Part shown: piece by piece, positions 1-64,000 of the stretch
How positions within the stretch are numbered: position 1 is the stretch's first letter
How the letters are laid out: the number at the start of each line of letters is the position of its first letter
Origin: Squalus acanthias
Lineage: Eukaryota
Assembly: GCA_030390025.1 (NCBI GenBank)
Contig: CM059432.1
Span: forward strand, 66,280,001 to 66,344,000
Reading direction: 5' to 3'
Length of the DNA: 64,000 nt
The notes under the pieces: model-generated
What the model was told of the DNA's origin: nothing
What the model saw: only the letters and a program-made list of their open reading frames with translations
Database searches by the model: none
Translations under genes and position numbers: made by a program

Positions 1-833
1 GGGAGATGCAGTATAATGTGGATAAATGCGAGGTTATCCACTTCGGTGGCAAAAACAGGAAGGCAGATTATTATCTGAACGGCAATAGTTTGGGAAAAGG
101 GGAAGTGCAATGAGACCTGGGTGTCCTTGTGCACCAGTCGCTGAAGGTAAGCATGCAGGTGCAGCAGGCGGTTAAGAAGGCAAATGGTATGTTGGCCTTC
201 ATAGCGAGAGGATTCGAGTACAGGAGCAAGGATGTCTTGCTGCAGTTGTACAGGGCCTTGGTGAGACCACACCTTGAGTATTGTGTGCAGTTTTGGTCAC
301 CTTATCTGAGGAAGGATGTTCTTGGTATGGAGGGAGTGCAGCGAAGATTCACCAGACTGATACCTGGGATGGCAGGAATGATGTATGAAGAGAGATTGGG
401 TCGATTAGGCTTATATTCGCTAGAGTTTAGAAGAATGAGAGGGGATCTCATTGAAACTTATAAAATTCTAACAGGACTAGACAGACTAGATGCAGGAAGG
501 CTGTTCCCGATGGCGGGGGAGTCCAGAACCAGGGGTCACAGTCTAAGGATAAGGGGTAAGCCATTTAGGACTGAGATGAGGAGGAATTTCTTCACCCAGA
601 GAGTGGTGAACCTGTGGAATTCTCTACCACTGAAGGCAGTTGAGGCCAATTCATTAAATATATTCAAGAAGGAGACAGATATATTTCTTAAGGCTAAGGG
701 GATCAAGGGATATGGGGCGAAAGCAGGGACAGGGTACTGAATTTGGATGATCAGCCATGATCGCATTGAATGGTGGAGCAGGCTCGAGGGGCCGAATGGC
801 CTACTCCTGCTCCTATCTTCTATGTTTCTATGT
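1..833 (+). mobile_element. CR1-clade LINE, 3' part (ORF2 C-terminus, 3'UTR and tail); begins outside the window
   Basis: ORF 129-740 has the CR1 motifs LYRALVRPHLEYCVQFWSP, RRMRGDLIETYKIL and FFTQRVVNLWNSLP. The 3'UTR contains ggagcagg...cctgctcc and ends in a (TTTCTATG)-type tail. Confidence 0.95.
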
Positions 834-1435
834 ACCACATAATAGACTAATGAATAAGGTTAGAGAATGCGGAGTCAGGGGACAAGTAGCAGAATGGATA
901 GCTAACTGGCTTCAAGATAGAAAGCAGAGAGTAGGGGTAAAGGGTAGCTATTCACAGTGGCAGAAGGTGGGAAGTGGTGTTCCACAAGGATCAGTGCTGG
1001 TACCACTGTGGTTTACAATTTATATTAACGAATTAGACTTTGGAATCAAAAACACAATTTCTAAATTTGCGGATGACACCAAATTGGGGGGGATAGTCAA
1101 TACTGAGGAGGACTGTAACAGATTACAGGAGGACATTAATAAACTTGCAGAATGGGCATATAATTGGCAAATGAAGTTCAACACAGATAAATGTGAGGTA
1201 TTACATTTTGGAAAGAAGAATAAGGAGGTCACTTATTACTTGGAGGGTGCAAGTCTGAGTGGGGTAGAAGAACAAAGGGATCTCAGAGGACAAATACACA
1301 AATCACTAAAAGTAGCGACACAGGTTAACAAGGCCATAAAAAAAGCATGATGTGGAGATGCCGGCGTTGGACTGGGGTGGACAAAAATGAGAAGTCGCAC
1401 AACACCAGGTTATAGTCCAACAGATTTATTTAATT

Positions 1436-1473
1436 TTACAAGCTTTCGGAGCTGTCGCTCCTTCCTCAGGTAA
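1436..1473 (-). ncRNA. Minimal hammerhead ribozyme motif (inverted copy)
   Basis: Exact reverse complement of 1746-1783. Confidence 0.8.
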
Positions 1474-1745
1474 GTTAGCAGTGAGAGAATCTCCCAGAAT
1501 TCACAATTTAAACACAGACAAAATCTATTCAAATCTTTCCCTACATCAAAGACACACTAAGAGCACAAGAACCAACACAAATTGACAGGATATGCAGCCA
1601 GCAGGTGGTTTGACACGTTGGACCCCCTGGGACACATCTCATTGTCTTGGCTGTGCTCTTAGTGTGTCTTTGATGTAGGGAAAGATTTGAATAGATTTTG
1701 TCTGTGTTTAAATTGTGAATTCTGGGAGATTCTCTCACTGCTAAC

Positions 1746-1783
1746 TTACCTGAGGAAGGAGCGACAGCTCCGAAAGCTTGTAA
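1746..1783 (+). ncRNA. Minimal type-I hammerhead ribozyme motif (Penelope type)
   Basis: TTAC CTGAGGA A GGAGC gaca GCTCC GAA AGCT T GTAA: CUGANGA and GAAA cores, stem I TTAC/GTAA, stem II GGAGC/GCTCC, palindromic AGCT in place of stem III. Confidence 0.8.
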
Positions 1784-4714
1784 AATTAAATAAATCTGTT
1801 GGACTATAACCTGGTGTTGTGCGACTTCTCATAAAAAAAGCAAACCAAGCACTAGGGTTTATTTCTAGAGGGACAGAATTGAAAAGTAATGAAGTTATGC
1901 TGCACTTGTATCGAACCTTAGATAGACCACACTTGGAGTACTGCATACAATTCTGGTTGCTATATTATAAAAAGGATATAGAGGCACTGGAGAGGGTGCA
2001 GAGAAGATTAACAAGGATGATATCAGAAATGCGAGGGTATACCTATCAGGAAAGGATGAACAGGCTGGGTCTCTTTTCTCTTGAAAAGAGAAGGCTGAGG
2101 GGTGACCTAATAGAGGTCTTTAAAATTATGAAAGGTTTTGATAGAGTAGATACAGAGAGAATGTTTCCACTTGTGGGGAAGAACATAACTAGTGGCCATC
2201 AATATAAGATAGTCACCAAGAAATCAAATAGGGAATTCAGAAGAAACTTCTTTACCCAGAGAGTGGAGAGAATGTGGAAATCGCTACCACAGGGATTGGT
2301 TGAAGCGAATAGTATAGATGCATTTAAGAGGCAGTTAGATAAGCAGAGATTGCTAGATTTGTGGATATTAAGGGAATCAAGGGATATGGGGATAGTGCAG
2401 GAAAGTGGAGTTGAGGTAGAAGATCAGCCATGATCTTATTGAGTGTCGGAGCAGGCTCGATGGGCCGAATGGCCTACTCCTGCTCCTATTTCTTATGTTC
2501 TTAAGTTCATATGAGGGAGAAGGGAATAGAGGGTTATGCTGATAGAGTTAGATGAGGAAAGACGGGAGGAGGCTCGAGTGGAGCATAAATGCCGGCATGG
2601 ACTGGTTGGGCCAAATGGCCTGTTTCTGTGCTGTATATCCAATGTAATCCTATGTAATTTATTTAAAATGTCACGTGAATACATTAATGTTTGGCTGCTA
2701 ATGTCGCCAATGATAATTTCTAGGTTAGAACTTGTACAAAGGGTTTCACTCTTGCATCAACAAGCTGGAAGGGATTGCAAGAAAGGATGATTGAGGCCTG
2801 GACGCTGGACTCATTAATGAAACAGCTAGCACTGTAATGGGAAGATGGTCAGGCTGCTATTCTGGAATAATGAAATCCAACCTTTCTGGTGATTTTGTGA
2901 ACAGTATGGGTAGGATCTGTTTTTACTTGCATTAAACTGACCAGCCTGGATTTTTTGATTGTCATTTAAAATGAATCAATTAACACCAATGTTAAATTAA
3001 CACTGATCCAAAAATCTAGGTTACTTTCTCTCTCAGCCTGTAGTGTTAAGGGACAGATAATAGTGGATACTCAGATAACAGAGATGAATTAAGAGCCGCC
3101 ATGTCATTCAAGTCCACTTTAACCGCAACTGTTTCCCCTGACTATTCCTAGCCTTCTCCTGGACAAAACTGCTATACAGGTACGGCAACTAATTTCCACC
3201 AATGATAAGTCCATATAGCTGCACTCAGCAAAATCCCAGCTCCCATTCCTACCCTGTTGTAATGATTTATTTTTGTTCAAATTTAAATCAGAATTACACA
3301 AATATTTTAAAATATGGTTTTGAAAAGAAATTAACTGCAACTCAAACATTTAACAACAGAAGCTTTGATTTATACTTTGCTTGCAGGAAATTAGACTTGC
3401 AATGACCGATGCTGGATGGCATTACCTGGGGAGAAGGTATGACAACACATGGTCAGTTATCCAGGGTTTTATGCCTAACATGACTGGGTTGCTGAAGCTC
3501 CAACCTTCAACTGATGGAACCACCATTCAATGAGGTATGGTGTGTGTCCATGCTGCATTCAGACAGATGGTGGCAATACAGTCAAGCATTTTATGGTGAG
3601 TTGTGCTGTTCACTGTGCTGCTCTTGAGGAGCCGCTGGTACCTGCCATCCACCCACACTTGTCAGTTCTCTAACTTGATAGTGACTATCATCCTGGCGGG
3701 TGCTGGGGGGAGGGGGCGGGGGGCGCGGAATGAGGCAATTGGGTCTCTTTGGGTAAAAGTGGCTCCAAGATGATACACCAGCGATGGAAATTTAGAACTA
3801 AGTCAACTACTCTGTGGCAGACTTGGTAATCTGATACTTGCTCTCGGGAGGTCTGCAATACTCTAGGTTACTTTTGCTGATTGAACAGTCCAGTCTGGCT
3901 CACTATTGAAATCTAGAGGGATAGACCTGTCACCAAGGGTTGGGATTCTTTCATTCAGCTCTAGATAACCATGCAAACTAATGTTCTAATGGGTAGGGTG
4001 GTTGCTAGCTGGACAAGCAGCAGGAAGTTTACCAATGTTCGTTACTGATATGTTGCATGATTTTAGCTAGTTAAATTTAACAGTATCCCTGTACACACTT
4101 AGGGTCCCTAAGCCTTGGCTCTACCAACCTGCGTCTAAACCCTCAGGAGTTAGATAAGTGGGGTGTTTCCCAATGGGCTATAGTGCACTCCAAGTTCAGT
4201 AAATGGATACCACAGGAGCAGATTTCTCAATAGCTTGATTTGGAGCCCCTTAAAGATGGTGATTGGTTTCCATGCATGTCCAACATATGGCTGACCAAAC
4301 AGTATCAAAACAACCAAGAACTTACATGGTCCTGCACTGCATCAATTTGTAGATTAATCCATATTCAGTGTAACCGATATGTACAATTTTGATTATGCAT
4401 AATTACAATTTGCCAGAATATTCAAAATTCACTGTTGAAAATCTCTGCCGACAGCATGAATTGGTTAATGCCAGCATTAAAATAATGAGCAGATAAACTT
4501 CATATAAACATGGTAACACTCTGTTACGAATATCATATAGCATTTCAATTAATAAAATAGTTAAAAGTAGCCTCCATTTTTAAAAGTTTACAGAGACAAA
4601 TTTCCTTCGGTGACTTAAATCTGGTGGGAAGAATTCCTACGTTCACTTTTTCAAGCAAAATCATAAAAGTGTTCTTAAAAAAAACTTCTATAATTTTGTT
4701 AGAAATAGTGATAT

Positions 4715-4879
4715 GGGAGTAATTTGAACTTAACCTGCCAGGCAGGAAATGAGCAGGTTCAATCTGACCGCCCTTTAACACCCTGCCCAATTTTATTCCC
4801 CATCGGGCAGGGTGTAAAATGGATGGTCTGACTGAACCCCCTCATGTCTTACTCAGTGGGTTAGGTTCACATTAACCCC
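4715..4879. mobile_element. Short, degraded palindromic MITE (Harbinger-like ends)
   Basis: Ends gggagtaatttgaacttaacc / ggttaggttcacattaacccc, central stem acaccctgccc...gggcagggtgt. No clean TSD. Confidence 0.55.
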
Positions 4880-6127
4880 AAACTTTCTGCTACATTTAAA
4901 CTGTTGCTAGAATATAGCAACCAAAGGCAATCTTTCTCTATGTGGCACTGTTACCTTTCCTTACATCACAGATTCTGTTAAATAATACAAATCAAAATAC
5001 TTCCTCAAACAAAGCATAATATTTTTTTTTGCCTTAACACCCCAGTCACTAAGTTGTAATTTCAACTTACCTTTAACATTGCACTCAAGTCAAAAGTAGA
5101 ACATATTTGTAAAACTTGCCTTAACTCCAATATAAAAGCCTCTGCCGGAAATGTTGAAACAAACTTGCTGACCAACTTTGTGTTCTGTTATTTACTCGCT
5201 GTACAAAGAAAATGCTGTCTATTCAAAACACATTTCTAAACTCGTTCCACAGAAACTGAGTGAACAAATGATTTCATGCCCTGAGCTGTAGTCATCCGAT
5301 GAGGCCCAGTGATAGCTCCAGGGCATGGAACCAAGTGACACGGGCAGTAATCTTTACAGGGAGCTTTTTGTGCACTCTTTCGAAAACTTTTTTCAAACTT
5401 TGACAGTGATCTTTTCACTCATTCCTTTCAAAGTGCTCTACTTCAGTCTTCAGCTGTCATTATGTATTTTATTTTTCACTTTTGTCATTGCACATTTTGA
5501 AAATTAAAAAAAATCTCCCCCTCTATCTCCCACCTTCTCCTGGAACTGCTAATTCTTGCTGGGGTATGGTTCCAGGAGTGCAGATCACCACTCAGTATCT
5601 CACCCACATGGACATTATTCATGTGTGAGAATGAGCAGTAACTGGATAGTAATGAGGAACAGAAAGCCTGGCTGGGTTTTTCCCTCCTTGGCCCAGTGGT
5701 GCTCTGGCCAACTGTAGGCTTTGAATTTCCTGTGTGGCGCATCTTGGAATTTATACCCTAAAATGCCCCCATTCCCACGCTCATTTTCCCGATCTCAAGA
5801 TGCATCGGAATTCCCTGCCAATCTAATTAGAATATGTGTAAAAATGGGTGTAAATTAGTGTAAACAATCGGGTGCTCGAGGAAATATATATATATTTCTT
5901 CTTTAAGTATGAAAATTAAAGTTTCACCTCATTCACCCATCATTCATGCACATTAGCATAGCATGTTTAAGAACCTGCAATCGGAGAAGCTTTTCAATAT
6001 TTAATGTGACTTATACTTATACCATAAAAATGCATTCAAAGAAACAGAAAATACAGTGCAGGTCTCAGTGAAGATACATTTTTAAATAGCTCAAAAACTG
6101 CAGATAAAACACCAGAAAAATGACTAT

Positions 6128-7852
6128 GGCTGCGATTTGACGAACCTCGGCGAGTCCGTGGTGTACGATGTCAGTGGCGGGTCCCGACCCCGCTGCTGGT
6201 TCCATCCCGGCCTCTGAAATGAATTTCCCCTGATTGGGCTTGTTAAGCCCGCCCAGCGAGTTTCCCAGCCAATTAGAGGAAGTGGGTCTGGTGACGTCAT
6301 TTGATGACGTATCATCAGCCGGTATCCTTAAAGAGACCATGGCCAACTTTAATTTGACATTTGTGCTGTCAGTGTTCCACAGCATTGAGGTGCTGCAAAC
6401 ACTGACAAGCACTGCACAGAGGTGCACGGCTGCACCCAGGTTCTCCCATGTCTCCCTCCCTATGCTTATAGAGGGAGTCACAGCACGTAGGGTGGTCCTC
6501 TTCCCTTCCCATGGGCGGAAGAGACCTCCCCAGGAGATCAACACAGCCTGGTTGCAGATTGCACAGGAGGTCACAAGCAGGGATGTGGTCAGGAGGACCT
6601 GGATGCAGTGCTGCAAACGTTTCAATGATCTCAGTAGTTCACAAAATGTTAGTACAAAACCACACTCAGCCTCATCCTGCTGTGCCTCTCATCACGTCCC
6701 CATCACTCTGCCTTCCCTACCCTACTCCTGCACACCCTTACTCACACCAACTTATCTTGCACCTCCACCCATCCCTCTCTATCAATATTATCACATCCCC
6801 ATCTCACTAGCCACCTTTCACACTCACCTTCATCCTAGTCCAATCATACCAACTACAACACACAAGGGTAGGCATTTGGGTGTTTTATGCAATGTTCATG
6901 TAAAGTTTCTGTTAATGTGGTGTCAAACATTGAAACCTTTATTTTCAATACTTTGCATTCTTGGACACATTTGTGTGCACCTTTGGAAGTGGCTTAGTGA
7001 GTTGCATTGAATGGTGAGACATAATGGTACCCCCCGCAATGGCGATGAGTGTGAAAGGAATGGCTTGGGCATTGTAGAGATGCTTTATGGTGTTGGTGTG
7101 GAGTGGTGTCAACCTGGCGCATCATGTGAAGTAAATCTGGCCATGTTGAGGCCATCTCTGGCCTCCCGGACAGCACTGTGGTCGGGTGCTGATGCCCTGT
7201 GTCTTGTGCAGCATCAGTTGATTGCGGAGAAGGTTGGTGTTGTTGTTGTTGGTGCTGCTGGTGTGCCTGGTGCTGCTGGTGTGTCTGGTGCTGCTGTTCG
7301 TGGTGGGATTCTGAGGACCAAAGTGAGAGTTTCAAGGGCACCCATGCTGATGGAATAGATGGCAGGTGAAGTAGAGATGACAGAAGCGATCTGTCAATGG
7401 TGGGGAGGTAATGAGGTCAGACTGGATGGAGACTCGTGTAAAGACTTGCAACATCCTGCATCTGGAGTGGAAATGCAGTTTAGAGAAGCTAATGGTTAAG
7501 GAAACATTTCTCAATCAGCTGGGAGCTTTGACTTGACATTTGAAGCTGTCAACTCATCAGCTGATTCAATGGCAAGTGACCTCCTGCCTCAGCTTCACAG
7601 ATGAGGCCTAGGCACAGCAGGAAACTGGTGGGGCAACCTGTCAAATCCAAAAAGCTGGGAAAATCCACTAATGATTTTAATTGCCTCCCCCGCCGCTGCG
7701 TGTCGGGTCTGCTCAAAGCTGACAGACCCACCATTTGGTAAAGGCACGTGGAGGCGGGTTTGCAGCGGGGTCCCGACCCACTGGGAAAAAAAACACTTTC
7801 CCACCCGACCCGCCACCGATCGTGCCTGCTGACCTCCTGCAAAATTCAGCGC
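6128..7852 (+). mobile_element. Internally deleted PIF/Harbinger element (Myb/SANT exon 1 on +, nuclease N-terminus on -)
   Basis: TSD TAT (6125-6127, 7853-7855). Imperfect TIRs ggctgcgattt / aaaattcagcgc. Myb/SANT-like peptide APRFS...WLQIAQEV...RRTWMQCCKRFNDL. The Q/H-rich minus-strand ORF 6994-7341 resembles 41610-41978. Confidence 0.85.
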
Positions 7853-9084
7853 TATGTTTCCTGCTGCACCTGATAATCTGGTTGTAATTTTAAGAGAGTC
7901 TCTGTGCAAGCGCAGAGGAAACTTTCAGGAAACTTGTATATGAGGCTCTATAACTTGGGGCATGGCCAGTTTTATGGATGGAGATTGAATTGGTCAGAAT
8001 TGATAGATCGATAGCATACAAGATTGAGGAAATTTGGGCATATTGTAGTTATGCGTGTAACTCACTTAGGCCCAAAATTCCATGATCTTTTAAGTCACAT
8101 TATTGGTTTGCGCCTTGGTTACATGTGTCTCTGGGTGCAAAAATGGAGGAAATGCAAGGCGGCAATGCTTAACCCCTGTCCCAGCTAAGATTAGCGAACT
8201 CACCACAGACTAGAATAAAACCTGGGGCCTTTTGGTCTGCATGAGTTTACCTTGCCATACATTTACCCACTTAGTCATCAGGCATGCTGCATTTTAAACA
8301 TTTATATTATTGAATGTAACTTTTTTTCCCTATTTTATATTTTCTCACTCTTACAGTTGCTGAGATAGGGTTTAACATGGAATATGAGATAAGGTGATGC
8401 ATATGTAATACTTGGCAGGCAAAATTGACTTTTTATTGTAACACAATCATTGCAGCATAGTCAGAACAACTATATCTGAAGATCATAAAGTATTGCTGGA
8501 ACTAATAATATATACATCATTAATCTGACGGAGATAAGCAATAGTACACAAGAGGCCAGTGGCAACTCACACCCCATACCAGCCACAAATAGTTAATTCT
8601 TTAGACCACCAGAGATATTTAAGTACACTGGCCCAACAGACAACCACAGATGCAACAGACCCCAGAATATGTTCCCACGCTGATTATAAGGCCATACACC
8701 ACCTAGCCTGGATTTTAAATGGCCTGTGAAGAAGGGGAGTGTGAGAAGGTGCGAAAGCTAAACCTTCAGCTCTAAAGCCTCCACCTATGTTACGAGGAGA
8801 CTTTCCCTCTAATTACATTTCCCCTGGCAGGAAGTAGTCAGTCTCTGATTTGCACCTTCCCACTACATTGCTGCTGTGATTAGCAACTCACTATAATGGT
8901 AGGCACCAGGCGCAAGTCCAAATCTCACCACAATGTAGTATCATGTATTGGTGCTAGCACACTATATAGCAGATGGGCCTTCTGCTATCCCAGAGCTCAA
9001 GGTCTTAGCACATTAACTCATCTGTTGCCTAAAAAGAATAGGCAACTGTGAATAAATGCAAAGCTCGCTATTAAAGTGCATCAT

Positions 9085-9395
9085 TTTATTTGTTCTCTGG
9101 ATATGGGTAATATTGTCATGGCCACAGTTACAGCACATCCATAGTTGCCCTGAGATGGTGATGGTGGGCCTTGAAGTGCTGCAATCCTTGTGTTGGTGGT
9201 GCTCCCACAATGGTGTTAGGTAAGGAATTCCAAAATTCTGAACCAGCTACAATGAAGCAATGGTGACGTATGTCCAAGCCTCGGTGATGATAGTGTCATT
9301 GATGATCAAAGGGAGATGACTAGGCTTCACCTTCTTCGTGATGGTCATTACCTGGCACTTATGTGGTGTAAATATTCCCTGCCACTCTCAGCCCA
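9085..9395 (-). mobile_element. Degraded 3' end of a LINE related to 24630-24945 and 47285-47765
   Basis: Recognisable gttgccctgagatggtg...gtgttaggtaaggaattcc...tatgtccaag similarity. Confidence 0.55.
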
Positions 9396-10024
9396 ATATT
9401 TTCAAATAGATAGCTGACTCTACATCTTCCAAACTCTGTAAAACTATAGATTTTCCTCATTAAATCTAACTGTCACTAAATTGGATTGGGGAAATTTTGT
9501 TGTTCATCCCTAAAATATAAGACATATGCTGGGATCAGTTGTTTATGTGAAATAGATAAGTGAGTTCTGAGCTCTGCTGGTACAAGTGGTATGTTATGCA
9601 GAAATACTTATTCTATTCATAAAAAACACTTGAGGGTAGAGTTTACGCTTTGGGCACAATCGGCAATCCTGGCACAAATTACGCACAAAATTGCGCTGTT
9701 TTTCTGAAGTGAAATAATGGTTCAAGTTTCATCTCAAACACATTTGCATAACCACAAACGGAAAATCGTCCCTGAACCAGTGCAATCGGGCTGTGTTTTA
9801 GAACGTAATTGGTTCTTTTTCCTTGCATTAAAAAATATTCCTTGATATATTTAAGAGTGGTAACCAGTTTTAATAATACAGCTGAAAATGGATCTATCGC
9901 ATTTTTACTTACCACCTGTGAGTAACCCGATTTTAAAGAACTGAAAATTACTTTAAAAAATACTATGCAGAACCATTTATTAGTTTCATTGGTGTGCAGT
10001 AGTCAGTTTCTTAGTAAATTAAAT

Positions 10025-11528
10025 GGGCCGGATTTTCCGATCAGAGGCTTCCTACGGGCGGATGCCTCCGATCAGAAAAAATCTACGCACTTACCTGCTG
10101 GCTCCATAGGTCCCGAGACTTCTGATCCTGGGCCTCTGCACTACAAAATGGGCAGAGGCCCAGGTATCCCAGGGGTGCATGCGGTTCGCAAGCATCCCTG
10201 GGACCACGTGGGCCTTGGGGAACCAATCAAAGAAGGGAATCCCCCTTCACACTTTTGACAAGTCTCTATGCACGGATCTGTCAAAAGTATGAATGGGGAT
10301 CACTTAAAAAAACCAGTTAAACATTAAATATATATTTTTTTAAATCACGTATTTAAAATTAGTTAAAATTACATTAAATTAAATATTTTAACCAAAAATT
10401 TAATTTTTTGAAAAAAATAATTAAAGTTTTTTACGGGGCTAAAAATAAACATACCTTTTTTAAAAGTATTTTTAAATTATAAATGAGTGAAAAACATTTA
10501 TTTTTTTATTTTTTTAAACTCTTAGGGGTAAAAATTGAGTCGCGCCCCATTTGGGGCGCTAACCTCGCCGGGGCGCGACTTTTAGCGCCCCGAAAAAATT
10601 AGCGGCCCCGCGCCGGAACTTCAGTGGTTGCGCCCCAAGAGGGAAGCGGGGCGCAACTGGAAGCAGCCCGCATCCCTCTTGGGGCGCTGCGAGTGAATAT
10701 CCTGGCGCTACGTGCCGCGGTATTGCAGGCCTTCCTCCCCTTCTTAAAGGGGAGGGACCCTGCGCAGCGCGAACCGGGGCCCAGCTGGGCCCCCAGGGAT
10801 CGGGAGTGCCGGCAAAAGAGCCCGGCACTCAAGAGAAGTGCCGGGCTCTTGGAGCGCAGCCGGCACTTCACGGTGGGGGGGCTTCACGGGGGCCGGGGGC
10901 AGGTGCTGGCAGGCGGCCAGCAACAAAAATGGCCGCCTGCCACCTCCGCTTTAAATATCGCCGCCCCGGCCGCACGTACGCCTCCCTGAACCCGTCGGAC
11001 ATAGCGTCTGGCGGTAAATCAGGGGGCGCGACTGAAGATCACGGCCGGGGCGCGAGCGGGGTGCTGCGCACGGCGATGACGTCATCGCCGGCGGCGCAGC
11101 GCCACAGGGCGCTACCGGCTGCCGCCGCCGCTAACCTCCCACTAAATTTTTCGGGAGGCGTGGGCGGCGCTGCGCCCGGGCGTTAGCTGCTTTACGCCCC
11201 ATTAGCGCCCTCTTAAGGCGCTAACGGGAGGCGCAAGCAGCTGAATTTTTCCCCCTTATGCTGGTAAAAGCAGGCCTTACACCTGCTTTTACCAGGCGTA
11301 AGATTTTTAAAGGTTTTCAGCGGACGGAAGTTGTACAGAAAGTGGAACTCTCTGCCCGCGGAGGCCCTTTTCCCGGACAGGTGGATGCTCTGTCAAGAGG
11401 ATTCTTGACAGATCAGAAGTGCCGGGTTTTAGCGCATGCGCTTCGCATGCCTGAAACCGGTACTTGCGAGGCCCCTACGGGTGTGTACGCACTTCGTATG
11501 CACCCGTGAGGGTCGGAATATCCGGCCC
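10025..11528. mobile_element. Harbinger-type MITE, middle element
   Basis: TIR gggccggattttccga / tcggaatatccggccc. TSD AAT (10022-10024, 11529-11531). Colinear with 22263-23021 after removing the inner insert. Confidence 0.9.
10525..11255. mobile_element. GC/CpG-rich Harbinger MITE, inner element
   Basis: TIR ggggtaaaaatt / aatttttccccc. TSD TTA (10522-10524, 11256-11258). Subterminal GGCGCTA/TAGCGCC repeats shared with 26030-28269 and 42286-43092. Confidence 0.9.
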
Positions 11529-12189
11529 AATATGATTTAAGATTTGAAAGCTTTTAAAAGGTGCCCATTAGTGCCCTTGCGCCTAAAAAAGCAGCTTAAT
11601 TTTAAGAGCCTCTTCAAAGGGCCGCAAATGGACGCAATCAGCAGAAATTTGCCATAATCGTTAATTCGATCTGGGGGCCTAGTTATGTGGACAGACCGGC
11701 TTTCAGATCGATGTTTTTTAAACCAGCGCAAAAGAACGCAGAAACTCGATTTGCGCCGAATGTAACTTGCGCTTGAAATTCCTCGATCTTTTGTGCTGGT
11801 TTGGACAATTTGGGGCGAATTGTGCTCGTAAAACCAATGCAACCCAGTGGAAACTCTACCCCTTGATTTCTAAACCCTTTTGTTTCAAGTGTTTAAGGCA
11901 GGACTTACACTGAACTTGATGCAAACTCAAAGTGGTGCAAGACAGCCTCTGTGAAGGAAGCCCCACAACTTGGGTCTCTACTGCACTTTGTCATCTTCTG
12001 ATGAGCAGCCAAAACTGCTTTGCATCAATCTGAAAGTGGCTATAGAGGGTAAATTTTGCAAGGCCTCATGCCGCCAATGGGGTCTTGCATGCTGCCATGC
12101 ATATTGGAAAATTGTGGTTGCACTGACCACGATTCATTGCTTTAAACAATGAATGGAAAATCACAGGTGGTCACTCACACTTTTCCAAT

Positions 12190-13205
12190 ATAAGGCAAAT
12201 CATGTTTGACTAACTTGATTGAGTTCTTTGATGAAGTAACGGAGAGGGTTGATGGGGGTAGTGCGGTTGATGTTTTGTATATGACTTTCAAAAGACGTTT
12301 AATAAAGTGCCACATAATAGACTTGTTAGCAAAATTGAAGCCCATGGGATTAAAGGGGCCGTGGCTTTGCGGATATGAAAGTGGCTAAAGAACAGAAAGC
12401 AGAGAATAGTGGTGATCGGTTGTTTTTCAGACTGGAGGGAAGTTTGCAGTGGTGTCCCCTAGAGGTTGGTGTTGGGACCACTGCTCTTTTTGATATATAT
12501 TAATGACCCGGACTTGGGTATACAAAGCATAATTTCAAAGCTTGCAGATGACACGAAACTCGGAAATGTAGTAAACAGATAGTAATAGACCTCAAGAGGA
12601 CATAGATCGACTGGTAAAATGGGCAGACTCATGCCAGTTGAAATTTAATGCAGAGATGTGTGAAGTGATTAATTTTGGAAGGATGAGGAGAGGCAATATA
12701 AGCTAAATGGTACAATTTTAAAGGGGGTGTATATACACAAGTCTTTGAAGATGGGACGATAATTTGAGAAGGCTGATAAAAAGGCACACGGGATCCTTGG
12801 CTTTTAAATAGAGGCATAAAGTATAAAAGCAAGGAATCTAAGCTAAAACTTTATAAAACACTGCTTAGGCCCCATTTGAAGTATTGTGTCCAATTGTGGG
12901 CACCACACTTTAGAAAGGATGTCAAGGCCTTAGAGAGGGTGCAGAGGAGATTTACTGGAATGGTACCAGAGATGAAAGACTTCAGTTACATGGAAAAACT
13001 AGAGAAACTGAGGTTGTTCTCCTTAGAGCAGAGAAAGTTAAGGGCAGATTTGATAGTTATTCAAAATTATGAGGGTTTTGATAGAGTAAATAAGGAGCAA
13101 CTGTTTCCAGTGGCAGAAGAGTCAGTAACCAGAGGACATAGATTTAAGATAATTGGCAAAAGAACCAGAGGCAACATGAGGAAAATAATTTTTATGCAGT
13201 GAGTT
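12190..13205 (+). mobile_element. Degenerate CR1 ORF2 fragment
   Basis: GKSCLTNLIEFFDEVT, KLADDTKL and YCVQLWAPHFRKD motifs in shifted frames. Confidence 0.9.
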
Positions 13206-14113
13206 CAGCCATGCCCCTGCCAAGAATGGCCAGCACATCTCCTCAATGGGGGTGAGGTGATGCAGGCGAGTCTGTCCCCCACCAGTTAAGTTCTACAGGC
13301 ACTGGTTATGCACCACCTTTTCCTGCAAGAGAAAGGGAAGTGTGTCAGTGAGTGTGGTGTAATGTGTTTGGGTCATGTATCTGTAATGGTTGAATAACTG
13401 ACAGTTGTTCAAGCTCTGAGATGTGGGTGTGAGGCTTGCAGCAGTAGTAAGTATATGAGGGTGAGGTGATGCTACGAATGTGAGGTATGAGTCGTGTTTG
13501 GTAGACATTTTTGGTAGGTGAGTGATGGGGGAGTCGTGCATTGAGCGGTGTGTGAGGCTAGTGGTGCAGTTGGTAGGAGACGGCTTTTGAAGATGCATTC
13601 ACTGACCTTGACCACTCGTCTGAGGCCATTAAACTGCTTTGGGCACTGGAGCCAAGTCCTGGGGGCAACACTGCTGGCAGTGACTGCCTCGGCGATCTGG
13701 TCCCACATCCTTCTTACAGTGTTTCTGAAGGGCCTACTGGCCCCCTGTGGGTAGAGGACATCTCTTCGAGTGTTCATGCCCTGCACAAAGGCCTCGAGTG
13801 CTGTGTCCGAGACCCGAGGTGCCCTTTCCCAGGCCTATTGAGCCATTTTGCTTTGTTTAAAATTTTTGATCACCAGAAGGTAGCTCACCTTTAAGAAGTG
13901 CAGGCTGCCTTTAAGAGGCACAGGATGTGCAAACATTGCAAACTTCGGCCCCTTGCTGAGCGCACAGCCAGTCAGTTGCACATTCAGCGCTGGGCTGTGC
14001 GCTGCTATCATCATAATTAGCAGACAGCACAAATTTCACATGCTGCCTGCACACCTTTCAATGGGCGGGCCGATTCCTGCACCTGTTTTCGGGCCTAATC
14101 CAATTTCACCCCC
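13206..14113 (-). mobile_element. Harbinger fragment: one terminus plus Myb/SANT exon 1, intron and part of exon 2 (pseudogene)
   Basis: Minus-strand terminus tta|gggggtgaaattgg. ATG at 13846 with an early stop. RRDVLYP...MWDQIAEAV...RTWLQCPKQFNGLRRVVK|GTCAGT, then acceptor ttgcag|EKVVHN...TGG. Confidence 0.8.
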
Positions 14114-14413
14114 TAAGTATCGGTGAGCTTTTGCTGGAGGGTGGAGAAAGAAGTTCCAGGCAAAAATGAAATGAAAGGAAGCCCAATGTGAAGGCATGAA
14201 ATGGAATAGGTGGGAAGTGATGTTGCTGCATGAGTTGGAAATGAGGAGGGTTTCCTGTTTGGCACTCTCCCCAGAGCAATGCACCTTGTCTGTTAGGAGT
14301 TGACAGCTAGGTTCAACATACAGTACTGTACATGGTACCTATGATGCACTGCACTCTTGTGAACCCTATCATCTTGTGCTATGTCCTATCAAGCTGATGC
14401 CTCCTTTCCACAC

Positions 14414-15719
14414 TTCTTAGGCAGTCCCTTGGAACCGAGGATGACTTGCTTCAACAATAAAAATGAGTTCTCAGGTGACTGATGAGTCCAATGTGGGACC
14501 TACAGTCTCTGTCACAAGTGGGGCAGACGGTGGTTGAAGGGGCGGGTGGCTGGGGTTCTTGGGTTGACGTGCGCTCCTTCCGCTGTTTGCGCTTGGCTTC
14601 CGCTTGCTCCCGGCGAAGAGACTCAAGCTGTTCGGCACCTTCCCGGATGCTTCTCCTCCATTTTGTGTGCTCTTGGGGCAGGGATTCCCAGGTGTCGGTG
14701 GGGATGTTGCACTTTTTCAAGGAGGCTTTGAGGGTGTCCTTGAAGTGTTTCCTCTGCCCACCTGGGGCTCTCTTGCCGTGTCGGAGCTCCGAGTAGAGCG
14801 CTTGCTTTGGGAGTCTCGTATCGGGCATGCGGACGATGTGGCCCGTCCATCGGAGCTGATCGAGCATGGTCAAAGCTTCGATGCTGGGGATGTTGGTCTG
14901 AGCGAGAACACTGACGTTGGTGCGCCTATCCTGCCAATGGATTTGCAGGATCTTGTGGAGGCAGCGTTGATGGAACCTCTCCAGTGCTTTGAGGTGCCTG
15001 CTGTACATGGTCCATGTCTCTGAAGCATACAAGAGGGTGGATATCACTACTGCTCCATAGACCATGAGCTTGATGCTGGGTTTGAGGTCCTGGTCTTCAA
15101 ACACTCTCTTCCTCAGGCGACTGAAGGCTGCACTGGCACACTGAAGGCAGTGTTGGACTTCGTCATTGACATCTGCCCTTGTTGACAGTAGGCTCCCGAA
15201 GTATGGAAAGTGGTCCACGTTGTCCAAGGCCTCGTCATGGATTTTGATAATCGAGGAGCAGTACTATGTGGCAGGGGCAGGTTGGTAGAGGACATTTGTC
15301 TTACAGATGTTTAGTGTAAGGCCTATGCTCTCGTACGCTTCGGTGAAGGTGTTGACGATGGCTTGGAGTTCGACCTCCGAGTATGCGCAGACGCAAGCGT
15401 CGTCTGCATACTGTAATTTGATGACAGAGGATGGGACGAACTTGGATCTGGACTGGAGGTGACGGAGGTTGAACAGTTTCCCGTTTGTTCTGTAAATTAG
15501 CTCCACTCCAGCGGGGAGCTTACTGAGGGTGAGATGGAGCATTGCAGCCAGGAAGATCGAGAAGAGCGTTGGTGCGATGACACAGCCTTGCTTGACCCCG
15601 GTCCGTACGTGAATTGGGTCCGTGGTGGATCCATTGGTCAGGATCATGGCTTGCATGTCATCATGAAGCAGGCGGAGGATGGTGACAAACTTTTGAGGGC
15701 AGCCGAATTTGAGGAGGAG
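14414..15719 (-). mobile_element. RTE-clade LINE, 5'-truncated (RT C-half, C-terminal CxxC/H-rich end, 3'UTR)
   Basis: ORFs 15264-15749 (GVKQGCVIAPTLF, QYADD) and 14451-15227 (LYASETWT, LRWTGHIVRMPDTRLPK, CPTCDRDCRSHIGLISHLRTH). 3' end ggactgcctaagaag. Confidence 0.92.
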
Positions 15720-16403
15720 AATGACGAATGTATTGTCCCTTCCAAACAAGGCTTCTGTTACTTGTTTGATGCATCTGTGGCGAGTTGACTGACTGATGCG
15801 ATATATGGTGGTGACTTGGAAGGACCTGATGGCTTAAAATTTTAATGCTGTGTGACCTCCATCTGTAAAGGAACAGCTGTCCCTGTGGCACACTTGTTCG
15901 CCAGCAGTAGATGGCATATCTGTGTGGCAATCTGCTTTGTGAAGTAGAGGTCGCTCCTGACATGCCTAGTAAGGAGTATCTGGATCAGTAAATGTGGGTC
16001 CTAGGGTAAGGACCGGTGCATATATAATGCATGACATGTAGTCACATCTGCCTTTTTTTGTTCCTGCAAGAACTGCTCTTTCTCCTCCAAGTCTAGGAGC
16101 ACCATTGGAAGCACCAAAGGAATTTGCATTCTGCCCACTTTGGTTGCAGCAAGTGAAATAACAACTGGAAGTAAGATGGTTGTACGAAACAAGAGATTGA
16201 AATGAAAGTCTTGCCATGCAAAGTAATTAGGCTTAATTAACAACAAACATGAGTTCACTAATGAAATGGTCGGTGAAGAAATATAATAAGCAGCCTCCAA
16301 ATCCTAACATCAAGTCTTTATTGCCACTAAGGCAGTAGAGATTCAGAACACATTGCCATTTAACCAGTAACAATTCACACCACTTATCACCACTAAACGA
16401 GCC

Positions 16404-16709
16404 GGGACACACGGTGGCATAGTGGTTAGCACTGTTGCCTCACAGCGCCAGGGACCCGGGTTTCGAATCCGGCCGCGGGTGACTGTCTGTGTGGAGTTTG
16501 CACATTCTCCCCGTGTCTGCGTGGGTTTCCTCCGGGTGCTCCGGTTTCCTCCCACAGTCCAAAGATGTGCGGGTTAGGTTGATTTGGCTATGATAAATTG
16601 ACCCTTAGTGTTAGGGGGGATTAAATATGCAGGGATAGGGTGGGATATGTGTCGGTGCCGGCTCGATGGGCCGAAATGGCCTCTATCTGCACTGTGGGGA
16701 TTCTGTGAT
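16404..16709 (+). mobile_element. tRNA-derived V-SINE (HE1-like), full length
   Basis: A box tggcatagtgg, B box gtttcgaatcc, V-domain tgtgtggagtttgcacattctccccgtgtctgcgtgggtttcctccgggtgctccggtttcctccc, CR1-like tail ctcgatgggccgaaatggcct. Confidence 0.9.
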
Positions 16710-19361
16710 ATGGACAGCTTCTTTCAAATAAATTAAAAATGAAAAATAGTCACAAACAAGAAAACCAAAAATGAATATTCTTGTAGTATAATTGTTCTAA
16801 TGCTGAGACACAGCCTCCAGCTCATCATGGAAAATGACATTGCGCACACTGAAATCATTTGTGTGTCACCATTTAATTTTGAAAGAACATGTACAAAATT
16901 GAATTCTTCTATAGTAATTGAAACAGCCCAATTTTAACTAGCCCAGATTTGAAATCTTAACTGTTATCAGTTTCACTTTTCAATGAAGAAATGATCTTGT
17001 CTGTGGATACCACACTACAATGTTAAATCAAGCAGAAGTAGGCTATATATTTGGCTAAAAGAAAGTAGAAAAAAAGATTTTAAGTGTGTGGTTGAATATC
17101 ACAAATGGACAGATGATTATAGTGTTAGCTGTAGTTGAAGATGGGTAGACTGACAGACAGATATTTATTCCCAACAACAATATGTAGTATTCCATCAAAC
17201 TTACTGTTTTTGCATAACCTGCTCAATGAACAATGACAAAATAAAACATTGAAATTGCTAAGGAGATAAAGGTATTTAAATGGTTTATTTTCCTTTTAGC
17301 TATGCTAAACAAACAGTAGAATCTCCATAATGCAGTCCTTGTCTGGCAGAAATGTTAGTTGTACTTTAACCACAGTTGCTCAGTATGACCAAAAACCAGC
17401 AGACAGAACACAATTATAAGCCACTAACTATTATTGGCCCTCTGCCTCTGAATCCGATACAGACATCTGTTCTAAAAATATAATTTCCTGTAAAATTTAG
17501 CTCACTGCAGCTGGCTCAATTTAAGGAGAGACACAAACAGCCAAATGTTTTCAAATGAACAGTGTGATAAACAGGAGCAGACACTGATAGGAACTCTTTC
17601 CACAACATTCACTTTGTTCTTCAATTTTGCCTACAATCAAACATTTAACAAAGTTAGACAAGACATCCATTGAGTTCCTTTGGACAGATGTATAATAAAA
17701 TGTACTGTGTTGGGGAGAAGAAATGAGTATATTTTCACACTGACAAAGTTATCATTCCTCTGTCACCCTCCCCCCACCCCATTCAGTTATAAAATTAAAG
17801 TTAAACTAATAGACACACCTGTTTTGTTATTATTCACTAGCTCTGACCATTCTATCTTGCTTATTGTGGAATCTTTCAGTCACTAAACTTCTTCTTTGAG
17901 TTTACATTTATTATGGCTGAATTTTACCAATCAGTAGAACTTGCTGCACACCCATGCTTAATTGAATATACTTATTAAATGCAATAAATTAAACCTTCCA
18001 ATTTTAGCGCCAAATGCGAACAGATGCACTAATTAGCCCCCAAAAGATGGTTACCATTAAAGCTGCTAAGCCTGTGAACACTACCGCACTGCAGTTCAGA
18101 CATGATGTGTGCAGTCACTTTCTCAGCTTGGCAGAGACTACTTTGTCCTTTGTCCATACTGATGGTCAGTGTTGACAGAGCACACACCTTCACTTATCTG
18201 CAACACCAACAGTCAGCCAAACACAGGCCCATGGAGGAGGAGGAGGAAATGCTGAGGGGATTGAGTACATCAACTCTTTTTCATATTGCACTTTGTTAAG
18301 CAGTTAAGGGCTGATTTTCTGTGTTCGGAATACAGGCGAGAAGCCTTGAGGGCCAGATGCACATGTCAGGAAATCGCAGGTGTCACCCATCCATTCATTC
18401 ATTTAGGGGTAATAGCAGATAAATCTATGATTGCATCACATTGTGCTCAGGTGCAATAAATAAAAAAGTAAATAAGGTACTGGGCTGCATAAGGCTAGGA
18501 ATAGAGTAAAACTCTGATTCATGATCAGGTATTCCCAGCGAGGAGCTTTGCTTGCAAGGAGCACATTGCAGGAAATCATGAGTGCAAATCCCGTGATTTT
18601 CCAGCTAATGCGGGTAAAAAATGACAGGCTGTGCATCCATGATGTACTCCCTGTGAGCTTCACTCCCTGCTGGGAGCGCAGGATGGAAGAGTTACTGTTG
18701 TATCAGGTGATGGTCAGACTCCATTTGCACTAATATACTGATTACTGGTCACCTAATCAACCATAGGAAGGATATTCTTGTCTTTGAGATAGTACAGAAA
18801 TGAGCAACAATGATAGAATGATAGAATGATAGAATGGTTACAGCACAGAAGGAGGCCATTGAGCCCATCGAGCGCATGCCGGCTCTCTGCAAGAGCACTT
18901 CAGCTAGTCCCACTCCCCCACCCTTTCCCCATAGCTCTGCAATTTTTTTTCCTCCAGGTACTTAACCAATTCCCTTTTGAAAGCCACAATTGAATCTGCC
19001 TCCACCACCCTTTCAGGCAGTTCATTCCAGATCCTAACCACTTACTGTGTAAAAAAGTTTTCCTCATGTCGTCTTTGGTTCTTCAGCCAATCACCTTGAA
19101 TCTGTGTCCTCTGGTTCTCGACCCTTCCGCCAATGGGAACAGTTTCTCTCTATCTACTCTGCTTAGACCCCTCATGATTTTGAACACCTCTATCAAATCT
19201 CCTCTCAACCTTCTCTGCTGTAAGGAGAACAACCCCAGCTTCTCCAGTCTATCTCCGTAACTGAAGTCCCTCATCCCTGGAACCATTCTTGTAAATGTTT
19301 TTGCACCCTATCTAAGGCCTTCACATCTTCCTAAAGTGTGATGCCCAGAATTGGACACAAT

Positions 19362-20168
19362 GGGGACGATTTTGCCAGCCCTGGGGAGGCGGGTTTGGAG
19401 GCGGGACTGCTGGGAAAATGGCAGAATTTAGGGGCGGGTTGACCCGCCTCCATGCCATCATGCCAGGAGGCGGGTAGCCGTCCCGCGCCGGGTCCTGTCT
19501 CCTTGGAGGCGGGCAGGGATTACATCCACTTAACTTCCTGTTAATAGGTAGTTAACAGGCAGAAAATAGGATTATCCCCATTTTGCCCACATAAGTGCGG
19601 CCTTCCCGAAGGCTCCAAAACCCGCCAGGGTCACCGAGGCGAGTAGTGGGTCTGCGGGGGTCTGCAGGGTCCAAAAGTGTGCTGTGGAGGTGAGTGATGG
19701 GCGCAAGTGTGGAGAGGTGAGTATCTGAGGTAAGTGCAAAGTGTTAGTAAAAGTGTATTTACCTTTGTTTCTTCCTGCAGGCTTCAATCGGTGGGCATGC
19801 GGAGAGTCTCGCACCTCCGCGGTAGAGATGACAGATGGCCATTGCATTCTCCAATTCAACAACCATCTAATTTCTACAAAAGGAAGAGGTTTGATGAGGT
19901 CTTGAATTCAAGAACTCATCAAACTACAGAGAATGTCAGTGTTTGACAGCTTCACAGAGCTATCAAACGATGACAATTCATCTGTCAAAAATTGACGTTC
20001 TCTGTAACTGGCTTTCCCTTAATTGGCCTGCAAAGCCCGCTGGGCAGGCTTAACAAGGTCAATCAAGGGAAAATAGCGTGGGTTGGCCAGAAGTTGATGG
20101 AGGCGGGACTGAAACCCGACAAGTGGGAGTCCCGCCTCCAAAAGCTCCCCATTGGCAAAATCCAGCCC
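19362..20168. mobile_element. Harbinger-type MITE inside CR1
   Basis: TIR ggggacgattttgcc / ggcaaaatccagccc. TSD AAT (19359-19361, 20169-20171). CR1 sequence rejoins across it. Confidence 0.88.
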
Positions 20169-20245
20169 AATACTCCAATTGAGGCTGAACCAGTGTTTTA
20201 TAAAGGTTCATCATAACTTTTGTACTCTATGCCTCTATTTATAAA

Positions 20246-20427
20246 ATTGAGAGGTCGCACAACACCAGGTTATAGTCCAACAGTTTTATTTTAAATCACA
20301 AGCTTTCGGAGTTACAACTCCTTCGTCGGGTGAAGTGAGGAGATACAGAATCGTCAAAGCATATATAGAACGTCGGTGTCGATATGCGCGATCTTCTTGG
20401 CGATACACCGGCATCTCCGCATCATGA
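20246..20427 (-). mobile_element. Short Penelope-like insertion with hammerhead-like motif (20296-20333)
   Basis: 14-bp TSD cctctatttataaa (20232-20245, 20428-20441). Minus-strand TCAC CCGACGA A GGAGT tgta ACTCC GAAAGCTT GTGA. 5' end tcatgatgcggagatgccgg, as in the 1348 copy. Confidence 0.85.
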
Positions 20428-22262
20428 CCTCTATTTATAAAGCCCAGGATCCTGTATGCTTTTTTAACTGCTTTCTCAGCCTGCCCTGCCACCTTCAACA
20501 ATTTGTGCACATATACCCCCAGGTCTCTCTGTTCTTGCACCCCCTTTAGAATTGTACCCTTTAGTTTATATTGCCTCTTCTCATTCTTCCTACCAAAATG
20601 TATCACTTCGCACTTTTCTGCATTTAATTTCATCTGCCACATGTCCACCCATTTCACCAACCTGTCTCTGCCTTCTTGAAGTCTATCACTCTCCTCCTCA
20701 CTGTTCACTATACTTCCAAGTTTTGTGTCATCTGCAAATTTTGAAATTGTGCCCTGTACACCCAAGTCCAAGTCATTAATATATATCAAGGAAAGCAGTG
20801 GTCCTAGTACCGACACCTGGGGAACCCCACTCTATACCTTCCTCCAGTCCGAAAAACCATTCACCACTACTCTCTGTTTCCTGTCACTTAGCCAGGTTCG
20901 TATCCATGCTGCCCTTTTATTCCATGGGCTTCAACTTTGCTGGCAAGCCTGTTATGTGGCACTTTGTCGAATGCCTTTTGGAAATCCATGTACATCACAT
21001 CAACTGCATTGCCCTCATCAACCCTCTCTGTTACCTCATCAAAAAACTCACACAAGTTAGTTAAACACGATTTGCCTTTAACAAATCCGTGCTGGATTTC
21101 CTTGATAAATCCACACTTGTCCAAGTGACTGTTCATTTTGTCGCAAATTACCTTTTCTAAAAAGTTTCCCCACCACTGAGGTTAAACTGATTGACCTGTA
21201 GTTGCTGGGTTTATCCTTACACCCTTTTTTGAACAATGGTGTAACATCTGCAATTCTCCAGTCCACTGGCACCACCCCTGTATCTAAGGAGGATTGGAAG
21301 ATTATGGCCAGTACCTTTGCAATTTCCACCTTTACTTCCCTCAGCATCGTAGGGTGCATCCCATCCGGTCCTGGTGACTTATCTACTTTAAGTACAGCCA
21401 GCCTTTCTAGTACCTCCTCTTTATCAATTTTTATCCCATCCAGTATCTCAACTACCTCCTCTTTCACTATGTCTTGGGCAGTATCTTCTTCCTTGGTAAA
21501 GTCAGATGCAAAGTACTCATTTAATACCTCAGCCATGCCCTCTGCCTCCATGCGTAGATCTCCTTTTTGGTTTCTAATTGCCCCCCCCACCCCCTTACTA
21601 CTCGTTTACTATTTACATGCCTATAGAAGACTTTTGGATTCCCTTTTATTTTTAGCTGCCAATCTATTCTCATACTCTTTCTTTGCCCCTCTTATTTCCT
21701 TTTTCACTTCCCCTCTGAACTTTCTGTATTCAGCCTGGTTCTCACTTGTAATCTCAACCTAACATCTGTTATACGCCCCCTTTTTCTGCTTCATCTTACT
21801 CTCTATCTCTTTCGTCACTCATGGAGCTCTGACTTTGGTTGCCCTACCTTTCCCCCTCATGGGAATGTACCTTGACTGTACCCGAACCATCACCTCTTTA
21901 AAGGTAGTCCAGTGTTCGATTACAGTTTTGCCTGCCAATCTTTGATTCCAATTTACCCAGGCCAGATCCGTTCTCAACCCACTGAAATTGGCCCTTCTCC
22001 AATTAAGTATTTTTACTCTAGATCGCTCCTTGTCCTTTTCCATAGCTAATCTAAACCTTATGATACTATGATCACTATTCCCTAAATGTTCCTCTACTGA
22101 CACTTGCTCCACTTGACCCACCTCATTCCCCAGAACCAGATCCAGCAATGCCTCCTTCCGCGTTGGGCTGGAAACATACTGCTCAAGAAAGTTCTCCTGA
22201 ACACACTTCAGAAATTCATCCCCTTCTCTGCCCTTTACACTATTACTATCCCAGTCTATATT

Positions 22263-23021
22263 GGCCCAGAAATTCCGTTCGTAGCCCTCCCGCGGGCGGA
22301 GGGCTGCGATTTGGAAAAATCTCCACCTGGACCGGAGGGCTCCTGGGAGGCGCAGAATTCCATTGCTGGGCCTCTTCAATCTGCCGCTGTGCAGGGCACG
22401 CATATCCCAGGGGCACAGGTAGTTCGCAGCGTCCCTGGGATCATGTGGGCCATGGGGAGCCAATCAGAGCAGGGAATCTCCATTCATAGATTTGACAGGA
22501 AGACCTGTCAAATCTATGAATAGAGATCAGCCCCAAAACCTAAGTAAAACTTCAAATAAATTTAAAAAATAACATCACATTTTTAAAATGACTATAAATT
22601 ACATAAATTAACTATTTTAAACAAAAATTTAAATTTTTGAAAAAAATAATTAACGTTTTTAACGGTGCTAAAAAATAAACTTACCTTTCTTTAAAGTATT
22701 TTAAATGATAAATCAGTGGAAATTTTATTTTTTAAACTTTCTTCAACTATTAGCCTGGTAAAAGCAGGCCTTGCGCCTGCTTTTCTAGGCGCAACTGTTT
22801 CCGACTTACCTGGACTGAAGCAACTGTGAAAAAAACGGAAGTTTCAGCCGTACGCGCTGCCTATCCGGCGCAGGCGTTTGACCTGTCAAGCCCTTTCTTC
22901 ACAGAATGGAAGTTCCGGTTTCCAGCGCATGCGCAGTGCATGCGTAAAACCGGCACTTTCGTTGGCCCTACGGGTGAGTACACAGCGCGTACACACCTGT
23001 AGGGAATGGAATTTCTGGGCC
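22263..23021. mobile_element. Harbinger-type MITE inside the CR1 endonuclease region
   Basis: Perfect 14-bp TIR ggcccagaaattcc. TSD ATT (22260-22262, 23022-23024). Same family as 10025-11528. Confidence 0.92.
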
Positions 23022-24629
23022 ATTAGGATAATTGAAGTCCCCCATTATCATGACTCTATAGTTCTTGCACCTCTCTGTAATTTCCCTGCAAATTTGCTCC
23101 TGTATATCCTTCCCACTAGTTGGTGGCCTATAGAATACACCTAGTAGTGTAATGGCACCTCTACTGTTTCTTAACTCTAACCAAATAGATTCAGTCCTTG
23201 ACTCCTCCAGGACATCCTCTCTCTCTAGCACTGTAATATTCTCCTTAATCAATACTGACACACCACCTCCTTTCTTTCCTTCCCTATCTTTCCTGAACAC
23301 CTTATATCCAGGAATATTTAGTACCCAATCCTGCCCTTTTTGAGCCAGGTCTCCGTTATCGCTACGACATCATATTCCCATGTGGATATTTGTGCCTGCA
23401 GCTCATCAACCTTATTTACCACGCTTTGTGCGTTTACACACATGCACTGTATACCTATCTTAGACCTTCTTGTATTCTCTCTTAGTCTGACCCCACCTAA
23501 TACCATACTATTTCTTACTCTAGTGCTATCTGTCTCTCCCAGTCCTTTGTGCACCTTGTTTCTCCTTTCTAATTCTACAGCCTGGTGCCCATCCCCCTGC
23601 CAAATTAGTTTAAACCCTCCCCAACAGCACTAGCAACCTGCCCCCCCCATGAGGATATTGGTTCCGGCTCTGTTGAGGTGCAACCTGTCCGGCCTGTACA
23701 AGTCCCACCTCCTTCAGAACTGGTCATAATGTCCCAGAAATCTAAAGCCCTCCCTCTTGCACCATCTCACCAGCCACGCATTCATCTGGTCTATCCTTCA
23801 ATTTCTATATTCACTAGCTTGTGGCACCGGGAGTAATCCGGAGATTACTACCTTTGAGGTCCTGCTTATTAATCTCTTTCCTAGCTCCCTAAAATCTGCT
23901 TGCAGGACCTCATCCCTCTTTCTACCTATGTCATTGATACTGATATGGATCACAATCTTTAGCTGTTCACCCTCCTCCCTCAAAATGTTCTGCAGCCGCT
24001 CAGTGACATCCTTCACCCTGCACCAGGGAGGCAACATACCATCCTGGAATCATGTCTGCGGCCGCGGAAACACCTGTCTGTTCCCCTAACTATTGAATCC
24101 TCTATCACTATTACTTTCCCGAATTTCCTCCTCCCCCCCGTACAGCTGAGCCACCTGTGGTGCCGTGGACTTGGCTCTGGCTGTACTCCCCAGAGGAACC
24201 ATCGCCCTCACCAGTATTTAGAACAGAATACCAGTAAGATAGATGAATCCAGTTATCACAATTTAAGTTAAAAGGTAAATTTAGGAAAGGTTTATTTTTT
24301 TTTAGGAAAGTCGAGACTTTGAAGTCACCTAATTGAATTTTTCAATTTATGAAGAGAATTGGAAAATCTGATTCAGGCAAATTGTTCACCACAATGGAAG
24401 GTTCCAATACCAGAGGACACAAACTAAAATTTGGGAAAAAGCGAGTAAGAAGGAAGTCAGACACCTTTTTTATTAACCATGTGGTAATAGAATTAAAATA
24501 TAATTTACCACAGTGGTCTTTAAAATAGACATTATAAATTAGGTCAAGAGACAATCGGACATTGTTTGGAAAGAAAAAGAATTGAGGGACATGAGGGATG
24601 ATTCTGCAATCTGCTGCCGGTCGGTATCA

Positions 24630-24945
24630 TTTTTATTTTTGTTCCTGGGATGTGGGCGTTGCTGCCAAGGCCAGCATTTATTGCCCATCCCTAATTGCCC
24701 TTGAGAAAGTGGTGGCGAGTTGCCTTCTTCAACCGCTGCAGTCCATTTGGTGAAGGTACTCCCATATTGCTTTTAGGGAGGGAGTTCCAGGATTTTGACC
24801 CAGCGACGATGAAGGAATGGCGATATATTTCCAAGTCAGGATGGTGTGTGACTTGGAGGGATACATGGAGGTGATGGGTTCCCATGTGCCTGCTGCCCTT
24901 GTCCTTCTGGGTGGTAGCAGTCGTGTGTTTGGGAGGTGCTGTCAA
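24630..24945 (-). mobile_element. LINE 3' end (CR1/L2-group; clade not resolved)
   Basis: Ends ...SWNSLP...LQRLKKATRHHFLKGN*, followed by a short UTR and an A-rich tail. Same family as 47285-47765. Confidence 0.8.
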
Positions 24946-26029
24946 ATCAGCACCCACAGTCGGACCATTGTGGGAAATGATGGATATGCTGGAAATGTTT
25001 TTCCACCCATTAATTTTAATGGGCAGAATATCATAGGCTGAAGCCCACGATTTCTCACTGTGCACTTCCTGTGAGCGCAGCTCCTTGCGACACAGGCGGC
25101 CCGCAATTCAAGTCTTTGCTTGGGCGAGCTGCCTGTGTTGGCGTGACCAGGGCCAACAACTCATGCCAAGTATACTGATGAAGCTTGAGGATCAGTTCTC
25201 ATTGCTCAATGAGAACAGACTTGGCGTTGCATGACCAGCACATTTCTGAACCAAAATCTACTCCAAAAGGTGCTATATAAATGTAAGCAATTGTTGGTGT
25301 TGATAAATGTGGCTCATGGAGGAATTTTCTGTCTTTAGAGCCATTTCAAGCAACATGCCTTGAAGAGGGAACTGGACCCGTTCTTGACTGGGGCAGAAAT
25401 CGCATCATATAGAAAGTAAGGCCGCTCGAGAACTTAACTTGAGATTGTGCGGCGGCGCTAAAACTTACCACTGCGACCACCTGCGCGCGCAGATTATGAC
25501 GTCATTCCATGGTGCAACGCCCTTGGGGCGCCCCGGAGCGGAAATTGAGTGGCGCCCCCTGCCTTACCGCCTGGCGCATCCAACGACCAGAAGACTGGAA
25601 CGCTATCAATCGCTGTGGGGCTGGGGGGGGCGCTATTTAAAGGTAACCTCTTCGTGTCTTTTATTGTTGGTGGCATTTTTGAACTACGCATTCTGAGAGA
25701 GAGAGGGAGAGACTTCTGGAGAGATTCAACGTTGTGTGAAGGAGTTTTGGGTACTGAGCAGCACTTTGCAGGTTCATTTTGATTTGCCATTCCTTGTATC
25801 GATTTAGCAGAGACTGTGGGAGCTGCACTCTGAGCTCTTTGCCTGGTACTCTCCATTGTTCTTTCCAGCACATTTGATGTGCAAGTCTCTCCAGGCTGAG
25901 ATTCAAGGCTGCAATGAACAGGATGTTTCTATAGGTAACACTTGGCCCATGTGACCTCCTGGACTGGTTTTGATCGCCTGAGAGGTTTGGAGAGGAATTT
26001 TACAGAGTTCAACTAAATATTGGGAAGAC

Positions 26030-28269
26030 AGGGGAAAAATTTGTTTTCGACCATTTTGTGGCGCTAACATCACCTGGGCGCTAACTTTAGCGCCCGGCGC
26101 TAATTACAGCCGGCGACTGCAAAATTGAGTTTTAGCACCCCTAGAGGGAAGTGGAGCGTTAAATCAAGTGCTACACACTCCTCTTAGGGCGCTAACGTCA
26201 GAGCGGGGCGCAACCGCAGAACGCTACTCAAGCTCAGGCGCTGTCAATTACAAGTACTCAGACAGACTGTCGCCTTCCAGTTCTTAAAGGGGAGGGTCAA
26301 TCATGCTGCACAGCTTCACTCTGATAATTGCTGCTTATGAACTGGGCCTGCAAGGAGGTGCAATCCATCAACCACAAATCTCATGGCTGATCAGAGGCCC
26401 AGGGAGAAGGCTCGCCGGTTCAGCGACCAGGCATTGGAGGTTCTGGTCGCGGCCGTGGAATGCCGACGGGCAGTTCTCTTCCCAGACACTGGCAGGAGGC
26501 CATTGCCGCAGGACTTCAGGAGGATGTGGAGGGAGGTCGCCCAGTATGTCTCGGCCAGAAGTGCGGTCCACAGGACTCCCACCCAGTGCTGCAAGAAGTT
26601 CAATGACCTTACTCGGGTGGTCAGGGTGAGTACATGCTTCAAAAATCTGTACATGCCACCATTTCAACCTCACTCTATGCACAGACGGTATAAATCGCCA
26701 AATCCCCAACACTCACCCACCAACTATGCCCACCTGCTAAAACTGACATCCACATCTCACGCCTTGCATACATTAACAGCTATTCAACTATGGTAGGCAC
26801 ATCTGCCAAACACGTGGCTGCACACTCACTCACACGCTGTCCTTTTTCTTGCAGGCCAAGCTTGCTCATAACAGGTGGGAGCAGCAACACACGGGAGGAG
26901 GTCAGGCAGAGCTGCAACCCCTTACAGACCTGGAGGAGCGAATGCGCATCATCATTGCGGTCCAGGTCGTGGGTGCTATGGCGGTCGGAGATGTCGACCC
27001 CCTTGGGGACAACAATGGTATGTTCATCACCACTTTCTCTTTTCTCATACCACTTCTCCCTCACATCACAAGCCCTTCCCACTTTCCATCTAAGTATACT
27101 GTCTCCATTCTTTGCTCCCTTCCTGTCCCCCTCCCCTGATGTTAAACCCACTCTTGTGCCTTTATGCTTTCAGATAATCAGCCACCATCTGAGCAGCCTG
27201 TCCCTCAGCCTCCCAATGGCAGCGACACGGAAGAGGAGGAGGAACAATAAGCCAGAGCCTCACTGCCTGTGTCTCCCGAGGGCGAGACATCAGATAATGG
27301 GACCATGCGGTCGCTGGAGGGGAGCCGAGGAAATGTGTCTGATGTGGGTGAATCTCAAGGACCCAGCGGGCTGCAGCAATGCCATAGGGAAAGGGAAGCA
27401 CGAGTTCTGCTGCACAGGATTTGGATGAGGACGTCGATGTGGAGGCATTGACCAGACGGGCAATGGGCATGCAATGGCAAGGGTGCCCGAGAGCATGGAT
27501 GCACTGGCTAGAAACATGGAGGAGTCCACCTCCAGCATTGCACTCATCTCTGCGCAAACCATTGAGCCTATCCTTGACAGTTTGCTAGGGATGGTTGCCT
27601 TGCAGAGAGACCGTGGGGACCCAGACCTCATGCCGCGTGTAATGGGTGAGGTGGCAGCAGCTATTGCAGCACAGGCCGAGGCAACGCAATGGCTTAGTAC
27701 TGTAATGGAGTCAGTGGTTGGTGACATCCAATCTCAGATTGCTCTCATGCAGTCCAGTGCCAATACAGCCCCCATTAAGTGTTGGAAACGTTGCACTATC
27801 AAATGTAACTCAAATGAAAGTGATACATTTTTGTCAGTTGCAAAACTCCTTCAAGTAGAAAAAGCTCAAATCAGTAAAATCACCTGTCTACTTCTGTCAA
27901 ACTGACAAGGCAGCATTGTTTGCCGACTAAAAAAAAAACGGATGTTCACGCCTTTATATAGAGCTCCTCCAGTACTCAACCGACTGCAAACCGCCTCTTC
28001 TACCTGTCGTTGCTAATGGCAGGCGCTGAGGCAGGGGACGAGAATTAATTTCCAGTCCGGGGCGCTACCAGGGCGATGCGCGGCCAGATGCCGTCACGCT
28101 CTCCAGCCGCAGGTGGGCGTGGTAATAGCGGTTAGCGCCGCCGCAAACCACCAGGTGAATTTCGCCGGCAGCGTTAGCATCGCAGCGCCCGGGCAGTAAG
28201 TCGCTAGTGCCCTGTTAGTGCCTGCCGGAGGCGCTAACTGGAGGCGCTAAGGTACCCAATGTCTAGCCC
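26030..28269 (+). mobile_element. Non-autonomous Harbinger carrying only the Myb/SANT gene
   Basis: Left end aggggaaaaatt and both subterminal regions match 10525-11255 and 42286-43092. No matching TSD found. Confidence 0.85.
26383..27770 (+). pseudogene. Three-exon Harbinger Myb/SANT-like DNA-binding protein gene (exons 26383-26625, 26855-27017, 27174-~27770)
   Basis: Exon 1 MADQRPREKARRFSDQALEVLV...WREVA...RTPTQCCKKFNDLTRVVR|GTGAGT. Acceptor ttgcag. Exon 2 AKLAHNR...TGGG...G|GTATGT. Acceptor tttcag. Exon 3 has an in-frame TAA and a frameshift. Confidence 0.85.
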
Positions 28270-28270
28270 A

Positions 28271-28969
28271 AAAATTGTCTTCGGTCCCCGCCACAAACTC
28301 TGTTCCCTAGCCACTGACTCCTTCCCTCTCCCTGGCAACTTTCTGAAGCTGAACCAGACTTTTCACAACCTTGTATTAGATTTGACCCAGAAATGAGCTC
28401 CCGACCACATATCCGTGCCATCAATAAAACTGCCTATTTCTATCTCTGTAACATTGCCCGATCCACCCCTGCTTCAGCTCATCTGCTGCTGAAACCCTCA
28501 TCCATACCTCTGTTACCTCTAGATTTGACTATTCCAATGCACTCCTGGCCGGCCTGCCAAGTTCTACCCTCCATAAACTTGAGGTCATCCATAACTCAGC
28601 TGCCCGTGCCCTAACTTGCACCAAGTCCTGTTCACCCATCAGTTCACTGCTCACTGACCTACATAGGCTCCTCCAATTCTGGCCTCTTGAGCATCCCTGA
28701 TTTTAATCACTCCACCATTGGCGGCCGTGCCTTCAGCTGCCAAGGCCCTAAGCTCTGGAATTCCCTCCCTAAACATCGCCGCCTCTCTACCTCTCTTTCC
28801 TTTTTTAAGACGCTCCTTAAAACCTACCTCTTTGACCAAGCTTTTGGTCATCTGCCCTAATATCTCCTTATGTGGCTCAGTGTCAAATTTTGTTTAATAA
28901 CGCACCTGTGAAGCACCTTGGGATGTTTTACTATGGTAAAGGCGCTATACAAATACAAGTTGTTGTTGT
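28271..28969 (+). mobile_element. L2-like LINE 3' end
   Basis: Degenerate 'VTSRFDYSNALLAGLP' and 'AFS...LWNSLP...FLRRSLKPT/LKTYL' segments. Tail aaggcgctatacaaatacaagttgttgttgt. Confidence 0.85.
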
Positions 28970-29506
28970 AAGCTAGGATTTTTTTTCACCTACAATAAAA
29001 GTGATCAAATATTGGGTTTGTTTGAGTTTTTAAGTTCTAAACATCCCACTGCACCCTCAATGCACCCCTCATCTTCAGATGTCATTAGGCTTATATTCAG
29101 GGCTGTTATTGAGTGATCAGCTTTATGAAGGCTGTATCAGATTTTGTGAAATTGTTGGTCAGTGGTTGCTAGTTTCCTAGCTTGGCATGTATGAAAAGGT
29201 CCATGATGCCAAAAGGCACTGAGACCTTGGAGAAAAAGGTGAAGCTTTCTGATTCTCTCAGTGGTGACATCATTAACACCAAGGGAACTCCCACAGGCTC
29301 ACCGTGAATACTAAATTATGGGGAAACCCAGAAGTTCTGGTACGAATGGCCATACACTACAGGTCAGGTGGGTGTTCCACAGCTCACCATTCCTGCCACT
29401 AACTCACTCAAATAGAACTGTTTCCCTCTGGAAAACGGATTCAATTTGCAGTGTAATTTGTGGGCATTAATGAAAATCTGCAAGACACGCACATGAATCA
29501 TGAGTA

Positions 29507-29870
29507 AAGAAAGAACTTGTATTTATATAACACCTTTCATTACCTCAAGATGTCCCAAAGCATTTTACATCCAATGAAGTACTTTGAAGTACAGTCACTG
29601 AGGTAATGTTGGAAACATGACACCCAATTTGCACACAACAAGGTGCCACAAACAGCAACGTGATAATGACCAGATTATCTGTTTTTAGTGATGTTGGTTG
29701 GTGATATCGGGAGAACTCCCCTGCTCTTGTTCAAATAGTGCTATAGGATCTTTTACGTCCACCTGAGAGGACAGACGAGGCCTCGGTTTAACGTCTCATC
29801 CGAAAGACAGCACCTCCAACAGGGCAGTGCTTTCTCAGTACTGCACTGGAGTGTCAGCCTAGATTTTGTG
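29507..29870 (-). mobile_element. Deu-domain SINE (SacSINE1/AmnSINE1-like), 5'-truncated
   Basis: cctcggtttaacgtctcatccgaaagacagcacctcc and gatcttttacgtccacctgag segments. Minus-strand 3' end aggtgttatataaatacaagttctttc. Confidence 0.8.
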
Positions 29871-31056
29871 AGTATTGGCAGTACTCCTACAAGAGTGTGG
29901 CACTCTCAATGCGGTTTTCAGTGCTGAGGGTGACGACACCTCGGGGGAGTGCAGTCTAGAGCGTATCCACGGCACTGTGGGGCAAATGACTGCATATGGA
30001 GGCACAGCAAAGTGTAGAACTGCAGTAGTCATAGGGGATTCGATAGTCAGGGAGATAGACAGGCGTTTCTGCAACTGCCGATGTGATTCTTGCATGGTGT
30101 GTTCCCTGGTGCCAGGGTAAAGTACCTCACTGAGAGGGTGCATAACACTTGAGGGGGGTAGGAAAAGAGCCAGAAGTCGTGGTCCATGTGGGAACCAATG
30201 GCATAGGAAGGAAAAAGGTTGACATCCTGCAGTCGGAGTTTCAGGTGCTGGAGAAATGGTGCAGGAGGGATGACTTCAGATTCCTGGGCTATTGGGAACA
30301 GTTCAGGGGGCAGGAGAGACCTGTTGAAGGTGGACGGGTTGCACCTCAACAGAGCTGGGACCACAATGTCCTTGCATGAAGGTTAACTAGTGCTGTGGGG
30401 GAGGGTTTAAACTAATTTGGCAGGGGCATATAAATGGGCACCAGGATGAAGCATTAGAGAGGAGAATCAAGGACTAGGAGAGACAAATAGCATTAGAGGA
30501 AAGAATATTTCAGAAATAGGAGGGCTCAGACAGGGGCAAATGCAAGGCATTTGGATTGGTCTGGCGTGCATGTACGTAAATGCACCTAGCATGGTAAATA
30601 AGGTTGGTGAGCTGCAGGCACATGTTGGCACATAAGACTATGATATAGTGGCAATAACAGAGACCTGGCTCAAAGAAGGGGAGGATTGGGAGCTTAATAT
30701 TCCTGGTTACAACGTATTCAGGAAAGATAGGGAAGTAAAAAAAGGAGGGGGGCTGGCAGTATTGATCAAATAAACTATTATAGCCCTGGCGAGGGATGAT
30801 GTAATTGAGGGGTCAAAGAGAGTCTATCTTGTTAGAATTGAAGAACAATAGAGGAGTTATTACGCTACTAGGTGTATACTATAGGCCACCAAAAAGTGCG
30901 AAGGAGATAGAGAAGCAAATTACAGAAAGATGCTAGAATTACAGAGTAGTGATAATGCGGGACTTCAATTATCCTAATATAGACTGGAATAGTAACAGTG
31001 TAAAGAGCAAAGACGGGGAGGAGGGCTAACTTCAGTGAGTTGAGAAGGGATCTAGC

Positions 31057-33766
31057 CAAAGTTCCCTCTAATTTTTTTATACTGAGCGGGCCTCAAACTT
31101 CTTTGAGCGCGGCCTTTTAAACCATGGGCAGATTTTACTACAACAACAACTTTTACAACAATGATAGCAACAGCAACCACTTAAAAGCATATATACAGTA
31201 ATGCCATATTGCCACCCCACCGTTTCAAATCATGAGACAATCAGACAAGGTTCGATTCAAGTTTAACATAACTTCTCTGCTTTTGAATTCTATTCCTCTA
31301 AAAATGAGGTCAATGCTTTATTTGCACTTTTATGGCTTTTTTAACCTGCGTTGCTACATTTAATGATTTGTGAATCTATACCCCTAGATCCCTTTGCACC
31401 TCTACTCCATTTAGACTCTTATTTTCCAAGGGGTAGGTCGCCTCCTTATTCCTCCTACCAAAATGCACCACCTCACACCTATCTATATTGAAATTCATTT
31501 GTCATTCTGCAAGTTTGTTTACAGTAGAATTAATTAAATGCTTTTACAAACATGTACAACTCTATTAAAAAAATTACTTGTCAGAAATGACCGGGATATA
31601 AAAGAACTGCATAATAATGCATTAACACTTCAGAAATGTCACCCTGTTACACAGTTGTGCATAGACATAAACAATCCAAAAGCCCAAGGTAAGCTGAAAG
31701 AGGCATATCTATTCATGCAATTTGTATTAATTTTATAGTTTTCAACGTATTATCCCATCCCTCATGTCACTATAGCAGTGGCTGCACAAGCATCAGGAGT
31801 AGCGGCTTTCCTATACATGTTGTATGTCCACATCAGTACAGTAATTAGAATATTATTCACAATGCAACCAGACACCCAACAAATATAAAGTGCTGTAGTT
31901 CTTTAGTTCACAGTATTAAAAAGAATTGAAAAAAAATGGTATTTTCAACTTCAATCACTTCCATTAATAAATGTGGTCTTCTTGAACCAGCACCCCCCCC
32001 GCATGTAACATGTCAGAAATGCAGCACTTATTCACAAGTGCAGAAAAACACATACACAATTTGTGTTACCAAATTAAAAACAAAAAGTAGGAAAAGCTAT
32101 GATTTAACAGAAATAAACACTCATCTTTCTTCCTGGACAGAAGAACCAATCAGACTGACTTGGAAATGTTTACTAGTATGGTGACATAAAGATGTTAATT
32201 TACAAATTTTGCTTCTAATGTTTTGCTCTCAAACATTCTCCCCAATATTAATCCCTGCTCTTAAATGTAAGGAAGTCTGACTACGATTGTACAGGGCTTT
32301 GGTGAGACCACATCTGGAGTACTGTGCACAGTTTTGGTCTCCTTATCTGAGGAAGGATATACTTGCTTCAGAGGCGTTGCAACAAAGGTTCACTAGATTG
32401 ATTCCTGGGGTGAGAGGGTCGTCCTGTGAGGAGAGATTGAGTAGATTGGGCCTATACTCACCGGAGTTTAGAAGAATGAGAGGTGATCTCATAGAAACAT
32501 ACAAGATTCTGAGGGGGATTGACAGGGCAGATGCTGAGAGATTGTTTCCCCTGGCTGGAGTGTCTAGAACTAGGGGGCATAGTCTCAGGATAAGGGGTCG
32601 GCCATTTACGACTGAGATGAGGAGGAATTTCTTCACTCAGAGGGTTGTGAATCTTTAGAATTGTCTACCCCAGAGGGCAGTGGATACTGAGTCGGTGAGT
32701 ATATTCAAGGCTGAGATAGATAGATTTTTGGATTCTAAGGGAATCGAGGGATCTGGGGATCGGGCGGGAAAATGGAGTTGAGGTCGAAGATCAGCCAGGA
32801 TCTTATTGAATGGTGGAGCAGGCTCGAAGGGCCGTATGGCCTACTCCTGCTCCTAATTCTTATGCTCTTATGTTCTTAAGTGAAATGTTTCAGCCTTTGC
32901 ATGTTAAAATTGGGGACCAAAGTGAATGGCCCAAAAACTGGTGTCAAATCAAACAGTTGATCCAAAGGCATTTGAGCCATAAACAAAGGGTAGCAGTTAT
33001 ATTTGGGCTATGTACTACAGTATCATTGACATCACTGGCACAACAGTTTTTTTTAAAGGGCCAATCGGGTCCCTTGAAAAGGGGGACTGATTTTCTGGTA
33101 ATGCTTGCATTTTTGGCTAACACCCATGCCTGGACCCTTTGGCTAATTGCTTGTTCAGCTAGGATATGCAGGCATACTGGCTGCTTTGCATAAACCAGGC
33201 TGAGAATGAGGGAATTCCTGACATCAGGGGCCATTTTTGGGGCAGCTGGAAGTTCTGTCTCAAACAAGTCCCCACAGAAACTATCAACGAGACCTGTTGA
33301 ATCCACATCCTGAGACAATTTCTGGCCTCTCCAAAGGACTTCCAGGGGACTTACCAGTGTGGCCAATAGCCCTGCAGATTAGTAAAATAATGTTTCTTTA
33401 ACTTAGCACTACGCTTGTTACTGGCCAGGACTGCGTGCTGACAATCACTCAGGTTGCTGAGGTACTTACTGACTTGCCTTTCTTTGACTGTCTAATAACC
33501 CCCTCTGGCTGCACTCACACTCCCGTAGCACACTGAAGCAGTGGCTGGACTGGCCTGCCAATCACACGGCTGTCAATCACACAGCCTGCCAATCACATGG
33601 CTGCCAGTGAGGTGCGGTTATGGCACAGCTGCCTGCCTCGAGTCAGCGTCCCCGCAAAGCTTCAGTGTGCCACGGGAGCGCGAGTGCGTGGCCCATTTAT
33701 TTAACTGCTCGGCCCTATCAAGAGTGTTGCGTGGCCGCGCACGCGCACAACTTCAGCGGAACAGTG
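31057..33766. mobile_element. Non-autonomous hAT-like DNA transposon
   Basis: 8-bp TSD gatctagc (31049-31056) / gatctggc (33767-33774). Imperfect TIRs caaagttccctctaa / ttcagcggaacagtg. Contains CR1 pieces at ~31250-31520 (-) and 32263-32878 (+). No transposase recognised. Confidence 0.75.
32263..32878 (+). mobile_element. 5'-truncated CR1
   Basis: ORF 32287-32658 YRALVRPHLEYCAQFWSP...FFTQRVVNL, CR1 3'UTR, tail ttcttatgctcttatgttct. Confidence 0.93.
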
Positions 33767-35056
33767 GATCTGGCCCAGGTAGATTGGAATCAAAAATTGG
33801 TAGGCAAAACAATCATTGAAAAATAGGAGGATTTCAAAGAGAAGATGGTTCGGGTACAGAATGGACACATTCCTACAAGGGAGAAAGGAAGGGCATCCAA
33901 AACCAGAGCTCCCTGGATGACAAAAGATGTAGAGATTAAAATGAGACAGAAAAAGGAGGCTTATGACAAATGTAAGGTTTGTAATACAGTAGAGAACTAA
34001 GGTGAATATAGAAAGTACAGAGGAGATCTATAAAACAGAATAAGAGATGCAAAGAGAGTGTATGAGAATAGATTACCAGCTAACATAAAAGGGAACCTAA
34101 AAGTCTTTCATAATCATATAAATAGTAAAAGGGTAGTTAAAGAAAGGGTGGTGCCAATTGGGAACTAAAAAGGATGTGCTGTATCATTCCATGATTCTAT
34201 GATCAGACGTTTTCTCACAGGATACAATGAAATTCAGAGGAAGACTTGCCCTAGACAGCTTCAGCAACCTCTTGGTCACTAGCTCAAGAAGCACATTAGG
34301 CCTCATGATGAGCATGCTTCCCCAACCAAGAAAGCACTATTCCTGAGCTCAGCCAATGTCACTTTTGAGCCGATCAGTCAATTAGGGCAAAATTTTTACC
34401 TTTGAGTGGGTTGAAGTGCGGGGTGGGATTGGGGGGGTAGTGGTGGTGGCTGCCTAGCGGGTCGCTGTCACGAACGGTTCATCAGCGCACTCTCCACTGG
34501 GTGTTAAACTTAACTAGATCACTTGACTGAGTCATGTGTGTTTCCCAGCCAATTAAATGGAGCGGGTCTGATGACGTCACAGATTCACAGATGACTTGAC
34601 TTCAGCTCAACTATTTAAAGGGGAAGTGTACAGATGAGAGTTGAAGGTTGCTGGAGGTGGTCAAGAGGTGCTTGTAAGAGGTGCCTGTCGGTGTTACAGC
34701 CAATACTTTGACTTAGACTGTGAGGGTGCAATCATTTAGAGGCAATGATGCAGTCTGAGTGCCAGAAGGCAGCGCCCAGGTTTTCAGATTCCTTCCTGGA
34801 AATTCTGCTCTGGGGAGTGAGAGCAGGGAAGGAGGTCCTCTTCCCTGGTGATGGCAGGAAGAGGCCAGCCAGTGAAACCCAGAGGGCATGGCTGGAGATT
34901 GCACAAGAAGTGAGCAGCAGGGATGTTGTCACCCACTCCTGGATTCAATACAGGAAGAGATTTAATGATAGAACATAGAAACATAAAACCATAGAAACAT
35001 AGAAAAATAGGAGCAGGAGTAGGCCATTCAACCTTTCGAGCCTGCTCCATCATTCA

Positions 35057-35377
35057 TAGAAACATAGAAACATAGAATCTAGGAGCAGGAGTAGGCCATT
35101 CGGCCCGTCGAGCCTGCTCCACCATTCAATACGATCATGGCTGATCATCCAAATCCAGTACCCTGTCCCTGCTTTTAATCTCCACAGTACACATATCCCA
35201 CCCTACCCCCGTAACCCCACGTATTTAATTCCCCCTAACATATCCCATCCTATCCCCATAACCCCACATATTTAATCCCCCCCTAACACTAAGGGTCAAT
35301 TTATCATAGCCAAATTAACCTAACCCGCACATTTTTGGACTGTGGGAGGAAACCGGAGCACCCGGAGGAAACCCACT
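35057..35377 (-). mobile_element. 5'-truncated V-SINE with a long CR1-derived tail, inserted in a CR1 3'UTR
   Basis: TSD attca (35052-35056, 35378-35382). Nearly identical to 41255-41570. Confidence 0.88.
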
Positions 35378-35898
35378 ATTCAATATGATCATGGCTGATC
35401 CTCTATCTTAATACCATATTCCCGCGCTCTCCCCATACCCCTTGATGCCTTTTGTATCTAGAAATCTATCTATCTCCTTCTTAAATATATTCAGTGACTT
35501 GGCTTCCACTGCCTTCTGTGGTAGAGAATTCCAAAGGTTCACCACCTTCTGAGTGAAGAAATTTCTCCTCATCTCAGTCCTAAATGTCCTACCCCGTATC
35601 CTGAGACTGTGATCCCTCATTCTAGACGCCCTAGCCAGGGGAAACATCCTCCCTGCATCCAGTCTGTCTAGCCCTGTCTGAATTTTATATGTTTCAATGA
35701 GATCCCCTCTCATTCTTCTAAACTCTAGTGAATACAGGCCTAGTCGACCCAATCTCTCCTCATACGACAGTCCTGCCATCCCAGGAATTAGTCTGGTGAA
35801 CCTTTGCTGCACTCCCTCTATGGCAAGTATATCCTTTCTTAGGTAAGGAGACCAAAACTGCACACAGGTGTGGTCTCACCAAGGCCCTGTATAACTGT

Positions 35899-35981
35899 TC
35901 ACCTGAGGAAGGAGCGATAGTTCCGAAAGCTTGTGATTTCAAATAAAACTGTTGGACTATAACCTGGTGTTGTGCGACCTC
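35899..35981 (+). mobile_element. 83-bp Penelope-like insertion with hammerhead motif (35899-35936)
   Basis: TSD taactgt (35892-35898, 35982-35988). TCAC CTGAGGA A GGAGC gata GTTCC GAAAGCTT GTGA, then aataaa and gttggactataacctggtgttgtgcgac. Confidence 0.88.
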
Positions 35982-36161
35982 TAACTGTAGTAAGACATCC
36001 TTGCTCCTGTACTCAAATCCTCTTGAAATGAAGGCCAACATACCATTTGCCTTCCTAACTGCTTGCTGCACCTGCATGTTTGCTTTCAGTGGCTGGTGTA
36101 CAAGGACACCCAGGTCCCGCTGTACATCAACATTTCCCAATCTATCACCATTTTAGTAATA

Positions 36162-36525
36162 CAGGAAACTCTCTTTTAACTGGCACCCAAATAACCGGAA
36201 ATCTCTCTTAACCGGCAAAATTCTTGAGTAGGTAACCGGGGTTTTCCTTCATCTCTCCTTTAAAAATAACTTTAAAAAAACCCCCGAGGCGTTTGCCTTA
36301 TATCGGAGCATGTAGATTGGGAGGGGAATGCGCAGCCCGGGTAGGCAGCGGACACGACAGATGGTCAGCTGGCGGTCCCCGGGGAGACGGAGCTCCGAAT
36401 GCAGGCGCATGTCAGTGTGTACGGGGCTCTCGTACGTTGGGAGATATAACTCTCCGTTATCCGGACTTTTTGATTAACCGGCACCACGCTGGTCCCGTTG
36501 GTGCCGGTTAATAAAGAGTTTCCTG
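36162..36525. mobile_element. Tc1/mariner (pogo/Tigger-like) MITE
   Basis: TA TSD (36160-36161, 36526-36527). 26-bp TIR caggaaactctcttttaactggcacc / ggtgccggttaataaagagtttcctg with 3 mismatches. Confidence 0.88.
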
Positions 36526-39333
36526 TACTCTGCCTTTCTGTTTTTCCTACCGAAGTGGATAACTTCACATTTATCCACGTTATACTGCATCTGCCATGTA
36601 TTTGCCCACTCACTCAACTTGTCTAAATCGCCTTGAAGCCTCTTTGCATCCTCACAACTCACAATCCCACCTAGTTTTGTGTCGTCAGCAAACTTGGAAA
36701 TATTACATTTGGTTCCCTCATCCAAATCATTGATATATATTGTGAATAGTTGGGGCCCAAGCACTGATCCCTGCGGTACCCCACTAGTCACCGCCTGCCA
36801 CTCCGAAAAAGACCTATTTATTTCTACTCTCTGTTTCCTGTCTGTTAACCAATTTTCAATCCATGCCAGTATATTACACCCAATCCCATGTGCTTTAATT
36901 TTGCACACTAACCTCTTATGCGGGACTTTATCAAAGGCCTTCTGAAAATCCAAATACATCACATCCACTGGTTCTCCCTTATCTATTCTACCAGTTACAT
37001 CCTCAAAAAACTCCAGTAGGTTTGTCAAACACGATTTCCCTTTCATAAATCCATGTTGACTTTGTCTAATCCCGTTGATATTTTCTAAGTGTCCTGTTAT
37101 CACATCCTTTATAATAGACTCTAGCATTTTCCCTACTACTAATGTTAGGCTAACCAGTCTGTAGTTCCCTGTTTTCTCTCTCGCTCCTTTTTTAAATAGT
37201 GGGGTTATATTTGCCACCCTCCAATCTGCAGGAACTGTTCCATAATCTATAGAATTTTGGAAGATGACAACCAATGCATCCACTATTTCCATGGCTACCT
37301 CTTTTAGTACTCTGGGATGCAGGCCCTGGGGATTTATCGGATTTCAGTCCCATTAATTTCTCCAGCACTATTTTTTTACCAATACTAATTTCTTTTAATT
37401 CCTCCTTCTCACTAGACCCTTGGTTCCCTAGTATTTCTGGGAAGTTATTTGTGTCCTCTTCCGTGAAGACAGAACCAAAGTATATGTTTAATTGCTTAGC
37501 CATTTCCTTGTTCCCCATTATAAATTCTCCCGTTTCTGACTGTAAGGGACCTACATTTGTCTTCACTAATATTTTTCTTTTTACATACTTGTAGAAGCTT
37601 TTACAATCCGCTTTTATGTTCCTTGCAAGTTTACTCTCATATTCTATTTTTGCCCTCTTAATCAATCTCTTGGTCCTTTTTTGCTGAACTCTAAACTGCT
37701 CCCAATCCTCAGGCTTGCTTGATCTGATGAGGTTAGGAAAGGTGAGTACAATGCCACATTCAACTACATCCTGATGTGCGTGTCACCCCAACCCCCTCAC
37801 TCTGCCTTCCCAAGCCTACTCCTGCCGTCACTCTTCACACCAACCTACCTTGCAGGTGCACCCATCCCTCTCTCTCTATGTTCCTACTCACATCCCCATC
37901 TGACTAACCACCACTGACACTCACCCTCAGCCTAATGCAATCATAGAAAGTAACGCCACAGAAGGAGGCCATTTGGAATCCTCACGCCACTCCCTCATAG
38001 TCACCCTCTACAGATGTAGCCCATCCATCCCTTACACTCAATCCAGCACTCTCACTCAAATTTCTCTTCTTTCCCTCCTTGCACGAGAAGAGAGCACAGA
38101 AGAATAGGGAGAGACTGAGAACCGGAGGTGGCCCTCCAATTTAGACTACATTGTTGCCAGCAGAGGAGGAGGCGCTGGAATTAAGCGGAGTGGCAGAGCT
38201 GCTGGCGGTGGGAGATGGAGAGAGGGGAACCTCCCTGCAACCTGGTGACAGAATTAAATATCATACAGCCACATGGCATACAACAGTCACTCATGGTGAC
38301 TGATGTGAGCAGCCAGTGAAATATCATGATGTGAGTAATGGTAACGTTTCACATTCTTATCATAAGAGTTCTAATTCATGTCTTTACTCTCCCACAGGTC
38401 CATCAAGTGCCTTCCCACACACCCCCTCCCCCACTGTCCAGCCAGAAGAGGTAGACGACTCCTCAGAGGAAGCTCCATTCTCTGAGGGTGCACCGTCACC
38501 AGACCCATGTGTACCCAGCACCAGTGCAGATACGCACAAGTCGGTGGGTCCTGCGAGACATAGAGTAGTGTTGTCACCTGATGTCTCACACACCACAAGT
38601 GATCATGTGCAGATGGTGGAGACAGGGACAGCAGTGGAGAATCCTCGCTGGAGGGCGCAGGACGCTCCAAGCTCTGCTCAGCCGGATGCAATTGCTGAAC
38701 CTCGGAGGCCATCGACAAAGAGGTTGATCCTGGAGGAGCAGAAACAAATGCGCGAGGCTCTGGCAGCTTTTCCAGCCGCGATATGTGTGATAGTAGAGAG
38801 AATTGAGGAGTCCATCTCCAACATGAGCAGCACCATGTCGCAGGCAATGGCGACGATGTACTGTTCCCTGGAAAGGATGGCCAGCTGCATGGAGCAACTA
38901 ATGCGCCAGTCAAAGGAGTGCATGCTTGCTGTGAACAACAGCTTGCAGATTCTAATTGAACTCATCTCTAGAAGGGATACCAATGTAGACTTGGGTCTTC
39001 ATGGCCCCACTGATGTGCAGCAAGGTGCTCTCCAGCTCCTTGCTAGCAGGGAAGTGCAGGTGGCCCATGAGAGGGATGATGGTGAGAGGGCACATGGAAG
39101 TGGTGGTTCTACTCAAAGTGCTCCCACTTCTCCCCGTTACCTCCCCCTCAGTCAGAGCCCCACATGTTATCTCGTATCTCAGTGGCAGGAGGAGCAGTTT
39201 TTTCTGGGGCCCTCACAGGCTCCAAAATCCAGAGGACGTCCGCCAAAAATGTCAAAGCAGTCACAGCAGGGAAGTGAGCAGCCTGCCTCTACCTCTGCTG
39301 AAGCCACCGGGGGTGCACCTCATAGATGCACTC

Positions 39334-40048
39334 ATAGAATCATAGAATAATAGAATGGTTACAGCATGGAAGAAGGCCATTCGGCCCGTCGAGCCCGTGT
39401 CGGCTCTCTGCAAGAGCACTTCAACTTGTCCCACTCCCCCGCCCTTTCCCCGTAGCCCTGTAAATTTCTTTCCTTCAGATACTTATCCAACTCCCTTTTG
39501 AAAGCCGTGATTGAATCTGCCTCCACCACCCTTTCAGGCAGTGCATTTGAGATCTTAACCACTCGCTGCATAAAAAAGTTTATTCTTATATCGCCTTTGC
39601 TTGTTTTGCCAATCACCTTAAATCTGTGTCCTCTGGTTCGTGACCCTTCTGCCAATGGGAACAGTTTCCCTCTATCTACTCTGTCCAGACCGCTCATGAT
39701 TTGGAACACCTCTCTCAAATCTCCTCTCAATCTTCTCTGCTCCAAGGAGAACAACCCCAACTTCTCCAGCCTATCAAACGATCATTCCTGGAATCGTTCT
39801 CATAAGTATTTTCTGCACCCTCTCTAAGGTCTTCACATCCTTCCTAAAGAGTGGTGCCCAGAATTGGACACAGTACTCCACTTGGGGCCGAACCAGTGTT
39901 TTATACAGGTTCATCATAATTTCCACACTTTTGTACTCTGTACCTCTATTTATGAAGATCAGGATCCCGTAAGCCTTTTTAACTGCTTTCTCAACCTGCC
40001 CTACCACCTTCAACGATTTGTGCACACATATCCCTAGGTCTCGATGTT
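39334..40048 (-). mobile_element. 5'-truncated CR1 inserted at the end of Myb exon 3
   Basis: ORFs 39774-40112 and 39359-39760. TSD cactc (39329-39333, 40049-40053). (ATTCTATG)-type tail. Confidence 0.93.
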
Positions 40049-40371
40049 CACTCGGAAAAGAAAAATCACACAATCGTAAATGCACAAAGGTATGCACAAG
40101 GGGGTTTGCCAAAATGTTAGTGTTAAGTTTCAGTTCTATTTATGACGCACATAAATTTATTTCTTTGCACCACTTTCCCGTCTTGTCCATGTTTGCCTGT
40201 TACCTGGGAAGTGGCCTTGTCACTTGGAGTGTATGGTGAAACATTACTTAACCTCGAGCAATGGGTTTGTGTGTAACAGGAATAGTTTGGTTGTTTTAGG
40301 ACTGCTTTGTGGTGTTGATGGGTGGGGGGAAAGTTGGAAATCTGGGAGCCAGACGGGTACACTGGTGCAAC

Positions 40372-41982
40372 TTAACTAAATCGAGCCATTATGAGGCTGT
40401 CCCAGGCCTCTGAGGCAGCAATGTGCACTGCTGCTGGTGACATGTCCACCTCAGATTCCTCTTCCTCCTCCTCCTCCTTGTCCTCCTCCTCGTTTTCCAC
40501 CTGTTCCTCCTCCTCCTCCTCCTCCACCAAAGAGGCTGTGCGCTCTGCGCCTTGCTCCTCTTGCAGCTCCAATCCTCGCTGCTGCGCTATGTTGTGCAGC
40601 GTGCAGCATACAATGATAATTCTGGAGACCCTGGCTGATGCGTACTGAAGGGCCCCTCCAGATCTGTCAAGGCATCTGAAGCGCATCTTCAGCATGCTGA
40701 TTGCTTGCTCCATTACACATCTGGTTGCCATGTGGCTTTCATTATAGCCTCATTCCTTGGCCTCCGCGAGGGTATTATCAGCTACGTCTTCAATGGATAG
40801 CTCTTGTTTCCAAGCAGCCAGCCAATAAATCTGTTTGGAGATGCAAAGAGCAGAGGGAGAGTGAACTGAAGCAGGACCAAAGAGTCATGACAGCTCTCTG
40901 GGAATCTGGCACACACATGCATGATGATCTTTTTGTGGTTGCAGACGAGCTGCACATTGAAGGAATGGAAGTCTTTCCGGTTCACGAACACTCCTGGGTG
41001 ATGATGGGGTGCCTTGATGGCCACATGTGTGCAGTCGATGACGCCCTGCACCTATGAGAAGCCAGTCAGAGCTGCAAAGCCAAGCGCCCGCTCAGTCACA
41101 CTGGCTTCATCAGTGGCAAAGTGTACATAAGTGCCTGACTTGTGAAACATGGCATTGGTCACCTGGGTGATGCATTTGTGGGCGGCCGACTGCGAGATCC
41201 TGCAAATGTCTCCTGAAGATCACTTCAAGGAGCCTGAGGCAAAGAAGTTGAGGACATAGAAACATAGAAACATATCTAGGAGCAGGAGTAGGTCATTCGG
41301 CCCGTCGAGCCTGCTCCGCCATTCAATACGATCATGGCTGATCATCCAAATCCAGTACCCTGTCCCTGCTTTAATCCCCACAATACACATATCCCACCCT
41401 ACCCCCGTAACCCCACGTATTTAATTCCACCTAACATATCCCATCCTATCCCCATAACCCCACATATTTAATCCCCCCTAACACTAAGGGTCAATTTATC
41501 ATAGCCAAATCAACCTAACCCACACATTTTTGGACTGTGGGAGGAAACCGGAGCACCCGGAGGAAACCCACGCAGACACGGGGAGAATGTGCAAACTCCA
41601 CACAGACAGTCACCCGAGGTCAGATTCGAACCCGGGTCTCTGGCGCTGTGAGGCGGTGACTTTGACAGTCGCTGGTAAGGCATGACCACCAGGTACTCTG
41701 GGCAGCAGGTCTTCTTCCAGCAAGCTACAAATGTCTGCCACGACCTGGCGAGATAGCCTGAGCCTCCTGAAGCAGTGCTGTTCAGTCATGTCCAGGAAGC
41801 TCATCCTCTGCCTGTATACCCTGTATTGGGGGTATCGCCTCCAGCGAGGTGCACCCCTGTGCTGATCCCCTCTCTCCTGTGGAGCATCAGATCGCTGAGG
41901 AGAAGGCTGCTGGTATTGCTGGTGTTGTTGGTGCTGGGTCTGAATCTGAGGTCCAAGGTGAAACAGCATAAGCGACACCCAT
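40372..41982 (-). pseudogene. Harbinger DDE transposase (HARBI1-like), with frameshift, stops and a SINE insertion
   Basis: [77 protein letters not shown] (N where the second catalytic D is expected), EQAISMLKMRFRCLDRSGGALQY, CCTLHN and an E-rich tail. Confidence 0.92.
41255..41654 (-). mobile_element. V-SINE with internal tandem duplication and CR1-derived tail
   Basis: B box ggttcgaatc, V-domain, duplicated ~47-bp unit, tail matching 720-833. Confidence 0.9.
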
Positions 41983-42285
41983 GCTGATCTGATAGATGCC
42001 AGGTAAAGTGGAGATCAGAGGCACAATCCTCCAATGTAGTGAGAGTGACTTGCAGTGTAGTGAGAGTGGCTTCCGAGGTTGCAGAAATCACCTGCAAAGT
42101 CCTGAAAGCAAAATCTCTGCACAAATTCCCTTAGGCAAGCCAATAGGTGTAAGGTGTGTGTATTTTTGTGCTTTTTCCAGCTGTCACTTAATAAACTCGC
42201 ACAATAGCAACTGAGCTCTCGCCTTGCCTTCACGGGCAAGGTTCAGGAAGTCCATAAATCCTGTGCACAAGCAGTAAAAGGTAAA

Positions 42286-43092
42286 GAGGGAAAAATTTGG
42301 TGTCGCCCATTTTGGGCCGTTAATATCGGCCGGGCACAGAGTTTAGCACCCGGCGCTAATTATCACCTCCGACTGCAAAATTCGCCTCTATCACCCCTGG
42401 TGGTGATTTGAGCACTAAATCAACGCTACACACCTCTCTTAAGGCGCTAACGTCGGGGAGCGAGGCGCTACCTCAGAACACTACTGAAACTCAGACGATG
42501 TCAGTTACCATGGAAGCCAGACAGACTGGCACTGTCCAGTTCTTAAAGAGGAGGGGCCATCTTGCTGGCCAGCCACACCCTGCTCATTGCAGCCTTGAAT
42601 CTCGGCCTGGAGAGACATCTAAAGCAATTGTGTTGGAACCACTAATGGATAGGCCCATGGAAAGAGCTCGGCACTGAGGAACCTCAAAAGTGGTGCTGAG
42701 GACCAAAACTCCTTTGGACAGCGTTAAATCTTTCCAGACGACTCTTTCCCTCTCAACCTGCAAGTACCAAAAATTTTGCCATCAAGAAAAAGCAGGAAGC
42801 GCATGCCTTTAAACAGCGTTCCCCCAGCCCCTTCCTGACTTGGAAACGTTCCCCTCTACCTGTCGTTCCTAGCGGCAGGCGCTAAGGCAGGGGGCACGTT
42901 GCACGCTCGACTGACATCACGATCTGCGGGCACAGAAGATCGTGACAGTAGCGTTTAGCGCCACCGCAAAACGACTGGTCAATTTCGCAGGCGGTGCTAA
43001 AATCGTTGCGCTCGGGCGCTAAGTTCCTAGCGCCCCGTTAGCACCCCCCGGAGGCACTAACAGGAGGCACTAACCAACCGAATTTTTCTCCC
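42286..43092. mobile_element. Harbinger MITE of the GC-rich family
   Basis: TIR gagggaaaaatt / aatttttctccc, AAA on both flanks, subterminal regions homologous to 10525-11255 and 26030-28269. Confidence 0.85.
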
Positions 43093-44208
43093 AAAACCTC
43101 ACATTAAAAAGCCCCTTAAGGGTCTCTCAACAAACTGCTAAGTACTTCAATGAGGTCGCCCGCCTCTCCCGAGCGGTTCCGTGGCATGCTGGGAAACAGG
43201 CCCGAGTTAACTGCAGAAGTCAGCGGCTGAAGGTGTGTACCCGATGCACTGCCAATTTCAGCACTTTTAACTTCTGACCCGCTCGCCAACCTGCACTTTC
43301 TGCAATGTGAAAATTCTGGCCTTAGAGATTCGTGGACAACTGTCCTTGCTGTAAACAATTTAATGTAGGAATCTGAAATTCGTTCTGCTTATAACACACA
43401 AGTCTGCAAAATAAGACATCAGAATATGTGTTTTTTATCTGTTTTATTTTCTTTGCAAGTACATTTCTCTGCTCAGCTGCAAAGCCATAAAAATTTCAGC
43501 TATGAGAACTGTTCTGATGGAACTGATGGTCCCAAAGGATTGGAGCTTACTCCATGTGATCTCCATGGCACTTGTCTTCAGTTAAACGTTTAATACTGCA
43601 TCCATCCATTTAGATATTCTTCATTCATTTAAACTTTCAACACTCCCAGCTTAGAGGTATGTGGTATTTACACTAGCTATAACTCTAGTTGAATAATTAC
43701 TAGTTGTAATGTTGGCGAATGGAGGCATGGACTGTAAAATTAAACACTTTAAAGAAAATTACCCTCATTACTGTACACTTCACAGAAAAGGTTTCCATTG
43801 AAATGAATTGGGAAAATGCTGGACTTCTGAAAACCTATATATTTGAAAGGGGGAGACACTTAAGTGGAGTAAACTGAACAAGGCTGATGGATACTTGGCT
43901 GTCACACTTTGCTCGCCTGTACTCTGTACTACCTCTCAACCTAAAAGAAATTACTGCATGAAATAATTCATGTAAATCTGTACTGCAACAGACAAAGCCA
44001 TGAACACTTTCTATGAATACAGACTAGTGCATTCAATACCATGGACCCTGATATGCAAATCAAAAATTTTCATAATAGTTCTGTACTGACAATATTCTTG
44101 TCTAATTTTTCACAATCTAGAATGCTAATCTTTCCTAGGGCTAAAGTGGACCTTTATCAAAATTCATGATCTCACCATAACTCATCTGCCTACCGCAGTG
44201 AAACATAT

Positions 44209-45675
44209 TGTCTGGATTTTGCGGTAGAAATAATGGTGAGGCTATTAGCGCTCACCATGATTAAAGAGTAAATCGGACAGTAATTTCCAGAAACCACACA
44301 TGCGCAGTTAAACACGAAAATCAGGAAGTTGCTGTCCGAGGTGCCCTGCTCCTCCAAAACCGGTATCTCGCCGAGAGACTTGCCATTAAAATACATGGAA
44401 CACCGTGAAGTTGGGGTACTTACGTGATATATACCATTAAACATGCCAGAAAAAGTTAGGGCTTGTCCATTCAAGTGTGAGTGAAATTTTAACAGGATGA
44501 TAAATCTTAATTACAGCCAAACAACCTCTCTAGCACTGGAAATTAACTTTTACAAGTATGGTGTATCATTCCTTCAAATTTTAATTATTGCTGGAGATTT
44601 TAAAGTCTAAAAATTTAATAAATGTTTTTAAAATTCTTTTTCCTGTCTCTTTTATCTCTCTCAGTTAATTCCATCTTTCTTTCCCTCTCTTTATTTTGCT
44701 TTCTGTACATGCTTTGGCATTAAATTAACTATTCTAACTGAGACTTCCTGGACCAGGCTCTGCGGGCTGGATTTTCGTGGGGAAGGCAGGTTGGGGGTGG
44801 GGGGCTCCAATGCGGGCGGGAAATCCAGGAGAATGGGTTTCCTGCAGGCCCTGCCGATTTTAACAGCAGGGCCTGGTTTGCATCTGAAGCCTCTGTTTCC
44901 CGCCCGCAGCCGGCCAGATGGAGAGGCTGACTGGCTCCGGGCGGGTAGGCCTGCAGCACTAGGCTGCACAGTCGAGGGAGGGAAGGATCATGTGGGGACC
45001 GGTGCCAGCCTCCAGGGGACCAGGTGAGTGGGTGAGGGAAGATCGTGGCCATCGAGGGACCGGGATCAGGGAGGGAAGAAGGCCACCACTGTCGAGGGAC
45101 CAGGGCGGGAGGGGGGGTGGGAGGAGAGGGAAGAAAATCACGGTCGGCCACCGGAGGATCGTGGCCGGCCTGTTGCTGATCGGGGTGGGGGGAGGGGGGC
45201 GGGTCCAGGAAGGTGATTGGAGGCCTCGTGGGGGATGGGCTAGGCAGGGACCCTGGATCCAGAAGGTAGGTGTAAATGTACTTACATCCTGGATGCAGCT
45301 TTGATGTAACTGCCGGGTTTTACAAATTGTGTAAAACCTGTCCAGCTGCAGTTAAAAACAAAATGTAGGTTAAAGGAGAGGCTTCCAGCCTCATTGTAAT
45401 ATTTAAATTAACGTCCCGCCTCCGGGAAGTGAGTTGGCTGCCCACCCCGTCCCGCCCCCGCCCCGTTCCTGTCCCCGTCCCTAGAAGTGGGCAGGTTGGA
45501 GGCAGGTTCAGGTTGGGATTCAGATTTTTAACAATTTAACTATGCCCCATGCTCCAAACCCACCCATTTTGTTCGGTTAAAATTGCCCCCTGCGTGGCTC
45601 AGTAAAGATTCTTCAGTCTGATTGGTTAAGGAGGGACACAGTTGCTTGCCCTGTTCACACAGGGGCAAGAGCTCT
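44209..45675. mobile_element. Truncated Harbinger-like MITE hosting another MITE
   Basis: Starts tgtctggattttgc. Flanks rejoin as gctctgcgtggctcag across 44764-45590. Right end is lost at a CR1 junction. Confidence 0.5.
44764..45590. mobile_element. G-rich Harbinger-type MITE
   Basis: TIR gggctggatttt / aaaattgccccc. TSD TGC (44761-44763, 45591-45593). Confidence 0.8.
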
Positions 45676-45679
45676 ATTT

Positions 45680-47280
45680 GCCAAAAAAAAAGCCATGGAC
45701 GACTGAAGAGGTAAGAGACAACATCAAACTAAAAGAAAAAGCGTACAAAAATGCAAAAAATAGCACAGATCCTGACGAATGGGAAAGACACAAAGAACAG
45801 CAAAGGGTGACAAAACAGATAGTAAGAGCTACAAGAAGGGTGTATGAAAAGAAACTTGCAAGGGATATCAAAATCAACATAAAAAACGTTAAAGAGGATG
45901 GAGAGGAGCAACATTGTCCCTTGAAAACTGATAACGGTGATATTGTCAATGATAATATGGAAATGGCGGACATGTTGAATAATTACTTTGCATCAGTATT
46001 TGCAGTAGAGGAAGAGGATAGCATGCCGGACATCCCAAGGAAACTAATATTGAATCAGAGACAGGGACTCAACAAAATTAACGTAAGCAAAATAACAGTA
46101 ATGAAGAAAATAATGGCAGTAAAGAGTGACAAATCCCCAGGACCAGATGGTTTCCATCTCAGGGCTTAAAAGGAAGTAGGTGAGCACATTGCAGATGCAC
46201 TAACTATAATCTTCCAAAGTTCTCTCGATTCAGGAACCGTTCCTTTAGCTTGGAATATTACGCATGTCACTCCGCTATTTAAGAATGGTGAGAGAGGGAA
46301 ACCAGGGAATTATAGACCAGTTAGCCTCACACCTGTTGTCAGGAAATTACTGGAGTCTATACTTAAGGATAGGATGACTGAAAACCTTGAAAATTTCCAG
46401 CTGATCAGAGAGAGCCAGCGTGTATTTGTAAAAGGTAGGTCAAGCCTGATAAACCTGACTGAATTATTTGAAGAGGTGACTAAAGTAGTAGACAGGGGAA
46501 TGTCTATGGATGTTATTTATATGGACTTCCAGAAGACATTTGATAAAGTACCTCATAAGAGATTGTAAACTAAGGTTGAATTCCATGGAATTGAGGGCAA
46601 ATTATTGATCTGGTTAGGAAATTGGCTAAGCGGCAGGAGACAGAGAGTAAGGATAATGGGCAGGTACTCTAATTGGCAGGAGGTGACTAGTGGTGTCCCG
46701 CAAGAATCTGTGTTGGGGCCTCAACTATTCACTGCATTTATTAATGACTTAGATGATGGGATATAAAGTCATATATCCAAATTTGCCGATGACACAAAGA
46801 CAGGCGGCATTGTAGGCAGTGTAGATGAATGCATAAAATTACAAAGAGATATTGATAGATTAAGTGAATGGGCAAAACTGTGGCAAATGGATTTCAATGT
46901 AAGCAAATGCGAGGTCACCCACTTTGGAACTAAAAAGGGAAGAACAGGGTACTTTCTAAATGGTGAAAAGCTAAAAACAGTGGATGTCCCAAGAAACTTG
47001 GGGGTCCAGGTACATAGATCATTAAAATGTCTTAAAAAGGTTCCGAAAATAATCAAAAAGGCTGATGGAATGCTGACCTGTATACCTAGCGGACTAGAAT
47101 ACGAGGAGATAGAAGTTATGCTGCAGCTATACAAAGCCCTGGTTAGACTACACCTGGAGTACTGTGAGCAGTTCTGGGCACAACACCTTAGGAAGGATAT
47201 ATTGGCCTTGGAGGGAGTGCAGCGTAGATTTACCAGAATGATACCCGGATTCCAGGGGTTAAATTACGAGGAGAGATTTT
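45680..47280 (+). mobile_element. Degenerate CR1 ORF2 fragment
   Basis: KSPGPDG, NYRPVSLT, YMDFQKTFDKVPH, KFADDTK and LYKALVRLHLEYC motifs. Confidence 0.92.
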
Positions 47281-47284
47281 TTTA

Positions 47285-47765
47285 AATGTTTTATTATTTG
47301 TTTATGGGATGTGGGCGTCGCTGGCAAGGCCAGCATTTACTGCCCATCCCTAATTGCCCTTGAGAAGGTGGTGGTGAGCCGCCTTCTTGAACCGCTGCAG
47401 TCCGTGTGGTGAAGGTACTCCCACAGTGCTGTTAGGTAGGGAGTTCCAGGATTTTGACCCAGCGACGATGAAGGATCGGCGATATACTTCTAAGTCAGGA
47501 TGGTGTGTGACTTGGAGGGGAACTTGGAGGTGGTGGTGTTCCCATGCATCTGCTGCCCTTCTTGTCCTTCTAGGTGGATGAGGTTGTGGGTTTGGGAGGT
47601 GCTGCGAAGAAACCTTGACGAGTTGCTGCAGTGCATCTTGTAGATAGTACACACTGCAGCCATGGTACGCCGGTGGTGGAGGGAGTGAATGTTTAAGGTG
47701 GTAGATGGGGTGGCAATCAAGCGGGCTGCTTTGTCCCGGATGGTGTCAAGCTTCTTGAGTGTTGA
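47285..47765 (-). mobile_element. LINE 3' end (same family as 24630-24945)
   Basis: LNIHSLHHRR...SWNSLPNSTVGVPSPHGLQRFKKAAHHHLLKGN*. Confidence 0.85.
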
Positions 47766-48984
47766 ATGAATTAAAAATAAGAATTTAAAAAAATCCTGTC
47801 AGATGCACCTCTGATAAGCCCACCAAGGACCTAGATCTGCTAAGAACAGGTGTAGGCTCCATTCTGGGCAGAGTGAAGGCCCCGACAGGAAAAAACACAA
47901 CAGTGATTGATACCAAAGTGGTGAATTGCCATTGCAGACTGGGCCTTCTTTAATAATTCAACTGATAAAGTTTGGTCCACTTTTAACTCCAGGCGAATCC
48001 AACCTCTGGCTCCCCCCTTTGGAGCAGCAGGGAGCTACAAGATTCCAATGTCTCGGTGTGGTGAGCACCACTGTTGCACTGCTACAGGTGTGGATGTCTA
48101 CCCCTATTATTTAAATAATCTCATCCCTTGGATTTAGGGGTAGGGTCACAGCCAGGTGAAAGAGGCGTGCAAAAGTTCCACCCCACAGCACTTCCGAACT
48201 TGTAGTCTGTTATTTTTACTAGTGATAAATTAAAGATCATCCCAAAAAGAAGGGAGAGGTTAAAAGATATTTTTTTTTACACAAAAGGTTGTTAGGACAT
48301 GGAATGTTCTAGCAGAAACAATGATAGAAACAGAATCCAAAATAGTTTTTAACAGAGAAGTGGATAAATATTTGAAAAATATTTTTTTGAACGGAATTGG
48401 ATGAAGTGGATCGTTCTTTCAGGCAGCTAGCACAGACATGATGGGACAAAGGGTCTCCTGTGCTATGAAATTCTATGATAGCTGTCTCTTCTAAAATTCA
48501 ATTAGTATGCCAAGAAGATCACAAAATAAAGATGAAAGAGGAAAGCATTCAGTTCATCCTATGTTATCCATCTGAAAAGACCCTACAGTCCCTCCATCAC
48601 AGCATGCGACTGTTTCTTATATAATTCCAGGGTTTTCCCTTCACGACTGTATCTGAACGTCCAATCCACGTGTCGATCGCTCTTTGTAAGAAGAATTTCC
48701 TGACATCAGTCCCAAATTTGTCTTTCACCAGATTAAAGTTGTGTCTGCTTGTGCTGCTGTTAGAATGAATCTTCAAATTAAACCCTAAGTTGTTTCTTTT
48801 CAAAGCAGGGGTCTAAATTTTTCTAGTCTTTACTCAAAGGTCAGTCCTACAAAACTGTGTCACTGTGAGCTGAAGGACGGGGCAGATAAGTGAACTGTTT
48901 TTCTTCACTAAAACCCAACAATTCATTACTAGATTGTTGCTTTCACACCTACCCCCGCCACCCACCACTTACAAAAAAATTTTT

Positions 48985-50830
48985 ACATAAAAGGGAATCC
49001 AATAGTCTTCCATAGGCATATAAATAGTAAACGGGTGATAAGAGGAGGGGTGGTACCGATTAGGGACCAAAAAGGAGACCTACACATGGAGGCAGAGAGC
49101 ATGACTGAGGTACTAAATGAGTACTTTGCATCTGTCTTTACCAAGGAAGAAGATGCTGCCAAAGTCATAGTGAAAGAGGAGGTAGTTGAGATACTGGATG
49201 GACTGAAAATTGATAAAGAGGAGGTACTAGAAAGGCTGGCTGTACTTAAAGTAGATAAGTCACCAGAACCAGATTGGATGCATCCTAGGATGCTGAGGGA
49301 AGTAAAGGTGGAAATTGCAAAGGTACTAGCCATAATCTTCCAATCCTCCTTAGATGCAGGGGTGGTACCAGAGAACTGGATAATTGCAAATGTTACACCC
49401 TTCTTCAAAAAAGGGTGTAAGGATAAACCCAGCAACTACAGGCCAATCAGCTTAATCTCGGTGGTGGGGAAGCTTTTAGAAATGATAATCTGGGATAAAA
49501 TTAACAGTCACTTGGACAAGTGTGAACTAATTAAGGAAAGCCAGCATGGATTTGTTAACGGCAAATCATGTTTAACCAACTTGATTGAATTTTTATATGA
49601 GGTAACAGAGAGGGTTGATGAGGGCAAAGCGGTTGATGTGGTGTACATGGACTTCCAAAAAGCATTTGACAAAGTGTCACATAATAGGCTTGCCAGCAAA
49701 GTTGAAGCTCATGGAATAAAAGGGACAGTGATAGCATGGATACGAAATTGGCTAAGTGACAGGAAACAGAGTAGTTGTGAATGGTTGTTTTTCGGACTGG
49801 AGGAAGGTATACAGTGGAGTTCCCCAGGGATCAGTACTAGGACCATTGCTTTTCTTGATATATATTAATGATTTGGACTTAGGTGTACAGGGCACAATTT
49901 CAAAATTTGCAGATGACACAAAACTGGGAAGTATAGTGAACAGTGAAGAAGATAGGGTAGACTTCAAGAGGACATAGACAGGCTGGTGGAATGGGCGGAC
50001 ACATGGTATATGAAGTTTAATGCAGGCAAGTGCGAAGTGATACATTTTGGTAGGAAGAATGAGGAGAGGCAATATAAACTAAAGGATACGATTCTAAAGT
50101 GGGTGCAGGAACAGAGAGACCTGGGGGTATATGTGCAAAAATCGTAGAAGGTGGCAGGACAGGTTGAGAAAGCGATTAATAAAGCATATGGGATCCTGGG
50201 CTTCAAAAATAGAGGCATAGAGTACAAAAGCAAGGAAGTTATGATGAACCTTTCAGAAACACTGGTTCGGCCACGACTGGAGTATTGTGTCCAATTCTGG
50301 GCACCGCACTTTAGGAAGAATGTGAAGGCCTTAGAGAGGGTTAAGAAAAGATTTACGAGAATGGTTCTAGGGATGATGGACTTCAGTTACGTGGATAGAC
50401 TGGAGAAACTGGGATTGTTCTCCTTAGAGCAGAGAAGATTGAGAGGAGATTTGATAGAGGTGCTCAAAATAATGATGTGTCTAGACAGAGTCAATAGAGA
50501 GAAACTGTTCTCATTGATGGAAGGGTCGAGAACCAGAGGGCACAAATTTATGAAGATTGGCAGAAGGTCCAAAGGTGACATGATGAAAAACATTTTTACG
50601 CAGTGAGTGGTTATGATCTGGAATGCACTGCCGGAAAGGGTGGTGGAGGCAGATTTAATCATGGCTTTCAAAAGTGAATTAGATAAGTACCTGAAAGAAA
50701 AGAAATTGCAGGGCTAGGGGGAAAGGGTGGGGGATTGGGACCAGCTGAAGTGCTCTTGCAGAGAGCCAGCACGGGCTCGAAGGGCCAAATGGCCTCCTAC
50801 TGTGCTGTAACCATTCTATGATTCTATGAT
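48985..50830 (+). mobile_element. 5'-truncated CR1, close relative of 18812-24234
   Basis: ORFs 49035-49868, 49756-49977 and 50151-50606. Tail attctatgattctatgat. Confidence 0.95.
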
Positions 50831-51655
50831 TTGAAAAAATCAAATGCAAGTGTTTTAAGGGAGGCATCTGAGCTTAATTTAGAACCAGCACTGAAAGGGC
50901 ATTTGGCCTCAAGCTACAGGCCAGCACTGGTGAAGTACTTTTTTTTCTATAATTAGTACTTGTTGTTGGCATGTATAAGTACAATGACAGCAGTTACTTA
51001 AGATAGTGATGTGAGTGGCATACATGATGTGGGTCTTCCTGGATTCACAGAGTATACCAGAAGGTTAGACTTGTATAAAGTTTTAGAAGGTTGCACTGCT
51101 CAGGTAGAGAATTGCTCAGCTTGAGCATTAAGTAACTACTTTCTGCAGCACACAGAGGGAGAAAAGGTTCCTGGAATGTACTTTCCAGAAGATGGGGAGT
51201 TCACAAGTTGAGACAAACATTTTAGCCTTTTTCCTTTGTTGCTATGAGTATGCTTCACTTCTTTTCTTATATTTCTCACTTTTATTTTACCCGTTTTTTT
51301 GTCTCTTCTTTCCCTTTAAACTACCTGCTCAAACCTTGTATCCTTCCCTGCTCCTTGCTGTACTGTAAATCATCTCAGCCTTAACCTTCCATCCACTCCC
51401 CCCCACCTCCAATTACTGCCCCACAAGGGCAAGTTATGAAACCAGAAGCCACGTCACCCTCAACCAAAATCATTCGTCCCCAGCATTCCTACTCTCATTC
51501 TGTTTCCTCTCATATCCTTTCAGGGTTCAACTTGGTTTTTTTCTTTAAAAAAATCAAATTAGAATGAGATTTTTAGAATTAGAAAGCCTGTCTGTCTTTC
51601 ACTTTCTCTCTCTCTCTCTCTCTTGGTCTCATAGGTGTCAGAGATTAGAATCTAT

Positions 51656-52460
51656 GGCCACGATTTTGCCAGGGCTTAGCAGACCCAATTGGTGGCAGGT
51701 AAGCTGTGAAATTTAAAATGATTGACAGCGGGTTGGGAACCTTGTGTGCTGTTAGTTGATATGATTGGACTAGGATGAGGGTGAGTGTGAGGGGTGGCTA
51801 GTGAGATGGGGAAATGATAATGTAGATAGAGAGGGAAGGGTGGAGGTGCAAGGTAAGTTGGTGTGAGTAAGGATGTGCAGGAGTAGGGTAGGGAAGGCAG
51901 AGTGATGGGGATATGATGAGTGGCACTGCAGGATGAGGTTGAGTGTGGCTTTGCAGTAACGTTTCATGATCTACTGAGATCATTGAAAGGTTTGCGCCAC
52001 TGCAGCCTTGTCCTCCTGACAACATCCCTGCTTCTGTCCCCCTGTGCAATGTGCAACCAAGCTGTGTTGGTCTCCTGGGGAGGTGTCTTCTGCCCATTGG
52101 AAGGGAAGAGACCTCCCTGCATGCTGTGACTCCCTCTATAAGCATATGGAGGGAGTCATGGGAGAGCCTGGGTGCAGCCGTGCACCTTTGTGCAGTGCTT
52201 GTCAGTTTTTGCAGCACCTCAATGCTGTAAAACACTGACAGCTCAAATGTCAAAGTAAATTTGCGCATGGTCCCTTTAAGGAAACCGGCTGATGACGTGT
52301 CATCAAATGACGTCATCAGACCTGCTTCCTTCAATTGGCCGGGAAACTCGCTGGGCGAGCTTAACAAGTCCAATCAGGAGAAAGTCATGCCAGATGCCGG
52401 GATGGAGCCAACAGCGAGGCGGGGGCCCGCCACCGATATCGCTCGCCACGGACCGCCGAG
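51656..52460 (-). mobile_element. Deletion derivative of the 6128-7852 Harbinger family
   Basis: Terminus ggccacgattttgcc after TAT. Reverse complement of ~51770-52460 aligns by eye with ~6145-6840. Confidence 0.82.
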
Positions 52461-52819
52461 GTAGGGATAATCACAACCTATGTCTTACAGGTGTAAGTGA
52501 TAAGCATCGACCTTTTCTAACCATCAACCAAACACAGGTGCAGATACTTAGCTTAAAAATTGAACAGGTGTTTTATTTTAAATTGAAGATACATTATAAC
52601 AAATAAAGATATACAGTCACTCTCGTTCCCTTCTCTGTCACTCTTACTCTTCTCAGCTTAATATATTTTCTAAAATTTATAGAAAAAAAATCTATTGCAG
52701 ATGGATAATCAGAGCACTGTCAATTTTTCTCTCTCACTCACACACAAACACACATAACCTCTTTGTTTAAAAAAATACAGCTCTTTGTTTTAAATAAAAA
52801 TCAAATATCTCACTAGCTA

Positions 52820-53989
52820 CCACTAACACTCTCCCTTCTTTCTTGCAGGGCAAGCTTGCAAGCAATAACAGAGATGAGGGAGAGTGTCCATTTAGGTCCT
52901 TTCCCAAGTCAAGGAGGATGTCACAGAGACCGTGGGAATGGGTTGCGTCAGGTGCGTGGAGAGCGGTAAGGCTGGAGGACATGTCCTGCAGGGTTCTTGA
53001 CTGTCTATATTCTTTCTCTACTAACTGACACCTTCATACACTATCCAAAACAAAGTTCAGTTGCATTTAGCAATCAGTCATCTGTCTCTGTTGATCCTTG
53101 ACACTAAATGCTAAACCTTGTCCCTTTCTTCCCTTTCAGATGAAGCAAATGTAGAGCACCCAGAGACTGAGGAGCTGGAAGAGGGCAGCACGCAAGATGA
53201 CACAGCGTCACTCAATCTTACCTTAACAAGTCCTAGCTCAAAGACTGTCACTGCAAGTACTATACAGGATAGGCTAGAGCAGTCTGCACTGGAAGACTCA
53301 TCCAGAACTCGTGCACAGGAGCATGGGCGGGAGAAGGGACAACCCAAGAAACTGATTGCTGGAGGAAGAGCTTGCACCCTAGCCCTGCTGTAGAAGACAC
53401 AGATGAAGATCTAGAGAGCACAGCCCACTTCAAAAAACTGATTTCTATACACCAGATCCTTTTAAGTGCACTGGGCAGCCTGCCAGGATATTTGTGCACA
53501 ATGGCAGAGAGCATGGAGAAGTCCAGCTCCAGCTCTAACTTGTGTGGGGTCATCCAGCATGGCATTCAGACCATGCAACCAACCATGGAGCGAGTGGCCA
53601 GCTCTATGAACACTGCAGTGGGGCCGACAATGATGGAGCCTTTGGTGACAGCTCTGACAGCTTCTCTGGGAGCTCAGAATGCTGCTATCATGGCTTTGGG
53701 GTATAGCATCTCCTCAGGCTTTCAATCCATGAAGAACATGAATAGGGGCTTCCAGAGCATCAGTACACACCTGACTCTATTCTCAAAATGGTCCTAATTC
53801 AAGTGCTGGACTTCTACTTGCATATTTTAATGAGGCCAGCATTAATTTCAAGTAGCCGCCAGGGAGGCCTAAGTAATGCCATCGCATTTCATGAGCACTT
53901 CAAACACAACATATGCCAAAGTGAAATTAGTATGTGAAATGGTGATTTAGCACCAGAAAACTGGGCAAAATGCCATTGAATTTCTACCC
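52820..53989 (+). mobile_element. Harbinger remnant: Myb gene exon 2/3 fragments and right terminus
   Basis: ttcttgcag|GKLASN and cctttcag|D acceptors. ORF 53372-53797 MAESMEKSS...MERVASSM resembles exon 3 of the other copies. Ends gaatttctaccc. Confidence 0.65.
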
Positions 53990-54029
53990 TTTCAATTTTA
54001 CGTCTACATCTTCCAAGTGCATGCCAGTG

Positions 54030-54590
54030 ATGTGGAACTCAACTTTACCACTCTACTAGCGGGCCTCCCTACCTCAACCTTCAACAAGTTGCGACTCATT
54101 CAAAATGGCACAGCTTGCGTCCTCACTCACACAAAGTCCCATAGTACCCAGGACCAACTCTCCAAACACCACTGGCTCTCCATGTCCCAGGAAGTTCATT
54201 TCAAAACTTTTATCCATGCTTTCAACCCTCCATACCCTTCCTCACCATACCTTTCTGATCATTTCCAGGCTTACATTTCTGGGTATGCACGCCCAATGCA
54301 CTGCTTGTTGCCTGTTCCCTCTGCACTGCCAGTGGTGGATGTTCGTTCAACCACTACGTTCCTCTCCTTTGGAACTTTCTGGTTAGTTTCTTCTTGCCAA
54401 ACTACATCCCTCCATGCTTGCAATAATATGCTTAAAATCCCTCTTCTCTACCATGACTTTCTCCCCACCATCATTTTCATGGTTTCCTTTATTTCCCTCC
54501 TTCTGTCATCCACTGTGTTTTTCCTCCTTACGGTAAAGTGTTTTGTTTTCCTGCACATGAGGACTGCTACAGAAATGCAAGTTATTGTTG
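54030..54590 (+). mobile_element. Old L2-like LINE 3' end
   Basis: LLAGLP...KLRLIQNGTACVLT...HWL...FK motif. Tail agaaatgcaagttattgttg. Confidence 0.65.
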
Positions 54591-54874
54591 ACACTATGAA
54601 CATTCATCCCTTTTGTTGAATAAACAAACATGTGGATGACAATGTTTACCTTACTTGGTGTGGTTCAAATCAGACAACTTATTTAGGGTAACTTTCTAGC
54701 TTTGAACTTCCAGCCACAACCTCGCCAACCAGGAGCTTATTTTAAAAATATTGATGTGCTCTGTGCCTCTGTGCATGATTTTCTAACTATTTAAATCATT
54801 GTGGGTCATTTTGCCCACTTCTGGGATTTTTGACCAGAAGTGATGTCAAGCATGTCATGTGTCTGCTCCAATGT

Positions 54875-55369
54875 GGGCTGGATTATCATAATAGGTCGCA
54901 AGCAACGGGATGACAACATGCAACGTATTTCCCATCATTGTCATCTTCGAAAATATCCTGGCACCCGGTATTGCTAAGAATTGTGGGGAATGGATTTAAA
55001 ATGTAAAGCGCCGCTTTGACTAAAGGGGAAATCTTTAAAATTGTCTGGAAGTTTTATCCTCTTCAGCTGACCGTGTTGGCCATGCTACCGAGCAGGAAGG
55101 CATTGGAGCACGTGCCATGCCTCACACCCACCCCTCACCCCTCACCCTGAGGCAGGCACGCCAAACTTGGTGGCAACCTCAATATTCTAATGACCCTGAC
55201 CCCAGGAAATGGGCCTGGGTCACAGGCCCACCTGACAGGCAGTTGAAAGTACCACTGTGCTCCAGTCCTGATGACAGAGCAGGAGCTGAGGATAATCCAG
55301 GCCATTATCGCTGTTAGCGTTTATTCCATAATGGTTTTAGCAAAATGGTATCATCTGAGAACTCAGCCA
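54875..55369. mobile_element. Probable degraded Harbinger-type MITE
   Basis: Ends gggctggattat / agaactcagcca with TGT on both sides. Confidence 0.45.
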
Positions 55370-55689
55370 TGTATTTGTGTTGTCAAACCTCTCATTTTGC
55401 TTGGCTACAGAGTAATCTAAGTATTCTTTTTTCAAATGTGAACACAACCAGGATTTGAAAAACATTAAAATGATTTCCGGCATCCGCAGTATTTTGCTTT
55501 TATATTTGAAAAACATTACTTTACCTTGCAGTTAGTCTCATTTTCAGTTTCCACAAAACGTGTCAGTCTTGATCTCAGGCCGAGTGAGACCTAAACGTTC
55601 TTGAGATCTTACATCCAAACCTTTTAGAATTCTTCTTTCTCAATTTTCCTGCATTAACAAATAATAAATTAATAGCTAAGCAACACAAT

Positions 55690-56310
55690 GGGGATGATTC
55701 AAGCTGACAGTGGGCGGCTCGACTGCACCGCCGGCCTGATGTGGGGCCATGGGGAAACCTCATCGATTTTGGAATTTGGGCCTCACCATAAGAAAATCGG
55801 CATGTTGCCAGTGCTAAATGAGCATTGACAGGCAGGTTGCCAATAGGAGGGGCGGGGGGGTGGGGGGAGGAGCCATCAAATCTAATGGCTCCTTCGTAAA
55901 GCCGAGCCAGCAGCGGGCAGAATGATTTTCGGGGAATTAGACGGAGCACGCTCCTCTTGGCCTCCCAAAAATCATTCAATCTTACCCTTACTGCTTTTGG
56001 AATGGTCTTCAGCAGTCCCTTGAAAGCCTGCTAGTTAGGCCGCTCTATGTCTAGTTCCAGTGGGCGGGGCTTGTGCAGTGTGTGCTCCACCCAATGGAAG
56101 AGCAGAATTGCATCAAGGTCCTAAATATATATCATAAGACCCTGATTTAAATATATTCATGAGGCTCCGGCCCATTTCGGGCCCACTCCAAAATTGCAGC
56201 GGGTTCTAAGATTGTGGGGCATAGGCTGGAAGTTTTTATGCTGATATTTGTCTTGCTACCATCCTGTTCCTGCTGAAAAATGGGGCAGTAGTGAGACGAA
56301 TATTAGTCCC
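55690..56310. mobile_element. Probable Harbinger-type MITE
   Basis: Ends ggggatgattc / gaatattagtccc with AAT on both sides. Confidence 0.55.
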
Positions 56311-56354
56311 AATACCTTTCAGCAAATTGACTCTATTTTGGGAGTCAATTTGTT

Positions 56355-57102
56355 GGCCGAGAGTTTCGGCTAGGGTCACAATCGGAAAATGCACCTGGAA
56401 TACGCTGGACACTACATCGGTTTTGCCGAGGTGAGGCTACGCCCAGGTTTCTGCTCAAACTCATTTGCATAAGCCCGAATGTAAAATCTCCCATAAATTA
56501 GCGTAATCGAACAGCGGTGTCGATCATAATCGATTATTGACTGGAACATGGCCAATGGGGCCTCAAAACTATTGAATTAAACTAATTTAAACTGAACATT
56601 TGTTCAAATAATTGCTGCAGCTGAAGAAACAGGCCCATCAGTGATTTCAATTGACTGATGGTCATCGGTCTTATGCAGCAACGGCAGATCAATGGACTGA
56701 ATTTGAACTCATTTAAACGGAATGTAAAATAATTTAAAATAATTGTAGCATCAGACCTGAGTGAGGCTTTAATTGACTGCTGGTCACTGCACCTGCTGGT
56801 CATTGATGATGGATTAAAGTGATCACGGGTGCCTGTCTGACCGAAATTCTAGGCATAATATGATGAACACGCCCAAACGGGCGCATTCGGCAGAAACTCG
56901 CCATTCTGACCTGGGGACGTGGTCAGTTTTGTGGGCAGGGATTGCTTTGGGCGAATTGACTTTTGAACCAGTGGAAACTCAAGCGTAAATGATTATGGGC
57001 ATAACTCACTTACATTTCAATTCCACAATCTTTTGCGCTATTTAAGTCAATTCTGCCCAGATTGTGCTGATATCTAGGCAGAAAACATGGAAACTCCAGG
57101 CC
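56355..57102. mobile_element. Harbinger-type MITE related to 9633-11862
   Basis: TIR ggccgagagtttc / gaaactccaggcc. TSD GTT (56352-56354, 57103-57105). Shared cacaatcgg and catttgcataa segments. Confidence 0.78.
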
Positions 57103-57445
57103 GTTATTTTTATCAAGATGACATGTCAGTGCTGGAGAATTGAGCAATTTGTTTACCATTGGCATTCACAGGTCATAGTTAAGTCTGCAGGACACGTAAG
57201 ACACGTATGACATTATTGGAGCAGAATAAGGCGTCATCCGCAAAAATGGCAATGATGTGCTTTTAACCCAATACACCCACCCTACCCCTGGCCACTGTAT
57301 AAATTTGAAGGTCCCAAAAAAATGAGGGGAGATCAATTATCTTCTGAATTGAGGCCCTGGGTTCCCTACATGGAAGTATGTTTTTTTTAATCCTAATATT
57401 CAGCCTGATAAGGGTTTTGGCCTCCCCACATCTAAGTCACAGTTG

Positions 57446-57870
57446 ATTTTTTTTTTAATTTGTTTATGGGATGTGGGTGTCGCTGGCAAGGTCAGCATTT
57501 ATTGCCCATCCTTAATTGCCCTTGAGAAGGTGGTGGTGAGACAACTGAGTGGCTTGCTCTAGGCCACTTCAGAGGGCAGTTAAGAGTCAACCACATTGCT
57601 ATGGGTCTGGAGTCACATATAGACCAGACCAGGTAAGGACAGCAGATTTCCTTCCCTAAAGGACATTAGTGAACCAGATGGGCTTTTACAATAATCCAAT
57701 AGTTTCATGGTTACCATTACTGATAATAGCTTTTTTATTCCAGATTTATTTAATTAACTGAATTTACATTCCCCAGCTGCTGTGGTGGGGTTTGAATTCA
57801 TGTCTCTGGATCATTAGTCCAGGCCTACTAGATTACTAGCCTAGTGACATTACCACTACACTACCGTTCC
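57446..57870 (-). mobile_element. tRNA-derived SINE with a LINE-derived 3' tail
   Basis: Minus-strand head gggaacggtagtgtagtggtaa (A box) and gaattcaaaccc (B-box-like). The 3' ~85 bp match the LINE end at ~47295-47380. Confidence 0.8.
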
Positions 57871-60533
57871 CTATCCAGCACCTCTTCAGGGTGAGTGCTT
57901 CTCTGGAGCTTCTCCAGACACATGCTGCTAACCCCAAATATTAAAATGATCTCAGCTGGGACTGGGACAACGGCCATTCCAAGCAACAGATGGAAATCCA
58001 GCCCTGCTGCCCTTCTAGTGGCAGAGCAGGGAGCCAGCAACTTTGGGCCCTATTGGAGGATACTATAGTCAAATACAATTCAAGGTCCTCTGAAGTCAGC
58101 TGTGAAAAAGGACACTATACATAGGCATTATTGCACGGAATTCTAGTGAGAAATTAATCACATGTTCTATGGATTCTGAGCATCTGCTAATGCTCTAACA
58201 GCATATAGTTGAATTTGCTCCTAGAACAGAACCCCTTTATCTTGACTTATTCCCACATCAATTAACCTTCCTCCATTTTTCAATATAATGAAGCGACAAC
58301 AGCTCCTATTTTAGCCTTAGCTTTTTTTTTAATCAAACATATAAAGTAAAAGCAGAAATTCCCCAATTCGTCACAACAGGCTTACTTCCATAATTCCTCA
58401 CATACCAAGTTCCCAGTCTAGGTAGAGTCATCGGGCCAGGCACTTCCTCAGAGAAAGAAAATTCAATTCGATAAGACCACTGTTGGAGGATTCTGTAAAC
58501 GTTGCTGAAACTTCTTTTTCACTGTTAAGAAGTTGATTCTCTTTCCTTTTAAGTTTCTCTGCAATCTGGATCGTTCTCTGGCTAGAAGAGATGGCAAGCA
58601 TCTTCCTCCTATCCTCTCTTAACCCTACTCTATACCAAGCCTTCACTCTGTATTGTTCCTTAACACAATAGGCTAACTTAGAAACTTGATGGTATAGGAA
58701 AATGCAGCTATGAAACCTATCTTTCACCATTCAGTGGGACTGCATGTTGAAGGACCAATACACTGCACAGTCATCCAGCTTAATGATGGATATATATGGG
58801 GGAGCGCATAACTTCCATGTACTTTGCAGTGGCCAGTTACCACGTACTAAGGTCCAAGGACTAAGAGCAGCTCATCTGCCCATTCATTTGCTCAGGGAAT
58901 GTTACACACCATGAATTGAAGACTTAAGGGGGAAATCATTTCCAAAAGAGAATTAAAAACACAAATAACAGACTGCAAATAACTTTTGTATTTTCTTAGT
59001 TTGCTTACTATTCATTTCTCAACACTGCTTATATGAATTGCCGCACTTATATGAGTGTGTGCATACTATCCTTGAAATGATTTTCATATAATGCCATATC
59101 ACATTCTAAACACTGGAACTAGTTTTCCCTTGGAATGTTGTATGAAGAGAATATCCAAAGTATAAGCCCACCCTCCCCAGCAGCAGCCTCAGTAGTACTT
59201 ACACAGCTTGCAGGTGCACCGAAACTATTCAGCAGGGAGAACAAAGCACACCATCTCTTTTTGTCTTTAACTCTTACATTTAGATAATTAATTTTGATCA
59301 CAAGATGAATGAGAATGAGGGGGGCATTTTGTCCATCTCAGCTCATCCATCCAAAAAGACAAATTTATCTCAGGCTCAAACCACACAAAGGTTTGCACTG
59401 ATTATGCTTTCCTGACATCAGTCCTAAATTTGCCCTTCACCATTTTGAACCTATTCTCCTTTGTCCTACTATCATGGTTTATGTTGAAGCTCGAAGTTTA
59501 CATTTTATATACTGTTTAATGTTTTATGTACTTCTATAAGATTTCACTTCTGTTGACTTCTTTCAAGGCTAAAAGTGTCACAGTTTTTCTAATATATGTA
59601 TTGCTACACTTGTGATTTGTCAGGTTATCTGACTCTAGGATATAAATTATGTTCCATAGCTATTCACGGCTATCCTCTGTATAAGAATCATTTCTTAAGT
59701 TGTGCTCCCAGCGGGGAGCCTCGGCCATTGGCTGCACATATCAAAAATTTGGGAACAATTTTCCAGCATTAATTATATTAACGCTGGCTCCGAATCAATT
59801 TTCATCCAATGAAAAATCAATTTTAACTAAAAACGATAAAATTTACATAATTGTTTTTTGTGTCAATGTTAAATATATAAAATCCAGTTCACGGTGTGAC
59901 TTCCCAATATCTGATACAAAACCTTTGCAAAACTAAAGGGACAGTGTAAGAATTTCGTTTTATGGCCACCGACAAGCAGTTTTGAAAGGAAAGATCCATT
60001 TAATGTTACTCTACCCGTAACAACAACAAACATTTGGCCGTGACATTCTTTCAGTACTCTTGGATTTTATTTTCTTCAATCTTTCCCCGATTGACAGTTT
60101 TAACTTCATCCTTAAAAAACGCTTCTGTTACTCCTAATCAGTTCATCCATTTAAAATTCCAAACAAAATGTTTACCTCAATAAGCAACTAATATTTTTTC
60201 ATCAAAGCAGGGAGAAGTCCTAATTCCGCTGATGGTTTGCCTACGGCAATATTTTTACTGGAATCACATTCCTTGGAACAGGAATAGGCTGGTAATATTC
60301 ATCTTCATAAGGGGTGGGTTGCAGCTTAATAGGGATCATACGCAGTGTTTAGAATCAACATTTAAACATAAAAAAACAAATAAAAGTTTCTTCACCTACG
60401 TTTTCTAAAGTCCTTCCAGTTTTAAAGTGACGAGAATTATCGTCTATTTGCTACTTTGAGACCGAAGTTGTCGACACCACGCCCTCCTGTGGTTACGGGG
60501 CTAAGGCACAACCTCTACTAATTGATCTCTTAC

Positions 60534-60800
60534 CTGGTCTCACTAGGATTTGGGGGAGAGGAGAGGGAAGGGGAAGGGATTTTTTTTAAAGTTCCCAGTG
60601 GGTTTACAAAGTTTCCCAACCGGTCTGGCTATATATAATTCAGCTAATCGAGAGCAGCCAGATCCTGCCTCAGTCCAGTTCTGAACAGGCTGAGCGTGGC
60701 AGTGACTGGAGCCAAGTTTTGTACACAAGAGGGGAAACAAAACTGAACCAACAGCCAGCCAGTCACCTGGTGAACACCATCCGCAATCTACCGCAAGGAG
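60534..60800 (-). promoter_or_regulatory. Candidate host promoter / first non-coding exon
   Basis: Repeat-poor region with some retained CpG. CTATATATAA at 60629-60638 (TATA/MEF2-like). Consensus donor CAG|GTAAGA on minus at 60534/60533. Confidence 0.3.
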
Positions 60801-61229
60801 AATGAAGAAACTTTCCGAAGTTTCGCCTCTCCCCCCAACTTGTTACACTAAACAACAACAATAAAAAAAACAGAGCCCTGTTTGAGCGGAATCCTTTTAA
60901 TGCAGGAGTTGCCTTAGGAAATCTAAATTCAGATATATTTACATAGTTGGTGCAGAAAATAAATGATTTCATCATTTAAAAATAAAATAGATTTTTAAAA
61001 ACTGTTACTTTTCCTTATTAACATCAAATGTGACGGACTATGTCCACACAGTAACACGGCAGTTTATAGAGTTCAAGCAGAATAATGATCCCTATTTCGG
61101 TCGAATCTCAATGAATCGTCCCACCAAGAGCTCTCTAAGTGTGTGTGTGGGGCTGTATACTGGCGGTGTCTCGGCACTGGAGAGCTGGCAGGGTCAGAGT
61201 AATCGGACCGAGCTCAGGCTCGGGGTGTC

Positions 61230-61980
61230 GCTGCCCATCCACCAGACTCGGAGCCTGTTCCTGTTCCTCAGGCTCTCTGTGCCTACCTCACTCGCAGTCT
61301 GTCAGGTTTTCTGGCACCGCTCAGGACTCTCTGTCTTCATCACAGTCTCTCAAACCCCATGTCCCTCTCTCACTCCCTATCTTTTTCTCTCAGTTTGCCT
61401 GTCCCGATCCATCTCCTCTTTCCGATTCCCTCCCTGTGCCTGACACTCTGCCCTTGTCTGAGGCTCTCTGTCCCTGTCTCTGCCAGACTCTCTCCCTTTC
61501 CTCTCAGTCCCTATCTTATGTCCTTTTCTTTCAGACTCTCCTTCCTTGTTTTTCCAGACAATTTGTCCCTGCCTCTCAGACCTTCTATCCCCAAGGCTTA
61601 GTTTCCCTGCTACCGACGTACCAGCTTCCTTTTCCTGGGGCTGACACGGTCCCTGAGATTCTGCCCGTTTTTATTTTTGTCTCTGTTCCTCTCTCTGATC
61701 CTCTTCCTTTTCTTTATCGTTATACCAGTCTGCCTCGTTTCTCCCTGACTATTCCAATCTATTTCCCTCTCGACTGTTTCTATTTCTCCCTGTCCTTGTT
61801 TGTCGCGGACTATATGCCCGTCCCTTTAATATTCCTGTTTCTCTGTATCTCCTCAATTTCTGCCTGTCCATATCAGTCCACGTGTCTCTATTTCGATCTG
61901 TGTCTCTGCTCAGTCCCCTCTCCCTTTCTTGCTCTCTCTGTCTTTTAGTCCTTGTTCTTCACCGTCTCTGTCCCCTTCAT
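61230..61980. repeat. Low-complexity polypyrimidine (CT-rich) tract
   Basis: Dominated by tctc/ctgtc/tccc units with strong strand asymmetry. Confidence 0.8.
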
Positions 61981-62699
61981 TGCAAACCAAAGTGCATCGA
62001 CTTTGGCAAGTTGCAGTCACAGCAACCTCCAGTCTGGTTCATTGTAGAACGCGATGCTTCGCAAAAGAATAAAAGATACAGGCACTTACAAAAAAAAAGT
62101 TTTAAAAATAACTTACTGTGTGCATGCAGGAGTTGTTCTGGGTGTGGTTTGTTTTGCGGAAGAAGTTACAGAGTTTGTTCTGTTCAACTTTTTTTTGTTG
62201 AGTGACTTCAGGGAAAACTTCACAACAAACTTTGTGGATCATGTGACTGAACTCAGTTGTCTGTAAACTCAGCCCCAACGGCTTTCTTTGCATTCTGTAT
62301 ATTGTGCTTTTTTTCCCAAACAGCTTTATTTTCAAGACACTTGTCATATCTTAATCATGTGAAATAGATCTATATGTTGTGTATTTATTTTTGTACAGTT
62401 TTAAAGTTTCAAACTGACACACATATCCTGCAGGAAACCACATATAGATTTTCTAAAACTTTTTTTCAGCCAAGCGGTTTAAGCGTGCACTTCAGACACA
62501 TCGAAGATATCGGCTGCTTTTAGGAGTGAAATTTAGGACGACAAAAAAATCAGAAAGAGTGAGACAAGTTGCAAACCTATTACAACTCCCTCGCCCCCAC
62601 CCCCCCCCCCCCACCCCGCCACAATCAAGCATTTTCTTAAACTAAGGTAAGTCCAGAATTTAACTCCAAATATAAGTAAAATCTCACAGGCCTGCCTTA

Positions 62700-62947
62700 T
62701 GTTGGGCATAGATTTAAAGTAATTGGTAGAAGGGGAGTTGAGGAGAAATTTTCTCACCCAGAGGGTGGTGGGGGTCTGGAACTCATTGCCTGAAAGTATT
62801 TGGATTTGCACTTGAAGTGCTGTAACCTACAAGGCTACGGACTAAGAGCTAGAAAGTGGGATTAGGCTGCAAAACTCTTCTTTGGCTGGCACAGACACGA
62901 TGGGCTGAATGGCCTCCTTCTGTGCTGTAAATTTCTATGATTCTATG
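62700..62947 (+). mobile_element. CR1 3' end fragment
   Basis: FFTQRVV/WNSLP-like segment, tgggctgaatggcctcc, tail tttctatgattctatg. Confidence 0.8.
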
Positions 62948-63649
62948 AGTCTAGATCACATAAAGTTTGATCATTGTAAAAGTTTTCTATAGTTTTCTTC
63001 TCAGGTATGGAATCCCTGTATTGTTTTGACTGAAACACCCCAACAATAAATATTGCAGCAGACTGCGATGCCAGTTCACTGTTCGTGTTTGAATACCCGT
63101 GGTGACAAACACCGGCATTTTCTGCTTCATTCGGAATTTGCAACGGAAGGAAACTTTCCGACAAGGAAAAGTCAAATCAGAATAAAAATGGCATCATGAT
63201 CATATTTGCATAGCATTATTTGCATAATACCAAGGCAGTTTCTATACTTTACTTGGCAATTTAACATTGGGGTCAAGTACAGAGTGGTGCCGGTGGGAGG
63301 ACTATCTTATATAAGGATACAAATTACTGATGCATACTTCAAGTGAGATGTGTGACTGTTTGGGCTTATTGCGTTCATGGCCAATTCACATTGAATTAGT
63401 GAAAAAGGGAGCATGACCACTTTGTCACAGAGAGTGGTTGAGGCAGAGACCGCAGCTTCTTTCAAGGGAAAATTGTAAAATATTTGAAGCAGAGAAAGAT
63501 AGAGGGCTACAGGGAGAGAGTGGGGTGGTGGGAATAGTTTTGGATCGCTCTAGCACAGATACGATGGGCCGAATGGCACCCTGCACTGCCAACCTCCATG
63601 GTCTTATGGGTAATTTTGTGACTTGCCAGCAGGACGCCTCGCACACTAA

Positions 63650-64000
63650 GGGCTGGCTTTTCCCTGAGGAGGCGGGATGGTGGCGGGAGAGCTGGTTGGC
63701 GGGTTCCGGTCCCGCTCCCGTCTGCAGCCGCTCTCTGAAATAGCATTTCTATAGATTGACCTTGTTAAGCCCGCCCTGCGGGGTTCCTGGCCAATTAACA
63801 GGAAGCACGTCTGATGACGTTATTTGATGACGCGTCATCAGCAGGTTTCCTTAAAGGGGCCACGGCCACATTGATTTTGACAGTTTGTGCTGTCAGTGTT
63901 CTGCAGCATTGAGGTGCTGCAAACACTGACAAGCACTGCACAAAGGTGCATGTCTGCACCCAGGCTCACGCATGACTCTCTCCATATGCCATTAGCCACC
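63650..64000 (+). mobile_element. Left part of another Harbinger of the 6128 family
   Basis: taa|gggctggctttcc terminus. 63750-63990 aligns by eye with 6230-6465. Confidence 0.8.

Follow-up and report, generated by a model that had tools for sequence, protein, structure and literature searches.

R2 and Tx1 are examples of target-specific non-LTR retrotransposons, which insert repeatedly, to the exact nucleotide, into one multicopy repeat; most of their copies are found in that one target and in one orientation. The shark element described here shares with them the nucleotide-exact re-use of one multicopy repeat. It differs in that 34 of 289 sampled copies (12%) lie in the segment concerned and 255 outside it, and in that both orientations are used there (18:16).

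In structure, the element resembles the endonuclease-bearing (EN+) Penelope-like elements (PLEs) of the clades Neptune and Nematis, which are marked by a CX2-5CxxC linker (PMC8557442). As far as the passages of that paper used here describe them, the likeness extends to a reverse transcriptase (RT) with a C-terminal GIY-YIG domain (here a putative one, recognized by eye), the linker, pseudo-LTR tandems, an inverted 5′-truncated copy, a tail of 30–40 bp that is often at one end only, and a hammerhead motif. The Neptune linker has been tied, as a hypothesis, to a bias for microsatellites (PMC8557442). By comparison with what those passages report, the targets here are palindromic, dispersed and accompanied by a 12-nt duplication, and the ones we list are not microsatellites; also, the one-end tail rule is strict here. 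The same source names target choice, cutting and inverted copies with a one-end tail as an open problem of PLE biology (PMC8557442).

Biochemically, a close system is PAc, the Poseidon protein of Anolis carolinensis, which in vitro nicks and extends both strands, uses two adjacent RNA start sites and has been modelled as a dimer (PMC11167929). In the parts of that study drawn on here, the points in common are the use of both strands, two reverse-transcription starts bounding the tail, a predicted dimer and an AT-rich cut region, whereas PAc reportedly prefers 5′-ATT-3′ and primes at non-homologous RNA (PMC11167929). In the shark element, the motif is instead an extended palindrome, the stagger is fixed and the junctions show short microhomology. 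For target choice, the parallel is the Drosophila P element and its staggered-cut palindromic target model, in which, in the sections of the source consulted, hotspots follow from a loosely palindromic motif and there is no strand bias (PMC2577343). The P element, however, is a DNA transposon, whereas here a retroelement is primed from the cut target.

Three insertions in the window

The window is a 64-kb stretch of the Squalus acanthias genome (64,000 nt). A 24-mer that occurs four times in it was found in none of 100 shuffles. When element 1 was used as the blastn query, three elements were matched in the window and no fourth copy, in agreement with the earlier note, which had seen no others.

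Insertion 1 (1348..1829, + strand) is a fold-back, with the short end at the right, the tailed end inverted at the left, and arms at 1387-1567 and 1652-1832. It is bounded by a 13-nt target duplication (1335-1347 / 1830-1842, +) at the KKA site, nt 2232 of our CR1 ORF2 profile, in a family 8 copy. A minimal type I hammerhead-like motif lies at 1746..1783 (+), with a second copy in the inverted arm. The host CR1 ORF2 fragment (832..2392, +; profile nt 1723-2774) is split by the insert.

Insertion 2 (20246..20427, − strand) is a 3′ end with the short terminus; it also contains a 33-nt piece from the 5′ region of the ORF and an inverted tail fragment (20405-20427). Its 14-nt duplication (20232-20245 / 20428-20441, +) is at the FINRG site, nt 2261, in a family 3 copy, and this is the main hotspot. 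One core base is changed in its hammerhead-like motif (20296..20333, −). The host ORF2 (20165..23439, −) covers profile nt 2-2342 in three pieces.

Insertion 3 (35899..35981, + strand) is an 83-nt stub with the short end only, beginning with the hammerhead-like motif (35899..35936, +). It has a 7-nt duplication (35892-35898 / 35982-35988, +) at the LQL site, nt 2298, and its host ORF2 (35430..37719, −; profile nt 922-2774) is in three pieces. The 7-nt duplication is likely a trimmed 12-nt one, because two other loci (L070 and L293) carry 12-13 nt there. Elements 1 and 2 run in the same direction as their host CR1, and element 3 in the opposite direction.

Translation of the hosts places the three inserts with hammerhead-like motifs after KKA, FINRG and LQL, each with its own duplication, where the earlier note had put them. 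The hosts are separate CR1 copies of three CR1 families, so that the proposed independence of the events also stands. That they share a CR1 segment is confirmed as well: the sites (2232, 2261 and 2298 of 2,775 profile nt) span 66 nt. They are, however, three sub-sites in three families rather than one shared target. Three of three in the segment has a chance of about 0.001 at 9-12% per insertion, an outcome to be expected repeatedly in a scan of many windows.

Identity of the element

In the genome of 3.71 Gb, the anchor sequence of the element is matched exactly 98,558 times. Long copies (L069, L109 and L076) contain single ORFs of 808-895 aa, and Pfam RVT_1 scored above the cut-off in both of the element ORFs tested. 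Downstream of the RT, a C-x4-C-x2-C linker is present in all long ORFs of the family. In EN+ PLEs the C-terminal GIY-YIG endonuclease has a CCHH motif; here the linker is followed by VYLIRC...WYIGET with cysteines and histidines, which looks GIY-YIG-like by eye, and Pfam gave no GIY-YIG match. The 3′ repeat continues into the ORF start in pseudo-LTR tandems (680 junction matches), a read-through seen in L231-L241. Judged on these sequence features, the element is a Neptune/Nematis-type Penelope-like retrotransposon with an RT, a linker and a predicted GIY-YIG endonuclease. Its Penelope-type nature, already suspected in the earlier note, is borne out by RVT_1, the linker, the pseudo-LTR tandems, the inverted copies with a tail and the hammerhead-like motif.

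Minimal hammerheads occur in the pseudo-LTRs of PLEs, according to the part of PMC4209133 used here. In 309 ends of the shark element, the 4-bp stem I of the hammerhead-like motif is paired in 219, in two compensatory types (169 and 39), and the cleavage-site base is U in 259, C in 49 and G in 1, hence non-G in 308. An Rfam search gave no match for the motif, and single-strand folding energy gave no hammerhead signal (z between -0.8 and 0.1). Inspected as sequence, the motif still deserves the hammerhead label, as a putative ribozyme akin to the minimal PLE hammerheads (PMC4209133).

Sampling and mapping

For the exact anchor and four single-base variants of it, the loci sampled were the matches listed first, almost all of which lie on one contig (C1). 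To these were added 20 stretches, chosen at round coordinates, from C2-C12. Merging of duplicates left 239 rows, and six were removed by hand (tandem copies or second halves). The resulting 233 rows include the three window copies; L231-L242 were excluded as biased. A later batch, with 4 duplicates dropped, added 59 insertions, for a total of 292, or 289 without the window. Of the 292 copies, 78 had no duplication of 9-17 nt and were placed from one flank.

The CR1 ORF2 profile (2,775 nt) was built from 245 fragments. Mapping to CR1 overlooked at least two loci, L041 (an FINRG insertion) and L278. The background consisted of 140 ten-kb stretches plus the window, 1.37 Mb after excision of the element. 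It should be noted that 120 of the 140 stretches are centred on insertions; the share of CR1 coverage that falls in the segment is equal in the 20 unselected stretches (5.0% vs. 4.8%).

A hotspot in CR1 ORF2

With the window left out, 100 of the 289 insertions mapped to CR1 ORF2, and 34 of these fell in nt 2227-2310, which has 4.9% of the coverage (p 7e-20), an excess of about seven-fold. Batch by batch, the segment received 13 of 33, 10 of 21, 6 of 24, 0 of 1 and 5 of 21; the later batch alone (5/21) gives p 0.003. If the first 2 Mb, which are rich in CR1, are set aside, 244 insertions remain, and 21 of them are in the segment, which is 0.83% of bases. The short end stands directly before the family-3 FINRG site, in one orientation, in 1,145 exact junctions genome-wide, the spacing being uniform in 95 of the first 100 of these matches listed (by eye). 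As a control, the short end was sought genome-wide before a CR1 motif 70 nt downstream, and 0 junctions were found; by eye, that motif is present in about 4 of 10 among the first 100 of 192,784 CR1 copies listed. We estimate, rather than count, some 58,000 family-3 copies, about 2% of them with an exact FINRG junction.

Coverage and AT richness alone might be thought to suffice, as 3′ halves of CR1 are over-represented (coverage goes from 33 to 242 along ORF2) and the duplications are AT-rich. This explanation is scarcely credible: against 29 observed of 79, coverage alone predicts 3.8 and the AT-matched null, which gives the segment 5.6%, predicts 4.4, and the contrast of 1,145 with 0 junctions stands equally against it. 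When flanks are mapped onto CR1 coordinates and compared with coverage and an AT-matched null, as the earlier note had proposed, there is a peak at the segment and both nulls are refuted. The 84-nt segment of CR1 ORF2 is a real insertion hotspot.

It is also very improbable that a few CR1 copies already bearing an insert were amplified, which would make the insertions non-independent. Some junctions are letter-identical and one family holds most of the main-site insertions, as such amplification would have it. But the 20 FINRG copies belong to different subfamilies and host families, run in both orientations and range from 108 to 2621 nt in length, and hence represent independent insertions. 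Moreover, the hosts are 84-96% like their family consensus, against a 1.4% difference between insert arms. An amplified composite is thus rejected for the sampled copies.

A palindromic target motif

For the remaining 189 of the 289 copies no place in CR1 ORF2 was assigned; a few of them sit in CR1 that escaped mapping or in related LINEs. Their sites have an AT-rich 12-nt duplication flanked by mirror-image half-sites, left and right flanks mirroring each other before any symmetrising. In 102 cleaned non-CR1 sites, from which unmapped LINEs and repeated sites had been removed, the half-site has C at -7 (48%), C at -5 (40%), T at -4 (52%), G at -3 (46%) and C at -1 (65%). The leave-one-out AUC of this motif is 0.96. 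Unmapped LINEs or repeated sites among the training data were considered as a source of bias, which was rejected because the result was the same once they had been removed. The duplication is 12 nt long in 86 of 214 cases, 13 in 54 and 14 in 22.

Run over the background CR1 copies, the model trained on non-CR1 sites ranks nt 2260 as the top ORF2 site (10.6 insertions expected, 18 seen), followed by 2720 (3.1 expected, 5 seen) and 1809 (2.9 expected, 10 seen). These are the three largest single-site peaks observed in CR1 ORF2, so that a motif learnt solely outside CR1 also picks the second CR1 hotspot. Other repeats have hotspots of their own: same sites are re-used in twelve groups in non-CR1 sequence.

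The ranking also holds family by family. FINRG ranks 1 of 1952 in family 3, with 15 insertions, and 8 in family 1, with 4; KKA ranks 2 of 886 in family 8, the sole family that uses it; IEYK ranks 6 of 1625 in family 4; LQL ranks 7 of 2745 in family 1 and 21 in family 2; and SHRR ranks 1 of 2660 in family 7. Sub-sites are thus used where they rank high in their own family, which makes the three sites of the window neighbouring family-specific matches to the motif. The FISRG site of family 4 ranks 1 of 1625 yet has 0 insertions.

We therefore favor, with a probability of about 0.72, the reading that the element inserts genome-wide at a loose palindrome around a 12-nt AT-rich duplication and that the CR1 segment is often hit through good motif matches, likely because several abundant CR1 families hold near-best matches there. 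CR1 is likely a passive high-copy carrier of good sites, and the hotspot mainly sequence-driven. Homing to CR1, which the earlier note had offered as a possible cause, is doubtful: 189 of the 289 copies did not map to CR1 ORF2, orientation in the segment is balanced at 18 same and 16 opposite (51:49 over all CR1 ORF2), and the non-CR1 motif predicts the peak nucleotide.

Excess beyond the motif

The palindromic-target model predicts hotspots and strand bias is absent, but its quantitative fit is imperfect. It places 14-20% of CR1 ORF2 insertions in the segment, where 34% are seen (p 5e-7 to 6e-4). These p values disregard site-to-site scatter and overstate the evidence for an excess, because insertions at one site share one model error. 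With FINRG removed, 15 of 81 are in the segment, against 2.8-4.5 expected. The overall excess over the motif is about two-fold and sits mostly at KKA, IEYK and LQL, the neighbors of FINRG. Conversely, the predicted sites 1178 and 1457 (2.4 and 2.0 expected) have 0 insertions, and CR1 ORF2 as a whole takes 34.6% of insertions vs. 25% predicted. As the errors go in both directions, a small, position-independent model is their likely cause.

The excess persisted with wider flanks (14 nt) and with training on CR1 sites outside the segment. A sharpening exponent of 1.25 would remove it; cross-validation gives 0.92. For the unused sites, CpG in the spacer was considered (CpG 4 and GpC 16 of 1,287), a reading left unsupported because CpG and GpC are depleted alike.

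The motif might be supplemented by a local effect in which cutting at neighbors within about 50 nt is raised by a strong site or by open chromatin. The excess is indeed located 15-50 nt from the top site, and the sequence flanking non-CR1 sites has a slightly higher AT content (0.567 vs. 0.551, p 0.04). However, the motif near non-CR1 sites is not stronger (4.25 near vs. 4.46 far, p 0.28, n = 130), the SHRR hotspot with its 10 insertions has none within 50 nt, and several other windows equal the AT content of the segment (0.61). We regard a local effect as quite unlikely.

Adaptation to CR1 was also weighed. The specificity of the element could be tuned to the conserved ORF2 segment, or a cue from chromatin, CR1 RNA or protein could steer it to a safe landing place. 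The two-fold excess over the motif would be in keeping with this, as would the presence of used sites of four different families inside one 84-nt stretch and the greater frequency of one PLE subfamily in CR1 (10/18 vs. 57/224 outside the first 2 Mb). What makes adaptation unlikely is that 255 of the 289 copies are elsewhere, with no strand bias; that PLE 3′ or ORF-start RNA has no likeness to the segment (score 17.3, with 16.9-21.3 over 20 windows); and that the youngest family is used at SHRR rather than in the segment, other repeats having hotspots too. An extra cue beyond the motif may still account for the excess, because neither spill-over nor regional AT, RNA homology or CpG could explain it.

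Copy structure and a possible mechanism

The junctions form clusters at two points of the element RNA, with modes 12 and 50 nt after the anchor, about 38 nt apart. Of 160 two-ended copies, 155 are short plus tailed and none is tailed plus tailed; the remaining five were scored short plus short, all having a damaged tail by eye. Microhomology of at least 2 nt is present at 56% of short ends (22% in shuffled sequence) and at 42% of tailed ends (10% shuffled; n = 137 each). The subfamily key is common to both arms in 131 of 138 copies (30% expected), and the two arms of an insert diverge by 1.4%. Among 52 copies with the short end only, 39 have no inverted tail piece of at least 7 nt, so that second-strand priming is not visible in every copy.

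A two-headed or dimeric GIY-YIG endonuclease, as predicted for this element, would bind both half-sites and likely cut both strands. Cuts 12 nt apart would leave 12-nt 3′ overhangs. With a single RNA as template, reverse transcription could start from both overhangs, at two sites separated by about 40 nt, and the two cDNAs would then be joined into a fold-back insert. The strict short-plus-tailed pairing suggests that both cut strands prime on one RNA. Two RNAs templating both arms would also fit, if the two-RNA dimer had a fixed asymmetry, whereas two independent RNAs choosing freely would yield short-short and tailed-tailed copies. For inverted copies of rotifer elements, self-priming on an antisense template has been proposed in the part of PMC3846280 consulted; such self-priming may account for the central joint of the fold-back copies. 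A composite account, in which specificity is tuned to the conserved CR1 ORF2 stretch across families, an extra regional cue acts and a dimer uses one RNA to prime from both 12-nt overhangs, appears improbable as a whole.

Novelty and implications

The element type, the inverted structure, the tail and the hammerhead are already known. In the literature consulted, neither a palindromic target with a 12-nt stagger nor a CR1 hotspot was found for a Penelope-like element; Repbase, Dfam, supplements and subscription journals may record them. What is added here is the ranking family by family, a measurement of the excess together with four explanations that failed for it, and the count of short-plus-tailed copies.

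With its palindrome, 12-nt stagger and two priming sites, the element gives the existing in vitro assay a defined substrate to work on, and the strict short-plus-tailed rule constrains the PLE mechanism in a way that can be tested. In annotation, nested hotspots within a single repeat should be compared with a null that takes the motif into account before they are described as targeting. CR1 itself is probably little affected, because most hosts are truncated and 11% diverged. In the youngest CR1 family, long open ORF2 frames are interrupted at SHRR.

A second hotspot in CR1 ORF2

The Penelope-like element (PLE) has a second hotspot in CR1 ORF2, at nt 1807 within the RT domain, where 10 of the 100 sampled CR1-ORF2 insertions lie; loci at this position include L007, L072, L075, L119, L250, L003 and L025. 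The hosts are chiefly copies of the youngest CR1 family (0.9% diverged), whose long open frames the insertion disrupts. The CR1 ORF2 share of the sampled stretches is 48% in the first 2 Mb of contig G000:C1 (L061-L080) vs. 16% elsewhere.

Re-use of the same site by the PLE is also found in non-CR1 repeats, one of them a more distant LINE. The re-use groups are L082, L206, L270 and L181; L026, L035 and L124; L046 and L184; and others. Locus L108 is an insertion stub that recurs six times inside a tandem repeat, and three duplicate rows for it were removed from the sample by hand.

Among the sampled copies, the PLE subfamily keyed by a C after the anchor (the exact sequence used to find copies) has higher target scores (8.8 vs. 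5.3) and lies in CR1 more frequently. This subfamily may be younger or stricter.

Structure and candidate sources of the copies

In all two-ended (fold-back) copies among L001-L302, a short end is paired with a tailed end, and either can form the longer arm (short in 41, tailed in 30). Within insertion 2 (window 20246..20427, minus strand), positions 20372-20404 are a 33-nt segment of the 5′ region of the PLE ORF. Since this piece originates downstream of the tail in a tandem RNA, a template jump is suggested.

Tandem arrays with a period of ~3.14 kb, at G000:C2:211213571-211223006 and C1:223721469-223725679, are candidate full-length source copies. A second, distant Penelope-like family (~30% protein identity) is present at L082, L116, L068 and L103.

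Other features of the window

A composite of short repeats occurs twice, at 35077-35376 and 41274-41571, the copies being 97-98% identical and 6.2 kb apart. Three long ORFs, their coordinates listed as minus-strand count, lie at 6233-7007, presumably a Myb/SANT-like Harbinger-type fragment; at 38303-39347 (348 aa); and at 48737-49547, which we take to be an RTE-like LINE fragment.

Follow-up and report, generated by a model that had tools for sequence, protein, structure and literature searches.

Minimal hammerhead ribozyme motifs in likely truncated Penelope-like element remnants of the Squalus acanthias genome

Introduction

Penelope-like elements (PLEs) of metazoans carry minimal hammerhead ribozymes (min-HHRs), for which the consensus NNN-CUGANGAH-GNNNNN-loop-NNNNNC-GAAAN-palindrome-NUH-NNN has been published (Cervera & de la Pena 2014, PMC4209133). 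PLE insertions are recognised by truncated 5' ends, by copies in inverted orientation and by a tail of 30-40 bp on one side (PMC8557442). In PAc, the Poseidon PLE of Anolis carolinensis (Frangieh et al. 2024, PMC11167929), reverse transcription has two start points, both strands are nicked and the targets are AT-rich. PLE hammerhead activity is low in vitro; in PAc it is protein-assisted and is not required for insertion in vitro (PMC11167929). Here we describe hammerhead motifs in a 64,000-nt stretch of Squalus acanthias DNA (GCA_030390025.1, CM059432.1, positions 66,280,001 to 66,344,000), referred to below as the window.

Results

Minimal hammerhead motifs in the window

The three 38-nt strings proposed by a sequence-only reading of the window were recovered letter for letter (Table 1), and a fourth copy, identical to the motif at 1746-1783, is present in the mirror arm of insertion A. 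A min-HHR descriptor (CYGANGA, an optional extra base, a stem II of 4-8 bp, GAAA-N-N'-U-H and a stem I of at least 3 bp), which was composed after the motif was known and permits C at position 4, matched exactly four places in the window and none in 300 of 300 dinucleotide shuffles; a chance motif was rejected. GAAAGCTT on its own occurs at chance level in the window (6 observed versus 4.1 expected).

Table 1. Positions of the insertions and their parts in the window.
Feature	Position	Strand	Size	Description
Insertion A	1348..1829		482 bp	Fold-back PLE remnant with two inverted pLTR 3' ends, within a CR1-like LINE ORF2 fragment
Target duplication of A	1335-1347 and 1830-1842		13 bp	
One-sided PLE tail of A	1348..1386	-	about 39 nt	Left arm only; terminates at CATCATG
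min-HHR, mirror of A	1436-1473	-		Predicted cut between 1440 and 1439
Centre of A	1568..1651		84 nt	Non-palindromic; junction of the two copies
min-HHR, subfamily A	1746-1783	+		TTAC/GTAA, CTGAGGA, extra A, GGAGC/GCTCC, GAAAGCTT; predicted cut 1779/1780
Insertion C	20246..20427	-	182 bp	Three pieces, within a CR1-like ORF2 fragment
Target duplication of C	20232-20245 and 20428-20441		14 bp	
pLTR end of C	20246..20369	-		5'-truncated, reaching the short 3' end; public contigs match to 20369, then diverge
min-HHR, subfamily C	20296-20333	-		CCGACGA core (U4C); predicted cut 20300/20299
ORF scrap in C	20372..20404	-	33 nt	Reads IAKKIAHIDTD; a separate piece by loose ends
Inverted PLE tail stub in C	20405..20427	+		Ends at putative ATG (20424-20426)
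Insertion B	35899..35981	+	83 bp	Hammerhead and pLTR end alone; begins at 5' edge of stem I; within a CR1-like ORF2 fragment, opposite strand
Target duplication of B	35892-35898 and 35982-35988		7 bp	
min-HHR, subfamily B	35899-35936	+		TCAC/GTGA, GGAGC/GTTCC, one G-U pair; predicted cut 35932/35933

The core CUGANGA...GAAA...UH is exact in B and in both arms of A, and C departs from it at position 4 (U4C). The extra base after position 9, the G10.1-C11.1 pair, a stem II of 4-8 bp and a stem I of at least 3 bp are all present. Minimum free energy folding recovered stems I and II in 3/3 motifs, each of which has a palindromic AGCU at 15.1-16.1 without a stable stem III (AGCU duplex, -2.5 kcal/mol). 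The motifs fit the min-HHR consensus. The earlier reading of them as minimal type-I hammerheads of PLE type, from several subfamilies and with a palindromic 'stem III' (here AGCU), was correct. Our predicted cleavage site agreed with the proposed one, after GAAAGCUU.

The Rfam hammerhead covariance models, suggested as a check, did not provide support, as cmscan of the window yielded no hammerhead match at E<=1. Curated Rfam hammerhead models presuppose a closed stem III. Judged by their sequence, all three motifs are genuine minimal hammerhead-ribozyme sequences of the kind published in 2014.

Architecture of the three insertions

Insertions A, B and C have a common 3' end, differing 5' ends (total lengths 482, 83 and 182 bp) and target duplications of 7-14 bp. 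They display the hallmarks of EN+ PLE insertions: A has 181-bp arms and a tail of about 39 nt, C includes an inverted 23-nt stub and B is truncated. The arms of A (1387-1567 and 1652-1832) are 100% identical, and a predicted transcript across A forms one long hairpin of -359 kcal/mol. The tail of A, which recurs in public runs as loose ends and joints, leads to an ATG at 1346-1348 that overlaps the target duplication and is probably the start codon of the ORF; tblastn of the 84-nt centre gave no match to a PLE protein.

Insertion C is CpG-rich (observed/expected 1.41 versus 0.42 for the window). Its tail stub matches the tail end of A at 91% over 22 nt, and similar joints exist in other copies. 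The 33-nt scrap of C probably derives from a PLE ORF, near codon 16, although the assignment is statistically weak. By itself the 11-aa translation was not significant: across 258 PLE-like proteins it scored 27, and the median of its shuffled versions was 28. In blastp it matched residues 16-30 of P0071 (E 0.008), a protein chosen post hoc from the 258, and the scrap read together with the adjoining loose end resembles, by eye, residues 16-36 of P0121, whose N-terminus blastp missed. Other copies in public contigs join the inverted tail stub to pieces broken at differing points, and public runs contain both 3'-end classes as well as tail stubs with joints at 20281, 20296 and 20311.

No PLE ORF was found in the window, where tblastn with 258 proteins matched only CR1-like and DDE-transposase sequence, and by tblastn the three remnants lack a single ORF with reverse transcriptase (RT) and C-terminal GIY-YIG. 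The shared tail pattern had 0 matches in the metagenome, viral and prokaryote collections; a viral or bacterial origin was rejected. Folding z-scores of the tail hairpin were not significant (-0.37 and -1.05; -1.98 in L002, described below).

Related elements

The hammerhead pattern, searched in the metagenome collection, occurred at two near-identical loci. The elements L001 and L002 are distant relatives. On the metagenome contig of L002 the same stems stand downstream of a PLE ORF of GIY-YIG type, in which a CX4CX2C linker, WYIGET and GLNRD are present. Two Pfam scans did not name a GIY-YIG domain in L002 itself; its homologues, turtle and shark proteins among them, carry RT (PF00078) and some also GIY-YIG (PF01541). 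In L001 the motif accompanies an inverted RT piece. The linker CX2-5CxxC, a Neptune-clade feature, was seen in L002 and in P0002. In L002 and L001 the related motif is seen to lie in a PLE pLTR, and the tail and the inversion suggest such a location for the window motifs.

Origin of the insertions

We conclude, with a probability of roughly 0.85, that these loci carry real minimal type-I hammerhead motifs within likely 5'-truncated, partly inverted by-products of autonomous endonuclease-bearing PLEs, probably of Neptune type, and that they are likely inert at these sites. The competing view takes them for non-autonomous mini-PLEs or retrozyme monomers that lack an ORF and are copied in trans by a PLE protein with their short RNAs as template. 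It accords with the lack of an ORF in all three insertions, with the high abundance of the shared tail in public runs and with B, a neat 83-bp hammerhead-plus-tail with target duplication that starts exactly at stem I, as might be the case for a defined short unit; moreover, pLTR-derived non-LTR retrozymes are reported from vertebrates, including one chondrichthyan (bioRxiv 10.64898/2026.07.22.740005). However, the 5' ends are unlike both among the three copies and among the joints in public contigs, A and C combine inversion with a one-sided tail, C holds the probable ORF scrap, and head-to-tail tandems, the defining retrozyme trait, are absent among the four motif copies in the window. The designation as ORF-less mobile units was therefore not sustained, and we regard such an origin as improbable.

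For truncated by-products of autonomous PLEs, insertion may have proceeded as follows. The PLE protein would nick both strands at an AT^AA site, by analogy with Anolis PAc, and reverse transcription would be primed inside the element's own RNA at two neighbouring start points, the short one about 50 nt beyond the ribozyme cut site and the long one at the putative ATG. B would be the product of one priming; where two primings ran towards each other and joined, the fold-back A and the three-piece C would result. A role for the ribozyme would be confined to the master RNA, on which tandem pLTRs or the PLE protein could enable pairing between the 4-nt AGCU palindromes. The variant CCGA core would come from the master of a young subfamily and would probably be weakened in cleavage. 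A and C are clear traces, at the genome level, of insertion as in the two-start-point, two-strand model.

Covariation of the stems

The stem exchanges described by the sequence-only reading are correct: 9/9 pairs are kept in the three sequences, with two two-sided changes and one change from G-C to G-U. That the loops vary freely holds for loop II alone (3/4 columns vary) and not as a general statement. The covariation is real but thin and statistically not established. Its signal was equalled by 51/500 shuffles of the three window sequences and by 27/500 when a fourth, distant sequence was added; in simulations, five random substitutions left all pairs intact with a probability of 0.003-0.10, depending on the transition share.

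The paired changes could alternatively be a few inherited mutations of master lineages, some arising by hairpin-templated repair, with C having lost catalytic constraint. This is in line with the presence of only two two-sided changes, matched by the shuffles above, and with more variable columns in core and stems (7/34) than in the 3' tail (1/34). Linked changes at 20316 and 20317 reach 39-76% of contig-derived depth in runs X1, X10 and X6, and as no partner change is listed at 20312, the loop-closing fifth pair of stem II appears to be open in a sister subfamily. In addition, template switching is described as a source of compensatory-looking changes (10.1101/2021.04.15.439925), and PAc insertion in vitro proceeds without need of cleavage (PMC11167929). 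Against this, distant L002 retains all 9 pairs and the core although its flanks barely align, and some 40 animal species retain the same architecture (PMC4209133 Fig. S3). We consider relaxed inheritance of this kind rather unlikely. Selection on the fold, also claimed earlier, is plausible for master elements, but in the window only two pairs speak for it and one pair is apparently open in the sister subfamily.

Activity at these loci

The nearest same-strand partners of the motifs are 34 kb (plus) and 19 kb (minus) apart. Since none lies within 18 kb, the copies are probably inert at these sites. Use of one or more copies as an active ribozyme by the host, for example in cutting a read-through transcript, might be entertained on account of the intact cores of A and B and the 100% identity of A's arms. 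Yet no dimer partner is nearby, the sense motif of A is buried in a 181-bp duplex, monomers did not cleave (PMC4209133), and all three insertions lie within LINE debris, with no host-gene domain named among the 103 ORFs scanned, a subset of the window's frames. Host use is thus highly improbable.

The CCGACGA core

The U4C core, common to the multi-copy subfamily C, is the only unusual feature of the motifs. Among C-like contigs, CCGACGA predominates in three runs, which come from two organisms: the canonical base at 20328 accounted for 14,063/116,741 (X1), 724/4,023 (X10) and 254/903 (X6, an RNA run only by guess) of summed depth, values that are contig-derived, biased toward C-like sequence and not copy numbers. 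None of the matching runs is on record as RNA, which says nothing about expression. One 84-nt contig of X10 (depth 757) does not differ from 20262-20345, and the raw-read DNA run X21 placed six partial reads on the stretch. Depth rises toward the tail; since other subfamilies have their contigs clipped at 20311, this rise was not read as evidence of cleavage. An origin of CCGA through decay of a single copy was rejected in view of its predominance in the contigs. As to the earlier alternatives, a natural variant or a dead core, contig depths indicate a subfamily-level variant in more than one organism, which may or may not cleave.

U4C is reported as natural in a viroid hammerhead, where it lowers activity in vitro and supports infectivity (cited in Perreault et al. 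2011, PMC3088659). Tentatively, a young U4C subfamily may have multiplied in two or more organisms with both stems kept, against a CpG decay that would turn its core back into the canonical one; U4C together with the extra A would then form a working core when chaperoned by the PLE protein, or PLEs would keep the hammerhead as a fold that has no need to cleave. We see this as possible, at less than even odds. If true, the U4C subfamily provides a test by nature of the need for cleavage in PLE hammerheads. A multi-copy subfamily with a probably weakened core offers a ready comparison for their role.

Discussion

The window adds one more host lineage to the pattern of 2014, and for this reason the main finding is of little weight alone. 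With metazoan PLE min-HHRs (PMC4209133) it shares the type-I layout, the CUGANGA core, the extra base between 9 and 10.1, G10.1-C11.1, a 5-bp stem II, a palindromic 15.2-16.2 without loop 3 and an AU-rich 3' flank, and there as here many subfamilies occur per genome, mostly as single or opposite-strand copies. In PMC4209133 Fig. S3 the turtle entry has the identical GAAA-GCUU and the lamprey entry the identical UCAC/GUGA; the list includes no chondrichthyan and names the core variant U3-A8, U4C not being among its listed cores. The viroid hammerhead has the same core substitution as C, but as described it sits in a full hammerhead with tertiary contacts, whereas that of C, known from sequence, sits in a minimal, dimer-dependent motif.

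PAc (PMC11167929) is alike in its two neighbouring 3' ends that define the tail, its AT-rich target and its hammerhead near the pLTR-ORF junction. In PAc, however, stem II contains the start of the ORF and the tail is part of the ORF, whereas in the window copies about 90 nt separate the cut site from the putative ATG, which lies at the far end of the tail. L002 has the Neptune/Nematis-type CX2-5CxxC linker, which Poseidon lacks (PMC8557442). Non-LTR retrozymes (Cervera & de la Pena 2020; Li, Clavereau & Pollet 2026) are, as there described, likewise ORF-less and pLTR-derived with a type-I hammerhead, but they form head-to-tail repeats with one hammerhead per unit, whereas the window copies are single or tail-to-tail and variably truncated.

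Hammerhead motifs of the Penelope-like class

The three 38-nt hammerhead strings put forward in the sequence-only reading are letter-exact in the sequence, and the mirror arm of insertion A supplies a fourth copy at 1436-1473(-) that does not differ from the first. By standard numbering the motif core reads C3-U4-G5-A6-N7-G8-A9, an extra A, a 5-bp stem II and G12-A13-A14-A15.1-G-C-U16.1-U17, with predicted cleavage after GAAAGCUU, the site already proposed. A minimal-hammerhead descriptor, composed only once the motif had been seen, gave four matches in the window and none in 300 shuffles. The suggested Rfam check returned no hammerhead match in the window. By all sequence features tested, the motifs are members of the minimal hammerhead ribozyme class of metazoan Penelope-like elements (PLEs), in comparison with published work on hammerheads, PLEs and retrozymes (PMC4209133, PMC11167929, bioRxiv 10.64898/2026.07.22.740005, PMC3088659, PMC6765202, PMC8557442).

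A hammerhead-pattern scan of metagenome contigs detected two near-identical loci. The L002 motif has the same stems (TCAC/GTGA, GGAGC/GCTCC) plus GAAAGCT and A at 17, and lies ~750 nt behind the end of an ORF bearing CX4CX2C, WYIGET and GLNRD, whose homologues, turtle and shark proteins among them, carry reverse transcriptase (RT) and in some cases also GIY-YIG. In L001 the motif adjoins an inverted RT piece. Both are marine-metagenome contigs with near-identical terminal repeats (pLTRs) of a Neptune-like PLE, and each is internally joined or inverted in the way usual for PLE insertions. A PLE ORF is absent from the window, where tblastn with 258 proteins matched only CR1-like and DDE-transposase sequence. 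The window comes from a vertebrate host rich in repeats.

Anatomy of the insertions

All three insertions interrupt CR1-like LINE ORF2 fragments and share a 3' end ~50 nt beyond the cut site; their 5' ends are unlike.

Insertions and neighbouring repeats in the window
Feature	Position	Target duplication in the CR1-like stretch
Insertion A	1348-1829	13 bp; 1335-1347
Insertion C	20246-20427	14 bp; 20232-20245/20428-20441
Insertion B	35899-35981	7 bp; 35892-35898
Harbinger-type transposon remnants (Myb/SANT and DDE_Tnp_4 domains)	13475-13834, 26341-26793, 40375-41051	
RTE-like LINE fragment	14451-15833	

Insertion A is a fold-back of 181-bp identical arms around an 84-nt centre (1568-1651), one arm being ~39 nt longer than the other; arm identity ends at 1567/1652 and partial similarity extends ~20 nt further. 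Insertion C is tripartite, a 33-nt scrap separating a truncated pLTR end from an inverted stub of the tail seen in A. Contigs from public sequencing runs break at its piece borders (20369 and 20372), and in other copies among them the junction with the tail stub falls at 20281, 20296 and 20311. The long ends of A and C both terminate at CATCATG, which probably marks a start codon. Tail-bearing contigs retain ~80% depth several bases into the C target duplication (20428-20437), which suggests that the sequence of the master runs on identically here; the long end would then have been joined via ~7 nt microhomology.

The scrap of C translates as IAKKIAHIDTD, and the loose end abutting it reads on in frame as IKYLQRCKKA (one contig each in runs X10 and X6). 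Together they match residues 16-36 of P0121, a PLE-like protein, at 11/21 positions by eye. As the scrap alone matched PLE-like proteins without significance, its assignment to an ORF is only a lead.

A, B and C all lie within the same ~85-nt stretch of the C-terminal part of CR1-like ORF2 (KKA...GFI.RG...LYRALV), copies of which make up ~810 of the 64,000 nt and 22 of the 559 ATAA/TTAT sites. The chance of two further insertions in this stretch is ~0.002 (post hoc, n=3), and it is possibly an insertion hot spot. Flanks look diverse in public contigs (agreement 0.39-0.48, X1), so the target is not a strict one. Many CR1-like fragments accompany the Harbinger-type remnants, and no host-gene domain was named among 103 window ORFs scanned.

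Proposed insertion mechanism

The protein of PAc, the Poseidon PLE of Anolis carolinensis, nicks both strands at AT-rich DNA, its reverse transcription begins at two internal sites bounding the tail, and its hammerhead cleaves only with protein and is dispensable for insertion in vitro (PMC11167929). By extension from PAc, B would derive from one priming at the short site, and A and C from a short-site and a long-site priming running against each other, with an additional template jump in C. Microhomology allowed for, the target at the short-end junction is AT^AA in all three insertions. RT stalling at the hammerhead could favour truncation at the start of stem I, as in B, whose 5' end (35899) is its first base. 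At 1346-1428(-), GTTGGACT may pair with AGTCCAAC in a tail hairpin that surrounds the short 3' end; a comparable GGACG/CGTCC stem occupies the same place in L002 (1378-1470), a contig likewise ending at ATG. Folding z-scores of the tail hairpin are weak. It may be the counterpart of the stem-loop at which reverse transcription begins in PAc.

These loci are unlikely to self-cleave: pairing of AGCU yields a duplex of -2.5 kcal/mol, same-strand motif partners are 19 and 34 kb apart, and the sense motif of A sits buried within a perfect duplex. A retrozyme was rejected because there are no tandems.

Covariation of the stems

All nine stem pairs are kept in the three sequences, with two two-sided changes and one wobble, and in simulation the probability of all pairs being kept was 0.003-0.10. 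The covariation was equalled by 51/500 shuffles (27/500 once L002 was included). The picture is also complicated by C-like contigs, in which changes at 20316 and 20317, whose linkage was deduced from equal depths, account for 39-41% of depth in X1, 63-65% in X10 and 64-76% in X6, whereas the 8% threshold lists no partner change at 20312; a sister subfamily therefore seems to have a 4-bp stem II and a 6-nt loop. In loose ends, a further family combines an intact stem II with a 3-nt loop. Conservation is higher in the 3' tail (1/34 variable columns) than in core plus stems (7/34). Selection on the fold gains credibility from how widely it is conserved in animals, the window itself being no proof of it. 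The sequence-only reading was confirmed in its observation and partly supported in its interpretation.

The CCGA core

At 20328, within the CCGACGA core of subfamily C (U4C), the canonical base is the minority, at 14,063/116,741 (X1, organism A), 724/4,023 (X10, organism C) and 254/903 (X6, organism A) of summed contig depth, figures that cover only contigs reaching the position, are biased to C-like sequence and do not represent copy numbers. One X10 contig of depth 757 does not differ from the window over 20262-20345. C-like depth is ~2.5% (X1) and <1% (X10, X6) of shared-tail depth. The CpG observed/expected ratio of insertion C (1.41 vs 0.42 for the window) indicates that it is young. CpG decay does not account for CCGA, since the variant C lies in a CpG that would, on decaying, return the core to its canonical form. 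No report of U4C in a PLE was found in the literature searched. This subfamily-level core is the sole point here meriting an experiment. U4C is known to occur naturally in a viroid, where it lowers activity in vitro but still supports infection (PMC3088659).
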